Part shown: piece after piece, positions 1 through 35,377 of the stretch
Position numbering within the stretch: position 1 is the first letter of the stretch
How the letters are laid out: each line of letters begins with the position of its first letter
From: a candidate division WOR-3 bacterium
GTDB lineage: Bacteria > Hydrothermota > Hydrothermia > LBFQ01 > DSFT01
Direction: 5' to 3'
Length of the DNA: 35,377 nucleotides
NCBI GenBank assembly: GCA_039803045.1
Contig: JBDRXT010000001.1
Span: 1-35,377 of the forward strand
The notes under the pieces: model-generated
Seen by the model: the letters and a program-made list of their open reading frames with translations, nothing else
Databases searched by the model: none
Told to the model about the DNA's origin: nothing
Made by a program: the position numbers and the translations under genes

Positions 1-1
1 T

Positions 2-70
2 CACGTAGTAAAGATTAAATTACATCCAGAAGTAATAGCGAATTTAAAGATTTCTGTCGAAAAAGAATGA
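2..70 (+). CDS. 3' end of an unidentified upstream CDS (partial, runs off the window)
   Basis: Frame 2 is open from the window edge (HVVKIKLHPEVIANLKISVEKE*). Its TGA (68-70) overlaps the next gene's ATG (67-69) as ATGA, the coupling style seen throughout this window. Confidence 0.3.
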   Translation, partial: HVVKIKLHPEVIANLKISVEKE

Positions 71-513
71 AAAATCTTATAGAGGTAGAAGTTGAAAATG
101 TAATATTTATAAGAAATGATGAAGGGGATAATTCATTTCTTGTACTTCTTAATGAAAAAGATGGAAAGAGAGTACTTCCCATAAATGTGGGTTTATTTGA
201 AGCACAAGCAATAGCGCGGGCAAAAGAAGGTATTAAAACTGAGAGACCTCTAACTCACGACTTGATAATAAATATATTTAAAGAATTGGATGTGAAAATT
301 GAAAAAGTTATAATAAACGATTTAATAAAAGATGTATTTTATGCTAGGATAATTGTAAGGAAAGACGATAAACTTTTAAGTATAGATGCGAGGCCTTCCG
401 ATTCAATAGCAATAGCTATTTTAGCAAATGTTCCAATTTTTGTAAGTTCAAGTGTAATGGAAAGAGCAAGCCAAGAAATAGAAGAAGATGAAAATGGTGG
501 TTTAGAAGCTTAA
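67..513 (+). CDS. bifunctional nuclease family protein (BFN/DUF151)
   Basis: 148 aa. Family-typical motifs LPINVGLFEAQAIA, RPLTHDL and DARPSDSIAIA. Confidence 0.8.
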   Translation: MKNLIEVEVENVIFIRNDEGDNSFLVLLNEKDGKRVLPINVGLFEAQAIARAKEGIKTERPLTHDLIINIFKELDVKIEKVIINDLIKDVFYARIIVRKDDKLLSIDARPSDSIAIAILANVPIFVSSSVMERASQEIEEDENGGLEA

Positions 514-1269
514 TATTGTCTCTGAAAGTAATTTGTAAATTCTCAAAATGTTTTCTTCATTTTTTAAAATTTCTAAATGTTTACTTATTAGTTCATAATC
601 TTTTCTCTTTGCAGGACCTGTTAATGCATTACTTGGTCCGTGTTTTATAGCATTTTTAAGAGTAGTTTGAATAAGAGGGATAAGAACTTTAAAATCCTTA
701 TCTTTTATAGCTATATTTATTAGTTTATCGCTTATAATCCACATTAAATCAACAAAATTACTTGCAAATATACAAGCAATATGATATAACATTTTCTTAT
801 CCTTTTCAATCCTTATAATTTTGCTATTAAAGAAACTTACAAATTTTCTTGCTACTTTAAATTTTTCCCCTTCAAAAGAAAAGAAAATGTTATTTAAGAG
901 CTTATAATCAGGACGTGGAAAAGTTTGAATTGGATGAATACTGCCAATATAAGCTTTATTTAATCCTTTTAAAATATCACTTGTGAATGACCCACTTGTG
1001 TGATAAACAATTTTTCCACTTAAATCAAATTTTTTTAGAATTTCAACAATATTTAATATTTTGTCATCTCTTACGCAAATTAAAATAAGATTTACTTTAC
1101 TTAAAAACTTTTCCAAATTATCGTAATTGTAAAACTCGATAAATCTTTCTTTATTAATAGATTTTGATGTTAAGACATAAATTTTTTTTCTTTTCTTTTT
1201 GAAATAACTACAAATTGAACCTCCAACATTTCCATAACCAATAATCCCAACTCTTATATTATCTTTCAT
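502..1269 (-). CDS. Rossmann-fold NAD(P)-binding plus DUF2520 domain protein (ProC-like oxidoreductase family)
   Basis: N-terminal GIIGYGNVGG dinucleotide-binding motif and C-terminal LTGPAKRKD DUF2520-like motif. I chose the first ATG (1269); the ORF-track start at 1299 is a TTG. Confidence 0.7.
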   Translation of the reverse strand: MKDNIRVGIIGYGNVGGSICSYFKKKRKKIYVLTSKSINKERFIEFYNYDNLEKFLSKVNLILICVRDDKILNIVEILKKFDLSGKIVYHTSGSFTSDILKGLNKAYIGSIHPIQTFPRPDYKLLNNIFFSFEGEKFKVARKFVSFFNSKIIRIEKDKKMLYHIACIFASNFVDLMWIISDKLINIAIKDKDFKVLIPLIQTTLKNAIKHGPSNALTGPAKRKDYELISKHLEILKNEENILRIYKLLSETILSF

Positions 1270-1870
1270 AAATAATTGCAACTCCAAAACTATCTCCAAG
1301 ATAACTATGATAGAAATAATTCAATTTCAAAAATTTATATTTATAACCTATAGTAAATCCATTGCTGTTTGTTCCAAAAGCTAAATAAAAATTTGAATAC
1401 TCATTTATTTTGTAATTTAAAAAGAATTTGTACTCTAAATCGTAGTTTTCTTGCAAGAAAACTTCAAAGCCTGTTACTGAGCCTTTATACTCACTAAAGG
1501 CACATATATAAGAAAAATTTAAATAGCCATAAGTAGTATAACCGCATATATGAAAATTCGAAAATGTCCTTTCAAAACCAATACCAAAACTTATTTGGTT
1601 TGGATATAAAAACACCGCGTTTAGACCAGCTGAATAAATATTCATTCCAAGGCTTATAGTGTTGATAAATTCATCTTCGACATTTAAGCTATACCAGAAT
1701 ATTCCAATTCTTTGATAACTTATACCAAAACCATATCTATTTAAAATATAAAAATCCCTCCTAATAAAACTTTGAACTTTAAAATCTTCATCGAGAAATT
1801 GGGGAGCAAATAAGCTTGAAATTGGCAATTTATAATGACTTAAAGCAGAAAATTCATAAAAGAAAAACAC
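1259..1870 (-). CDS. hypothetical protein, aromatic/Gly-rich with alternating pattern (beta-barrel-like)
   Basis: 203 aa ORF with GTG start. A promoter-like motif variant (CTATAAAATTTT) lies 2 nt upstream. Y/F/G/N-rich alternating strands. No family recognised. Confidence 0.5.
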   Translation of the reverse strand: MFFFYEFSALSHYKLPISSLFAPQFLDEDFKVQSFIRRDFYILNRYGFGISYQRIGIFWYSLNVEDEFINTISLGMNIYSAGLNAVFLYPNQISFGIGFERTFSNFHICGYTTYGYLNFSYICAFSEYKGSVTGFEVFLQENYDLEYKFFLNYKINEYSNFYLAFGTNSNGFTIGYKYKFLKLNYFYHSYLGDSFGVAIIYER

Positions 1871-1872
1871 TT

Positions 1873-1884
1873 AAAATTTTATAG
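1873..1884 (-). promoter_or_regulatory. promoter-like motif variant CTATAAAATTTT, 2 nt before GTG 1870
   Basis: Read on the minus strand. One mismatch to the consensus. Shares the 29-nt divergent spacer with the plus-strand copy. Confidence 0.4.
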
Positions 1885-1895
1885 TTTAAAATTTT
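1884..1895 (+). promoter_or_regulatory. promoter-like motif GTTTAAAATTTT, 4 nt before ATG 1900 (a second copy, CTTAAAATTTT, at 1870-1880)
   Basis: Contains TAAAAT; 7 nt from the hexamer to the ATG. No SD possible. Confidence 0.55.
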
Positions 1896-1899
1896 CATT

Positions 1900-2205
1900 A
1901 TGTATAAGATAATAGCTATTTATAAACGTCCTGAGGATATAGAAGCTTTTGAAAAATATTATACTGAGGTTCATACCCCTCTTGTAAAGAAAATACCAGG
2001 TCTTAAGGAGTTGAGAATTACAAGAATTAAAGGTTCTCCATTTGGACAAACTGAATATTACTTAATAGCAGAAATGATTTTTGAGACAAAAGAAGATTAT
2101 AAGAAAGCTCTTTCATCAAAAGAGGCAATTGAAGCAGGTCAAGATGCTTTAAAATTTTCAAACAATAAAGTAGATATTATTTTGGGAGAAGAAACTAATT
2201 TATGA
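1900..2205 (+). CDS. EthD family reductase (TIGR02118-like)
   Basis: 101 aa. N-terminus YKRPEDIEAFEKYYTEVHTPLVKKIPGL is typical of the EthD domain. First gene of a 7-gene overlapping operon. Confidence 0.75.
   Translation: MYKIIAIYKRPEDIEAFEKYYTEVHTPLVKKIPGLKELRITRIKGSPFGQTEYYLIAEMIFETKEDYKKALSSKEAIEAGQDALKFSNNKVDIILGEETNL
2147..2158 (+). promoter_or_regulatory. perfect motif CTTTAAAATTTT inside the EthD CDS, 43 nt upstream of the queF ATG (possible internal promoter)
   Basis: Exact 12-mer including the leading C, encoding ALKFS. It could equally be a codon-driven coincidence. Confidence 0.25.
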
Positions 2206-2639
2206 ATTTATGGGAGTTTAAGGAGAAAGAGGATTCTTTTAAGCAAAAAATTAAAAATTCAATCCAGAGTGTTCAAGTAGTTCAAAAAGATATTTTGCTT
2301 GCTATTGATTATGAGTACAAAGGAAGGGATATTTTTGTTGAGATTGTTCAGCCCGAATTTACAAGTTTGTGTCCAATTACTGGTTTTCCAGACTTTTCAA
2401 CAATTAAGATTATTTACATTCCAGATGAAAAAATAGTTGAATTAAAATCGCTAAAGTATTATTTATTGCAATATCGCAATGTTGGGATTTTTTATGAAAG
2501 CCTTGTGAATAAAATATTAGATGATTTAGTTTTTGTTATAAAACCAAAGTATATGGAGGTTATTTGCGAATTTACACCAAGAGGGGGTATAAAAACATCT
2601 GTCAAAGCTGTTTATAAAAGGGGGGTTGATTATGCTTGA
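2202..2639 (+). CDS. queF: NADPH-dependent 7-cyano-7-deazaguanine (preQ0) reductase
   Basis: EFTSLCPITGFPDFSTIKIIYIPDEKIVELKSLKYYL matches the unimodular QueF catalytic Cys/QueF motif region. ATGA overlap with the upstream gene. Confidence 0.9.
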   Translation: MNLWEFKEKEDSFKQKIKNSIQSVQVVQKDILLAIDYEYKGRDIFVEIVQPEFTSLCPITGFPDFSTIKIIYIPDEKIVELKSLKYYLLQYRNVGIFYESLVNKILDDLVFVIKPKYMEVICEFTPRGGIKTSVKAVYKRGVDYA

Positions 2640-3084
2640 AAAACTTTTATCAGAAGAGAGAGTAAAGATAGGAATGAAGGCAAAAACGAAAGATGAAGCA
2701 TTAGAAGAACTTGTAGATCTTCTTAAACTTCCAGATAACAGTAAACAAATTATATTAGACGCTCTAAAGAAGAGGGAGATTATAGGTTCTACTGGTATTG
2801 GAAGGGGGATTGCAATTCCACATACCAGAAGTACTATAGTAAATGATGTATATTTAGCAATTGGAATTAGTAAAGAAGGTGTTGAATTTCAAGCTGTTGA
2901 TAATCAACCTGTACACTTATTTTTCTTACTAATAGCTCCTCCAAATGATCCTGGTACAATGTATTTAATATTTTTAGGCAAAATTGCACAAATAGCCAAA
3001 AGAATAGCAAAAGAAAATGTTGATTATTTGAGTATAGAAAATCCAAAAGATTTAATTAATTTAATATTATCGCTTGAGGCATAA
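2632..3084 (+). CDS. PTS EIIA type-2 domain protein (PtsN-like regulatory IIA)
   Basis: GIGRGIAIPHTR phosphorylation-site His motif. Start set at ATG 2632, 7 nt after AAAGGGGGG; the ORF-track start at 2626 is a TTG. Confidence 0.8.
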   Translation: MLEKLLSEERVKIGMKAKTKDEALEELVDLLKLPDNSKQIILDALKKREIIGSTGIGRGIAIPHTRSTIVNDVYLAIGISKEGVEFQAVDNQPVHLFFLLIAPPNDPGTMYLIFLGKIAQIAKRIAKENVDYLSIENPKDLINLILSLEA

Positions 3085-3086
3085 TT

Positions 3087-3425
3087 ATGAAAAGTTTAAG
3101 TGAGAAATTGTTAATTTTGCAAGATATAGAGATGAAATTATTAGAGATAAAGAGTAAGGAATATATAGAGAAAACTGGTTTTGAAATTGATGAAAGTAAA
3201 ATTTTAGAAATTGAAGAGTATAAGAAAAAACTTGAGAGTGAAATTCCCCCCCAATATTTAAGAAGATTTAAAGCATTATTTAGTAGATATAATAGAGCTG
3301 TTGCTATAGTATATGATAATGCTTGTTCTAATTGCTTTTCGAGATTGCCAACAGGTATTAAAAAGCCAAGCGATAATGAATTAGTTTCTTGTAATGTTTG
3401 TGGTGTTTTCTTATATTTTCCATGA
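3087..3425 (+). CDS. coiled-coil plus C4 zinc-ribbon protein (COG1579-like, short form)
   Basis: 112 aa. C-terminal CSNC...(17 aa)...CNVC zinc-ribbon after a K/E-rich helical region. Confidence 0.6.
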   Translation: MKSLSEKLLILQDIEMKLLEIKSKEYIEKTGFEIDESKILEIEEYKKKLESEIPPQYLRRFKALFSRYNRAVAIVYDNACSNCFSRLPTGIKKPSDNELVSCNVCGVFLYFP

Positions 3426-4609
3426 ATATAAATACTGTTCTTGAAATCATAAAGAAAAATGCTTCTCACTTTTTTCCAGAAGAAGAATTTATAAAGAAAT
3501 ACGAGTTATATTTAAGTGGTAAAAGAGGGCCATTAAGAGTTAAATACGGGGCTGATCCTTCAAGGCCTGACTTACATCTTGGACATTATGTGAGTTTGAA
3601 GAAATTAAGAGATTTGCAAGAATTGGGATTTGAAATAATAGTTATAATAGGTGATTTTACAGCAATTATAGGTGATCCCACAGGAAGATCAAAAACAAGA
3701 CCAAAACTATCAATAGGAGAAGTTATTGAAAATTCAAAAACTTATATTAATCAGTTATCAAAAGTTTTAGATGTTAGTAAGATTAGAGTTGAATACAATT
3801 CAAAATGGTTGTCAAAATTAACACCTTATGATATTATTGAGCTAACTTCAAAATATACAATTTCAAAAATAATTGAAAGAGAAGACTTTAAAAATCGTAT
3901 AAATCAAGGAGAAGCTCTCTTTATTCATGAAATACTATATCCCTTATTTCAAGCTTATGATTCAGTTTATTTAAATGTTGATATTGAATTAGGTGGAGAA
4001 GATCAATTATTTAATTTTACTTTAACTCGAGAAATTCAAAAATCTTATAGTCAAGAGCCTCAAGTTGTTTTAACAGTTCCACTTTTGGTAGGAACAGATG
4101 GTAAATTAAAAATGTCGAAGTCTTACAATAACTATATAGCTTTCAATGATGAACCTTTTGATATGTTTGGTAAGGTTATGTCCATAAGAGATGAGCTTAT
4201 GGAAGATTACTATAAACTAGTTTTATATTACGACAATTTGGAAGAAATAAGAAAATATATAAGGGAAAATCCAAGAGATGCAAAAGAAAGATTAGGTTAT
4301 GAAATTGTAAAAATTTTTTATGGTGAGGAAGTTGCTCTTAAAGTTAAAGATGAATTTAATAGAGTATTTAGAAATAAGGAAATCCCAGAAGATGCATTAG
4401 TTTATGAACTAAAGGAATCTGAAGATATTTGTAATATTTTACTAAAAACTAAGCTTGTAAATTCTAAAAATGATTTTAGAAGACTTTTGTCTCAAAACGC
4501 TATCAAAGTGAATAATCAAGTGATAAGGGAAAATATTATTATAAAAGAAAATGTTTTTGTGAGGGTTGGAAAGCATAGATTTTTAAAAATTGTTAAATAT
4601 GAGAATTAG
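3422..4609 (+). CDS. tyrS: tyrosine--tRNA ligase
   Basis: HLGH (HIGH) and KMSKS motifs, GADPSRPDLHLGH, and a C-terminal S4-like domain. Start at ATG 3422 (MNINTVLE), ATGA overlap with the upstream stop. Confidence 0.92.
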   Translation: MNINTVLEIIKKNASHFFPEEEFIKKYELYLSGKRGPLRVKYGADPSRPDLHLGHYVSLKKLRDLQELGFEIIVIIGDFTAIIGDPTGRSKTRPKLSIGEVIENSKTYINQLSKVLDVSKIRVEYNSKWLSKLTPYDIIELTSKYTISKIIEREDFKNRINQGEALFIHEILYPLFQAYDSVYLNVDIELGGEDQLFNFTLTREIQKSYSQEPQVVLTVPLLVGTDGKLKMSKSYNNYIAFNDEPFDMFGKVMSIRDELMEDYYKLVLYYDNLEEIRKYIRENPRDAKERLGYEIVKIFYGEEVALKVKDEFNRVFRNKEIPEDALVYELKESEDICNILLKTKLVNSKNDFRRLLSQNAIKVNNQVIRENIIIKENVFVRVGKHRFLKIVKYEN

Positions 4610-4904
4610 AGATTTTCAGGAAATTATTAGAAAAACTTATTATGAAAGAGATAAGCAAAAAGGCATCAAGAGTGTTTTTATTTGGACTATTGAAGAAGTT
4701 GGTGAATTAGCAAAATCTTTGAATAGAAAAACTAAAGAGGATATTAAATTAGAAGTTTCGGATGTTATAGCATGGATTTTTAGTATTGCAAATTTGTTAG
4801 ATATTGATATTGAAGAAGCTTTAGAAAGATATTTTAATGGATGTCCAAAATGTAAAAGTATGCCTTGTGTTTGTAAAATGGAGGTGAATTTTGAAGGAAC
4901 TTAA
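4599..4904 (+). CDS. MazG-like nucleotide pyrophosphohydrolase domain protein with Cys-rich tail
   Basis: EEVGELAKS...EVSDVIAWIFSIANLLDIDIEEA is typical of the MazG/YpjD fold. CPKCKSMPCVC tail. Start at ATG 4599; 4590 is a TTG. Confidence 0.75.
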   Translation: MRIRDFQEIIRKTYYERDKQKGIKSVFIWTIEEVGELAKSLNRKTKEDIKLEVSDVIAWIFSIANLLDIDIEEALERYFNGCPKCKSMPCVCKMEVNFEGT

Positions 4905-5409
4905 CTATAGAGTGAATGAAAGTATAAGAGCAAGAGAAGTTCAAGTGATTGGACCTGATGGAAAAAGTTTGGGTGTTATGAGAACAGTAAAAGCGATTGA
5001 ACTTGCTAAGAGTATGGGATTTGATCTTGTTGAAGTTTCTCCTAATAGTAATCCACCTGTTGCAAAAATTATGGATTATGGTAAGTTTATATATGAACAA
5101 AAGAAAAAGCTAAAGGAAATAAAAAAACACCAAAAATCTATGGAAGTAAAAGAAATTCAATTATCACCTGTAATTGATAAGCATGATCTTGAAGTGAAAA
5201 TTAGAAAAGCAAGAGAGTTTTTAGAAGAAGGTCATAAAGTGAGGTTTAGATTAATTTTTAGAGGAAGGCAAATAGTTCATCCAGAAATTGCGAAAGATGT
5301 TTTAGAAAAAGTTATAAACGATTTATCTGAAATTTCAGATGTTGAACAAGCTCCAAAAGATGAAGGAAAATTTATTATCATGCTTTTAAGGCCAAAATCA
5401 AGACGATAG
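4891..5409 (+). CDS. infC: translation initiation factor IF-3
   Basis: INESIRAREVQVIGPDGKSLGVM N-domain and a conserved C-domain. TTG start preceded by GGAGGTG (4880-4886). An in-frame ATT also sits at 4888. Confidence 0.9.
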   Translation: MKELNYRVNESIRAREVQVIGPDGKSLGVMRTVKAIELAKSMGFDLVEVSPNSNPPVAKIMDYGKFIYEQKKKLKEIKKHQKSMEVKEIQLSPVIDKHDLEVKIRKAREFLEEGHKVRFRLIFRGRQIVHPEIAKDVLEKVINDLSEISDVEQAPKDEGKFIIMLLRPKSRR

Positions 5410-5422
5410 TCAGAATAAAAAC

Positions 5423-6526
5423 TTATAAAACAGAAACTTTTATATCAAGAAAATAAACGTTATTCTCTCTATCCTTGAACTTTACCCTTATAAACAAATT
5501 TGAATTTTTCTTAACTTTTTTCAAAAATTTGTATGTGAATGGAATTTGAGTATTTTGATTAATATCATAACTTCCAGATAAATTAAATTGAATTTCGCTT
5601 GGTGCCTCAACGCTTTCTACTGTTAAGTTGATTGGTTTATTTGAAACGTTTTCAAGCTTTATAATACCCTTTCCCCTTTTTGCTTCAAATCCTAATAAAT
5701 TGATAGGAATTTCAAATTCAAGAGAATCTTGAATATTAAAATCTATAGTTTTTGAACTTATAACTGCTTTATATTCTCCTTCCAATCTTGCTTTATAAAG
5801 TCCGGCTTCATTCAAAATTGCTATATTACAAGAATATTTGTCGTAATTTCTCAATTTTATACTAATTGGTGTTCCACTTGGACTAGTTATTAAGACATTA
5901 TAATTTTCAAAAATTGTATTTGGTAACTTGTTATATATTTCAAAACAAAAATAAGTCGCTTGATTCGAAAAACCATAAGATTTCGAATAGAAGTTATAAA
6001 TAGGTTTATAAACCACGTTTAAAGCCCTATATATTCTTATTTCTAAAAGTTGTTTTGGATGATTAATTACAAGAGCTATTTTATAACTACCAACTTCATC
6101 TATGGGATTTAATGTTCTCTCTAAGACGTTCATATTATAAGGGTTTTGCTGTAACAGAAAAGCTTCGCTTTCGCCCTGATCAGAAATTATATAAACTCTT
6201 GGAACCTCAAAATCACTTATTGGAAAACCTAAAAAATCAAATGAAACTTTTAAAGTTTCACCAAGAGGAATATCTAAAGTTTTAGGTTCTAAAAATTTTG
6301 GAATTGGTATAATCTTCTCCCTTTTCGTAAATTTGTCATATATTAAAATGTCAAGTGCATCTAGACTATTGACAGTTGTGTCTATTTTGTAATATACTTT
6401 CCTATCTAATTTCGCTTTTGTAATATTATATGGTGTTCTTAAATGAACTTCCTTGTTTTTATCATATAAGGATATGACTTGAATGTTGTAAGCAATTTCT
6501 AACTGAGAAAAAATAAAAATCGTCAT
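5423..6526 (-). CDS. hypothetical protein (beta-rich, Ig-like/CARDB-like C-terminal part)
   Basis: 367 aa ORF. ATGA overlap with the upstream 88-aa ORF. Last gene of the fabH-lptC operon. No family recognised. Confidence 0.6.
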   Translation of the reverse strand: MTIFIFSQLEIAYNIQVISLYDKNKEVHLRTPYNITKAKLDRKVYYKIDTTVNSLDALDILIYDKFTKREKIIPIPKFLEPKTLDIPLGETLKVSFDFLGFPISDFEVPRVYIISDQGESEAFLLQQNPYNMNVLERTLNPIDEVGSYKIALVINHPKQLLEIRIYRALNVVYKPIYNFYSKSYGFSNQATYFCFEIYNKLPNTIFENYNVLITSPSGTPISIKLRNYDKYSCNIAILNEAGLYKARLEGEYKAVISSKTIDFNIQDSLEFEIPINLLGFEAKRGKGIIKLENVSNKPINLTVESVEAPSEIQFNLSGSYDINQNTQIPFTYKFLKKVKKNSNLFIRVKFKDRENNVYFLDIKVSVL

Positions 6527-6789
6527 CTTAAACCCTCCTTTTCTTCTATAATTTTTATAAGCTTTTCTATGTTTTTTCTGTCTTGCAAAATTTCAATAAG
6601 TTTATCATAAGTATAATGACTAAAATAAACCGTTATAAAGGGCTTTAAAAATAATAAAAATTGTGATGAGAGAAAAGAAATAGGTTTTGAACTTTCTAAT
6701 AAAAATATTGCTATATCTGACAATCTCATTTTTACAATGCGTTCGGCTAAACTATTTAGTAATACTTCCTTCTCCTTTTCCTCTAACAT
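6523..6789 (-). CDS. hypothetical small protein with a central hydrophobic segment
   Basis: 88 aa ORF. Overlaps the lptC-like 3' end by 38 nt; an alternative ATG at 6729 would remove the overlap. ATGA-coupled to the downstream ORF. Confidence 0.45.
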   Translation of the reverse strand: MLEEKEKEVLLNSLAERIVKMRLSDIAIFLLESSKPISFLSSQFLLFLKPFITVYFSHYTYDKLIEILQDRKNIEKLIKIIEEKEGLR

Positions 6790-7267
6790 TCCTAAAAATC
6801 CTTATCTTTCTAAATTGGTCATCACTTTCAAAACCTATGCCATAGAGCTCTCTTTTATTTTTTGCATCATATATATATATACTATCGTCAGTGTACAATC
6901 TTCTTGCAAAGTCATTCCAATATAACTTATTTGTCTTTAAGAATGAACTATCTCTTGATTTAAATACAACGTTTGAAAATGCTCTCATGTCTTTGCTAAT
7001 CTTGTTCATATCTCCTGAATCTCCAATCAAAGTAGCAGAAATTCCATTTTCATCATAAAAATTCAAAACAAAATTATAAACAAGATAATAATCACCCTTT
7101 AAGATAATTTTATCTGCTTTTAGTTCCCAATTTTTTTTATTTTTTTCGTATTCCACTATAACACCATTTTCTATTCTTTGTTCATAATTTGGAATGTTCA
7201 AGTTTTCATTTTGATAAGCTTTTTTTGAGCAAGAAATCAAAATTAAACTTATAATTAACTTTCTCAT
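6752..7267 (-). CDS. lptC: LPS export system protein LptC-like lipoprotein
   Basis: Lipoprotein-type N-terminus MRKLIISLILISC. LptC/OstA-like pattern (WELKADKIIL...NFYDENG...GDSGDMN...AFSNVVF...TNKLYWN...GIGFESD...IRIFRNVRG). ATGA overlap with the fabH stop. Confidence 0.65.
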   Translation of the reverse strand: MRKLIISLILISCSKKAYQNENLNIPNYEQRIENGVIVEYEKNKKNWELKADKIILKGDYYLVYNFVLNFYDENGISATLIGDSGDMNKISKDMRAFSNVVFKSRDSSFLKTNKLYWNDFARRLYTDDSIYIYDAKNKRELYGIGFESDDQFRKIRIFRNVRGKGEGSITK

Positions 7268-8238
7268 AACTTGAATATCATAGATCCCCACGTAAAACCT
7301 GCTCCAAAGGAAACAATTAAAACATTTTGACCTCTTTTTAATAAGCCGCTTTCTATCATCTCATCCAATGCTATTCCTATTGATGCTGCAGAAGTATTTC
7401 CATATTTATGGATATTTATATATACTCTTTCTTTTGAAATGTTCAATTTTTCAGCAGTTGCATCTATAATTCTAATATTTGCTTGATGCGGAACAAGCCA
7501 ATCAATATCATCAGATTTCATGTTTGCTTTTTCTAAAACTTTTATACAACTCTCTGCCATATAACTTACAGCATAACGAAAAACCTCTCTTCCCTGCATT
7601 CTTACACCATGATCTCTATATTTAACGGTATAGATACTTGTAGGTTCTTTACTACCACCTGCTGGAAATTTTAATAAGTCACCCAAGTTTCCATCGCCAC
7701 TCAAATAACTTGAAATAATTCCAGGTTCATTACTTCTCGTTAATATAAATGAGCTTGCCCCATCTCCAAAGAGAACACAAGTACTCCTATCATTCCAATC
7801 TAAATATCTACTTAATGTTTCTGAACTTACTAATAATATTGTTTTATATAATCCGGATTCTATTAGCCCTCTTGCTATTTCAAGAGCATAAATAGGACTT
7901 GGACATCCAGCTTGGATGTCAAAACAAGGAACTTTTATATTTAATAAACCTGCTATTAAACAAGCTGTTGCTGGAAATTGCATATCTGGTGTATTTGTTG
8001 CACAAATTATTAAGTCTATATCTTTTGCTCCTAAATTTGCTTTTTCAAGTGCTTTTAAAGCTGATTTATAACCTATAACTGAAGTTGTTTCATCTTTGCT
8101 TGCTATCCTTCTTTCTTTTATTCCACTTCTCTCTGTAATCCATTCATCACTTGTTTCTACTATCATTTCTAGATCACTATTTGTAAGAATGTTTTTTGGG
8201 ATATATGAACCTATTGCTAAAATCTTAGCATAAAACAT
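7264..8238 (-). CDS. fabH: beta-ketoacyl-ACP synthase III
   Basis: 324 aa. Cys/His/Asn triad context (QAGC, HQANIRII, GNTSAASI), typical FabH N-terminus and length. Confidence 0.92.
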   Translation of the reverse strand: MFYAKILAIGSYIPKNILTNSDLEMIVETSDEWITERSGIKERRIASKDETTSVIGYKSALKALEKANLGAKDIDLIICATNTPDMQFPATACLIAGLLNIKVPCFDIQAGCPSPIYALEIARGLIESGLYKTILLVSSETLSRYLDWNDRSTCVLFGDGASSFILTRSNEPGIISSYLSGDGNLGDLLKFPAGGSKEPTSIYTVKYRDHGVRMQGREVFRYAVSYMAESCIKVLEKANMKSDDIDWLVPHQANIRIIDATAEKLNISKERVYINIHKYGNTSAASIGIALDEMIESGLLKRGQNVLIVSFGAGFTWGSMIFKL

Positions 8239-8242
8239 AGAG

Positions 8243-8254
8243 AAAATTTTAAAG
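8243..8254 (-). promoter_or_regulatory. promoter-like motif CTTTAAAATTTT, 4 nt before the fabH ATG (8238)
   Basis: Perfect 12-mer on the minus strand; 7 nt from TAAAAT to the ATG. Confidence 0.6.
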
Positions 8255-8264
8255 GGGGATTAAG

Positions 8265-8275
8265 CTTTAAAATTT
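8265..8275 (+). promoter_or_regulatory. promoter-like motif CTTTAAAATTT, 7 nt before the ALDH ATG (8283)
   Basis: 11-mer; 9 nt from TAAAAT to the ATG. No SD in the gap. Confidence 0.55.
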
Positions 8276-8282
8276 CGCTACT

Positions 8283-9746
8283 ATGAATGAATATAAAATT
8301 TTTGTAAATGGTCAATTTGTTGATGGTAAAGGCGGAATTGGAGAAGTTATAAATCCTCATGATAATAAAACTATTGCTAAATATCATATTGCTAATTACG
8401 AAGATGTTGATTTTGCAGTAAAATCTGCAAGAGAAGGATTCGAAAAATGGAAAAGCCTTCCAATAAACAAAAGAATTAGGATATTACAAAATCTTTCAAA
8501 ATTACTATTAGAAAATTTAGATAAAATTTCAGAAGTAGAAAGTTTAAATGTGGGTAAGCCAATTACTTCTTCAAAAAGTGAAATCTTGGCAGGAATAAAT
8601 GTCTTGGATTTTTATATTGGAGCAATTAATAAAATTATGGGGGAAACAATACCAACCCTTCCAGGACTTTTTAATTATACAATTAGGGAACCAATTGGTG
8701 TTTGTGCTCTTATTGTTCCTTGGAACTATCCTTTAATGCTAACATTATGGAAGTTATCTCCAGCTCTTGCTTGTGGAAATAGTGTTATTATAAAGCCTGC
8801 AAGTTGGACACCGTTATCTGCTCTTGAACTTGCTAAGCTTTGTAAAGAAGCTGGTATTCCAGATGGTGTTGTAAACGTTATAACTGGACCTGGAAATACA
8901 ATTGGATCTTATTTAGTTCAGCATGAGGGAGTAGATAAAATTTCATTTACAGGTGAAACAAAGACAGGTTCTGAAATTATGAGATTAGCAAGTAAGACTA
9001 TAAAAAGAGTTTCATTAGAACTTGGGGGTAAATCTGCAAACATTGTTTTTGAAGATGCTGACTTAAATGATGCAATTAATGGTTCAATTTGGGCTATATA
9101 CTACAATTCAGGACAATCATGCGAGGCAAGAAGTAGAATTTTTGTTCATAAGAAAATTTATGATAAATTTCTTTCTGAATTCATTGAAAAAACTAAAAAA
9201 ATTAAGATTGGTTATCCCTTAAATAAAGAAACTCAAATGGGGCCACTTGTTTCAAAAACCCATCTGAACAATGTTCATAAACTTGTAGAGGAAGGATTGA
9301 CCCAAGGAGCAAAGTTGATTTATGGAGGTAAGAAAATTGAAGAATCTGATTTAAAGGATGGGAATTACTATTTACCAACAATATTAGAATTACAATCGTC
9401 TGATAATGTTTGCTTTAGAGAGGAAATATTTGGACCAGTTGTAATAATAATGCCATTTCAAGACGAAGAGGAAGCAATTAAGTTAGCAAATAACTCCAAA
9501 TATGGTTTAGCTGGTACAATTTGGACAAGAGATGTAAAAAGAGCAATAAGAGTTACAAATTCAATAATGGCAGGAAGCATAACTGTAAATCATCCCTTAA
9601 CTGCAATTCCGGGACTACCGTTCGGTGGTTATAAGCAATCAGGTTTTGGAAGAGAACTTTCACTTGATGCAATAGATCTTTTCACAGAGAAGAAAAGTGT
9701 GATTTATAAATACTCGGAGGAGGGGGTAAATCCATGGAAATTGTAG
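8283..9746 (+). CDS. NAD(P)+-dependent aldehyde dehydrogenase family protein
   Basis: 487 aa. ELGGKSANIVF catalytic Glu motif, NSGQSCEA catalytic Cys motif, FTGETKTG and PFGGYKQSGFGRE. Confidence 0.9.
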   Translation: MNEYKIFVNGQFVDGKGGIGEVINPHDNKTIAKYHIANYEDVDFAVKSAREGFEKWKSLPINKRIRILQNLSKLLLENLDKISEVESLNVGKPITSSKSEILAGINVLDFYIGAINKIMGETIPTLPGLFNYTIREPIGVCALIVPWNYPLMLTLWKLSPALACGNSVIIKPASWTPLSALELAKLCKEAGIPDGVVNVITGPGNTIGSYLVQHEGVDKISFTGETKTGSEIMRLASKTIKRVSLELGGKSANIVFEDADLNDAINGSIWAIYYNSGQSCEARSRIFVHKKIYDKFLSEFIEKTKKIKIGYPLNKETQMGPLVSKTHLNNVHKLVEEGLTQGAKLIYGGKKIEESDLKDGNYYLPTILELQSSDNVCFREEIFGPVVIIMPFQDEEEAIKLANNSKYGLAGTIWTRDVKRAIRVTNSIMAGSITVNHPLTAIPGLPFGGYKQSGFGRELSLDAIDLFTEKKSVIYKYSEEGVNPWKL

Positions 9747-10975
9747 AAAAGAGATTAATCTTATACTATACAGATAATCCCCCTTCAATTAATATAGATA
9801 ATTATGTTAAAAAGGGTGGTTATAAAGCAGTTAAGAAAGCTTTAGAAATGAAGCCAGAGGAAGTAATTGAAGAGGTCAAAATATCTGGTTTGAGAGGAAG
9901 AGGTGGTGCTGGATTTCCAACTGGTCAAAAGTGGTCATTTGTTCCGAATGATGGTCAAGAGCATTATCTTGTTATAAACGCTGATGAAGGGGAACCTGGA
10001 ACATTTAAAGATAGAGAAATTCTCGAAAAGGCTCCACATTTATTAATAGAGGGGGCTATAATATCGGCTTATGCTATAAGAGCAAACGAAGGATTTATAT
10101 ATTTAAGAGCAGAATATTTAGATGCTTTTAGGATTTTGAAAGAAGCTATCAATGAAGCATACAATAATAATTTACTTGGGAAAAATATTCTCGGAACTAA
10201 TTTCTCTTTTGATTTACATATATATCCGGGAGCAGGTGCCTATATATGTGGTGAAGAGACGGCATTACTAAACTCACTAGAAGGAAGAAGGGGTATTCCA
10301 AGATTAAAACCACCATTTCCTGCAATAAAAGGTTTATATTCAAAACCAACTATTGTAAATAATGTAGAAACAATAGCTAACATTCCAATTATTATAAATA
10401 ATGGAGGTAGTTGGTATAAGAAACTTGGAACAGATAAAAGTCCAGGAACAAAGATATTTACGATTAGTGGAGCAGTTAAGGAACCAAAAGTTTGTGAATT
10501 TGAACTTGGAAAAATTACATTTAGAAAACTTATAGAATATTCAGGGGGATTAAGAGAAGAAAGTAATTTAGTAGGAGTTATTCCTGGTGGTCTTTCTGCA
10601 CCAATCCTTGTAAATGATGAAATAGACATTCCTGTTACATATGAAGATTGTGCTATGAAGAATACAATGCTTGGAAGTGGAGCAGTTATAGTGATAGATG
10701 ATAAGATACCTTTAATTAAAATTATTAGAAGATCTATACAATTTTTCGCTTTTGAAAGCTGTGGATGGTGTACTCCATGTAGAGATGGACTTCCCTGGGC
10801 AACGAGAATTTTAAGAAAGATAGAACTTGGAAAAGGGACAAAGCAAGATTTAGATTTGCTGTATGAAATTACTAACTATATTAAATCAAAAACATTTTGT
10901 CCTCTTGGAGAAGGTGCTCAGTGGATATTGAGAGCATATATTGAAAAGTTTGGCGAGAGACTTCTTAATTTCTAA
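9734..10975 (+). CDS. nuoF: NuoF-like NADH-binding FMN/4Fe-4S flavoprotein (51 kDa subunit family), stand-alone
   Basis: GLRGRGGAGFPTGQKW, NADEGEPGTFKDR, ESCGWCTPCRDG and FCPLGEGA cluster ligands. Strong SD GGAGGAGGGGG (9716-9726). 13-nt overlap with the ALDH gene. Confidence 0.88.
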   Translation: MEIVEKRLILYYTDNPPSINIDNYVKKGGYKAVKKALEMKPEEVIEEVKISGLRGRGGAGFPTGQKWSFVPNDGQEHYLVINADEGEPGTFKDREILEKAPHLLIEGAIISAYAIRANEGFIYLRAEYLDAFRILKEAINEAYNNNLLGKNILGTNFSFDLHIYPGAGAYICGEETALLNSLEGRRGIPRLKPPFPAIKGLYSKPTIVNNVETIANIPIIINNGGSWYKKLGTDKSPGTKIFTISGAVKEPKVCEFELGKITFRKLIEYSGGLREESNLVGVIPGGLSAPILVNDEIDIPVTYEDCAMKNTMLGSGAVIVIDDKIPLIKIIRRSIQFFAFESCGWCTPCRDGLPWATRILRKIELGKGTKQDLDLLYEITNYIKSKTFCPLGEGAQWILRAYIEKFGERLLNF

Positions 10976-11655
10976 TGACAGAGCTTTGGGAGATTCTTTT
11001 TATATGGCTTGGTCTTGCACTTTTGTCAAGTTTAATTTCATTAAGGCTCGGTATATCTGGATAATTGTAGGGAACTTATTTAGCTGGTGCAGAGCTTGAA
11101 AGCAGTACTATAAAAACTTATTGGAAGAGTGCTATAATTAGTGGAGTATAAAACAATCAATTTTAGCAGGGACAGCGTTATCTTCTATCTCTATAGCTAT
11201 TGTTTACGCTTTGCTCATAGAAACTAACTTAAACGAAAAAAAAATTGGAAAATTACTTTTAGCTTCTTCTTTTATAAATGGACTTGGAACACTGCTTATT
11301 ACTTCCACCTTTTACAAGAGCATACAATTTTTATGTAAGAAATCATCACAGTGAACCAGAGGTTTCTAGTTATGCAGGAAGTGTTGCAGTATTGCCTGCA
11401 TATCTTATTGGTGTAATCTTATTTATTTCCTCAAAGCTGGTAGTCTGATTGATATTGCAATCGCGATTAAAAATCTTGGGTTTATAATTTTATTTTTTAT
11501 GATAAGGTTTTCTCTTAAATTGGTCGGTTTATATATTAACGGGTCTTACATTTGATACCATAGTTGCTCTCTATGGTTTAGAACATGGAATAATCGATAA
11601 GAATCAATATTCTATTTTAGAAGCAGTAATTTCTCTTCCCGAAGGAGGGAGATAA
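10975..11655 (+). pseudogene. decayed cation:proton antiporter (CPA2/Kef/NapA-like) gene remnant
   Basis: No ORF over 60 codons in 680 bp. Pieces in shifting frames read MTELWEILFIWLGLALLSSLISLRLGISG*L*GTYLAGAELESSTIKTYWKSAIISGV*, then AGTALSSISIAIVYALLIETNLNEKKIGKLLLASSFINGLGTLLI, then IDIAIAIKNLGFIILFFMIRFSLKLVG, then TIVALYGLEHGIIDKNQYSILEAVISL. The order and wording resemble CPA2 TM segments. TAATG overlaps remain at both ends (nuoF stop, usp start). Confidence 0.6.
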
Positions 11656-12074
11656 TGTTTAAAAAAATTTTACTTGCATATGATGGATCAGATGGAGCAA
11701 AACTTGCACTAGAAAAAGCTCTTGAAATTGCACTTCAAACAAAAGCAAAACTTTTTGTTTTATCTGTTGGAAGAATTCCTGAATATGCTGGAAGTATTTC
11801 AGAAGTAGAAGAAGCAAAATATCAAGCCCAAAAGTACTATTCAAAAATACTAAATGAAGTTTCTGAAAAAGCAAAAGAAAGAGGAATATATGCTGAAACA
11901 ATAATAAGATACGGTAAACCAGCTGATGTTATTGTAGATATGGCTAATCAAATAGGTGCAGATCTTATAGTTATGGGTATAAAGAAACATCATCCTTTAA
12001 GAAGGCGTATTTTGGGAGCTACAGCAGATAAAGTTGTAGATTTAGCAAATTGCTCAGTATTAATTGTAAGATAA
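11655..12074 (+). CDS. universal stress protein (UspA family)
   Basis: 139 aa. ILLAYDGSDGA...ADLIVMG...LGATADKVVDLANCSVLIV is the typical Usp ATP-binding pattern. SD GGAGGGAG upstream. Confidence 0.88.
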   Translation: MFKKILLAYDGSDGAKLALEKALEIALQTKAKLFVLSVGRIPEYAGSISEVEEAKYQAQKYYSKILNEVSEKAKERGIYAETIIRYGKPADVIVDMANQIGADLIVMGIKKHHPLRRRILGATADKVVDLANCSVLIVR

Positions 12075-12082
12075 AATTTATG

Positions 12083-12093
12083 CTTTAAAATTT
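12083..12093 (+). promoter_or_regulatory. promoter-like motif CTTTAAAATTT, 5 nt before ATG 12099
   Basis: 11-mer; 7 nt from TAAAAT to the ATG. A TTGTAA -35-like hexamer lies 16 nt upstream of TAAAAT. Confidence 0.6.
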
Positions 12094-12098
12094 CAATT

Positions 12099-14495
12099 AT
12101 GTTCTGGTTAATATTTTACAGTGATTTAAGTGAAAAGTTTATTCAAAGATTTTCAGAGAGATATAAAGTAAGCTATGATGAGGTTGTTTCATTTATAATA
12201 AAATCTGACTTGAATGTTATAACAAGTTACATAATTGAACTTTTTGAAATAAGTCCAGAGAAAGAAGCTTTTCATTATGCAGAAATGATAAAGGACGACG
12301 TTACAAATAAAATTTCTCTAAAAGACAAAAATAACTCTCCAAAAATAAATGTAAACTACATAGGATGTGGGCAAACTTTTACAAGATGGCAATGGGGAAA
12401 TGATAATGGGGGACCTGCTTGCACAGGATCTAATAGATGTTGGGGAACAATACTAAATGGAAATTATTTTCCAAATATGGATGATACATTATATTCTCCA
12501 ATTATTAATGCAAGTGGTTATAACAACTTAGTATTAAAATTTAAGCAGTGGTATAATACTGAAAGTAATTTTGATCAAGGTTTTGTCTTATGTTCTGGTG
12601 ATGGTGGAGCTACTTGGCATCAAGTAGCAGGTCCATATCAAGGTAATTCCGGAAATTGGATAAATACAACATTAAATTTACCCTCTCAATGTCAAAATAC
12701 TTCACAACTAAGAATAGCATTTAGATTTAAAAGTGATGGCTCAATTCAATATTATGGCTGGTATATAGATGATGTAATTATTGAAAATCAGACATTATCT
12801 AATATAACTGTTTTATATTCTAGTAGTTTTGAAAATGATAATGGTGATTTAAATCCTGTAAATATATCAGGTTTAGCTCCATGGCAAAGAGGAACTCCTA
12901 CTAGTGGTCCAAATTTCGCATATCACGGTTCTAATGTTTGGGCAACAAACTTATCAGGCAATTATAATAACAATGCAGATGAAGCTATTGAAAAAGTAAA
13001 TGCTATAAGTCTAAGTTGTCCTGGATGTACAAATTATTTTTTGAGATTTTATCATTATGTTCATACTGAAACAGGATATGATAGCGGTTGGGTAGAGCTA
13101 AATACTGGTGCAGGTTGGTTCAAATTTTCAACATCTTATAGAGGGAATGGTTCCAGTGGTCCTTTAACACCAACATGGCAAGCGGTTCAACTTGATTTAT
13201 CGCAGTATGCTAATAATAATATAAGATTTAGATTTAGATTTAAAAGTGATGGAAGTGTAAATTATTCTGGATGGTATATAGACAGTTTAAGTATAATTGG
13301 AGCAAGTTTAAGTTCAAATACTTTAGCATTTTATGACTTTAATGCTAACGATGGAGGCTTTACTGCTAGTCAGTCCTCTAATCTTAGCGATCCATATTTA
13401 TTAACTAATAACTATCTTGAATGGTATGTAGATATATTAGCACAAAATGACTTAGGAACTTATACTGCAAGAACTGGACCTGCTCATCCTTTTGGAGTAA
13501 TTTCAATTTTATATGGAGCTCAATTTTCACCAGTAAGTGCTTGGTCATCCTGGACTACTATTAGATCAGTGGCTACACAAAGAGATTATATTACAAAAAA
13601 TGGATCAGCGACAGCTCCAGCTCCTTACACATCTAACCAATTAAAACCCTATGCTACAACTGTTATATGTGAACAAAATATTCCAAGATTAACTATTATA
13701 TACGATGTAAATACTAATAATGATAACTTTAGAGTAAAAGAAATATTTTGGGTAAGTGGAACAGATGCAAATGATTCAAGATTATGGCACAAAACTATTG
13801 TTATAAATAATGCTAATGTACCAAGAGCGTATGGTGTGAGATGGGAATACGATACTCATGTAGGTAGCACTGACCGTCCAGCCCACTTTAGATGTGATTA
13901 TTATCCATCATTTAATTTAACCTGTTCTTCTCAAATTATAACAGAACAAACAGTAAATCCAGTACCAAATACTTTTGACTTTCTAAGAGAAAGCGATACT
14001 GATCCTCCATCAAGGTACCACTTATTTGCAGTGTATGCTGATGGTGGATTTCAAACAGGTGTTACTCCTCCAAGCTTTGTACAACACATAAGATGGTCTG
14101 ATGCTCATAGTTATACTTGGGATCAGGGTGTAAATAATGAAGATATTAGTCTTAGTGGTTTTGATAATGCATTTAATTATTTCTGGAATCCAGTTATCGT
14201 TAATCCTGGAGATAGTGTAGTATTTCAGCACTTTATAGGTTCTCCAGTACAGCCAACACCTGTTAATTACGATGAAATAAGGATTGGAAGAGAAATAATA
14301 AAAGTTTATAGGACAAGTGAAGGGTTTAATATATATTATAGTGGAAAATACGAAATGCCTGTAAGAATTTATAATATAAATGGAACTCTAATAAGAGAGA
14401 TGACGCTGAGAAGTGGCAATAATATGTTTAAGGTTCAAAGAAGCGGAGTTTATATAATAAAGGGTAAAGGTTTTGAATTAAAAGCAATAAAATAA
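12099..14495 (+). CDS. large secreted-type protein: two jelly-roll (MAM / choice-of-anchor-J-like) modules, an unknown domain and a T9SS-type C-terminal sorting domain
   Basis: 798 aa. Duplicated module ending LRIAFRFKSDGSIQYYGWYIDDVII and IRFRFRFKSDGSVNYSGWYIDSLSII. The last ~70 aa (VRIYNINGTLIREMTL..GNNMFKV..SGVYIIKGKG) resemble the T9SS type A CTD. The N-terminus has no signal peptide. Confidence 0.7.
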   Translation: MFWLIFYSDLSEKFIQRFSERYKVSYDEVVSFIIKSDLNVITSYIIELFEISPEKEAFHYAEMIKDDVTNKISLKDKNNSPKINVNYIGCGQTFTRWQWGNDNGGPACTGSNRCWGTILNGNYFPNMDDTLYSPIINASGYNNLVLKFKQWYNTESNFDQGFVLCSGDGGATWHQVAGPYQGNSGNWINTTLNLPSQCQNTSQLRIAFRFKSDGSIQYYGWYIDDVIIENQTLSNITVLYSSSFENDNGDLNPVNISGLAPWQRGTPTSGPNFAYHGSNVWATNLSGNYNNNADEAIEKVNAISLSCPGCTNYFLRFYHYVHTETGYDSGWVELNTGAGWFKFSTSYRGNGSSGPLTPTWQAVQLDLSQYANNNIRFRFRFKSDGSVNYSGWYIDSLSIIGASLSSNTLAFYDFNANDGGFTASQSSNLSDPYLLTNNYLEWYVDILAQNDLGTYTARTGPAHPFGVISILYGAQFSPVSAWSSWTTIRSVATQRDYITKNGSATAPAPYTSNQLKPYATTVICEQNIPRLTIIYDVNTNNDNFRVKEIFWVSGTDANDSRLWHKTIVINNANVPRAYGVRWEYDTHVGSTDRPAHFRCDYYPSFNLTCSSQIITEQTVNPVPNTFDFLRESDTDPPSRYHLFAVYADGGFQTGVTPPSFVQHIRWSDAHSYTWDQGVNNEDISLSGFDNAFNYFWNPVIVNPGDSVVFQHFIGSPVQPTPVNYDEIRIGREIIKVYRTSEGFNIYYSGKYEMPVRIYNINGTLIREMTLRSGNNMFKVQRSGVYIIKGKGFELKAIK

Positions 14496-14497
14496 AC

Positions 14498-14515
14498 CTT
14501 AAAATTTTAAAATTT
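14498..14515 (+). promoter_or_regulatory. two overlapping motif copies (CTTAAAATTTTAAAATTT) abutting the gltX TTG start (14514)
   Basis: The first TAAAAT (14500-14505) is 8 nt from the TTG. The second copy overlaps the start codon. Confidence 0.5.
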
Positions 14516-15920
14516 GGTAAGAGTAAGATTTGCTCCCTCTCCAACAGGTGAGTTGCATGTTGGGGGGGCAAGAACTGCTTTATATAATTATCTTTTTGCT
14601 AAACATTATAATGGGAAATTCTTATTAAGGATTGAGGATACAGATAGGGAAAGAAGCAAAGAAGAATTTACATATGGGATTTTTGAAGGTTTGAAATGGC
14701 TTGGGCTATTTTGGGACGAGGATGTTTTATATCAATCAAGTAGAATTGAGATTTATAAGCAATATGCTTATAAGTTAATTTCTGAAAATAAAGCTTATTT
14801 TGATTATTATAATTCCCAAGAGTGGGAAGAAATTAAAGAAAAGTACATACCAAGAGATATTCCAATAAATGAAAAAAAGCACGTTGAAAGAAATATCATT
14901 TTAGACCCTCCAAATGGTTATAAACATGTAAAGCAAAGAAAAATAGGTGCTATTAGATTATTCGTAGAGGACGGGATATTAATTAGTTTTGAGGATAAAA
15001 TTAGAGGTAAAATTGAGATTTTAAGCAATAATTTAAATGATATAGTAATTTTGAGAAGCGATGGAACACCTACATATAACTTTGCGGTTGTGATTGACGA
15101 TCATTTTATGGATATTACACATGTTATAAGAGGTGATGACCATATTTCAAATACACCAAAACAAATATTAATATATAAAGCATTTAATTGGGAAATACCA
15201 GAATTTGCACATTTACCTATGATACTTGGAAAGGATAAGAAGAAACTTTCAAAACGTCATGGAGCATTAAGTGTACTTGAATATAAAAATATGGGAATAT
15301 TAAGTGAGGCTTTATTTAATTTTTTGGCATTACTTGGATGGTCTCCAAAACATAATAGAGAAATTATAACAAAGGAAGAAATGATAAGGATTTTTAGAAT
15401 AGAGGATGTAAATAGTTCTCCAGCTGTTTTTGATATTGATAAATTGCTTTGGATGAATTCAGAATATATAAGAATGAAACCTGAGAGCGAGATTTTGGAA
15501 CTATTGAAGGAAATGAAAAATAATTATGAAGAGCAAAAACTTTTAAATTGCATAAGACTTCTAAAAACAAGAGTAAAGACATTAAGAGAATTTTTTGAAT
15601 TTGGAGATTATTTTTTAAGTGAAGATTTTAGTGTTGATTTAGAAGCTTTCAAAAAACTAATTAATGAAAAGACATCAAACTATTTAAGCTTATTATACGA
15701 AAGATATCAAAAGATTGAAACTTGGAATAAAGAAAACTTAGAAATTACATTAAGAAACTTAGCAAATGAGCTAAATATTAAGCCTGCTGAGATTATACAT
15801 CCTTTAAGAATTATAATAAGTGGAAAAACTGTTGGACCAAGTTTATTTGAAATGCTTGAAGTTATTGGTAAAGAAACTGTTTTAAATAGGATTAATAAAG
15901 TACTTCAAAAGCATTTGTAA
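14514..15920 (+). CDS. gltX: glutamate--tRNA ligase
   Basis: VRVRFAPSPTGELHVGGARTALYN (HIGH-type motif) and KLSKRHG (KMSKS). TTG start; the previous in-frame codons are AAT preceded by a TAA stop. Confidence 0.92.
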   Translation: MVRVRFAPSPTGELHVGGARTALYNYLFAKHYNGKFLLRIEDTDRERSKEEFTYGIFEGLKWLGLFWDEDVLYQSSRIEIYKQYAYKLISENKAYFDYYNSQEWEEIKEKYIPRDIPINEKKHVERNIILDPPNGYKHVKQRKIGAIRLFVEDGILISFEDKIRGKIEILSNNLNDIVILRSDGTPTYNFAVVIDDHFMDITHVIRGDDHISNTPKQILIYKAFNWEIPEFAHLPMILGKDKKKLSKRHGALSVLEYKNMGILSEALFNFLALLGWSPKHNREIITKEEMIRIFRIEDVNSSPAVFDIDKLLWMNSEYIRMKPESEILELLKEMKNNYEEQKLLNCIRLLKTRVKTLREFFEFGDYFLSEDFSVDLEAFKKLINEKTSNYLSLLYERYQKIETWNKENLEITLRNLANELNIKPAEIIHPLRIIISGKTVGPSLFEMLEVIGKETVLNRINKVLQKHL

Positions 15921-16737
15921 TAGGTTCATCTGTGAAAAGAAGCTTGTATCTTATTCCGCTTTTTAGAAATGAGGTTTTTATTTCATAAAGCCAATTATTT
16001 AGTGCTTTTTTATAATCTTCAATATAATATAGAGTATTTAAAGAAATTGAACTGTTTGTTTCTGGATCAAAAAACTTAAATGCTCCCCTATCCTCAATTT
16101 CTCTTTCTTGTGGTGAAAGAATTTGAAAAACTATTACATCGAAATTGAAATTATTCAAAGCTTTTAAAACTTTAATTGTAGAATTTTTGTTTGTTATCAA
16201 ATCAGAAATGAGAATTATCATGCCTTTTCTTTTGAGTTTGTTTGCAGAGATAATTAAAGGATTTTCAATATACGTTTTTCCAGAAGGTTTTAAGTTACTT
16301 AATGTTTTCAAAACTTTGTATAATTGTACTTTTGAAGATGATGGATTTAATATTAAATCAATTTTATCCGAAAATCCTATAAGTCCAAAAGCATCTCTTT
16401 GAAGATATAAAACATAACTTAAAATAGCAGTTAAGTTTTGAGCATATGTGAATTTATTTGGTTTTCCATAATCCATAGATTTTGAAATATCAAGAACTAA
16501 ATAAACCCTCAAGTTTGTTTCTTCATAAAATTTCTTAATAAATAACTTTTCTCTTCTTGCAAAAGCTTTCCAATCTATAAATCTAATATCATCACCTTTT
16601 GAATATTGTCTATGTTCTGCAAACTCAACAGAAAACCCCTCAAGTATACTTCTGTGTTTTCCTGAAAGATAACCTTCTACTACTTTTTTTGCTCTTAAAT
16701 ATAGATTTTCAATTTTCAAAATTTCATCTAAAAGCAT
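15892..16737 (-). CDS. DUF58 domain protein (vWA-like, MoxR-associated family)
   Basis: EFAEHRQYSKGDDIRFIDWKAFARREKLFIKKF and VLDISKSM are typical DUF58 motifs. No MoxR ATPase gene adjacent. Confidence 0.8.
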   Translation of the reverse strand: MLLDEILKIENLYLRAKKVVEGYLSGKHRSILEGFSVEFAEHRQYSKGDDIRFIDWKAFARREKLFIKKFYEETNLRVYLVLDISKSMDYGKPNKFTYAQNLTAILSYVLYLQRDAFGLIGFSDKIDLILNPSSSKVQLYKVLKTLSNLKPSGKTYIENPLIISANKLKRKGMIILISDLITNKNSTIKVLKALNNFNFDVIVFQILSPQEREIEDRGAFKFFDPETNSSISLNTLYYIEDYKKALNNWLYEIKTSFLKSGIRYKLLFTDEPITNAFEVLY

Positions 16738-16742
16738 TCAAT

Positions 16743-17381
16743 TTAAAATTTTAAAGTATTCAATATAAATTTTGAAAAATCTTTTTTTTCGTAAAGTTCA
16801 AAACTATTTAATTTTTCATAATCCTTTATACTATGGGCATCTGAACCAATTAAATCACAAATATCAAAAATTTTTAATGCTTTTTCTCTAACATCGTTTC
16901 CATAAAAACCTTTTAAACTTTTTAAATTCACCTGTAAAATTACACCTAAATCTCGAATTTCCTTAATCTCCTCTATACTTAAATAGTGATATCTTTCAGG
17001 GTGAGCAATAATTGGTCTTAGTCCAAATTTCATTACTTTAATAAAGGGTTCAATTAACTTCTTTGGCTTTTCCAAGAAATTAAGTTCTAACAATATGTAA
17101 TTTGTCCCTTCTATTAGAAAATACTGTATATCAAATACTTCAATTGCGTCTATTCTTACTTCATATCCAATAATTATTTTAAAATCCTCATTTTTTAGAA
17201 TTTCATTTCTCTTTTCTTGCAAAATTTCCCTTTTCGGGTAATACAAACTATTTGCATGAGGTGTTGCAACAACTCCATTAAATCCTCTTGCTTTTAAAAA
17301 CTTTATCATTTCAATAGCCTCCTCTATGCTACTTGCTCCATCATCCACATTTGGTAAAATGTGCGTATGAAAATCTATCAT
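16743..17381 (-). CDS. PHP-domain protein-tyrosine phosphatase (CpsB/YwqE family)
   Basis: MIDFHTHILPNVDDGA N-terminus, ATPH and AHPERY metal-ligand motifs. First ATG at 17381; the ORF-track start at 17387 is a TTG. Confidence 0.8.
   Translation of the reverse strand: MIDFHTHILPNVDDGASSIEEAIEMIKFLKARGFNGVVATPHANSLYYPKREILQEKRNEILKNEDFKIIIGYEVRIDAIEVFDIQYFLIEGTNYILLELNFLEKPKKLIEPFIKVMKFGLRPIIAHPERYHYLSIEEIKEIRDLGVILQVNLKSLKGFYGNDVREKALKIFDICDLIGSDAHSIKDYEKLNSFELYEKKDFSKFILNTLKF
16745..16756 (-). promoter_or_regulatory. promoter-like motif CTTTAAAATTTT, 7 nt before the DUF58 ATG (16737)
   Basis: Perfect 12-mer on the minus strand, overlapping the last codons and stop of the upstream PHP phosphatase gene. 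Confidence 0.5.
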
Positions 17382-17383
17382 AT

Positions 17384-18193
17384 TCAATACCTTATAACAT
17401 TATATGGTTTGTATTCCAAAAGTCTTCTTCCTATAATTTTATCAATATTTTCTTTTAGCAATTTTACAATATTTGGGAAATTCAATTCATAATTGCATTT
17501 ATTTGGATCGAAGTTTTCAATAAAGTTTTGGATATATTGTTTCATTACTTCTGGATGTTTCCCTTTGTATTCATTTAGCCACTCCTTTCTACATTCTCTA
17601 TAAATTCTATTGCCTAATTTTTTAAAAACAAAACCATAATGATAGATATAAGCTTTGCTATCAATTACATTTAATTTCCTGAATCTTGAACCTTCTAAAA
17701 GTCTAAAACCTTGTGCATCCCTGTATGACAATATATTCAAATTATTCCTTATAATTCTAACTTCCTTGCTATACCATCCCCTATCAATTCTATAATATCT
17801 GAAACTTCCATAAAAATGTAAATAGTTTAAAACAAAACCTTCAACTTCCCTAACTTTTAAAAAATTCTCCATACAATTATAAATTTTCTCAAGTTCCCAC
17901 TCCGGAACAACCTCATCTGCTTGAATATAAAAACACCAATCCCCAGAACATAAAAAATACGCTAAATTAGTATATCTAGCATATGCCCAATCTTTATTTG
18001 AAACATAAGGAGCTATTATAATTTTTATTTTTGGAGAATTTATAGTTTTTAAAACTTCTAACGTATTATCATCCGAATTACAGACTACCACTATAAATTC
18101 ATCCACGATTGGTAAAATTGAGTTAATAGAAGCTAAAAATGGGTAATTATTTGAAACTGCATTTCTTAAGAAAGTAAATCCACTAACTTTCAT
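17384..18193 (-). CDS. glycosyltransferase family 2-like protein
   Basis: 269 aa. N-terminal FTFLRNA..YPF..SI.SILPIVDEFIVVV and ADEV acidic motif resemble a GT-A fold family annotated as GT2. Confidence 0.6.
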   Translation of the reverse strand: MKVSGFTFLRNAVSNNYPFLASINSILPIVDEFIVVVCNSDDNTLEVLKTINSPKIKIIIAPYVSNKDWAYARYTNLAYFLCSGDWCFYIQADEVVPEWELEKIYNCMENFLKVREVEGFVLNYLHFYGSFRYYRIDRGWYSKEVRIIRNNLNILSYRDAQGFRLLEGSRFRKLNVIDSKAYIYHYGFVFKKLGNRIYRECRKEWLNEYKGKHPEVMKQYIQNFIENFDPNKCNYELNFPNIVKLLKENIDKIIGRRLLEYKPYNVIRY

Positions 18194-18706
18194 TTAACTT
18201 AAATTCCTCAACGATGCAAGGATATGATCTTTACTTACCCTCAAAATATAAACATCAAATTCCTTCCCAATATGTATGTAAAGATTTTCGCTTAAATTTT
18301 TAGGAATATGTGATGGAGGAACAAACCCCCTTTGACCAAGAATTAAAACTTCAAATCCACTATTTGAAACATTTATTATTTTTGCTTTAACAGGCTTGTT
18401 AGTTTTTTTGGCTTTCTTAAGAACTTTTAGAATTTTCTCTTCATTTAATAGAGAGTCTGATAATCTTAATTCTATCTGTTTAGTAATATAATCAGCACTT
18501 GTAATTACTGCAAAAACTTCATCGTTTATGTTAAACTTTTTTTTAGTTTTCAAATAACCAATTAAGTCTAAATCTAAAATCCTTACCAAATATCCTTTTT
18601 TAATTTTCTTCTCTATTCTTACTTTTAGATCCCTCTTGTTATCATAAGCATCAAATACAATTTCCCATTTTTTGGCTCTTTGAATTATTTCCTCTGGACT
18701 TAACAT
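18194..18706 (-). CDS. S1-like RNA-binding domain protein
   Basis: 170 aa with two OB/S1-like segments (GYLVRILDLDLIGYL; VKAKIINVSNSGFEVLILGQRGFVPPSHI). Its own promoter-like motif lies 3 nt upstream of the ATG. Confidence 0.65.
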   Translation of the reverse strand: MLSPEEIIQRAKKWEIVFDAYDNKRDLKVRIEKKIKKGYLVRILDLDLIGYLKTKKKFNINDEVFAVITSADYITKQIELRLSDSLLNEEKILKVLKKAKKTNKPVKAKIINVSNSGFEVLILGQRGFVPPSHIPKNLSENLYIHIGKEFDVYILRVSKDHILASLRNLS

Positions 18707-18709
18707 CTG

Positions 18710-18721
18710 AAAATTTTAAAG
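18710..18721 (-). promoter_or_regulatory. promoter-like motif CTTTAAAATTTT, 3 nt before the S1-domain gene ATG (18706)
   Basis: Perfect 12-mer filling the 15-nt gap between two co-directional genes. Confidence 0.55.
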
Positions 18722-19816
18722 TTAGTAAATAAATTTACTAATAGCATAAGCCATCCAAGCTATTGACCATCTTATATATGGAATTTTAATTTTAAAAAAC
18801 TTATTTTCCTGAAAGTAAAAATAATGCTTTCTAATATCAAACATCCTATTTAATGCATTATCAAGAATAATCTTAGCAATATCTTTCTCTTCAAACTCAC
18901 AAAATAAAACGATAGAAGTGGCATAGGAGTGTATATCAAGTGGATATAATTTTTTGTGATAATACTTTGGCAGAAAATCTTTTGTAAATAAGTTTTTCTT
19001 ATAAAAGTTATATCCCTTTTCAATCGCTTCTAAAATTCTTTTGTCTTCCGTAGCTTTATATATCCATTTTAAAGCTAATAAATTGAAAGCTGTGTGAAAA
19101 TTATCAATATATTTAATATTGGGAGCATAAAACCAACTCCCATCAGTATTTTGAAACTTATATGCAAATAAACCACATTTAAGTGATTTTAATCTAAAGT
19201 TTTCATCTCCATTAATTAAGTAAATTCTTGCTAATACTGAACCACCTAACAAACTTGCGTTAAAAACTTTTAAATTGTCAATCGGAGTATATGAAAAAAC
19301 TAAAATTTCATCATCCTCGTATGTGTTTAAGTCATTTAGTATAAAATCTGCAGTAGAATGCGCTATTTTAAAGTCTTCACTATTTTTAAATTTCTCATAA
19401 GCATCTAAAAATCCATGAGCTATGAAAGAAGTATTTACAATTGTTGGCGTATATTCCTTTAAATAAAAAACTCTACTTTGCCAAGGAAAATTATAACCCC
19501 AGCAACATCCACTATATCCATTTGACTTTAATCTCATTAGCAATCTTTTAACAAAATAGTAATTATCTAAATCCTCAATCCTTGAAAATACAGAAAGAAA
19601 CAATCCCAAACCCTTAGGGTTATAATCCTTTTTTATAAGGATCAATTTTCTAAAATTAATAGGAGAATGCTTGATTAATTGTGTAAATAGAATTCTTAAG
19701 TATTTATGAAATCCAATTGCTCTTAAAATAGGACTATTTAAAGCATCGTAAGGATCATAACCTTTAAATTCTTCATTTTCAGCATATTTAATTAATGAAC
19801 GTAATATTCCTTCCAA
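18722..19816 (-). CDS. hypothetical protein, possibly an (alpha/alpha)6-toroid polysaccharide-associated enzyme
   Basis: 364 aa. GYDPYDALNSP and CCWGYNFPWQSR motifs recall uncharacterised proteins in polysaccharide loci. TTG start. The functional call is weak. Confidence 0.5.
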   Translation of the reverse strand: MEGILRSLIKYAENEEFKGYDPYDALNSPILRAIGFHKYLRILFTQLIKHSPINFRKLILIKKDYNPKGLGLFLSVFSRIEDLDNYYFVKRLLMRLKSNGYSGCCWGYNFPWQSRVFYLKEYTPTIVNTSFIAHGFLDAYEKFKNSEDFKIAHSTADFILNDLNTYEDDEILVFSYTPIDNLKVFNASLLGGSVLARIYLINGDENFRLKSLKCGLFAYKFQNTDGSWFYAPNIKYIDNFHTAFNLLALKWIYKATEDKRILEAIEKGYNFYKKNLFTKDFLPKYYHKKLYPLDIHSYATSIVLFCEFEEKDIAKIILDNALNRMFDIRKHYFYFQENKFFKIKIPYIRWSIAWMAYAISKFIY

Positions 19817-19822
19817 AAGTTG

Positions 19823-19834
19823 AAAATTTTATAC
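19823..19834 (-). promoter_or_regulatory. promoter-like motif variant GTATAAAATTTT, 6 nt before TTG 19816
   Basis: Minus-strand variant in the divergent spacer 19817-19867. Confidence 0.4.
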
Positions 19835-19852
19835 CATACATAAATGAAAATC

Positions 19853-19863
19853 CTTTAAAATTT
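19853..19863 (+). promoter_or_regulatory. promoter-like motif CTTTAAAATTT, 4 nt (CACT) before ATG 19868
   Basis: 11-mer; 6 nt from TAAAAT to the ATG. Confidence 0.6.
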
Positions 19864-19867
19864 CACT

Positions 19868-21169
19868 ATGAAAATTCTCATAAAAGCAGATTATATATTA
19901 ACGATGAATGAAAATGAAGATGTCATTTGCCATGGTTTTGTTATCATAGAAAATGATAAGATTTCAAAAATTGGCAAATTAGATCAATTAGATAATGAAA
20001 GTGTGGATTATATAATTGATGATAGACCAAATATACTACTTCCTGGATTTGTGAATACACATACTCATATTGCTATGGTTGGTTTTAGAGGGTTTGCTGA
20101 TGATAAGGATTTAATGGACTGGTTAAATAATTATATATGGCCTGCTGAAAATAGAGCTATTGATAGAGAATTTATTAAGCTTGCTACTGAAGTTGCAATT
20201 TCTGAAATGATTAGAACAGGAACTACTACATATAATGATATGTATTTCTTTCAAGAAATAACTGCGGAAATCTCAAGAGATATAGGTATTAGAGCTTTTC
20301 TTGGTGAGGGATTAATTGATTTTCCAACACCTTCTTTCAAAAATCCAGAAGATGGTATTAAAATAGCTAAAAGCTTTATAAAGAATTATTTGAATGATGA
20401 GTATATTTATCCTACACTTTGCTTACACTCTCCTTACTCTTGTTCAAAAGAATTAATTTTTAAAGGTTTTGAAATTGCCAAAGAATATAACGTCCCAATT
20501 CATATGCACGTTGCAGAAACAAAAAAAGAGGTTGAAATTATAAAAAGCAAATATAACCTTACTCCAGTAAGATTTTTAAATTCACTTAATGTTTTAGATC
20601 ATAAGTTCATATCAGCTCATAGTATTTATTTAGATGATGAAGAAATTGAGATTTTTAAGATTAAAAACGTAAGTGTTGCTCATAATCCACAAAGTAATAT
20701 GAAGCTTTCAAGTGGTATAGCTCCTATTATTAAGATGTTAAATAAGGGGGTTAATGTTGCAATAGCTACGGATGGAACAGCTTCTAATAATAATTTAGAT
20801 ATGATTGATGAAATGAGAAGTTGTGCTTTAATTCATAAAGTTTATATGATGGATCCTAAAGTTGCAAGTGCTAAGGATGTTTTAAAAATGGCAACGATAT
20901 ATGGAGCAAGGGCTTTAGGTTTAGATTATAAAATTGGAAGTATAGAAATTGGAAAGAAAGCAGACTTAATCACAATCTCTTTAAATAATCCCCACTTAAT
21001 GCCAATTTATGATCCTTATTCAGCTATTGTTTATAGTGCAAACGGTTTAGATGTTTCAACTGTTATAATAAATGGAAAAGTTTTAATGGAAAAGAAGGAA
21101 TTTAAAAATATTGATTTGGAAAAAATTAAATATAATGCTCAAAAACTCAAAGAAAAAGTATTAGGATAA
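19868..21169 (+). CDS. mtaD: amidohydrolase, 5-methylthioadenosine/S-adenosylhomocysteine deaminase-like
   Basis: 433 aa. LLPGFVNTHTHIAM metal-binding HxH, HMHVAET, and the SAHSIY...TDG pattern of MtaD/SsnA-type deaminases. Confidence 0.78.
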   Translation: MKILIKADYILTMNENEDVICHGFVIIENDKISKIGKLDQLDNESVDYIIDDRPNILLPGFVNTHTHIAMVGFRGFADDKDLMDWLNNYIWPAENRAIDREFIKLATEVAISEMIRTGTTTYNDMYFFQEITAEISRDIGIRAFLGEGLIDFPTPSFKNPEDGIKIAKSFIKNYLNDEYIYPTLCLHSPYSCSKELIFKGFEIAKEYNVPIHMHVAETKKEVEIIKSKYNLTPVRFLNSLNVLDHKFISAHSIYLDDEEIEIFKIKNVSVAHNPQSNMKLSSGIAPIIKMLNKGVNVAIATDGTASNNNLDMIDEMRSCALIHKVYMMDPKVASAKDVLKMATIYGARALGLDYKIGSIEIGKKADLITISLNNPHLMPIYDPYSAIVYSANGLDVSTVIINGKVLMEKKEFKNIDLEKIKYNAQKLKEKVLG

Positions 21170-21188
21170 AAAATTCAAATAAGTGAAG

Positions 21189-21200
21189 CTTTATAATTTT
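21189..21200 (+). promoter_or_regulatory. promoter-like motif CTTTATAATTTT (TATAAT version), 4 nt (CACT) before ATG 21205
   Basis: Same layout and same CACT spacer as at 19853. Canonical TATAAT hexamer. Confidence 0.6.
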
Positions 21201-21204
21201 CACT

Positions 21205-22329
21205 ATGACTGAAAAAACTTTAAATTATATTCAGCCATTTACTGATGAGCCTATAAGGTTTATATCAAGCGAAGGAGAGCCATTATTTGATTTTACACCA
21301 GAAGATATAGGGCTTACAAATGAAGACTTAAGAACATTATATTATTATATGAAATTAACAAGAGCTTTTGATAAAAAGGGAATGTTTTTAACTCGTTCTG
21401 GAAAATCTTTATTTTATGTAGAGGTTGCGGGACAGGAAGCCTCTACAGTTTCAAGTGGTTATGCTATTCCTGAAAACGACTGGATATTTCCAGCTCATAG
21501 AGAGCATGGTGTTTATCTTGTAAGAGGTTATCCGCTTGTTGAAATGTTTGCACAATTGATGGGAAGAATGGAAATTAATAAAGCAAGACAAATGCCTGTG
21601 CACTGGGGTATGAGAAAACTTAGAATTATAACAATATCAAGTCCTGTTGGAAATCAATTACCACAAGCAGTAGGTATAGGAATGGCTATAAATTATCTAA
21701 AGAAAGATGAAGCAATAATTGTTTATGTGGGTGATGGAGGTGTTTCTGAAGGTGATTTTCATAGTGCTCTTACTATGGCTGGTGTTTTTAAAACCCCTGT
21801 TGTATTTTTTGTACAAAATAACAATTGGGCCATTTCTGTTCCTATTACGAGACAAAATCCATCAAAAAATATTGCAATTAAAGCAATTGCGTATGGTATG
21901 GAAGGATATTACGTTGATGGAAATGACTTTTTAGCAGTTTATGCAGTTACTAAATTAGCATTTGAGAAAGCCCATAACAAAGAACCGGTTTTAATTGAAG
22001 CATTAACATATAGATATGGTTCACACTCAACTGCAGATCAAGCTGATAGATATAGAGATATTAAGGAACTTGAATATTGGCAAAAAACTTGGGATCCTAT
22101 AAAAAGGGCTAGATTATATTTAAGCAGGATTGGTATTTGGAATGAAAAATGGGAAAAAGAGTTAGATGAGCAAATAGAAGAGGAATTAAATAAAGCTATT
22201 GACGAAGCAGAAAAAAGGCCAATTCCTGGACCTGAAACAACGTTTGAAGATGTTTATGCTCAAATGCCCTGGCATATAAAAGAAGAAATGGAAGAGTTAT
22301 TAAAAGAATTAAGAGAAAAGGGCGTGTAG
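21205..22329 (+). CDS. thiamine-diphosphate-dependent 2-oxoacid dehydrogenase E1 component, alpha subunit
   Basis: 374 aa. GDGGVSEGDFHSALTMAG TPP-binding motif, NNNWAIS and YRYGSHSTADQADRYR. No E1-beta/E2 follows. The stop codon lies inside tRNA-Val. Confidence 0.85.
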   Translation: MTEKTLNYIQPFTDEPIRFISSEGEPLFDFTPEDIGLTNEDLRTLYYYMKLTRAFDKKGMFLTRSGKSLFYVEVAGQEASTVSSGYAIPENDWIFPAHREHGVYLVRGYPLVEMFAQLMGRMEINKARQMPVHWGMRKLRIITISSPVGNQLPQAVGIGMAINYLKKDEAIIVYVGDGGVSEGDFHSALTMAGVFKTPVVFFVQNNNWAISVPITRQNPSKNIAIKAIAYGMEGYYVDGNDFLAVYAVTKLAFEKAHNKEPVLIEALTYRYGSHSTADQADRYRDIKELEYWQKTWDPIKRARLYLSRIGIWNEKWEKELDEQIEEELNKAIDEAEKRPIPGPETTFEDVYAQMPWHIKEEMEELLKELREKGV

Positions 22330-22393
22330 CTCAGTTGGTGAGAGCGCCATCCTCACACGATGGAGGTCCCCCGTTCAAGTCGGGGCACGCCCA
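22320..22393 (+). tRNA. tRNA-Val (anticodon CAC)
   Basis: Hand-folded cloverleaf: acceptor GGGCGTG/CACGCCC, D stem GCTC/GAGC, anticodon stem CCATC/GATGG with loop CTCACAC, T arm CCCCG-TTCAAGT-CGGGG, discriminator A. No encoded CCA. Confidence 0.93.
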
Positions 22394-22395
22394 TT

Positions 22396-23298
22396 ATGAT
22401 AAATACAAAAGAAGCTTATGAAAGAATAAAAAATTATATAAGAAAAACACCTGTGATAAAATACAAAAGTTTTTATTTTAAACTTGAAAATTTACAAAAA
22501 TCTGGTTCTTTTAAGCCAAGAGGTGCTTATAATAAAATTTTAAAAAACATTAATATCAATGGAGTAGTTTGTGCATCGAGTGGAAATCATGCTCAAGCAG
22601 TTGCAAAAGCATGCTCTGACCTAAACATTAAAAATGTAAAGATTATAGTCCCCAAAAATACCCCTGAGGTTAAAATTAATAAAATTAGATATTATGGTTA
22701 CGAACCAATTTTTTATGGAGAACATTTAAATGAAAGCTTAAATTATGCCAAGGAGTTAGCAAGAAGTGAAAATTTATTATTTGTTCATCCGTATGATGAT
22801 TTAGATATTATTGAAGGTCAAAGCACAATTGGATTAGAAATTGAAAATTATGATTTTGAATATTTGTTTATTCCAATTGGTGGAGGAGGTCTTGCTAGTG
22901 GAATTTCAATTTACATTAAGCAAAAAAAACCAAAAGTTAAAATTTATGGATTAGTTTCTGAAAATGCCCCAAGCTTTTTTTATTCTTTTAAGAGTAATAA
23001 AATTGTTAAATTTGAGCCAAAAGAAACTATTGCAGATGGTATAAGATTAAAATATCCAAGCAGCTTAACGTTTAAAATATTAAAAGAAAGATTAGAGGAT
23101 GTAATATTAGTAAAAGAGGATGAAATTAAACAAGCTATAAAGTGGGCATATAATAATCTTGGATTAATCTTAGAAGGTGCGGGAGCGATAAGTATAGCAG
23201 TTTTTTTATTTGAAAAATTAGATATTTCAAGTGGAATGTTTATATTAAGTGGTGGAAATATTAATGAAAGTCTCTTAGATAGTATTTTGAGATTATGA
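22396..23298 (+). CDS. PLP-dependent threonine/serine dehydratase family protein
   Basis: SGSFKPRGAYNK PLP-Lys motif, SSGNHAQA and GGGGLASG. Start at ATG 22396 (MINTKEAYERI), 2 nt after the tRNA-Val 3' end. The longer ORF-track N-terminus is just the tRNA read through. Confidence 0.8.
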   Translation: MINTKEAYERIKNYIRKTPVIKYKSFYFKLENLQKSGSFKPRGAYNKILKNININGVVCASSGNHAQAVAKACSDLNIKNVKIIVPKNTPEVKINKIRYYGYEPIFYGEHLNESLNYAKELARSENLLFVHPYDDLDIIEGQSTIGLEIENYDFEYLFIPIGGGGLASGISIYIKQKKPKVKIYGLVSENAPSFFYSFKSNKIVKFEPKETIADGIRLKYPSSLTFKILKERLEDVILVKEDEIKQAIKWAYNNLGLILEGAGAISIAVFLFEKLDISSGMFILSGGNINESLLDSILRL

Positions 23299-25268
23299 AG
23301 ATAATTATTGTTGAGAGCCCTTCAAAAGCTAAAACAATTAGTAAGTTCTTGAAAGGTTATTTACTAAAAGCTACGCTTGGGCATATTGTAGACTTACCAG
23401 AAAAAGAAATTGGGGTTGATCTTAATGACTTTAAAATGACATTTTTACCTATTAAAGGTAAATCTAAAATAATACAAGAGTTAAGGGAATTAGTGAAAAA
23501 AGCAGAGATTGTCTATATTTCAACAGATCCTGATAGGGAAGGAGAAGCAATTGCTTATCATATAGTAGATAGAACAAAACCAAAAAATTATAAAAGAATT
23601 GAATTGCACGCTATAATTAAAGAGGAAGTAATAAAAGCTCTCAAAAATCCCAGAGATTTAGATTATAATAGAGTTTATTCCCAATTTTCAAGAAGAATTA
23701 TAGATAGGATTGTTGGATATTTCCTATCTCCATTAGCTAGTAAAACACTTGGGGGTAAACTGTCTGTTGGAAGAGTTCAAAGTCCAGCATTAAGATTAAT
23801 TGTTGAACGTGAAAGAGAAATAAGAAATTTTAAACCTGTAACATATTATCAAATTCAAGTTGTTTATAGAAAGGAAAATATAGAATTTATTGCAAAGTTT
23901 CCCCAAAACATATATGATAAACAAGAAGCAGAAAAAATAGTTGAAGAAATTAAGAAAAATAAGCACATAGTATATTCTATAAACCAGATCGAAGAAAAAG
24001 AGAGTCCTCCAGCTCCATATAGAACTGCTACACTTCAAGAGGATGCAAACAAAATTTTAAAAATTAGTCCAGAAGAAACTATGAAAATTGCTCAATTTCT
24101 ATATGAGAGTGGTTATATTACATATCATAGAACAGATAGTGTGAAAATAAACGAAAATATAATTTTTAAAATAAGAGAGTATATTAAGCAAAATTTTGGG
24201 AAAGACTATGTTGCTAATAAAATTCGCACTTTTAAATCAAAGAAATTTGCTCAAGAAGCACATGAAGCAATTAGACCTTCAATTATAAGTCAAGCTAGAG
24301 AACCGAAAAAACTAAATTTACCCCAAAAAGCTCTTATGATTTATGAACTTATTTGGAATAGAACTATATCAAGTCAAATGGAAAGTTCTATTTGGAAAAA
24401 ATTAAATGTAATAATAAAAGTTGGAAATTATGAACTTTTAGCTCAAGGTAAATATCTTGTTTTTGAAGGTTGGAGAAAACTATATGATTTGCCCGAAATG
24501 GAGATAATTCCTAATTTAAAAGAAAATGAAATTTTAGAATACATTAAAGTTGAATTATTAGAAAAACAAACACAACCTCCAAGTAGATATACTGAAGGTT
24601 CTTTAATAAAAATGCTTGAAAAACTTTCTATTGGAAGACCATCAACTTATGCTCAAATAATCAAAACATTAAAACAGAGAAAGTACGTTAAAGTTAAAAA
24701 TGGAATTCTTTATCCTAGTGAACTTGGTGAAAAGTTAATTGATTGGTTAAGTAGAGAATATAGTTGGGTAATTGATTATGGTTTTACAGCAAAGATGGAA
24801 GAAAAACTTGATTTAGTAGAGGAGGGGAAGTTAGATTGGAAAATTGTTGCTCAAGAGATTTATGAAAAATTAAAAGATGTTGAAATAAAAATTAGGGAAA
24901 ATAAACCAAGTGATAAACAATTAGAACTTGCACAAAAAATTTCTAATGAGCTAAATATTGAATTAGATGAAGAAGTTAAAAGCGATAAAAGAAAATTATC
25001 AAAATGGCTTGATAAGAATAAGCCACCTACCCAAAAGCAAATAGAAATTGCCCAAAAATTAGCAGAAAGCTTAAATTTAAAATTAGATGAAGAAATTTTA
25101 AAAAGTCAAAAAAAATTATCTAAGTGGATTGAAAAACATTCAAAACCTTCTCAAAAACAAATAGAACTTCTCAATAAACTAAAAGAAAAAGGATATGAAA
25201 TCCCACAAGAAGCTTATTTAAGTTTGAAAAAAGCTAAAGAAGTTATAAGGAAAATATTAAAAAAATGA
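23295..25268 (+). CDS. topA: DNA topoisomerase I (type IA)
   Basis: TOPRIM N-terminus (IIVESPSKAKTI, DPDREGEAIA) and active-site GYITYHRTDS. C-terminus has three helical repeats and no Cys zinc fingers. Confidence 0.92.
   Translation: MKIIIVESPSKAKTISKFLKGYLLKATLGHIVDLPEKEIGVDLNDFKMTFLPIKGKSKIIQELRELVKKAEIVYISTDPDREGEAIAYHIVDRTKPKNYKRIELHAIIKEEVIKALKNPRDLDYNRVYSQFSRRIIDRIVGYFLSPLASKTLGGKLSVGRVQSPALRLIVEREREIRNFKPVTYYQIQVVYRKENIEFIAKFPQNIYDKQEAEKIVEEIKKNKHIVYSINQIEEKESPPAPYRTATLQEDANKILKISPEETMKIAQFLYESGYITYHRTDSVKINENIIFKIREYIKQNFGKDYVANKIRTFKSKKFAQEAHEAIRPSIISQAREPKKLNLPQKALMIYELIWNRTISSQMESSIWKKLNVIIKVGNYELLAQGKYLVFEGWRKLYDLPEMEIIPNLKENEILEYIKVELLEKQTQPPSRYTEGSLIKMLEKLSIGRPSTYAQIIKTLKQRKYVKVKNGILYPSELGEKLIDWLSREYSWVIDYGFTAKMEEKLDLVEEGKLDWKIVAQEIYEKLKDVEIKIRENKPSDKQLELAQKISNELNIELDEEVKSDKRKLSKWLDKNKPPTQKQIEIAQKLAESLNLKLDEEILKSQKKLSKWIEKHSKPSQKQIELLNKLKEKGYEIPQEAYLSLKKAKEVIRKILKK
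24903..25265 (+). repeat. three tandem ~40-codon repeats inside topA (topoisomerase C-terminal repeat-like)
   Basis: KPSDKQLELAQKISNELNIELDEEVKSDKRKLSKWLDKN / KPPTQKQIEIAQKLAESLNLKLDEEILKSQKKLSKWIEKHS / KPSQKQIELLNKLKEKGYEIPQEAYLSLKKAKEVI. Repeat starts at 24903, 25020 and 25143. Confidence 0.8.
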
Positions 25269-26317
25269 AAATATTAAGAGGTTCAATTTTAGCTTTTAGA
25301 ATTTACGATGTTGCAAGTGAAATAGACTTAAACAAGATTCAAATATCAAGAACAGAAATTTCGAAAAAATTTGGTAAAAGATTGATTTATCTTAGAAATC
25401 CACCTGCGGTCTTGTTCTTAGAAGAAATTTTACTTAAGAAATTAAATACTCAAGTATTTGCAAAGTTTTATGAGTTTGGAGCAATAAGTTTAATTCTTAA
25501 GATTATATTGGAAGATATTGAAGTTGAAAAATTATACGAGATTTTTAGGGAGGTTTTAGAAAGTGAAGAAATTGATGAAATTTGCAAGTTTTACTTAAAC
25601 AAGTTATTTGAAAAATACAAAATTTACTTTAAAAAACCATCTATATATGGAGATTATGAAGATTACACAATTGTTTATATTCAGGATTTTGAAAGAAAGT
25701 TAAAAAATTACGAAATTCTTGAGGAGATTGATATTGCAAGATTATTACTTGGTGAAAAATATAATCTAAGTGAGCAAACAAAAACAAATCTCCTGAGAAA
25801 TAAGTTTTCATATTCTGATGAAGATTTAGTAGTTTTAAGTTGGGATAGTGGATTTGTTTATGAACCCGATGGGATTATGGATGTTCCAGATTTAATCGAA
25901 TTTGCTAATGCACAGCTTTTGGAGTTAAGATATTATGACAGTTATCTTGATGGTGTTCTTGAAGAAACTTATAGTACAATAGAAAGCTTTAAGAGTTCAG
26001 TATTTGAATATAGAAAATACCAAAGAGTTTTAAAAAGATTACTATTTCTATATAATGAAATAACTGAAGCAAAAGAAATGATTTTGAATAGCTTAAAAAT
26101 TGTAGAAGATTCTTATTTTGCAAAGATTTATTCAAAAATGCTTGAGATTTTAGGAGCTTATAACTGGCAAAGAAGTATTGATAGTAAAGAAAGAACACTA
26201 TTTGAGATATACAACTTCTTAAGCACTCAAGTCTCAAATAGGAGATTAGAATTTCTTGAAATTGTAATAATTTTAGTAATAATTTTTGAAGCTTTGTTAT
26301 TTATAGTTATTAAGTGA
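25265..26317 (+). CDS. RMD1/DUF155-like protein with a C-terminal transmembrane helix
   Basis: 350 aa. Overall layout and the C-terminal RRLEFLEIVIILVIIFEAL helix resemble DUF155 (RMD1/YagE). ATGA overlap with topA. Confidence 0.45.
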   Translation: MKILRGSILAFRIYDVASEIDLNKIQISRTEISKKFGKRLIYLRNPPAVLFLEEILLKKLNTQVFAKFYEFGAISLILKIILEDIEVEKLYEIFREVLESEEIDEICKFYLNKLFEKYKIYFKKPSIYGDYEDYTIVYIQDFERKLKNYEILEEIDIARLLLGEKYNLSEQTKTNLLRNKFSYSDEDLVVLSWDSGFVYEPDGIMDVPDLIEFANAQLLELRYYDSYLDGVLEETYSTIESFKSSVFEYRKYQRVLKRLLFLYNEITEAKEMILNSLKIVEDSYFAKIYSKMLEILGAYNWQRSIDSKERTLFEIYNFLSTQVSNRRLEFLEIVIILVIIFEALLFIVIK

Positions 26318-27372
26318 GTTTTAATATAGCTTTAAAATTATTCAATATGTTATGGTTATTTTCAATTTTGCAAATTTCGGATACATCTGGGAATATCAAA
26401 ATAAAGGATCAGGATGTTGTTATATCCGGGAATGTAAATGGAGATGTTTCAATTGAGAATGGTTCACTTGTTATACTTGAAGAGGGAGAAGTAAAAGGCT
26501 CAGTTTCTGTATTTGGCGATAGTTGTAATATATTTGGTAAGATAAGAGGCAATCTTTCGGCAATCTCCAAAAGCATTGTTATAAAAGGTTCTATTTATGG
26601 TGATGTTTCTCTTATTGGACTTTTGGTGAAAATAAAAGAAAATGGTTACATAAATGGAAATGTTTCAATTGTTGCTGCGAACTTTGAAAATAAAGGAGAA
26701 ATTGAAGGTGAAAAGAGCATTATTTCTATAAATTCTCTTCCTTTTGTTTTACAAAACAACAAAATAAAGTTTGAGAGAAAATTAGACAAAAGAATAAGCA
26801 TATTAATTTTACTGTTATCAATTTTTGTTATAACATTCTTAATTTTTCTCTTTTCAAAAAGAAAGATAGATGAATTTTTTGAGAGATTTCGCCAAAATCC
26901 TCTAAAAACAATAATTACTGGATTAGCTATTCTTTTGATAATTATACCAATATTACCAATTGTCTTATTTCTTGTATTTGGGTTTGTTCTTTTGGCTTTT
27001 ATTCTAGCTCTTATTGTTGGTTCTATTGCTCTAATTATTACGATAATCGGAATTATAATTCTTCCTTTTTATCTTATAGCAATTTTGGTTGTTCTTCTAA
27101 TTATTATTTTTCTTACACTTCTTGCAATTCCTATTTATGTAATTATTGCTCTATTATTAATTGCAATTGGCCTTACTTATGGAATTGTTATAATTGGAAA
27201 ACTAATTGCAAAGAATGATTATTTAGCTTACGCTTTTGGCTTTTTTATCCTTGCAGTCTTAACTACTTTAAGCTATATTTTTCCATATATTAGTCCAATA
27301 TACTTTGTATTTTTAACACTTCTCGTAATAATGGGTCTTGGTTTAATTAAGAATAAAAAATTTAGTCTTTAA
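26314..27372 (+). CDS. bactofilin-like beta-helix domain fused to a polytopic I/L-rich membrane domain
   Basis: N-terminal repeats (ISGNVNGDVSIENGS, VKGSVSVFGDS, IFGKIRGNLSA, IKGSIYGDVSL, INGNVSIVAAN) followed by ~6 very hydrophobic helices. GTG start in a GTGA overlap. Alternative ATG at 26347 has a promoter-like motif upstream. Confidence 0.6.
   Translation: MSFNIALKLFNMLWLFSILQISDTSGNIKIKDQDVVISGNVNGDVSIENGSLVILEEGEVKGSVSVFGDSCNIFGKIRGNLSAISKSIVIKGSIYGDVSLIGLLVKIKENGYINGNVSIVAANFENKGEIEGEKSIISINSLPFVLQNNKIKFERKLDKRISILILLLSIFVITFLIFLFSKRKIDEFFERFRQNPLKTIITGLAILLIIIPILPIVLFLVFGFVLLAFILALIVGSIALIITIIGIIILPFYLIAILVVLLIIIFLTLLAIPIYVIIALLLIAIGLTYGIVIIGKLIAKNDYLAYAFGFFILAVLTTLSYIFPYISPIYFVFLTLLVIMGLGLIKNKKFSL
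26330..26340 (+). promoter_or_regulatory. one-mismatch motif CTTTAAAATTA, 6 nt before the internal ATG 26347
   Basis: Lies inside the 5' end of ORF 26314. Could mark an alternative leaderless start for the bactofilin-membrane gene. Confidence 0.3.
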
Positions 27373-27378
27373 AATTTT
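27367..27378 (+). promoter_or_regulatory. promoter-like motif CTTTAAAATTTT, 6 nt before the sppA ATG (27385)
   Basis: Perfect 12-mer filling the 12-nt intergenic gap and overlapping the upstream stop codon. Confidence 0.55.
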
Positions 27379-27384
27379 CAAAAT

Positions 27385-29475
27385 ATGCTTGAAATTTTAA
27401 TAAATTTTTATTTTTCAAGAAGTGTATCTGCTGTTGGAGGATCACAAAGTATATTTTCAAATCCTGCTGGGCTTTCAAGTTATTATTCTTCATTTCTACT
27501 TTCATATAATTTAAAAAATAATTCTTGGATTTACGGTTTGAACTTAGGGGGAATTGGTATATTTAAAGATAACTTTAGCACAATATTTGCTATATCCACA
27601 TCAATTAGGGGATTTTCCTTAGGGGTTTCCTATAATGACAATTTGAAAGTTTTGAATCCAGGTATACTCTATAGACCATTTAGATTCTTGTCACTTGGGT
27701 ATTATAAGGATATTTACTCAGTAACATTAAGACCATTTTCAAAAAGTATTTTAGAAATTTCGTTTGATGCATATTATAAAGATACATTCAAACTAAATTT
27801 GATAAGTGCTGGACTTAATTTAAAAAGTGTGCTAATTTATACAAATTACAACTTGATTAATAGAAATTATATGATTGGCATAAATCTTGCTTTTGAAAAT
27901 GTTTTATTAGGAGCAAGAAGTGATAGCAATTTCATTTTTGAAATAACACTTGATAAGCTACCAGGCCAAATAAAGAGAAAATATTACTCAGAAATTAATG
28001 TTTTAGAATACAGTGAAGATAAAGTAGATAAACTTCCTGGTTTTGAATTTATTAAAATTGGAAAATATTCTGAAAACTTTTATGAATTTATTTCAAACTT
28101 AGAGAAAAGTCTTAAAAGTGAAGATGTAAAGGGTATTATTTTGAAATTATCAAATGCAAGATTAAGTTTAAGTCAGATTGAAGAAATTAGAAATTTGATA
28201 AAGAATTCAAATAAGGAAATTATTTGCTATGCTGACGAATATAATTACAAGAACTATTACTTAGCAACTGCTTGTAAAAAAATTGTTATAAATCCGAATG
28301 GTTCAATATATTTATCAGGTCTTTATATGAAGAGAGAGTATTATAAAGAACTTCTTGATAGTTTAGGAATTGTTGTTCAATTTGAGCACTTTGAAGAGTA
28401 TAAGAGTGCTATAGAACCATTTACAAGAACTAATGCAAGTCAATACGATAGAGAGCAAAGAGAGAGAATATTGAAAGTAATGTATGAAAAAATAAAGCAA
28501 GATATTTTAAGTTCAAGAAAAATTGAAAATTTAGATAGTTTGTTTAATTTTGGAATATGGATAAATCCAGAAGATGCTAAAAAACTAAATCTTATAGATG
28601 ATATCCAATACGAGAATGAATTGCTTAAAAAGTATAGAATTTCAAAATTAAAAAACTATGCTTCATATGAGTGGGAGGATCAATTTAAGCAAAAGATAGC
28701 ACTTTTATTTGTAGAAGGTCCCATTATTGACAAGGACTTATATAATGTATTTGACAATAGTACAACTATAGGTAAAAATTTTGCAAGATTACTTGAAAAG
28801 CTAGAAAAAGACAACTCAGTAAAAGCAGTAATCATTAGGATTAATAGTCCAGGGGGATCTGCATTTATGAGTGATATAATATCAAATGAAATAAAGAAGT
28901 TATCAAAGAAAAAGCTTGTAATTATTTCTATGGCTAATGTTGCTGCAAGTGGTGGATATTATATAAGTGCATATGCAAATAAAATTTTTGCAAATAACTT
29001 AACAATAACTGGTTCAATTGGTATTCTTGGAGGATATTTAGCAACAGATGGATTTTTTAAAAAGAAGCTTTATATTAATTATGATAGATTTAAAATATTT
29101 GAACATTCGGATATCTTTAGTGGGAGAGTTTTAGACAGTTTTGAAATATCTAAATTGAGGGAGGAACTAAAATACGGCTATGAGAAGTTTTTAAAAGTAG
29201 TTTCAGAAGGAAGAAATATTGAAGTTGATTCTTTGAGAAAAATAGCAAAAGGAAGAGTTTGGATTGGTTCAGATGCTAAGAATATAGGTCTTGTTGATAG
29301 TATTGGAGGAGTATTAGATGCTGTAAATTATGCTAAATCGAAATTTAAGAAAGCAGATATTGTAATTTATACGAGAAAATTTGATTACGATTATAACTTT
29401 TTACCAATTGGAATATTAATGAGAATGTTCAAGGATAGGATTTTATATTATGATAACATAGACGAAATTGAATGA
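27385..29475 (+). CDS. sppA: signal peptide peptidase SppA (67K type, two S49 domains) with an extra ~200-aa N-terminal beta-rich module
   Basis: VKAVIIRINSPGGSAF and ASGGYYISAYANKIFANNLTITGSIGI (S49 Ser/Lys region), plus an upstream degenerate S49 copy. N-terminal module carries SIFSNPAGL. Confidence 0.85.
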   Translation: MLEILINFYFSRSVSAVGGSQSIFSNPAGLSSYYSSFLLSYNLKNNSWIYGLNLGGIGIFKDNFSTIFAISTSIRGFSLGVSYNDNLKVLNPGILYRPFRFLSLGYYKDIYSVTLRPFSKSILEISFDAYYKDTFKLNLISAGLNLKSVLIYTNYNLINRNYMIGINLAFENVLLGARSDSNFIFEITLDKLPGQIKRKYYSEINVLEYSEDKVDKLPGFEFIKIGKYSENFYEFISNLEKSLKSEDVKGIILKLSNARLSLSQIEEIRNLIKNSNKEIICYADEYNYKNYYLATACKKIVINPNGSIYLSGLYMKREYYKELLDSLGIVVQFEHFEEYKSAIEPFTRTNASQYDREQRERILKVMYEKIKQDILSSRKIENLDSLFNFGIWINPEDAKKLNLIDDIQYENELLKKYRISKLKNYASYEWEDQFKQKIALLFVEGPIIDKDLYNVFDNSTTIGKNFARLLEKLEKDNSVKAVIIRINSPGGSAFMSDIISNEIKKLSKKKLVIISMANVAASGGYYISAYANKIFANNLTITGSIGILGGYLATDGFFKKKLYINYDRFKIFEHSDIFSGRVLDSFEISKLREELKYGYEKFLKVVSEGRNIEVDSLRKIAKGRVWIGSDAKNIGLVDSIGGVLDAVNYAKSKFKKADIVIYTRKFDYDYNFLPIGILMRMFKDRILYYDNIDEIE

Positions 29476-30068
29476 AATTATACGTAATAACTGATGAGTT
29501 TTTGATTAGGGATGAAGAACTTGAAATAAGTGTTGAAAAAGCTATTGAAGGTGGGGCTAAAATTGTTCAATTGAGAGATAAGTTTTTACCTTTTGATAAA
29601 AAATTAGAAAGAGCAAAAAGATTAAAAAAAGTCACAAAGAAATATAAAGTACCTCTTATTATAAATGATGATGTAGTATTGGCAAAAGAAGTAAATGCTG
29701 ATGGAGTTCATCTTGGGGAAGATGAGGATTATTACTTTCAATTTGCAAGAGAAATGTTAGGAAATAAAATTATTGGTGTTTCCTGTTATGGAGATTTAGA
29801 GAGAGCAATTAAATTTGAGCGTATGGGGGCAAGTTATGTTGCATTTGGCTCAGTATTTTCTTCAAAAACAAAAAGAAGGGAAGTTTTAAAAACTTTAAAG
29901 ATTTTTCAATGGGCTAAAAGCTTATTGAGAGTTCCTATTGTAGCAATTGGTGGTATAAATCATAATAATTATAAAATATTATTAGAATTTGGAGTTGATA
30001 TAATTGCGGTAATCTCTGCAATATTTGAGGGCAATCCGTACTTAAACGCAAAAAGATTTAATCAATAA
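29472..30068 (+). CDS. thiE: thiamine-phosphate synthase
   Basis: 198 aa. LYVITD, IVQLRDK, INDDVVLAKEVNADGVHLGEDE and VAIGGI motifs. ATGA overlap with sppA. Confidence 0.88.
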   Translation: MKLYVITDEFLIRDEELEISVEKAIEGGAKIVQLRDKFLPFDKKLERAKRLKKVTKKYKVPLIINDDVVLAKEVNADGVHLGEDEDYYFQFAREMLGNKIIGVSCYGDLERAIKFERMGASYVAFGSVFSSKTKRREVLKTLKIFQWAKSLLRVPIVAIGGINHNNYKILLEFGVDIIAVISAIFEGNPYLNAKRFNQ

Positions 30069-30069
30069 A

Positions 30070-30080
30070 CTTTAAAATTT
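30070..30080 (+). promoter_or_regulatory. orphan motif copy CTTTAAAATTT right after the thiE stop, with no credible downstream plus-strand gene for 280 nt
   Basis: 11-mer followed by TTTGAACAG. It would drive a transcript antisense to the decayed zinc-ribbon gene. Confidence 0.35.
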
Positions 30081-30097
30081 TTTGAACAGATTAAATA

Positions 30098-30309
30098 TTA
30101 ATCAAAAATGTCAAATATATCTGTCCACTTCTTTTTCTTCTTCTTGTAATATTCATTATCATAATATCCAAATCTTTTATAATCTTCTTCCCAATCCCTT
30201 TCAACTTCTCTTATTCTTTGAACTATTTTTTCAAACTCACCTCTATCAAGCCATATACCATTACATTAATTTCATTCATGAATACATTACACACTGGGCA
30301 TCTTTTCAT
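30098..30309 (-). pseudogene. disrupted small zinc-ribbon gene (zf-TFIIB/PF13453-like)
   Basis: Minus strand reads MKRCPVCNVFMNEIN..., stopping after 28 codons. A second frame continues CNGIWLDRGEFEKIVQRIREVERDWEEDYKRFGYYDNEYYKKKKKKWTDIFDIFD*. The family pattern CPxC...CxxCxGxWLDxGE is broken near 30264-30270, losing one Cys and shifting the frame. Confidence 0.55.
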
Positions 30310-30315
30310 ATCCTG

Positions 30316-30327
30316 AAAATTTTAAAG
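30316..30327 (-). promoter_or_regulatory. promoter-like motif CTTTAAAATTTT, 6 nt before the ATG (30309) of the zinc-ribbon pseudogene
   Basis: Perfect 12-mer on the minus strand. Confidence 0.5.
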
Positions 30328-30340
30328 TAAAGAGCAAAAC

Positions 30341-30351
30341 CTTTAAAATTT
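30341..30351 (+). promoter_or_regulatory. promoter-like motif CTTTAAAATTT, 5 nt before ATG 30357 (LVIVD protein)
   Basis: 11-mer; 7 nt from TAAAAT to the ATG. Confidence 0.6.
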
Positions 30352-30356
30352 AAACT

Positions 30357-31334
30357 ATGCTATTTTTCCTAGTCTCTCAAAATACAGATAGTTTAAGATT
30401 TGGGGATAGTTTGAACTTAAATATTATATCTAGATGGAAATCAAGTAAACCTATTGTTGGAATTGAAGTAAAAAATAATTACGCTTACTTAAGCTCCTTA
30501 AAGAGTATATACATAATTGATTTTTCGGATGTTAAACAACTTGGTATTGCCCCTGAAATTAAATTAGATTGCATGCCAATTGGTCTTAAAGTAAAAGAAA
30601 ATTATTTATACGTGGCATGTGGAAGAGGAGGACTTGTAATTATAGATATTACAGATCCTTATACTGCACAAATTGTTTCACAAACTCCATCAAGAGATTC
30701 TGCCTTATATTTGGATATTAAAGGTAATTACTTATTTATGGCAGATGCTCAATCTGGTATAACAGTTTTTAATATCTCAAATCCAAAACAACCTCAAATT
30801 GTATCTCATTTTAAAACACCTGGTTTTTCAAGGGGGGTACATGTGGTTGGAAATTATGCATATGTAGCAGATGGACCTGGAGGACTTGTAATATTAGACA
30901 TCTCAAATGTAAATAACATAAGATTAGTAGGTTCATATTCTCTTGGAGATACAACATTTGCAGTTGCTGTAAAATACTATAACAACAGAGCATACGTAGG
31001 TTTTGCAAAATATGGATTATATGTTTTTGATGTTAGTAATCCAAAAGATATAAAACCAATCATAAGATATATTGGAATTGGAGAAGCTCTTGGATTATAT
31101 TTGAGAGGAAATTATTTATATTTAGCTTCAGGTAAAGGTGGTGTAAGAATTTTTGACTTAGATAGAGTGGAGAGTGAATTTAAGCTTGGAAGAAAAACAA
31201 TTGTTGAAGGAGAAGTTGCTCGTTATAGAGCTCCCGAATATATGGGAGATGTTTTGTTTGATATTGTTGTTTATGATAAATATTTACTTTCTGCTTCGAG
31301 GAATGGTTTAATAATTTATGCTAACTCATATTGA
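30357..31334 (+). CDS. LVIVD-repeat beta-propeller protein
   Basis: Repeated GGLVIIDITDP, GITVFNISNPKQP, GGLVILDISNVNN, GLYVFDVSNPKD and GGVRIFDL units. Confidence 0.75.
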   Translation: MLFFLVSQNTDSLRFGDSLNLNIISRWKSSKPIVGIEVKNNYAYLSSLKSIYIIDFSDVKQLGIAPEIKLDCMPIGLKVKENYLYVACGRGGLVIIDITDPYTAQIVSQTPSRDSALYLDIKGNYLFMADAQSGITVFNISNPKQPQIVSHFKTPGFSRGVHVVGNYAYVADGPGGLVILDISNVNNIRLVGSYSLGDTTFAVAVKYYNNRAYVGFAKYGLYVFDVSNPKDIKPIIRYIGIGEALGLYLRGNYLYLASGKGGVRIFDLDRVESEFKLGRKTIVEGEVARYRAPEYMGDVLFDIVVYDKYLLSASRNGLIIYANSY

Positions 31335-32247
31335 ATTTTTGAAAAACTTTAAAGAATATGAAAACAAAAACATTTTTATACTATTGGGTCCAGAAGATTA
31401 TCCATTAAAATCAATTTTGGAAAAGTTTGTAAATTATGAGAAAAAAATTTTTTTTGGAGATGAAACAACAATAGATGAAATTTTAAGTTTTCTAAAATCA
31501 ACACAAATTTTTGATTCAAAGATTAAGCTTGTAATCTTAAGGGATTTTGAAAAGATGAAAAATTGGAAATTGCTCTTGAAAGAAAATATTAACAAAATTA
31601 TTTTATATTCAAGCTTAGATATATTTGAAAATAATCCAAAAAAACTTGAGAATGAAGCTAAAGAATTTATAAGAAAGAATATTTCAAATCCCCAAAACTA
31701 CGTAATCGTATTGATGAGATATTTAAATTTAGATGAAAAGAGAAAATGGCTTAGGCAAAAACTTAATAAGTTAAAATTAAATTTGAATGCTGAACAATTT
31801 GAAATTTTGTTTCAATCACTTCCTCCAGACTTAAGGGGTTCTAGTAATGAGATTGAAAAAATTTATTTAAGTGGATTAGAGAATTTTGAATTTATCATTA
31901 CAAGAAATGAAAATTCAGATATTTATGAATTTTTAAATTACTTGCAAAGTGGCAATTTAATTTCATCAATTAAACTCATTGAAAACACAAAGAAATATAT
32001 TGAAACAAACTCATACATTTTAAGAGTATTGTTAAACTTGCTATATTCTAATCTCAATTTAGATAAATATATCAAACCATCGTTTATGGCAAAGAAGTTT
32101 AATAAAATTTCTCAAAATTTTGAAAATTCAGATATTTTGGACTTAATTTTTCTATCGCTTAAAACTGACAAGGCTTATAAAACATTTCATAAACAAAATT
32201 TAGCTATACTGAAGTTATTATATTATATATTTCAGAAGGTTCATTAA
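31318..32247 (+). CDS. possible DNA polymerase III delta subunit (HolA-like)
   Basis: 309 aa. N-terminal IFILLGPEDYPL...FFGDE...IFDSKIKLVIL resembles the HolA N-domain pattern. Weak call. Confidence 0.45.
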   Translation: MLTHIEFLKNFKEYENKNIFILLGPEDYPLKSILEKFVNYEKKIFFGDETTIDEILSFLKSTQIFDSKIKLVILRDFEKMKNWKLLLKENINKIILYSSLDIFENNPKKLENEAKEFIRKNISNPQNYVIVLMRYLNLDEKRKWLRQKLNKLKLNLNAEQFEILFQSLPPDLRGSSNEIEKIYLSGLENFEFIITRNENSDIYEFLNYLQSGNLISSIKLIENTKKYIETNSYILRVLLNLLYSNLNLDKYIKPSFMAKKFNKISQNFENSDILDLIFLSLKTDKAYKTFHKQNLAILKLLYYIFQKVH

Positions 32248-32827
32248 CTGTAAAGTCAGCATTACAATTTTCACCAAATCCCCAATTTACGAATATACTT
32301 TTAACATTAGAAATTCTTGCACTTTCAACATCATAACAACTATCACCAATAATATAAACTTTCTCCCTATTTATCTTATATTTTTCAATTAAATAATCAA
32401 TCGGCTTTTTATCCGGCTTTTTAAATCCATCGTCAATCGTTATAATTTCATCAAAAAGATTATAAATATCAAATCTTCTTAAAATTTCAATTATGAAGAA
32501 CTTAGACTTATTGCTATAAATAGCAATTTTAACATTTAACTCCTCTTTAATTTTTCTTAAAGTTTCAATTACGTTTGTATAAGCTACAAGTCCCTCAAAC
32601 ATATAATTTCTATAAATATCATTAAACTCATCAATTAATTTGGCTTGGAAATCTTCCTTAAAAATTTCCCTTAAAGTGGCTTCGATACCTCCTCCAACAG
32701 ATTTTTTTACTTGCTCCCTTGTTAGAAGTTCTTTATTTTGTTTTTTTAATAGTTCATTTATTGCTAAGGTAAGACCAAGAGAAGTATCGAATAATGTTCC
32801 ATCAAAATCAAATATTAATAGTTTCAT
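32204..32827 (-). CDS. HAD-superfamily hydrolase (phosphoglycolate phosphatase/PpaX-like)
   Basis: MKLLIFDFDGTLFDT (motif I), SNK (motif II region) and IGDSCYDVESA (motif III). Start at ATG 32827, 1 nt after the tRNA-Leu 3' end. Confidence 0.8.
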   Translation of the reverse strand: MKLLIFDFDGTLFDTSLGLTLAINELLKKQNKELLTREQVKKSVGGGIEATLREIFKEDFQAKLIDEFNDIYRNYMFEGLVAYTNVIETLRKIKEELNVKIAIYSNKSKFFIIEILRRFDIYNLFDEIITIDDGFKKPDKKPIDYLIEKYKINREKVYIIGDSCYDVESARISNVKSIFVNWGFGENCNADFTVNEPSEIYNIITSV

Positions 32828-32828
32828 A

Positions 32829-32912
32829 TGCGGGAGGTGGGACTTGAACCCACACCCTTCTTCAGGACCAGATCCTAAATCTGGCGCGTCTGCCAAGTTC
32901 CGCCACTCCCGC
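32829..32912 (-). tRNA. tRNA-Leu (anticodon TAG)
   Basis: Hand-folded: acceptor GCGGGAG/CTCCCGC, anticodon stem CCAGA/TCTGG with loop TTTAGGA, long variable arm, T arm GTGGG-TTCAAGT-CCCAC, discriminator A. No encoded CCA. Confidence 0.93.
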
Positions 32913-32918
32913 AAGCCT

Positions 32919-32930
32919 AAAATTTTAAAG
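32919..32930 (-). promoter_or_regulatory. promoter-like motif CTTTAAAATTTT, 6 nt before tRNA-Leu nucleotide 1 (32912)
   Basis: Perfect 12-mer on the minus strand, directly after the M32 gene stop. Same spacing as at protein-gene start codons. Confidence 0.6.
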
Positions 32931-32933
32931 CTA

Positions 32934-34439
32934 TTAGTATATGTTTAATAAATTTTCAATTTTGTTTTCAAGGTAATTAATTAAGTACTTGGGATTTGTT
33001 TTCTCACCTGTAACAATTTGGACTAATTCTTGAGGTTTATATAAGGATCCCTTTTGATAAATATTATCTTTTAACCAATTGTAAATCGTTTTAAAATCAC
33101 TTTTTCTAACAAGTTCATAAATATTTCCAAGTTCATTGTTTATTTTATGAAAAAATTGTGCAGCATTTAAATTACCAAGAGTATAAGTTGGAAAATACCC
33201 CATTTCAGAAGACCAGTGAACATCTTGTAAAATACCTTCTTTATCACTTCTTGGTCTAAATCCAAAAAGTTTTTCAAACTTATCATTCCAAGCATCTTTC
33301 AAATCGTCAACCTCTATTTTCTTATTTATCACATCTCTCTCAAGTTCAAATCTCAAAATAATATGTAAGTTATATGTTAGCTCGTCAGATTCAACTCTTA
33401 TATATGAAGGTCTTATTTCATTTATTGCTAAATAAAAATGCTCTAACTTAACATTTTCAAATTGAGGGAAAAACTTTTTCAAGCTATCATAAAATACTTC
33501 CCAGAAAGCTAAGCTTCTACCTATGAAATTTTCCCAAAATCTTGACTGAGATTCATGTATACCTAATGAAACGCTTTCACCAACAGGTGTTCCAAAGTGA
33601 TCTTCGTTAAGTCCCATTTCATAAAATGCATGACCCATTTCGTGAAGTGTTCCAAATATACTTGAACTTATATTATCTTCATAAAATCTTGTAGTAATTC
33701 TGACATCATTTGGCAATATTCTTGTAGCAAAAGGATGTGCTGTTTCATCTAATCTACCTTTATTAAAATCATATCCAATTTTTTCAAGTAAAAACTTACA
33801 AAATTCTTTTTGTTTTTCCTTATCAAAATTTCCCTTCAGTACATAACTCTTAAAATCTTTATTTTCATTTTTTATCCTATTTAACAGTCTAAGTGTTTCA
33901 CTTTTTAGTTGTTGAAAAATATTTGCTATTTCTTGGGCTGTCATTTCTGGTTCATACTTATCAATAAGAGCATCGTAAGGTTCGTTTTTATATCCAAGTA
34001 TTTGAGCCTCTTCTCTTAAAATTTCAACAATTTCTTTTAAATATGGTTTAAATAATTCAAAATTGTCCTTTTCTCTTGCTTCCTTCCAAACATGATATGC
34101 TAAGGTTGAAGTTTTTATATGTCTTATTAATAATTCTTTTGGTATTTTCTTTTGTTCTTTATATTTCTTTTCCCACCAATATAAATTCGCTTTTTGAATT
34201 TCATCTAATTCACCCTGTTTTGCTTTTTCTATTAACTCTCCAACGTAATCTTTTGTCCATTCTTCATATATATACTCTCCAATTATGGCATGAGCCTCAG
34301 CTCTATGTTTGAAACCGTCCTTTGGCATATAAGTTCTTTCATCCCATCCTGATATTGCAATAAGTGATGAGATATAAGTTAATTTTTTTGATATTTTCAC
34401 CAACTCTTTATATGATTCTTGGGGAGTTAATATTGTCAT
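32934..34439 (-). CDS. carboxypeptidase M32 (thermostable carboxypeptidase Taq family)
   Basis: 501 aa. HEMGHAFYE zinc motif, HESQSRFWEN and DELTYNLHIILRFE are family signatures. Confidence 0.92.
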   Translation of the reverse strand: MTILTPQESYKELVKISKKLTYISSLIAISGWDERTYMPKDGFKHRAEAHAIIGEYIYEEWTKDYVGELIEKAKQGELDEIQKANLYWWEKKYKEQKKIPKELLIRHIKTSTLAYHVWKEAREKDNFELFKPYLKEIVEILREEAQILGYKNEPYDALIDKYEPEMTAQEIANIFQQLKSETLRLLNRIKNENKDFKSYVLKGNFDKEKQKEFCKFLLEKIGYDFNKGRLDETAHPFATRILPNDVRITTRFYEDNISSSIFGTLHEMGHAFYEMGLNEDHFGTPVGESVSLGIHESQSRFWENFIGRSLAFWEVFYDSLKKFFPQFENVKLEHFYLAINEIRPSYIRVESDELTYNLHIILRFELERDVINKKIEVDDLKDAWNDKFEKLFGFRPRSDKEGILQDVHWSSEMGYFPTYTLGNLNAAQFFHKINNELGNIYELVRKSDFKTIYNWLKDNIYQKGSLYKPQELVQIVTGEKTNPKYLINYLENKIENLLNIY

Positions 34440-34443
34440 TTTG

Positions 34444-34454
34444 AAATTTTAAAG
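34444..34454 (-). promoter_or_regulatory. promoter-like motif CTTTAAAATTT, 4 nt before the M32 carboxypeptidase ATG (34439)
   Basis: 11-mer on the minus strand; 6 nt from TAAAAT to the ATG. Confidence 0.6.
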
Positions 34455-34460
34455 GATACA

Positions 34461-34486
34461 TTTATAATTTAGAGCTTTAAAATTTT
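34461..34486 (+). promoter_or_regulatory. tandem motifs TTTATAATTT (34461-34470) and CTTTAAAATTTT (34475-34486) upstream of accC
   Basis: The only case in the window with a real leader: 23 nt from the motif end to ATG 34510. Confidence 0.5.
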
Positions 34487-34509
34487 AAATCGTGGAAGAT
34501 TTATAAGCG

Positions 34510-35377
34510 ATGATAAAAAAAGTTCTTATAGCAAATAGAGGAGAAATAGCTGTAAGAATTTTAAGAACACTTAAAAGATTAAAAGTGCATTCTGTTGTGG
34601 TTTATTCAGAAGCTGATAGAAATTCTTTGCATGTTTTATTAAGTGAAGAGGCTTATTATTTGGGTCCTTCAGAAAGTCTAAAAAGTTATTTGAATATGGA
34701 TAGAATAATTGAAATAGCTATTAAATCCAATTGTGATGCAATACATCCAGGTTACGGATTTTTATCAGAAAATCCAATATTTGCTAGGAAAGTTGAAGAA
34801 GCAGGGTTAATTTTTATAGGGCCAAGTTATAAGAGTATGGAATTAGCTAGTGATAAGATTGTTTCAAAGGAAATTGCTAAAAAGTCAAATGTTCCAATAT
34901 TACCAAGCTCACCAAGTATTAATTCTTATAGTGAAGCAAAAAAATATGCTAAAGAAATAGGTTATCCTCTTATTATAAAAGCTTCAAAAGGTGGTGGTGG
35001 AAAAGGGATGCGAATAGTTTTTGATGAAAGTGAGTTATTAGAAAATTATAAAATAGCTACACAAGAAGCATATAGTGCTTTTGGAGATGGAACAGTTTAT
35101 TTTGAAAAATACATATTAAATCCAAAACATGTAGAAGTTCAAGTTATTGCTGATAAATATGGAAATTACTTTGCTCTTGGTGAAAGAGAATGTTCAATTC
35201 AAAGAAGGCATCAAAAAATAATTGAAGAATCTCCAAGTCCATCAATTAACGATGAAGTTAGAGGAAAATTAATTGAGAGTGCTATTAATTTTTCAAAAGC
35301 AATAAATTACTATAATGTTGGAACAGTTGAGTTTATTTTAGATGAAAATAAGAACTTTTATTTTTTAGAGATGAATA
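34510..35377 (+). CDS. accC: biotin carboxylase (acetyl-CoA carboxylase subunit or related), 5' partial, runs off the window
   Basis: MIKKVLIANRGEIAVRILRT, HPGYGFLSEN, ATP-grasp KASKGGGGKGMR and ERECSIQRRHQK. Confidence 0.9.
   Translation, partial: MIKKVLIANRGEIAVRILRTLKRLKVHSVVVYSEADRNSLHVLLSEEAYYLGPSESLKSYLNMDRIIEIAIKSNCDAIHPGYGFLSENPIFARKVEEAGLIFIGPSYKSMELASDKIVSKEIAKKSNVPILPSSPSINSYSEAKKYAKEIGYPLIIKASKGGGGKGMRIVFDESELLENYKIATQEAYSAFGDGTVYFEKYILNPKHVEVQVIADKYGNYFALGERECSIQRRHQKIIEESPSPSINDEVRGKLIESAINFSKAINYYNVGTVEFILDENKNFYFLEMN

Follow-up and report, generated by a model that had tools for sequence, protein, structure and literature searches.

Why does one short element lie immediately ahead of so many genes in this bacterium, and does it serve transcription or translation? 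The source organism is an uncultured, hot-environment member of candidate division WOR-3 (Ca. Hydrothermia), which the NCBI taxonomy files as the phylum Caldifarciminota. The whole stretch of 35,377 nt that was analysed, hereafter the window, has 29% GC and carries 14 copies of the exact 11-mer CTTTAAAATTT on its two strands. An earlier note on this DNA had given about the same count with coordinates that all agree with ours, and its eight copies of the full 12-mer CTTTAAAATTTT became nine on recount. Of the 17 transcription units whose starts fall in the window, every one has an exact copy or one of five variants with one or two mismatches upstream of it, oriented like the gene; these units include each of the 15 protein-coding starts and the tRNA-Leu already listed in the note, whose main observation is thus borne out by count, orientation and spacing (Table). 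Two exact copies, at 2147 and 30070, have no obvious downstream gene, as had also been described. The former may represent an internal promoter or else have arisen by chance; the latter is without a plus-strand gene downstream and is directed antisense into a decayed Zn-ribbon gene.

Table. Motif copies, Shine-Dalgarno (SD) sites and tRNA genes in the window
Feature	Position	Strand	Context
Variant CTATAAAATTT	1874..1884	-	3 nt upstream of GTG 1870; divergent from the next copy, its first base pair common to both
Variant GTTTAAAATTT	1884..1894	+	5 nt upstream of ATG 1900, first gene of the 1900-5409 operon
Exact copy	2147..2157	+	within ORF 1900-2205, 44 nt ahead of ATG 2202
SD GGAGG	4880..4884	+	internal gene 4891-5409
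SD GGAGGG	6533..6538	-	internal gene 6526-5423
Exact copy	8244..8254	-	5 nt upstream of ATG 8238, fabH operon
Exact copy	8265..8275	+	7 nt upstream of ATG 8283, aldehyde dehydrogenase operon
SD GGAGGAGGGGG	9714..9724	+	internal gene 9734-10975
SD GGAGGG	11644..11649	+	gene 11655-12074
Exact copy	12083..12093	+	5 nt upstream of ATG 12099, 798-aa secreted protein
Variant CCTTAAAATTT	14497..14507	+	6 nt upstream of TTG 14514, gltX
Exact copy	16746..16756	-	8 nt upstream of ATG 16737
Exact copy	18711..18721	-	4 nt upstream of ATG 18706, operon 18706-16743
Variant GTATAAAATTT	19824..19834	-	7 nt upstream of TTG 19816
Exact copy	19853..19863	+	4 nt upstream of ATG 19868, amidohydrolase
Variant CTTTATAATTT	21189..21199	+	5 nt upstream of ATG 21205, E1-alpha-like gene, first of operon 21205-27372
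tRNA-Val(cac)	22320..22393	+	inside operon
Exact copy	27367..27377	+	7 nt upstream of ATG 27385, sppA-thiE; overlaps 3' end of preceding ORF
Exact copy (orphan)	30070..30080	+	directly past thiE stop
Exact copy	30317..30327	-	7 nt upstream of ATG 30309, small frameshifted Zn-ribbon gene
Exact copy	30341..30351	+	5 nt upstream of ATG 30357
tRNA-Leu(tag)	32829..32912	-	CCA not encoded
Exact copy	32920..32930	-	7 nt upstream of mature 5' end of tRNA-Leu(tag)
Exact copy	34444..34454	-	4 nt upstream of ATG 34439, 501-aa protein
Exact copy	34475..34485	+	24 nt upstream of ATG 34510, accC

A motif made almost wholly of A and T could be a compositional by-product of 29% GC DNA with tiny intergenic gaps, and one-mismatch copies are indeed common (36 found, 16 expected). 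Dinucleotide-preserving shuffles of the window yielded a mean of 0.80 exact copies and a maximum of 3, in keeping with the previous estimate of fewer than one across both strands, and 0/100 shuffles reached 14. The motif (at most one mismatch, no more than 60 nt from the start, non-seed) precedes 41/58 divergent first genes, 21/49 same-strand first genes and 18/129 internal genes, against 3/360 intragenic controls. In the relatives L130 (53% GC) and L134 (48% GC) the same layout is found, with the consensus TTTAAACTTT and GGAGG for internal genes. In about 80 unrelated AT-rich loci that also contain the motif pair, it is not associated with start codons; the layout is therefore not an artefact of AT-richness. 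Chance is refuted by these comparisons taken together, and we consider its probability negligible.

The element has the consensus V-C-T-T-[TAAAAT]-T-T-T-(C/A)-A and is a single extended -10-type element. The invariant C and the T-tract proposed earlier both survive an unbiased alignment anchored on TANNNT only, in which the 5' flank shows C-15 in 62%, T-14 in 82% and T-13 in 80% of sites, and the 3' flank T-6 in 88%, T-5 in 74% and T-4 in 61%. The absence of a consistent -35 hexamer is likewise upheld: information content stays below about 0.15 bit at each position from -49 to -1, 13% of sites have a TTG at a spacer of 15-19 nt, compared with 7-11% of controls, and a classical bipartite promoter scan returned 108 sites where 112 were expected. 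Near-invariance over 11-13 nt is more typical of operators or repeats than of -10 boxes, and together with the orphan and the intragenic copy it might point to the site of a global DNA-binding protein (a nucleoid protein or repressor) or to a short dispersed repeat, linked only indirectly to starts. This we regard as very unlikely, given that the orientation is strictly that of the downstream gene, that a perfect TANNNT hexamer lies at the canonical distance from starts, and that essentially every transcription unit possesses the motif irrespective of function, tRNAs included. Moreover, the motif degenerates to its higher-GC form in relatives with TA...T kept, and the bipartite scan revealed no other enriched promoter-like signal.

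The position of the motif, a few nucleotides ahead of starts, is also that of a ribosome-binding site. It is AU-rich, and motif-adjacent genes are practically devoid of an SD 4-mer (1/103 vs 51/188 of the other genes; Fisher p = 4e-10), so that a non-SD translation enhancer modelled on the AU-rich S1-binding sites of the Bacteroidota (group B) deserves to be weighed. However, internal operon genes lack the motif and show GGAGG-type SD sites or stop/start overlaps instead, a contrast that the earlier note had drawn correctly; group B motifs, for their part, are located upstream of all genes, internal ones included (PMC6028130). The motif also precedes genes that are not translated. Eleven stand-alone tRNA genes, comprising Leu-tag (4 genomes), Leu-caa, Lys, Asp, Gln (2 loci), Pro and Val-gac, have it 7-27 nt upstream of their mature 5' end, and it lies ahead of fluoride riboswitches in L114 and L001; upstream of operon-embedded tRNAs it was absent. 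L132, L133 and L134 retain the motif ahead of tRNA-Leu(tag), with the same spacing of 7-8 nt after the 11-mer. The orthologues of gene 12099 constitute a natural experiment that separates motif from SD: in the window and in L001 the motif is followed by 5 nt and the ATG, and in L002, L003 and L004 it is retained ahead of a leader of 21-26 nt that contains AGGAGG or GGGGG before the ATG. Its placement before tRNAs and riboswitches, and its persistence where orthologues gain an SD-containing leader, support the proposal that the motif is a transcription signal, a -10-type promoter element, rather than a translation signal. The ribosome-site reading is contradicted by these placements, by the internal genes and by the orthologue leaders, and we would give it very little credence. 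The promoter reading of the earlier note holds in each part that sequence can test.

Where transcripts would begin depends on spacing and on the validity of the start codons. GltX and FabH align from residue 1 with residue 1 of T. thermophilus GluRS and of FabH, respectively, both of solved structure, which shows that motif-adjacent start codons are genuine. The NCBI annotation of the contig has identical starts where checked (P0001, P0167), and in relatives, too, the starts annotated by NCBI and JGI lie directly after the motif. TTG, a codon at which leaderless mRNAs initiate poorly in E. coli and mycobacteria, accounts for 19% of motif-adjacent starts; some of these TTG starts may be ORF-calling artefacts. 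For the 15 starts in the window, the distance from the end of TAAAAT to the start codon is 5, 6, 6, 6, 7, 7, 7, 7, 7, 8, 9, 9, 9, 9 and 10 nt, that is, the range of 5-10 nt and the mode of 7 previously reported, and it matches the separation normally seen between a -10 box and the transcription start. In related loci the gap between the 11-mer and the start codon is 4-9 nt with a peak at 4-5 (82 exact copies, excluding those serving as search seeds). The clear exception is accC, the window's only clearly leadered mRNA, as had been noted; no SD is visible in the 24 nt between its 11-mer and the ATG.

We think it very probable that this motif is the housekeeping promoter of the lineage, a single extended -10 without a -35, and that most mRNAs are leaderless. 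The primary sigma factor and RNA polymerase would bind the element, although a sigma factor gene was sought and not found in the window and the related sequences analysed, and transcription would begin about 6-8 nt past the TAAAAT hexamer. Since the start codon is 5-10 nt past the hexamer, most primary transcripts are predicted to have either no leader or 1-4 nt ahead of the start codon, and mRNAs without an SD site would need to be translated by a leaderless route. Genes inside operons use a GGAGG-type SD or stop/start overlap, and a few units, namely accC, the tRNAs, genes under riboswitch control and some orthologues, combine the same promoter with a real leader.

Alternatively, transcription may start at the A-rich position 5 nt past the hexamer (motif position 14; A in 69% and purine in 86% of sites), which would give leaders of 1-6 nt and an SD-independent, 5'-end-proximal translation distinct from classical 70S leaderless initiation. 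The fixed spacing ahead of tRNA-Leu in four genomes is consistent with this, as are the hexamer-to-start gaps, which are bimodal with peaks at 6-7 and 9-10 nt and a dip at 8; such broad, bimodal spacing would imply many transcripts with 2-4 nt before the AUG in place of strictly leaderless ones, unless the start distance of the polymerase varies. Nevertheless, starts just 5 nt past the -10 hexamer are rare among studied polymerases. The chief mode of the gaps, 6-7 nt, is the canonical -10-to-start distance, as in Deinococcus and Mycobacterium (PMC12340547, PMC6028130). We judge this variant unlikely, and in practice it departs from the leaderless housekeeping promoter by leader length only (none as against a few nucleotides).

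A second source of leaderless 5' ends may be tRNA processing. Genes behind a same-strand tRNA start 0-5 nt past the tRNA 3' end. The ATG of the HAD hydrolase (32827) lies 1 nt past the discriminator base of tRNA-Leu(tag), with no SD, and that of the threonine dehydratase (22396) 2 nt past tRNA-Val(cac), whose acceptor stem in turn contains the stop codon of the upstream ORF (22327-22329). This arrangement, present in 6/122 genes of an unbiased tally, suggests that 3' processing of a co-transcribed tRNA probably leaves the gene immediately behind it with a leaderless 5' end, as happens in mitochondria.

A leaderless architecture with the -10 box next to the ORF is already known. It characterises GeneMarkS-2 group C, with 1028/4769 bacteria (PMC6028130), and the Deinococcus-Thermus, which are diderms, have been described as having a '-10-motif adjacent to ORFs' (PMC12340547). 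In Deinococcus, Thermus and Mycobacterium, leaderless transcripts have been mapped for genes whose -10 box lies 6-8 nt ahead of the start codon (PMC12340547, PMC4007540, PMC6028130); in Deinococcus and Mycobacterium, transcription has been mapped to begin at the A of the AUG (PMC12340547, PMC6028130). The WOR-3 layout, known here from DNA sequence, resembles these systems, but with a broader hexamer-to-start spacing than in Deinococcus. The earlier view that such a layout would be unusual in a diderm thus stands only in part, in light of these precedents. For WOR-3 this architecture has not been described before. The unusual aspects are the phylum in which it occurs, how little the motif varies and the large share of genes that take part, with 45/122 (about 37%) of ORFs motif-adjacent in the unbiased tally.

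The 11-mer CTTTAAAATTT, which embeds the hexamer TAAAAT, occurs 14 times on the two strands of the window (35,377 bp, 28.6% GC), compared with 0.80 ± 0.88 copies, and never more than 3, in dinucleotide-preserving shuffles. The abundance claimed in the earlier note and its estimate of fewer than one chance copy are thereby upheld, with one correction: the full 12-mer had been said to occur eight times, and the twelfth T is present in nine copies. When the 60 nt upstream of every long ORF are printed, an exact copy is seen at 12 units and variants with one or two mismatches at five (1874-, 1884+, 14497+, 19824- and 21189+). Exact or variant, the element precedes each of the 17 transcription units whose start lies in the window and is oriented with the downstream gene, as had been noticed; 15 of the 16 protein-coding units starting there are motif-adjacent. 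The gaps between the end of TAAAAT and the start are 5, 6, 6, 6, 7, 7, 7, 7, 7, 8, 9, 9, 9, 9 and 10 nt, with the same mode of 7 that was first reported. The sole clearly leadered unit is, again as described, accC, with 26 nt from hexamer to start and 24 nt after the 11-mer; its leader (34486-34509, +) has no recognisable Shine-Dalgarno (SD) sequence. The TTG start of gltX (14514) is real, since residue 1 of GltX aligns to residue 1 of T. thermophilus GluRS, and so is the start of FabH, whose residue 1 aligns to residue 1 of solved FabH structures. The contrast that had been drawn with genes inside operons also persists: these have no motif, and carry GGAGG (4880, 9714, 11644 and 6538-) or a stop/start overlap.

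The extent of this layout was evaluated in relatives. The 798-aa secreted protein encoded at 12099 matched four MAG contigs (L001-L004) at 68-75% identity, labelled 'candidate division WOR-3' or 'Candidatus Hydrothermia', names that in the 2026 NCBI taxonomy now correspond to the phylum Caldifarciminota, class Caldifarciminia, directly under Pseudomonadati. Other regions of the relatives were sampled by scanning metagenome contigs for the divergent pair AAATTTTAAAG N0-30 CTTTAAAATTT. The 120 loci obtained fall cleanly into two groups. In the ~38 loci of the lineage, both copies lie 3-10 nt before the starts of long ORFs and further copies are present; in the remaining loci, gut, marine and soil contigs among them, neither copy is near a start. 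The latter group is a negative control: as it carries the motif pair with no link to starts, the layout cannot be deduced from the sequence by itself. A further set of stretches with their source's gene calls (L125-L134) was chosen independently of the motif. For the 82 exact copies outside the search seeds, the gap between the 11-mer and the start is 4 nt (n=12), 5 nt (n=13), 6 nt (n=2), 7 nt (n=7), 8 nt (n=6) or 9 nt (n=3), with a few gaps of 11-44 nt, and copies listed as having no start are mostly followed by an ATG missed by the crude ORF caller or by an RNA gene. Hexamer-to-start distances in the relatives have modes at 6-7 and 9-10 nt. With a match defined as at most one mismatch within 60 nt of a start, again outside the seeds, the motif is found before 41/58 divergent first genes, 21/49 same-strand first genes and 18/129 internal genes, against 3/360 intragenic control windows, which places it well above background upstream of first genes, as anticipated. 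An unbiased tally was made of 122 genes from the window and the loci L125, L128, L132 and L133, the latter four as annotated by their sources: 38 have the motif adjacent with at most one mismatch and 7 with two mismatches, 6 abut a tRNA, 5 are leadered with the motif 11-44 nt upstream, 26 have an SD only, and 40 have neither, these being mostly overlapping or coupled genes. By this tally ~37% of genes are motif-adjacent and ~5% more abut a tRNA.

At the level of its anatomy, the element is of the sigma-70 -10 type, every copy embedding TAAAAT, TATAAT or TAAACT (TANNNT). An alignment of 174 start-associated sites describes the base before the C as 'not T' (T in 3%) and extends the 11-mer with T at position 12 (75%), A or C at position 13 and A at position 14 (69%). 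Anchoring on TANNNT only gives C(-15) in 62%, T(-14) in 82% and T(-13) in 80% of sites, followed downstream by T(-6) in 88%, T(-5) in 74% and T(-4) in 61%, so the extended C plus T-tract element proposed in the earlier note is borne out. TAAAAT accounts for 48 of the 76 TANNNT hexamers before first genes, and about two thirds of promoters match the 13-14-nt consensus exactly across 11 nt. The note had also seen no consistent -35 hexamer, and indeed upstream positions hold less than ~0.15 bit each, a classical bipartite scan gave 108 sites against 112 expected, and TTG at the spacing expected of a -35 is about as frequent as in controls (13% of sites, 7-11% of controls). Since two divergent copies may have a base pair in common (1884) or sit 10-20 nt apart, no intergenic -35 could exist between them. 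A scan for intrinsic terminators was likewise at chance (6 vs 7.5).

Promoters independent of a -35 element are known, including TGnTATAAT of E. coli, TATAAT-GGGA of Thermus aquaticus and those of Campylobacter and Helicobacter, which are without a -35. Extended -10 (TGn) and other -35-independent promoters normally give leadered mRNAs. As in extended -10 promoters, one enlarged -10 region holds the recognition information here and a -35 hexamer is not needed, but the upstream extension is C-T-T instead of T-G-n and the downstream one T-T-T-(C/A)-A instead of GGGA. An extended -10 of the TGn kind itself was rejected, there being no TG at -15/-14: C (62-94%) stands at -15, and T at both -14 and -13. 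Bacteroidota sigma-AB promoters, which combine TAnnTTTG at -7 with TTTG at -33, offer another resemblance, in that TA is followed by a T-rich run just before the transcription start and the gene upstream regions are AT-rich. When TAAAATTTT is compared with TAnnTTTG, however, the register is shifted by one and a G is lacking, and TTTG at ~-33 is not enriched (5% of sites vs 3-8% of controls). Translation in Bacteroidota is SD-less (PMC3155529), whereas a strong GGAGG SD is kept at internal genes in WOR-3, which the NCBI taxonomy puts outside the FCB group.

The position of the motif directly before start codons could also be read as that of a ribosome-binding site or translation enhancer, a reading ruled out by tRNAs, riboswitches and leadered orthologues. 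Every stand-alone tRNA gene examined (n=11) has the motif 7-27 nt upstream of its mature 5' end; for tRNA-Leu-tag the spacing is 7, 7, 8 and 7 nt in four genomes, and further stand-alone tRNAs preceded by it are Leu-caa, Lys, Asp, Gln (two loci), Pro and Val-gac. Operon-embedded tRNAs, namely Val-cac in three genomes and Arg, have no motif. Two fluoride riboswitches also lie behind it, directly in L114 and after ~40 nt in L001, and an Rfam scan of 19 lineage loci revealed no additional RNA genes. All orthologues of gene 12099 keep 'atgCTTTAAAATTT', which is followed by 5 nt and ATG in the window and L001, and by 21-26 nt with AGGAGG or GGGGG at SD distance in L002, L003 and L004. The statement that starts preceded by the motif have no SD holds with high significance, as an SD 4-mer is present at 1/103 motif-adjacent genes vs 51/188 other genes (p = 4e-10). 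A non-SD ribosome-binding motif of GeneMarkS-2 group B, which stands before all genes, is refuted by the internal genes, which rarely match (18/129) and use GGAGG, and by the untranslated RNAs that are preceded by the element. For an archaeal TATA/BRE (group D) the distance of 5-10 nt is wrong, the encoded proteins are bacterial (GltX TIGR00464, FabH, SppA) and the relatives are WOR-3 bacteria. Orientation and ubiquity contradict a dispersed repeat or operator, and neither the shuffles nor the controls nor the higher-GC relatives are compatible with compositional chance.

These relatives are L130 and L131 (53% GC, threonine dehydratase 54% identical) and L134 (48% GC, HAD hydrolase 41% identical). 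In all three, yTTTAAACTTT or CTTTAAAATTT stands 3-8 nt ahead of the starts of first genes, and internal genes have a strong GGAGG. In at least one gene of these loci the motif is followed by a 24-nt leader containing an SD, and the tRNA-Leu promoter is exact in higher-GC relatives, with the same 7-nt spacing. Low GC thus does not account for the layout, which is much older than the AT-rich Hydrothermia clade. It is expected that the extended logo decays to TTTAAACTTT as GC rises.

The best-supported mechanism would be an extended -10 promoter that functions in the absence of a -35 and is bound, presumably, by the holoenzyme of the primary sigma factor. The distances to start codons and to tRNA 5' ends are compatible with a transcription start ~7 nt after the hexamer. 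We propose that transcription would begin 6-8 nt after it, at the start codon or 0-4 nt before, so that first cistrons would be leaderless or nearly so and presumably translated in that form, while internal cistrons would be served by an SD or by translational coupling. TTG makes up 19% of motif-adjacent starts; together with the 9-10 nt spacing mode and the purine at position 14, this leaves room for short leaders of 1-6 nt. A search for the sigma-70 region-2 signature across the DNA of the window and the relatives' loci found no sigma gene.

Several copies of the motif lie elsewhere than at unit starts. An exact copy at 2147-2157 (+), within the first ORF of the 1900-5409 operon and 44 nt before ATG 2202, may be an internal promoter yielding a leadered transcript. 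An orphan exact copy at 30070-30080 (+) lies directly behind the thiE stop with no + strand gene downstream; it would drive antisense transcription across a decayed Zn-ribbon gene, and since the motif is absent after thiE in the thiE locus of a relative (L082), synteny gives it no explanation. An exact copy in a coding region (ttcCTTTAAAATTTgatggaattggtga...) is kept in three related loci (L024 ~1371, -; L031 ~2013, -; L098 ~2038, +) and is either a conserved internal promoter or merely conserved coding sequence. The small Zn-ribbon gene that follows the motif at 30327 (30100-30309, -) carries a frameshift (frame 0 MKRCPVCNVFMNEINVMVYGLIEVSLKK*, other frame ...GIWLDRGEFEKIVQRIREVERDWEEDYKRF...) and is either a pseudogene or a sequencing error. 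A stretch of 680 bp without a long ORF (10975-11655, +) has a good N-terminus (MTELWEILFIWLGLALLSSLISLRLGIS...) that then continues in several frames. This N-terminus resembles an intact membrane transporter behind the fluoride riboswitch in L001 (8420-9547) and L114, and the stretch is probably the remnant of a fluoride-responsive antiporter gene or else an assembly error; the window has no riboswitch.

A second route to leaderless transcripts is suggested by the tRNA genes. A same-strand protein gene behind a tRNA usually has its start codon no more than a few nt from the discriminator base, with no SD, encoded CCA or motif between. Seven independent types of junction were found, with offsets of -1 to +5 nt, which is the spacing of tRNA punctuation.

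Junctions between tRNA genes and the protein genes behind them, in the window and in loci of relatives (L numbers)
tRNA	Gene behind it	Offset or spacer (nt)	Start codon	Location	Remark
Leu-tag	HAD hydrolase	+1	ATG 32827	window 32827-32912 (-)	NCBI calls the same start
Leu-tag	HAD hydrolase	4-5 (spacer)		L132	
Val-cac	threonine dehydratase	+2	ATG 22396	window 22320-22396 (+)	
Val-cac	threonine dehydratase	+2		L125-127	
Val-cac	threonine dehydratase	0	TTG	L128/129	
Leu-caa	GlmS (MCGIFGY)	+4		L003 21947-22031	
Lys	lipoprotein-like ORF	+1		L109 4265-4340	
Asp	malate/lactate dehydrogenase	+1		L119 4937-5011	
Pro	helicase	-1/0		L128	
Val-gac	MGDG synthase	+2		L133 18800-18875	
				L128 317-390 and 9927-10003	tRNA sites of the L128 junctions

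The Val-cac junction is conserved in three species, and the Leu-tag/HAD junction is kept in 3/4 genomes (window, L132 and L133). Counter-examples, in which the gene has its own promoter between it and the tRNA, are tRNA-Arg/ACS in L125 and the HAD gene in L134. In L133 (9990-10003) the HAD homologue shows CTG in place of the ATG that abuts the tRNA in the window and L132, and the start in the NCBI annotation is an ATT three codons further on; this gene may use a non-canonical start or may be decaying. Upstream of the window's tRNA-Val(cac) (22320-22393), the stop of the E1-alpha-like ORF (21205-22329) lies at 22327-22329, inside the acceptor stem, which gives an overlap of 10 nt. This tRNA scored 66.9 bits in a focused Rfam scan, and the default gathering scan of the whole window missed it. 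The simplest reading of the junctions suggests that tRNA 3' processing may release a leaderless mRNA with a 5'-monophosphate, as in the tRNA punctuation of mitochondria, which was reportedly described by Ojala, Montoya and Attardi in 1981. If such mRNAs are released, the lineage would be able to translate leaderless mRNAs, an argument independent of the promoter evidence. As in mitochondria, 0-5 nt separate the tRNA 3' end from the start codon, leader, SD and encoded CCA are all absent, and the upstream ORF may end inside the tRNA. Unlike mitochondria, this is a free-living bacterium with a normal gene content, promoters at most units and ~5% of genes involved, and both the processing and the translation of the released mRNAs are putative in WOR-3. 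For bacterial tRNA-punctuated leaderless mRNAs the searchable literature held no precedent, only mitochondrial or unrelated papers, which is weak evidence of novelty.

The closest known counterparts are found in other phyla. One is the '-10-motif adjacent to ORFs' of Deinococcus-Thermus, which is backed by experiments in both Deinococcus and Thermus (Zhong et al. 2025, PMC12340547), and 60% of the mRNAs of D. deserti are leaderless (de Groot et al. 2014, PMC4007540). The similarities with WOR-3 are a TANNNT box 6-7 nt before the starts of first genes that have no SD, a GGAG-type RBS at the others, a large share of ORFs in this layout, and diderm, often thermophilic organisms. The Deinococcus-Thermus motif is nevertheless a degenerate TANNNT, most often TACACT, whereas that of WOR-3 is near-invariant, has a conserved C(-15) and a T-tract spanning -6 to -4, and is broader in its spacing. 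The share of ORFs is ~30% in Deinococcus-Thermus, called the highest among phyla, compared with ~37% and a further ~5% abutting a tRNA in WOR-3. The phyla differ, and the Deinococcus-Thermus layout is backed by mapped transcription starts and reporters, where that of WOR-3 is predicted from genomic DNA. In a wider comparison, a Pribnow box ~10 nt from first-gene starts defines GeneMarkS-2 group C, to which the WOR-3 architecture corresponds and which comprises 1028/4769 bacteria (Lomsadze et al. 2018, PMC6028130), mostly Actinobacteria and Deinococcus-Thermus, with 25-50% of operons predicted to be leaderless (PMC6028130). As in group C, internal genes have an SD, and promoter and RBS share one distance range; against those 25-50% of operons, 15/16 protein-coding units of the WOR-3 window are motif-adjacent. 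Searches for WOR-3 with leaderless expression, and for Caldifarcimen, returned nothing in the searchable literature. The suggestion that a leaderless, single-motif layout would be unusual in a diderm must consequently be narrowed: the layout is known in the diderm Deinococcus-Thermus and in group C, and what stands as unusual is the phylum, the uniformity and the gene share. The WOR-3 case is distinct from known ones in its phylum, in the length and near-invariance of the element, in the C-TT and TTT-(C/A)-A flanks and in the ~37% share of genes.

The enrichment, orientation and spacing of the element are established, as are its mutual exclusivity with the SD, its association with RNA genes and its conservation. 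Both the observation of the earlier note and its interpretation are supported, the phenomenon being real, lineage-wide, mechanistically interpretable and of a known class. We tentatively entertain a broader description, on a balance that falls slightly short of favouring it: a mitochondrion-like grammar of gene expression on a normal free-living genome. One near-invariant -35-less box would serve almost all units; first cistrons would be leaderless, most by initiation at the AUG and ~5% of genes by excision of an abutting tRNA via RNase Z or RNase P; the SD would be confined to internal cistrons; and some tRNAs, such as tRNA-Leu with its conserved 7-8-nt spacing, would have almost no 5' leader.

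The WOR-3 / Hydrothermia lineage, uncultured until the 2025 isolate sy37 (PMC12285271), gains a concrete and testable promoter consensus. It also provides a rule for calling starts in these MAGs, namely a start codon 3-9 nt after CTTTAAAATTT, at sites that gene finders assuming an SD will mis-call. Leaderless-dominant expression would reach beyond Actinobacteria and Deinococcus-Thermus into a diderm phylum that is thermophilic and deep-branching, with a gene share at or above the highest reported, a point relevant to the question of whether leaderless initiation is the ancestral state or has arisen repeatedly. As near-identical promoters leave little tuning of promoter strength, the question is raised of how compact genomes set expression levels. 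The tRNA-abutting starts, if they are processed in the way proposed here, would represent a counterpart in bacteria of the tRNA punctuation seen in mitochondria.

Follow-up and report, generated by a model that had tools for sequence, protein, structure and literature searches.

Start codons adjoining tRNA 3' ends in a candidate division WOR-3 bacterium suggest that tRNA processing gives rise to near-leaderless mRNAs

Introduction

How is a protein-coding gene expressed when its start codon lies two nucleotides beyond the end of a tRNA gene, and the preceding gene ends inside that same tRNA? This arrangement is found in an AT-rich (~28% GC) MAG contig of a candidate division WOR-3 (Hydrothermia-like) hot-spring bacterium (assembly GCA_039803045.1, contig JBDRXT010000001.1), whose positions 1 to 35,377 constitute the stretch of DNA analysed here, referred to as the window. 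Gene packing is extreme, and 4-nt overlaps between coding sequences (CDSs) are frequent in this genome. A tRNA-Val(CAC) gene is wedged between genes encoding an E1-alpha-like 2-oxoacid dehydrogenase and a threonine/serine dehydratase, and the original prediction was that the tRNA is excised from a polycistronic transcript, leaving a dehydratase mRNA with a 2-nt leader. Following it up, we examined ~200 kb of distinct sequence of the lineage, made up of the window and of relatives' loci found via their encoded proteins. Two of the look-ups gave mostly redundant strains of the same species. The metagenome contig scan yielded just one 3.4-kb locus, and a look-up of the exact E1-alpha product found no match.

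Results

tRNA-Val(CAC) and the end of the E1-alpha gene

The features discussed below are listed in Table 1. In a sensitive regional search tRNA-Val(CAC) aligned to RF00005 over model positions 1–71 of 71 with 66.9 bits (E=1e-14; gathering score 29). It escaped the default gathering-mode Rfam scan of the window, which listed only tRNA-Leu; because the sensitive scan scores it over its full length, we ascribe this miss to a filter artefact and not to a weak tRNA. The cloverleaf is canonical, with acceptor stem GGGCGUG/CACGCCC, D stem GCUC/GAGC, anticodon stem CCAUC/GAUGG and T stem CCCCG/CGGGG. Across five species, three base pairs have changed on both sides in a compensatory way: 4:69 (C-G/U-A) and 6:67 (U-A/C-G) in the acceptor stem, and one in the T stem (C-G/U-A). 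We regard tRNA-Val(CAC) as being under selection and as functional, not as a relic.

Table 1 Features around the two tRNA/start junctions of the window, with window positions.
Feature	Position	Strand	Details
Promoter motif CTTTATAATTT (extended -10)	21189–21199	+	Ends 5 nt before the E1-alpha ATG; 1 mismatch to CTTTAAAATTT
E1-alpha-like 2-oxoacid dehydrogenase CDS	21205–22329	+	374 aa; Pfam E1_dh 1.1e-83
tRNA-Val(CAC)	22320–22393	+	74 nt; discriminator A22393; no encoded CCA; ARAGORN, Rfam tRNA 66.9 bits
TAG stop of E1-alpha	22327–22329	+	Equals conserved tRNA core U8-A9-G10 (tRNA nt 8–10)
Spacer UU	22394–22395	+	2 nt, discriminator to ATG; predicted leader after a cut 3' of the discriminator
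Threonine/serine dehydratase (PALP) CDS	22396–23298	+	300 aa; no SD; Pfam PALP 5.8e-69 from residue 12
topA	23295–25268	+	Overlaps dehydratase by 4 nt; probable operon
350-aa ORF	25265–26317	+	Overlaps topA by 4 nt; probable operon
Bactofilin-domain ORF	26314–27372	+	Overlaps 350-aa ORF by 4 nt; probable operon
HAD-family phosphatase CDS	32204–32827	-	ATG 32827–32825; single U (32828) after the discriminator; no SD
tRNA-Leu(UAG)	32829–32912	-	Discriminator A32829; no encoded CCA; Rfam tRNA 56.3 bits
Promoter motif, exact CTTTAAAATTT	32920–32930	-	TAAAAT ends 9 nt before tRNA-Leu nt 1

The E1-alpha CDS ends in AGA GAA AAG GGC GUG UAG, its final 10 nt, stop codon included, being nucleotides 1–10 of the tRNA. 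ARAGORN, Rfam and the open reading frame agree on the 10-nt overlap that had been noted, and the proposal that an RNase P cut at G22320 would remove the E1-alpha stop is right by geometry. The stop lies within the tRNA, in frame, in all five species despite 3- and 6-nt indels in the E1-alpha tail. C-terminal tails read REKGV, KEKGA, LNEGA and EIKGA across species, and to judge from this alignment the tail passively tracks changes in the tRNA stem. The E1-alpha gene has a dN/dS of 0.065–0.082 (against three species). Its product scores 371 bits with the NCBIfam model PDH_E1_alph_x (cutoff 411), a profile that ends at residue 364, and no E1-beta gene adjoins it in any locus examined.

A lineage promoter motif and probably leaderless first genes

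The motif CTTTAAAATTT has 36 matches at no more than one mismatch, compared to 15.9±4.0 in shuffles. It ends 3–9 nt ahead of the start codon in at least 13 other first genes of the window, a position that implies leaderless transcripts, and internal genes have GGAGG or 4-nt overlaps in its place. The motif also precedes the E1-alpha gene in L003. We used the lineage's own motif because a generic sigma-70 scan was at chance level in this AT-rich DNA (29 sites in 19500–25500 vs 31.0±5.4 expected); a generic terminator scan, with one terminator-like site vs 2.2 expected, was at chance level as well. Both the promoter originally proposed at 21189 and the proposed leaderless theme gain from these counts, CTTTATAATTT being a one-mismatch copy of a motif that recurs before so many first genes. 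The E1-alpha transcript is predicted to be leaderless or to have a very short leader and, as far as motif positions can tell, leaderless start of translation is the default for first cistrons in this bacterium.

On the plus strand no promoter motif or terminator was found between 21205 and 27367, and the next exact motif after 21189 is at 27367–27377, ahead of the gene at 27385. E1-alpha, tRNA-Val, dehydratase, topA and two more genes therefore probably form one transcription unit.

The dehydratase start

The dehydratase had been predicted to start at ATG 22396 with a complete N-terminus. Homologue starts coincide with it: 24 N-termini, at 45% to 85% identity, begin within 1–3 residues of this position, and the NCBI annotation gives the same 300-aa product (P0001). 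The PLP-lysine motif GSFKPRGA (SFKxRGA) is present, with F51, K52, R54, G55 and A56 invariant in the alignment. dN/dS is ~0.10, and the scores fall under the NCBIfam equivalog cutoffs, so that substrate specificity is not fixed by profiles. A mechanical ORF start at ATG 22360, inside the tRNA, was rejected as a gene-caller artefact like those in P0003 and P0004. The in-frame GTG at codon 20 was rejected too, as it would remove conserved residues including A19 (found in at least 90% of sequences).

Scans and sequence also bear out the proposed lack of signals between tRNA and gene. The tRNA-Val/dehydratase junction lacks the lineage promoter motif, a terminator-like site, an encoded CCA and any GGAGG close enough to the ATG; outside tRNA stems, no GGAGG lies within 25 nt of the dehydratase start or of the start of the HAD gene described below. 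If the dehydratase had a separate promoter or another start codon, its adjacency to the tRNA would have no mechanistic meaning. The many sigma-70-like sites in AT-rich DNA, the weak motif copy CTTGAAAATTT at 22483 within the CDS and the GTG at codon 20 could be cited for such a view. However, the chance-level generic scan gave no plus-strand site ending near 22396, the 20 nt leading up to the ATG belong to the GC-rich tRNA and lack TAnnnT, and a downstream start is not used by any homologue. A helicase gene in a similar position in L004 has no alternative start across 105 codons. We consider a separate promoter or start extremely unlikely.

Conservation of the junction and its recurrence at other tRNAs

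The E1-alpha/tRNA-Val/dehydratase junction is kept in five species, that of the window and four further ones. It reads A-UU-AUG in the window, the L001 group and L003, A-CU-AUG in the L020 group and A-UUG, without any spacer, in L004-6. Synonymous divergence among these species is near-saturated (dS 0.7–1.7) with E1-alpha and dehydratase under purifying selection, and the window, L003 and L004 each have different genes around the triad.

A second case in the window, on the minus strand, is formed by tRNA-Leu(UAG) and a gene for a HAD-family phosphatase. The ARAGORN call for this tRNA (32828–32913) is 1 nt over at either end. MKLLIFDFDGT, the N-terminus of the HAD protein, includes the catalytic DxDGT motif. 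Alignments to NCBIfam phosphoglycolate phosphatase models begin at residue 1, and the NCBI annotation has the same product of 207 aa (P0121). The junction is A-U-AUG in the window and A-UAAAU-AUG in L030, and A-UU-AUG and A-UUG were read from the tRNA-encoded N-terminal extensions of P0124 and P0127; in L031 the HAD start is possibly CUG. The promoter motif is placed before tRNA-Leu in L030, L031 and L033 as it is in the window.

Two further tRNAs show the same geometry. In L004, tRNA-Pro(CGG) is followed by the helicase gene as A-UUG (0 nt), with no in-frame Met in the following 105 codons. tRNA-Val(GAC) and an MGDG synthase gene are joined as A-UU-UUG in L031, L035, L037 and L038, and eight protein clusters also have the extension MREVGGS.PP.PIL. 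Start codons are AUG for both window genes, and UUG for the dehydratase and helicase of L004 and at all Val(GAC)-MGDG junctions. SD, promoter and encoded CCA are absent at all tRNA/start junctions of 0–2 nt. Gene callers repeatedly extend such genes into the tRNA, producing N-termini such as MEVPRSSRG... and MREVGGSNPP..., and one genome received an ATT start; a consequence for annotation is that downstream starts are mis-called into the tRNA.

In the ~200 kb surveyed, four of the five tRNAs with a same-strand downstream gene have its start within 0–2 nt, a class that reaches 5 nt in one species. The spacing first noticed at tRNA-Val(CAC) is thus not a one-off. The tRNA-Val/CDS geometry appears to exceed chance, because it is kept in four further species and recurs at three other tRNAs of the lineage. 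The fifth tRNA, tRNA-Arg, has the AT-rich clade's one long spacer, 26 nt holding a full motif, its own leaderless promoter. In a GC-richer clade (52% GC, 53% identity) the dehydratase gene has no tRNA before it and is preceded by CCCTTTAAAATTTCCC-ATG instead, while in a relative of 48% GC the tRNA-Leu-HAD synteny is intact and the 19-nt spacer reads CTCTAAACTTTCTCC-ATG. In both, the promoter motif takes the place that the tRNA junction has in the window. Spacers hence fall into classes, 0–2 nt (once 5) or 19–26 nt holding a promoter, and do not form a continuum. The 0–2 nt spacers of the AT-rich clade may have arisen by collapse of promoter-bearing ones.

Two further observations were discarded: a 313-nt gap in L019 is a run of N, and a 1.6-kb JGI contig, considered as a possible transcript with its end at the processing site, is ordinary DNA in which both the tRNA and the promoter of that tRNA are present.

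Possible translation from the unprocessed precursor

The downstream genes might instead be translated from the precursor through an SD hidden in the tRNA, a GGAGG brought near the start codon by the T-arm hairpin to form a split ribosome-binding site. tRNA-Val(CAC) does contain GGAGG at 22362–22366 (variable loop/T stem), 29 nt upstream of ATG 22396 and at an effective distance of ~12 nt with the 17-nt T-arm hairpin looped out. The 5' strand of the T stem of tRNA-Val(GAC) in L035 is GGAGG too, and GGAGG SDs are used elsewhere in the organism. Such purine runs are nevertheless generic tRNA features that are base-paired or stacked in the folded molecule. No GGAGG was found at a comparable position in tRNA-Leu(UAG) or tRNA-Pro(CGG), the acceptor 3' strand of tRNA-Leu is the anti-SD-like CCUCCC, and neither the element nor its distance is conserved between the four tRNA families. 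A hidden SD is in our judgement highly improbable.

Compaction only is the other explanation that involves the precursor. Deletion bias would have wedged the tRNA between its neighbours, and the downstream gene would be translated independently of an SD from an unprocessed or 5'-processed precursor, by 70S scanning or re-initiation after the E1-alpha stop or by direct entry beside the tRNA; tRNA excision would then compete with downstream expression instead of enabling it. The extreme packing agrees with this, and the many 4-nt overlaps without SD (at topA 23295, 25265, 26314 and 29472) indicate that termination-reinitiation clearly works in this organism. The E1-alpha stop is merely 67 nt upstream of the dehydratase ATG, and UUG/CUG starts and a 5-nt spacer match classical leaderless rules poorly. 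On the other hand, tRNA-Leu(UAG), tRNA-Val(GAC) and tRNA-Pro(CGG) have the promoter motif directly upstream and no upstream ORF, and therefore no terminating ribosome could couple into their downstream genes. The start codon in the precursor adjoins a very stable acceptor stem, and the spacers fall into discrete classes. We hold compaction as the sole explanation to be unlikely.

Discussion

We find it reasonably probable that tRNA 3' processing by an RNase Z-type endonuclease yields a near-leaderless dehydratase mRNA, RNase P leaving the E1-alpha mRNA stopless. Transcription would be started by the promoter at ~21189, at or a few nucleotides from the E1-alpha ATG, and would extend across E1-alpha, tRNA-Val(CAC), dehydratase, topA and two more genes. 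The tRNA would fold and be excised by RNase P, cutting 5' of G22320, and by an RNase Z-type endonuclease, expected because the tRNA gene lacks CCA, cutting after A22393, directly 3' of the discriminator. The downstream product would be a 5'-monophosphate mRNA starting UU-AUG, which ribosomes would treat like the 0–3-nt-leader mRNAs made from this organism's promoters. The upstream product would be an E1-alpha mRNA minus its last three codons and stop, and synthesis of E1-alpha would therefore have to precede processing or else depend on ribosome rescue for release. All predictions of the original interpretation that sequence could address were borne out; co-transcription, both cleavages with their enzymes, and translation of the processed RNA are inferred steps.

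Cleavage at the discriminator would leave the dehydratase mRNA with a 2-nt leader and the HAD mRNA with one of 1 nt. Folding predictions give no structure at the processed 5' ends, the initial 45 nt of the dehydratase mRNA folding at 0.0 kcal/mol, and in the precursor the dehydratase start codon adjoins a structure of -33.7 kcal/mol. RNase Z cuts directly past the discriminator of CCA-less precursors and is inhibited by C residues right after it (PMC7479834). Every tRNA/start junction has U after the discriminator, or one C and then U, and together with the missing CCA this would fit an RNase Z substrate. Among the annotated ORFs of the window there are no genes for RNase Z, RNase P protein, CCA-adding enzyme, SmpB or ArfB, and the fetched loci of relatives contain none for RNase Z, RNase P or CCA-adding enzyme; a metallo-beta-lactamase protein of L003 was rejected as RNase Z, being a PRK00685 hydrolase. 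RNase P RNA and tmRNA were not found by Rfam in the window.

Several points count against this mechanism. A 5'-monophosphate end usually lowers the stability of a bacterial mRNA, non-stop E1-alpha mRNAs would be wasteful, and there is UUG at several junctions, possibly CUG at one and a 5-nt spacer at one. Leaderless initiation in C. crescentus drops to roughly half with each nucleotide added at the 5' end, and starts other than AUG work poorly (PMC8459731); even one nucleotide ahead of AUG inhibits leaderless initiation in E. coli, as noted in the same paper. In so compact a genome, where 4-nt overlaps abound, short spacers are to be expected in themselves, and deletion bias, not selection for a processing-defined 5' end, could be behind part of the pattern.

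A wider extension of the idea, plausible although we lean somewhat against it, is that the AT-rich WOR-3/Hydrothermia lineage independently reached a mitochondria-like mode of expression. tRNA excision would routinely set the translatable 5' ends of mRNAs, including those with UUG or CUG, upstream ORFs would borrow stops inside the tRNA, and processing would switch the upstream message off and the downstream one on together. If true, ribosomes in this lineage would be less strict about 5'-terminal start codons, and the lineage would provide a bacterial model for mitochondrial punctuation evolving from a leaderless-translating ancestor. Confirmation of the narrower mechanism would already mean that processed 5'-monophosphate ends can serve as regular translation start signals in bacteria and that tRNA maturation kinetics are tied to the expression ratio of adjoining genes. 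It would offer a natural test system for the strictness of the 5'-terminal AUG and leader-length rules, and an evolutionary intermediate toward mitochondrial tRNA punctuation.

tRNA-mRNA co-transcription, RNase P/Z processing, leaderless translation and mitochondrial punctuation are each already known singly. As far as the literature was searched, what would be new is the systematic replacement, across a bacterial lineage, of the transcription start sites of leaderless genes by tRNA 3' ends. Our full-text search returned no bacterial precedent, its matches being mitochondrial work, general papers on leaderless mRNAs and a long-UTR case in T. kodakarensis.

The E. coli thrU-tyrU-glyT-thrT-tufB operon is a tRNA-mRNA co-transcript. 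In T. kodakarensis, tRNA-Lys lies within the 159-nt 5' UTR of TK0306 (PMC4247193). As here, tRNA and protein gene share a promoter and have to be separated by endonucleases. Known co-transcripts, however, keep a spacer of tens to ~100 nt with a normal ribosome-binding site, whereas only 0–2 nt are left here, and the processed end itself would therefore have to act as the translation start signal.

Leaderless mRNAs make up 47–60% of mRNAs in Deinococcus deserti (PMC4007540), and bacterial leaderless translation is also known from mycobacteria and C. crescentus (PMC8459731; reviewed in PMC9031893). The genes described here resemble them in having the start codon at or near the 5' end, no SD, an unstructured 5' coding region and a -10 box at a fixed short distance upstream. 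They differ in that the 5' end in those systems is a primary 5'-PPP start, whereas a processed 5'-P end is predicted for the post-tRNA genes, and in that UUG is frequent at the junctions whereas AUG dominates known leaderless sets. An endonuclease cut just 5' of the start codon was also proposed to create leaderless mRNAs for MazF in E. coli (Vesper et al. 2011), a proposal that PMC9031893 summarises and calls into question. By that summary MazF is a stress-induced toxin making sequence-specific ACA cuts, whereas constitutive tRNA maturation would make the cut here. In the tRNA-snoRNA dicistronic units of plants and Nanoarchaeum, as cited in PMC4247193, RNase Z cutting at the tRNA 3' end likewise frees a functional downstream RNA. 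The product, as described there, is a small non-coding RNA, whereas here it would be a translatable mRNA.

The arrangement also resembles that of animal mtDNA. The tRNA punctuation model of mitochondria reportedly goes back to Ojala, Montoya and Attardi in 1981. According to what current descriptions set out (PMC8601606, PMC12242768), it shares several traits with the present locus. The tRNA abuts or overlaps same-strand CDSs on both sides (here with a 10-nt overlap and a 2-nt gap) and encodes no CCA, mRNA ends would by analogy be set by RNase P and RNase Z excision, released mRNAs would start at or a few nucleotides from an SD-free start codon that may be non-AUG, and the upstream ORF may lose its complete stop. 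The original parallel with mitochondria thus stands for the abutment and the leaderless fit, but does not extend to the rebuilding of stop codons by added A residues. Cleaved E1-alpha messages end in GAA AA or AAU GA, which polyadenylation could not restore to a stop: AGA GAA AA plus A gives AAA (Lys), and the same holds in L001, L003 and L004. Unlike mitochondria, moreover, this uncultured thermophile is free-living and has many promoters, about one per operon rather than 2–3 per genome; only some of its mRNAs are flanked by tRNAs, and SD-led initiation is also used.

A tRNA-Val gene joined to both of its neighbours

The original prediction placed a tRNA-Val gene between a 2-oxoacid dehydrogenase E1-alpha-like gene (E1-alpha) and a threonine/serine dehydratase gene, with the upstream stop codon inside the tRNA and the downstream start codon 2 nt behind it. 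ARAGORN, Rfam and the sequence agree on this geometry. The tRNA-Val(CAC) has four of four stems perfect and A22393 as its discriminator, and in a sensitive search of 300 nt with laxer filters it matched the full Rfam tRNA model at 66.9 bits (E=1e-14). It was not listed in the default whole-window scan in Rfam gathering mode, a speed-filter miss; since a canonical tRNA was passed over, whole-window Rfam negatives need to be read with caution. The UAG stop of E1-alpha is U8-A9-G10 of the tRNA. As predicted, the dehydratase junction has no Shine-Dalgarno (SD) sequence, no promoter and no CCA encoded at the tRNA 3' end. The final E1-alpha sense codon in the window, GUG (22324-22326), is encoded by the acceptor stem of the very tRNA that decodes it; in other species a change of acceptor pair 6:67 makes this codon GCG (Ala).

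The ATG at 22396 is borne out as the dehydratase start by 24 homologues of 85% to ~45% identity, the N-termini of which lie within 1-3 residues of it, and the NCBI annotation gives a 300-aa product from the same position (P0001). Two database proteins, P0003 and P0004, carry an additional N-terminal MEVPRSSRGAP(I/T)M. This extension was rejected as a genuine N-terminus, as it is translated tRNA and a gene-caller artefact; it is an independent record of the same junction. That the dehydratase has its own promoter, or a start further downstream, is highly improbable, being contradicted by the promoter scan, the motif scan, the homologue N-termini and a helicase gene that abuts another tRNA and has no Met in 105 codons.

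Features of the window and tRNA/start-codon junctions in related loci (L) and database proteins (P)
Feature	Source	Position	Strand	Detail
E1-alpha (E1_dh ORF, 374 aa)	window	21205-22329	+	ends AAG GGC GUG UAG
tRNA-Val(CAC)	window	22320-22393	+	ARAGORN
Dehydratase (PALP family threonine/serine dehydratase)	window	from ATG 22396	+	discriminator, then UU-AUG
tRNA-Val(CAC)/dehydratase	L001/L009-19			discriminator, then UU-AUG
tRNA-Val(CAC)/dehydratase	L003			discriminator, then UU-AUG
tRNA-Val(CAC)/dehydratase	L020-29			discriminator, then CU-AUG
tRNA-Val(CAC)/dehydratase	L004-6			discriminator, then UUG, no spacer
tRNA-Leu(UAG)	window	32912-32829	-	Rfam ends; only other tRNA in the window
tRNA-Leu(UAG)/HAD	P0124			UU-AUG
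tRNA-Leu(UAG)/HAD	P0127			UUG directly
tRNA-Leu(UAG)/HAD	L030			UAAAU-AUG
tRNA-Leu(UAG)/HAD	L031			U-CUG
tRNA-Pro(CGG)/helicase	relatives			UUG directly; next 105 codons without Met
tRNA-Val(GAC)/MGDG synthase	four loci			UU-UUG; also eight protein clusters whose extension is tRNA-encoded
tRNA-Arg(CCG)/acetyl-CoA synthetase	relatives			26-nt spacer containing a complete promoter motif
tRNA-Gln(UUG)	relatives			no same-strand downstream gene
Promoter motif, examples	window	8244-8254 (-), 8265-8275 (+), 12083, 16746 (-), 18711 (-), 19853, 27367, 30341, 34444 (-)		CTTTAAAATTT(T)
TAAAAT before tRNA-Leu	window	32912-32930	-	also in L030, L031 and L033

Conservation of the junction

The order E1-alpha, tRNA-Val(CAC), dehydratase is kept in five species-level lineages, with the stop codon at tRNA nt 8-10, and the neighbours outside this triad are not the same in the window, L003 and L004. 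Across the lineages the tRNA has double-sided changes at three stem pairs, which the E1-alpha tail (REKGV, KEKGA, LNEGA, EIKGA) tracks passively. The UAG stays in frame despite 3- and 6-nt indels directly before the tRNA. Profile TIGR03181 stops at residue 364 of 374, so the last three, tRNA-encoded residues of E1-alpha lie outside the conserved domain. Both E1-alpha and the dehydratase are under strong purifying selection (dN/dS 0.065-0.11 at dS 0.7-1.7). An apparent 313-nt gap between the two genes in L019 (5696-5795) was rejected as an insertion, being a scaffold gap (run of N) with duplicated flanks.

The E1-alpha-like gene is always linked to the dehydratase in the window, L003, L004 and L010 loci, and in none of these does an E1-beta gene adjoin it. 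Its product scores 371 against the NCBIfam PDH E1-alpha model, under the cutoff of 411; 2-oxobutyrate, the product of the dehydratase, would be a plausible 2-oxoacid substrate. Upstream, 35 nt (21170-21204) separate E1-alpha from an amidohydrolase gene in the window. The closest relative has ~5 kb there (L010 3895-8787) that is missing from the window and holds a Por-secretion-tail protein and restriction-modification fragments (N6_Mtase, Eco57I and TaqI_C pieces).

Other tRNAs abutting start codons

A survey of the window and of ~200 kb of non-redundant sequence from its relatives indicates that the arrangement is not a one-off: of five tRNAs that precede a gene on the same strand, four abut that gene's start codon. 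In the window, a single U separates tRNA-Leu(UAG) from the start ATG of a HAD phosphatase, which begins with the catalytic sequence MKLLIFDFDGT. As spacers are only 0-2 nt, 1-nt errors in tRNA ends matter; compared with the Rfam alignment and a 7-bp acceptor stem, ARAGORN calls were 1 nt too long on one or both sides for tRNA-Leu (window 32828-32913 (-)), tRNA-Pro (L004 317-390 (-)) and tRNA-Val (L020 9925-9999).

Near the N-terminus of the HAD gene of L031/L032 (9987-10003; GCA_025060695, GCA_026416795), no ATG, GTG or TTG lies in frame; at the position homologous to the start, 1 nt past the discriminator, stands CTG. Its database protein, P0130, begins at an ATT four codons downstream, with one residue preceding the catalytic Asp.

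A second upstream overlap was found at tRNA-Arg(CCG) in L010 (560-633 (-)), where the preceding ORF, lacking a stop of its own, continues for seven codons within the tRNA, as far as a TAG in the D arm (...YKKSARSSIG*). L013 (561-760 (-)) lacks this tRNA and the acetyl-CoA synthetase gene; its ORF ends ...YKK-TAA, and next comes a TPR gene with a leaderless promoter in front of it. The difference is a strain-level polymorphism inside one species.

One alternative is that an SD sequence concealed inside the tRNA drives downstream translation, which is very unlikely, as no such element is conserved across the four tRNA families.

Promoter motif and leaderless context

In the window, the motif CTTTAAAATTT(T) ends 3-9 nt ahead of the start codon of 13 or more first genes. 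It occurs in 14 exact copies, and in 36 with up to one mismatch, compared with 15.9+-4.0 in shuffles. Internal genes have GGAGG or 4-nt overlaps instead. Because its -10-like TAAAAT lies 6-10 nt before the ATG, leaders of 0-3 nt are predicted, which implies that this organism's transcripts are normally leaderless or nearly so. UUG seems to be the start codon of some first genes. The predicted E1-alpha promoter at 21189 proved to be a copy with one mismatch, present also in L003.

The motif also stands directly upstream of tRNA-Leu, tRNA-Val(GAC) and tRNA-Gln, and 22 nt upstream of tRNA-Pro. TAAAAT is conserved 9-10 nt before nt 1 of tRNA-Leu. From this spacing RNase P is predicted to have just ~2-4 nt of 5' leader to trim, which would make the tRNAs nearly leaderless too. 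These observations bear on a further alternative, that the junctions reflect compaction, with translation initiating SD-independently on the precursor. The window, a complete contig of 35,377 bp from a metagenome-assembled genome labelled candidate division WOR-3, is ~28% GC and densely packed, with frequent 4-nt overlaps, and this reading fits such packing; it is nonetheless unlikely, as it leaves unexplained both the promoter-led, tRNA-first units and the two spacer classes (0-2 nt and promoter-sized).

The infC gene (4891-5409) has an apparent TTG start behind a GGAGG SD. Its product, IF3, discriminates in E. coli against leaderless and non-AUG initiation, and may be of interest in a lineage that appears dependent on these two kinds of initiation. 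A 288-nt intergenic region (30069-30356) has three exact motifs, at 30070 (+), 30317 (-) and 30341 (+), no Rfam match and, as its sole ORF, a low-complexity 82-aa TTG ORF; it may contain a small divergent transcript. The 679-nt stretch that separates nuoF from the gene for a universal stress protein (10976-11654) contains no ORF >56 aa and gave no hit to Rfam at E<=0.1; it could represent a gene in decay or an RNA of unknown type.

The motif was also found in relatives of 48-52% GC (L007, L033). In a clade of 53% identity and 52% GC, the dehydratase has no upstream tRNA or E1-alpha and carries CCCTTTAAAATTTCCC-ATG. A 48%-GC relative retains the tRNA-Leu-HAD pair with a 19-nt spacer, CTCTAAACTTTCTCC-ATG, which is a degenerate copy of the motif. 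In the simplest history, its direction inferred, the AT-rich clade would have lost its promoter-bearing spacers by collapse, which would be possible because the end left behind by tRNA 3' processing can do the work of a leaderless transcription start.

Proposed processing and translation

We propose that one transcript spans ~21189 to ~27372, that RNase P would cleave it ahead of G22320 and an RNase Z-type enzyme past A22393, and that the resulting 5'-phosphorylated UU-AUG mRNA would be translated in the same way as the other mRNAs with short leaders in this organism. The trailer released by RNase Z carries a 5' phosphate. In E. coli work attributed to Giliberti et al. in 2012, leaderless translation reportedly needs a 5' phosphate, a 5' hydroxyl being insufficient. 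The nucleotide after every discriminator is U, once C-U, and the 5' coding regions are unstructured (0.0 and -2.7 kcal/mol over 30 nt). In CCA-less precursors RNase Z cuts directly 3' of the discriminator, and C residues there are inhibitory (PMC7479834). In C. crescentus, leaderless initiation is about halved per extra 5' nucleotide and non-AUG starts are poor (PMC8459731). The promoters of this lineage likewise point to leaders of 0-3 nt, with an apparent UUG start at some first genes; its ribosomes may be more permissive.

By geometry, the predicted RNase P cut would leave ...AGA GAA AA-3', without a stop codon, as had been anticipated. E1-alpha may then be finished on unprocessed RNA, on which the ribosome would have to open the acceptor and D stems; alternatively, a ribosome rescue system may release it. 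Tagging by tmRNA would destroy E1-alpha, and an ArfB-type factor would release it three residues short. Processing would thus inactivate the upstream message and activate the downstream one and, more speculatively, could set the E1-alpha:dehydratase ratio.

Comparison with known systems

Full-text searches of openly accessible literature found no bacterial precedent for tRNA-abutted starts. The suggested likeness to mitochondrial tRNA punctuation holds in that the arrangement works alike; it fails for stop completion by polyadenylation, as added A cannot make a stop from the cleaved E1-alpha end. Unlike the mitochondrial system, this bacterial genome has multiple promoters and also uses SD sequences. 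The tRNA-mRNA co-transcripts known from bacteria and archaea retain long spacers that carry ribosome-binding sites, whereas the junctions described here do not. Finally, ordinary leaderless genes have primary 5' ends, while those of the post-tRNA genes are predicted to be processed.

Follow-up and report, generated by a model that had tools for sequence, protein, structure and literature searches.

Within the window analysed here, a complete 35-kb contig (35,377 nt) of a WOR-3 thermophile with 28% G+C from a hot spring, the gene of tRNA-Leu(TAG) lies on the minus strand a few bases 3' of a promoter motif and 1 nt 5' of a gene encoding a HAD hydrolase. It is rather probable that these elements form a compact unit running from a -10-type promoter through tRNA-Leu(TAG) to the HAD phosphatase, whose transcript would be processed into a mature tRNA and a messenger. 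Similar packing of tRNAs against coding sequences recurs across the lineage, and tRNA excision probably creates leaderless mRNAs at these junctions.

Read on the minus strand, the order is the TAA of an M32 gene, TAG, CTTTAAAATTTT, AGGCTT, tRNA-Leu(TAG), T and the HAD ATG, i.e. ...ATATAC TAA TAG CTTTAAAATTTT AGGCTT GCGGGAG...CTCCCGC A T ATG AAA CTA TTA ATA TTT GAT TTT GAT GGA, which agrees exactly with the layout given in a preliminary description of this DNA. The upstream gene, listed among the ORFs, codes for an M32 (Taq-type) carboxypeptidase (32934..34439, minus strand; Pfam Peptidase_M32, E = 1.6e-174). It has its own promoter motif CTTTAAAATTT at 34444..34454 (minus strand), 4 nt 5' of the ATG at 34439, and it ends with TAA at 32934-32936, followed by TAG at 32931-32933. 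The tRNA-Leu promoter motif CTTTAAAATTTT (32919..32930, minus strand) begins right after these two triplets and contains the likely -10 hexamer TAAAAT at 32927-32922. The spacer AGGCTT (32913..32918, minus strand) then separates the motif from the 84-nt tRNA (32829..32912, minus strand), which was recognized by Rfam RF00005 with 56.3 bits against a gathering score of 29, and by ARAGORN, whose span of 32828-32913 includes one extra flanking T per side. This tRNA is of class II, with a cloverleaf, a long variable arm, a Leu anticodon and the discriminator A73. Its G1 is nucleotide 32912 and its A73 is 32829, no CCA is encoded, and the U(-1) preceding it is able to pair with A73. Paired (compensatory) changes are found among relatives in the anticodon and T stems. 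A single T at 32828 (minus strand) leads from the discriminator to the start codon of the HAD-IA hydrolase, a phosphoglycolate phosphatase/PpaX-like protein of 207 aa (32204..32827, minus strand) assigned from NCBIfam, Pfam and 207-aa homologues. The 3' end of its CDS overlaps a convergent holA-like gene.

The motif CTTTAAAATTT occurs in 14 copies in the window against 0.80 expected, and none of 100 shuffles reached 14. Its length is 11-12 nt, it is very uniform and often forms the palindrome CTTTAAAATTTTAAAG, and its core TAAAAT is of the -10 type, with no visible -35 and no upstream -35 conservation in the window and its relatives. It usually stands 4-8 nt 5' of start codons devoid of a Shine-Dalgarno (SD) sequence. 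Indeed, relatives included, 62 of the 71 distinct motif-proximal starts lie at a distance d of 4-8 nt from the 11-mer end (18 at d=4, 15 at d=5, 8 at d=6, 15 at d=7 and 6 at d=8), i.e. 7-11 nt from the last TAAAAT base. The motif is also found before the first genes of operons, before both genes of divergent pairs, before tRNAs of nine families and before some SD-leadered genes carrying AAGGAGG ~15 nt downstream of it. Because it precedes tRNAs and SD-leadered genes as well, it is not a translation signal, and its behaviour supports a lineage-wide -10-type promoter. A TAnnnT -10 consensus, which TAAAAT fits, was reported for the leaderless genes of Deinococcus (PMC4007540); the motif described here is likewise enriched, located upstream of SD-less starts and, as judged from its positions, active in transcription. 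About 40% of the genes of the window appear to use the leaderless mode straight from the promoter. The GluRS gene of the window, also motif-proximal, starts with TTG.

Four other WOR-3/Hydrothermia genomes (loci L015-L020) retain the promoter-tRNA-Leu(TAG)-HAD unit. The motif-to-G1 spacing is 6-8 nt in the five genomes, and in the relatives the HAD start follows the tRNA after 1, 2 or 5 nt (T, TT or TAAAT). The upstream neighbour of the unit is different in each genome, M32 not adjoining tRNA-Leu in the relatives. Given the motif excess in the window and the recurrence of the same order in L015-L020, the arrangement does not result from chance. A look-up of the exact M32 protein yielded no record. 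The lineage was identified through M32 synteny, and homologues of the HAD protein and of a threonine dehydratase were then used to reach the loci. Other tRNA loci came from a metagenome scan with the pattern motif + N{50,80} + T-loop, which returned at least 120 matches, mostly due to chance; ~8 lineage loci were among the matches listed, and the rest of the scanned loci served as controls. Part of the lineage tRNA sample was hence collected with a motif-containing pattern.

For the HAD gene, the ATG at 32827 is the true start. The N-terminus is then MKLLIFDFDGTLFDTSLGLTLAINELLK, with residue 1 aligned to position 1 of the Pfam Hydrolase profile, residue 4 to position 1 of HAD_2, and the catalytic DxDGT motif starting at residue 7. 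The mechanical ORF list holds a longer form, a 236-aa protein read through the tRNA from the TTG at 32914. Its frame is open from that point, the TTG stands 5 nt after the motif, and some database homologues have 233 or 216 aa, but this reading is hardly credible: with spacers of different lengths in the relatives, no frame through the tRNA is kept, L019 has no in-frame canonical start upstream, the HAD fold covers the 207-aa form from its first residue, and the tRNA is genuine, its stems showing compensatory changes. The read-through ORF was discarded on the ground of its unconserved frame. Gene callers run such CDSs into tRNAs or choose wrong starts, as in the 236-aa, 233-aa and 312-aa calls and in an ATT start annotated four codons inside the gene. 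The GC-rich 3' half of tRNA-Leu, read by eye, contains neither an SD nor a TAnnnT upstream of HAD, and the HAD gene would depend on the promoter of tRNA-Leu. Among the tRNAs of such junctions, an internal promoter was discarded in the absence of TAnnnT, and so was an internal SD, the sole GGAGG belonging to the T stem of a tRNA-Val(GAC), at 22 nt from the start.

A second junction of this kind is found in the window around tRNA-Val(CAC), a 74-nt tRNA embedded in an operon and devoid of a motif (22320..22393, plus strand; ARAGORN; Rfam 66.9 bits). The last 10 nt of the CDS of pyruvate dehydrogenase (PDH) E1-alpha (21205..22329, plus strand) are nucleotides 1-10 of this tRNA, the TAG stop codon corresponding to nucleotides 8-10, and the CDS of a threonine/serine dehydratase (22396..23298, plus strand) starts without an SD 2 nt (TT) after the tRNA discriminator. 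The only promoter candidate upstream is the motif variant CTTTATAATTT (21189..21199, plus strand), 5 nt 5' of the E1-alpha ATG. The overlap between E1-alpha and tRNA-Val is kept in L141, L143 and L144; the junction with the dehydratase is kept as TT+ATG in L141 and L143 and as 0 nt + TTG in L144. In L141, tRNA-Arg(CCG) shows the same arrangement as tRNA-Val(CAC), without a motif and with a 23-nt overlap with the upstream CDS.

Over the lineage, seven of 12 tRNA families (18 of 27 instances) have a CDS start 0-5 nt downstream of the discriminator, against one of 79 tRNAs in the unrelated metagenome loci used as controls (Fisher p = 7e-7 by family). No SD, motif, sigma-70-like site or terminator-like site is present at the lineage junctions. 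CCA is absent from the genes of all lineage tRNAs examined. Right after the discriminator, five of the seven junction families have T, whereas the two tRNA-Ser junctions have C. In the B. subtilis paradigm, RNase Z cuts CCA-less precursors directly after the discriminator, and a U at that place in a CCA-less tRNA is a known RNase Z context; the lineage tRNAs, lacking CCA and mostly followed by U, appear to conform to it. For two junctions of L144 the gap is 0 nt, so that only a cut exactly after the discriminator would give both the tRNA and an intact mRNA. The 3' packing is a more unusual pattern than the 5' side.

From this anatomy, the following course may be proposed. RNA polymerase would begin ~4-7 nt past the motif, so that a leader of ~0-4 nt precedes G1, and some tRNA-Leu precursors probably come by read-through from M32 in this genome. 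An RNase P-type 5' endonuclease would trim the leader, and an RNase Z-type cut exactly after A73 would free the CCA-less tRNA, to which CCA would then be added. The RNase Z-type cut is expected at the spacer T (32828), which would also make up the 1-nt leader of the messenger, as the same cut would release a 5'-monophosphate HAD mRNA starting U-AUG, translated as a leaderless mRNA. A cut releasing an mRNA with a 1-nt leader had already been put forward in the preliminary description, and the conservation of the junction at 1, 2 or 5 nt in relatives upholds it.

The main competitor on this side holds that a single transcript does not yield both the tRNA and the mRNA. The tRNA would then stay as a structured 5' end, with an SD-less internal start on an AU-rich region, or else each transcript would give the tRNA only, by 3' exonucleolytic trimming, or the mRNA only. 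The CDS 5' ends are indeed AU-rich and unstructured beside a GC-rich fold, and in relatives several genes abutting tRNAs carry TTG, CTG or ATT where the homologous start lies, codons that are not usual in classical leaderless initiation. An RNase Z gene did not turn up in ~300 kb of lineage DNA, an uninformative sample. A folded tRNA 0-2 nt upstream should, however, block the internal loading of 30S subunits; the gaps are confined to 0-5 nt in seven independent junctions, as one precise cut predicts; and the tRNAs are all CCA-less and mostly followed by U. Separate recovery is thus distinctly unlikely. Leaderless translation in E. coli strongly favours AUG, and the non-AUG starts at junctions weigh against the leaderless reading, although the motif-proximal GluRS gene of the window also starts with TTG.

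On the 5' side, G1 of tRNA-Leu stands at d=7. The preliminary description had equated the motif-to-tRNA distance with the motif-to-ATG distance at protein genes; the value falls within the start-codon range but above its mode. The transcription start is expected within the AGGCTT spacer, and the proximity of the motif makes a pre-tRNA leader of ~0-4 nt plausible, the start site being placed, within ~3 nt, from motif-to-start-codon distances. Transcription might also begin at G1, a purine that follows a pyrimidine. The near-leaderless precursor proposed earlier can be retained to this extent, but its supposed independence from RNase P finds no support, and the idea that a near-leaderless tRNA is exotic in bacteria was overstated: E. 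coli tRNAs that are RNase P substrates normally have leaders of 3-7 nt (trpT 3, pheU/V 3-4, cysT 4; PMC7049720). Moreover, no terminator-like site is present between M32 and tRNA-Leu, which makes read-through from M32 into the tRNA probable; the long precursors that the preliminary description had regarded as contrary to its view are thus likely in this genome. On this evidence, tRNA-Leu looks like an ordinary tRNA with a short leader, and the organism still needs 5' processing.

Could tRNA-Leu(TAG) nevertheless be truly leaderless, starting at G1, keeping its 5'-triphosphate and dispensing with an RNase P that is otherwise present? G1, a purine after T, fits the pyrimidine(-1)/purine(+1) rule, d=7 is also seen for 15 of the 71 start codons, and d=6-8 is kept in the relatives. 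On the other hand, no lineage tRNA is found at d=4-5, against 36 of the 71 start codons (Fisher p = 0.003, by family), and this lack of tRNAs at the modal distance suggests that a few leader nucleotides are retained. G1 also lies 10 nt past TAAAAT, which for sigma-70 promoters is the edge of the usual start window, and read-through from M32 would still yield long precursors. This possibility is therefore unlikely, with a small but real chance of being right. The stronger version, an organism like Nanoarchaeum equitans with no RNase P at all and every tRNA transcribed from position 1, is very improbable. It has in its favour only the close promoter spacing at tRNA-Leu and a few other tRNAs (d=6-9); no rnpA, rpmH or rnpB signature was detected in ~300 kb (298 kb) of lineage DNA, a sample far too small to count; the signatures were sought by regular expression for rnpB P4 (GGAAAGTCC), the RnpA RNR motif and the L34 N-terminus. 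Against it, the fixed promoter-to-tRNA spacing expected earlier does not exist in the lineage, where the distance ranges from 6 to 27 nt and never takes the 4-5 nt most frequent at start codons (Mann-Whitney p = 1.7e-4 by family), and several tRNAs lie 11-27 nt from the motif. In addition, tRNA-Gln begins with U and tRNA-Pro with C, which are poor initiating nucleotides. Above all, tRNA-Val(CAC) and tRNA-Arg(CCG) have no promoter and contain the stop codons of the CDSs they overlap, and they consequently need a 5' endonuclease to be released from long precursors, a situation that the preliminary description had itself named as contrary to its view. With such tRNAs buried in operons, the organism must, to judge from gene arrangement, own an RNase P-type activity. 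For Aquifex, too, an RNase P activity was deduced from the occurrence of tRNAs within clusters or operons (PMC10941002). Genes for RNase P, RNase Z or a CCA-adding enzyme were not found in the ~300 kb of lineage DNA, which is uninformative either way; an MBL-fold protein of L143 was ruled out as an RNase Z. WOR-3 papers and their supplements are silent on rnpA, RNase Z and promoters.

A bacterial tRNA escaping RNase P would have been remarkable; the remaining interest lies in the systematic packing of tRNAs against CDSs, conserved across genomes. That WOR-3 Hydrothermia routinely make leaderless 5'-monophosphate mRNAs, some with UUG, CUG or AUU starts, by RNase P/RNase Z-type excision of tRNAs lying near promoters or inside operons is a tentative proposal, given here slightly less than an even chance. 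If true, it would represent a second, post-transcriptional route to bacterial leaderless mRNAs and would couple tRNA maturation to mRNA expression; the 5' cut at tRNA-Val would even strip the stop codon of the upstream gene.

Compared with N. equitans, the lineage shares a short, roughly constant promoter distance at tRNA-Leu(TAG), whereas the element is a bacterial -10 box and not an archaeal TATA box, the spacing varies over the tRNAs, some of which are promoterless and overlap upstream genes, and a loss of RNase P is not indicated. Short-leader tRNAs and tRNA-mRNA operons of E. coli (trpT, pheU/V, cysT, proK/L; secG-leuU; thrU-tyrU-glyT-thrT-tufB) similarly combine a promoter near the tRNA with co-transcription of protein genes. 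In E. coli, however, CCA is part of the tRNA genes and an SD leader belongs to the downstream gene itself, tufB starting ~100 nt after thrT, whereas here the CDS follows the discriminator within 0-5 nt. Leaderless mRNAs of Deinococcus-Thermus and Actinobacteria also have a -10 box a few nt before an SD-less start (PMC4007540, PMC3848588). The start codons of motif-proximal genes are here mostly ATG, with some TTG or GTG, and the WOR-3 thermophile with its low G+C content differs from these groups by a longer and far more uniform motif and by the second route, tRNA excision, proposed for it.

The closest resemblance of the 3' junction pattern is to mitochondrial tRNA punctuation. In animal mtDNA, RNase P and RNase Z/ELAC2 excise the tRNAs and thereby release leaderless mRNAs. 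A literature search for bacterial tRNA-punctuated leaderless mRNAs gave mitochondrial work only, which is not proof of novelty. As in mitochondria, the tRNAs abut genes on both sides (3' gaps of 0-5 nt; 5' overlaps of 10 nt in one family and 23 nt in another), the junctions carry neither SD nor promoter, some have non-AUG starts, and processing is predicted to give a CCA-less tRNA plus an mRNA whose 5' end lies at or beside the start codon. If the tRNA cuts do make mRNA 5' ends, tRNA punctuation would not be confined to organelles, and tRNA genes acting as removable 5' ends of messages would be its bacterial counterpart. Unlike in mitochondria, the punctuation is here a prediction, for a bacterial lineage that is free-living and possesses many promoters as well as ordinary SD-led genes; only some of the tRNAs are involved, and the upstream CDSs keep whole stop codons inside the tRNA instead of having them completed by polyadenylation.

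Between 32960 and 32800 on the minus strand of the window, the M32 carboxypeptidase gene ends with TAC TAA and is followed by TAG and then, without any gap, by the motif, an 11-12-nt promoter element of the -10 type (CTTTAAAATTTT). Next come AGGCTT, the tRNA-Leu(TAG) gene (GCGGGAG...CTCCCGC A), a single T and the first codons of the HAD hydrolase gene (ATG AAA CTA TTA ATA TTT GAT TTT GAT GGA). Rfam places the tRNA at 32829-32912 (56.3 bits), and ARAGORN at 32828-32913, which is the Rfam span plus one flanking T per side. The first tRNA nucleotide, G1, is thus 32912, the discriminator A73 is 32829, the T is 32828 and the ATG stands at 32827; CCA is not encoded. The layout given in the preliminary description is exact. 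The encoded protein is a 207-aa HAD-IA hydrolase of the phosphoglycolate phosphatase/PpaX-like type, and as its Pfam domain alignments begin at residue 1, ATG 32827 is the real start. Mechanically called ORFs run into tRNA genes in the window, at 32204-32914 (-) and 22360-23298 (+), and database homologues of 233, 216 and 312 aa are likewise extended; these tRNA-spanning extensions are probably annotation artefacts due to open frames in GC-rich tRNA sequence.

HAD homologues with 61-88% identity were located on contigs of four other genomes (loci L015-L020), with tRNA-Leu(TAG) immediately 5' of the gene in all four. In the alignment, the motif is kept and followed by a variable spacer of 6-8 nt always ending with T. 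The tRNA is also kept, with compensatory changes in two stems, and the start codon follows after T in the window, TT in L015-17 and TAAAT in L018; L019/L020 also have T, with CTG occupying the homologous start-codon position. The neighbour on the far side varies, being M32, a divergent thiolase, a transposase with an HHH protein, or a Por_Secre_tail protein. Because motif, tRNA and junction are conserved despite these changing neighbours, the comparison indicates that the promoter-tRNA-Leu-HAD unit is selected as a whole. Synteny breaks exactly upstream of the tRNA in every compared genome (~9650-9915 in L015-L020 versus 32931-34439 in the window), with a DDE transposase at the break in L018; downstream of the unit, the holA-like and LVIVD-repeat genes are kept.

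The window, which is a complete contig, has a G+C content of 26-32% (about 29% overall) and encodes bacterial TopA, SppA, IF3 and aminoacyl-tRNA synthetases, together with a weak holA match; its M32 protein shares 73-88% identity with those of hot-spring MAGs named candidate division WOR-3 or Candidatus Hydrothermia. The motif CTTTAAAATTT occurs 14 times in this window, versus 0.8 expected, and related loci hold 2.6-9 copies per 10 kb. Of the 113 distinct exact copies, 71 have the start of an ORF of 60 aa or more no farther than 15 nt downstream, the interval d between the 11-mer and the start codon being 4 nt (18 cases), 5 (15), 6 (8), 7 (15) or 8 (6). These 71 starts comprise 62 ATG, 7 TTG and 2 GTG. 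No conservation was found in the -35 region upstream of motif copies. The motif also precedes tRNAs as well as genes with AAGGAGG farther downstream, and is therefore a transcription signal rather than a translation signal. The TAAAAT within it matches the TAnnnT -10 consensus of Deinococcus leaderless genes (PMC4007540). If the -10 box is TAAAAT, transcription starting at the canonical site 7 nt on would begin at d=4, where the A of ATG lies most often, and motif-proximal genes are therefore probably leaderless. About 15 of the 37 window genes are of this type, and GGAGG is present at operon-internal genes. The type would include the GluRS gene, whose TTG start (14514) lies 6 nt after CCTTAAAATTT (motif and start codon within 14497-14516) and whose Pfam match runs from residue 1, making it, on sequence grounds, a gene of the leaderless type that starts with a non-AUG codon.

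The motif is often present in back-to-back copies where gene pairs diverge, or in the form of the perfect palindrome CTTTAAAATTTTAAAG, with the motif on both strands (window 8244-8275, 30317-30351 and 34444-34485; L015 9884-9899; also L019, L078 and L079); this palindrome is also found immediately 5' of several tRNAs. Another copy, at 2147-2157 (+), lies inside the 3' end of an EthD-domain CDS, about 45 nt before a QueF-like gene (2202), and is kept in one relative (L093 (-) ~1370); it is possibly an internal promoter yielding a leadered transcript. The variant CTTTAAAATTA at 26330 (within 26314-26350) is followed after 6 nt by ATG 26347, which, rather than the listed GTG at 26314, may be the start codon of the bactofilin-like ORF.

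The preliminary description equated the motif-to-tRNA and motif-to-ATG distances and proposed a near-leaderless tRNA-Leu with little or no need for RNase P. G1 lies at d=7, within the range of start codons but above its mode, and a primary transcript carrying 0-4 extra nt ahead of G1 is therefore a fair prediction. The spacing is not fixed among tRNA families, extending from 6 to 27 nt: 6-8 nt for Leu-TAG, 6 for Gln-CTG, 7 for Leu-CAG, 8 for Ser-CGA, 9 or 13 for Val-GAC, 11 or 27 for Gln-TTG, 13 for Val-TAC, 14 for Ser-GGA and 20 for Pro-CGG. No tRNA has d≤5, versus 36 of 71 start codons (by family, Fisher p = 0.003 and Mann-Whitney p = 1.7e-4), and tRNAs thus seem to retain at least a few leader nucleotides. 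Long leaders are also likely in this genome: the M32 stop is separated from the motif by only 3 nt, with no terminator-like element found, so that read-through would probably give precursors whose leader is 1.5 kb long.

Against the idea that RNase P is dispensable stand tRNAs that overlap an upstream CDS. tRNA-Val(CAC) (22320-22393) has no motif, and the TAG stop of the PDH E1-alpha CDS (from 21205 (+)) forms its nucleotides 8-10, a 10-nt overlap conserved in the three related loci L141, L143 and L144, thus in four genomes with the window. This tRNA was missed by the whole-window Rfam scan at the gathering threshold; in a scan confined to its own region it reached 66.9 bits. Similarly, a 243-aa CDS of L141 (560-1342 (-)) ends at nucleotides 21-23 of tRNA-Arg(CCG), overlapping it by 23 nt. 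From this arrangement, both tRNAs could be released only by a 5' endonuclease, whose cut would strip the stop codon from the upstream message; the same argument prompted the search for RNase P activity in Aquifex (PMC10941002). No rnpA, rnpB or HARP gene was found in roughly 300 kb of relatives' DNA, an uninformative sample. Neither are very short leaders foreign to bacteria or new in kind: E. coli tRNA leaders are commonly 3-7 nt long (trpT 3, pheU/V 3-4, cysT 4, proK/L 5-7) and still processed by RNase P (PMC7049720). The headline idea is thereby mostly deflated.

The 3' side is more unusual. Both window tRNAs are directly abutted by a CDS, with T+ATG (HAD) and TT+ATG (threonine dehydratase). 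Among all the genomes compared, the Leu-TAG/HAD junctions read T, TT or TAAAT + ATG, or T + CTG; Val-CAC/threonine dehydratase has TT + ATG in three genomes and 0 nt + TTG in L144; Val-GAC/MGDG synthase has TT + TTG in three genomes. Val-TAC precedes a GT2 glycosyltransferase (TTT + ATT), Pro-CGG a helicase (0 nt + TTG), Ser-GGA a NifU/IscU-like protein (CTTTT + ATG) and Ser-CGA an OmpH-like protein (CATT + ATG). In the six junction proteins scanned (HAD, threonine dehydratase, MGDG synthase, GT2 glycosyltransferase, NifU/IscU-like and OmpH-like), Pfam domains begin at residues 1-18, and the reading frames therefore truly begin at the tRNA boundary. Reading the junction sequences revealed no Shine-Dalgarno sequence or TAnnnT in the GC-rich tRNA 3' halves, and canonical start codons farther upstream in the same frame are either lacking or not shared among relatives.

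In this lineage, an ORF of 100 aa or more follows the tRNA within a few nt in 18 of 27 instances and 7 of 12 families, compared with 1 of 79 tRNAs at unrelated loci among the matches listed in a metagenome scan that also supplied part of the lineage tRNAs (Fisher p = 7e-7 by family). As for non-abutted tRNAs, a convergent gene comes next for Gln-TTG and Leu-CAG, the next gene has its own motif for Arg-CCG, and the next ORF is uncertain or distant for Gln-CTG and Ser-CGA (L089). At L145 (53% G+C), whose dehydratase homologue is less closely related (54% identity), the upstream tRNA is absent, and the feature therefore belongs to the low-G+C Hydrothermia clade. The anatomy of these units, their conservation, their enrichment and junctions devoid of Shine-Dalgarno sequence, promoter and terminator are established here.

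According to the mechanism proposed, transcription from the promoter would begin a few nucleotides ahead of the tRNA, one transcript would cover both tRNA and CDS, and an RNase P-type cut would trim the tRNA 5' end. The tRNAs examined in the lineage lack CCA and are mostly followed directly by U; for CCA-less precursors of B. subtilis, RNase Z cleavage directly after the discriminator is a known route. Such a cut would provide the 3' end for CCA addition and, at once, a 5'-monophosphate mRNA with a 0-5-nt leader, translated in the leaderless mode apparently already used for promoter-proximal genes. At the two 0-nt junctions of L144, both products would be recoverable only if the cut fell exactly at that bond. 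Several relatives' tRNA-abutting genes have TTG, CTG or ATT at the ATG-homologous position (L019/L020 9989; L144 10001 and 317; L019 18800; L037; L093; L116 1056), and one public annotation places the start of the L019 HAD gene four codons downstream of that position, at an ATT. Non-AUG starts are a weakness of the leaderless model if E. coli rules apply, against which stand the TTG start of GluRS and the GUG and UUG also used by actinobacterial leaderless mRNAs (PMC3848588).

Compared with known systems, the 5' feature of tRNA-Leu is that of a short-leader bacterial tRNA beside its promoter, a known kind. It does not belong to the Nanoarchaeum equitans type invoked in the preliminary description, neither of the two defining features tested being found here. 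In full-text literature searches, the only tRNA-punctuated leaderless mRNAs found are mitochondrial, which suggests, but does not prove, that the 3' feature is previously undescribed in free-living bacteria. Judged from its sequence, this feature resembles the tRNA punctuation of mitochondria, coupled to leaderless translation as known in bacteria, and the lineage-wide packing of tRNAs against coding sequences is unusual, conserved and directly testable.
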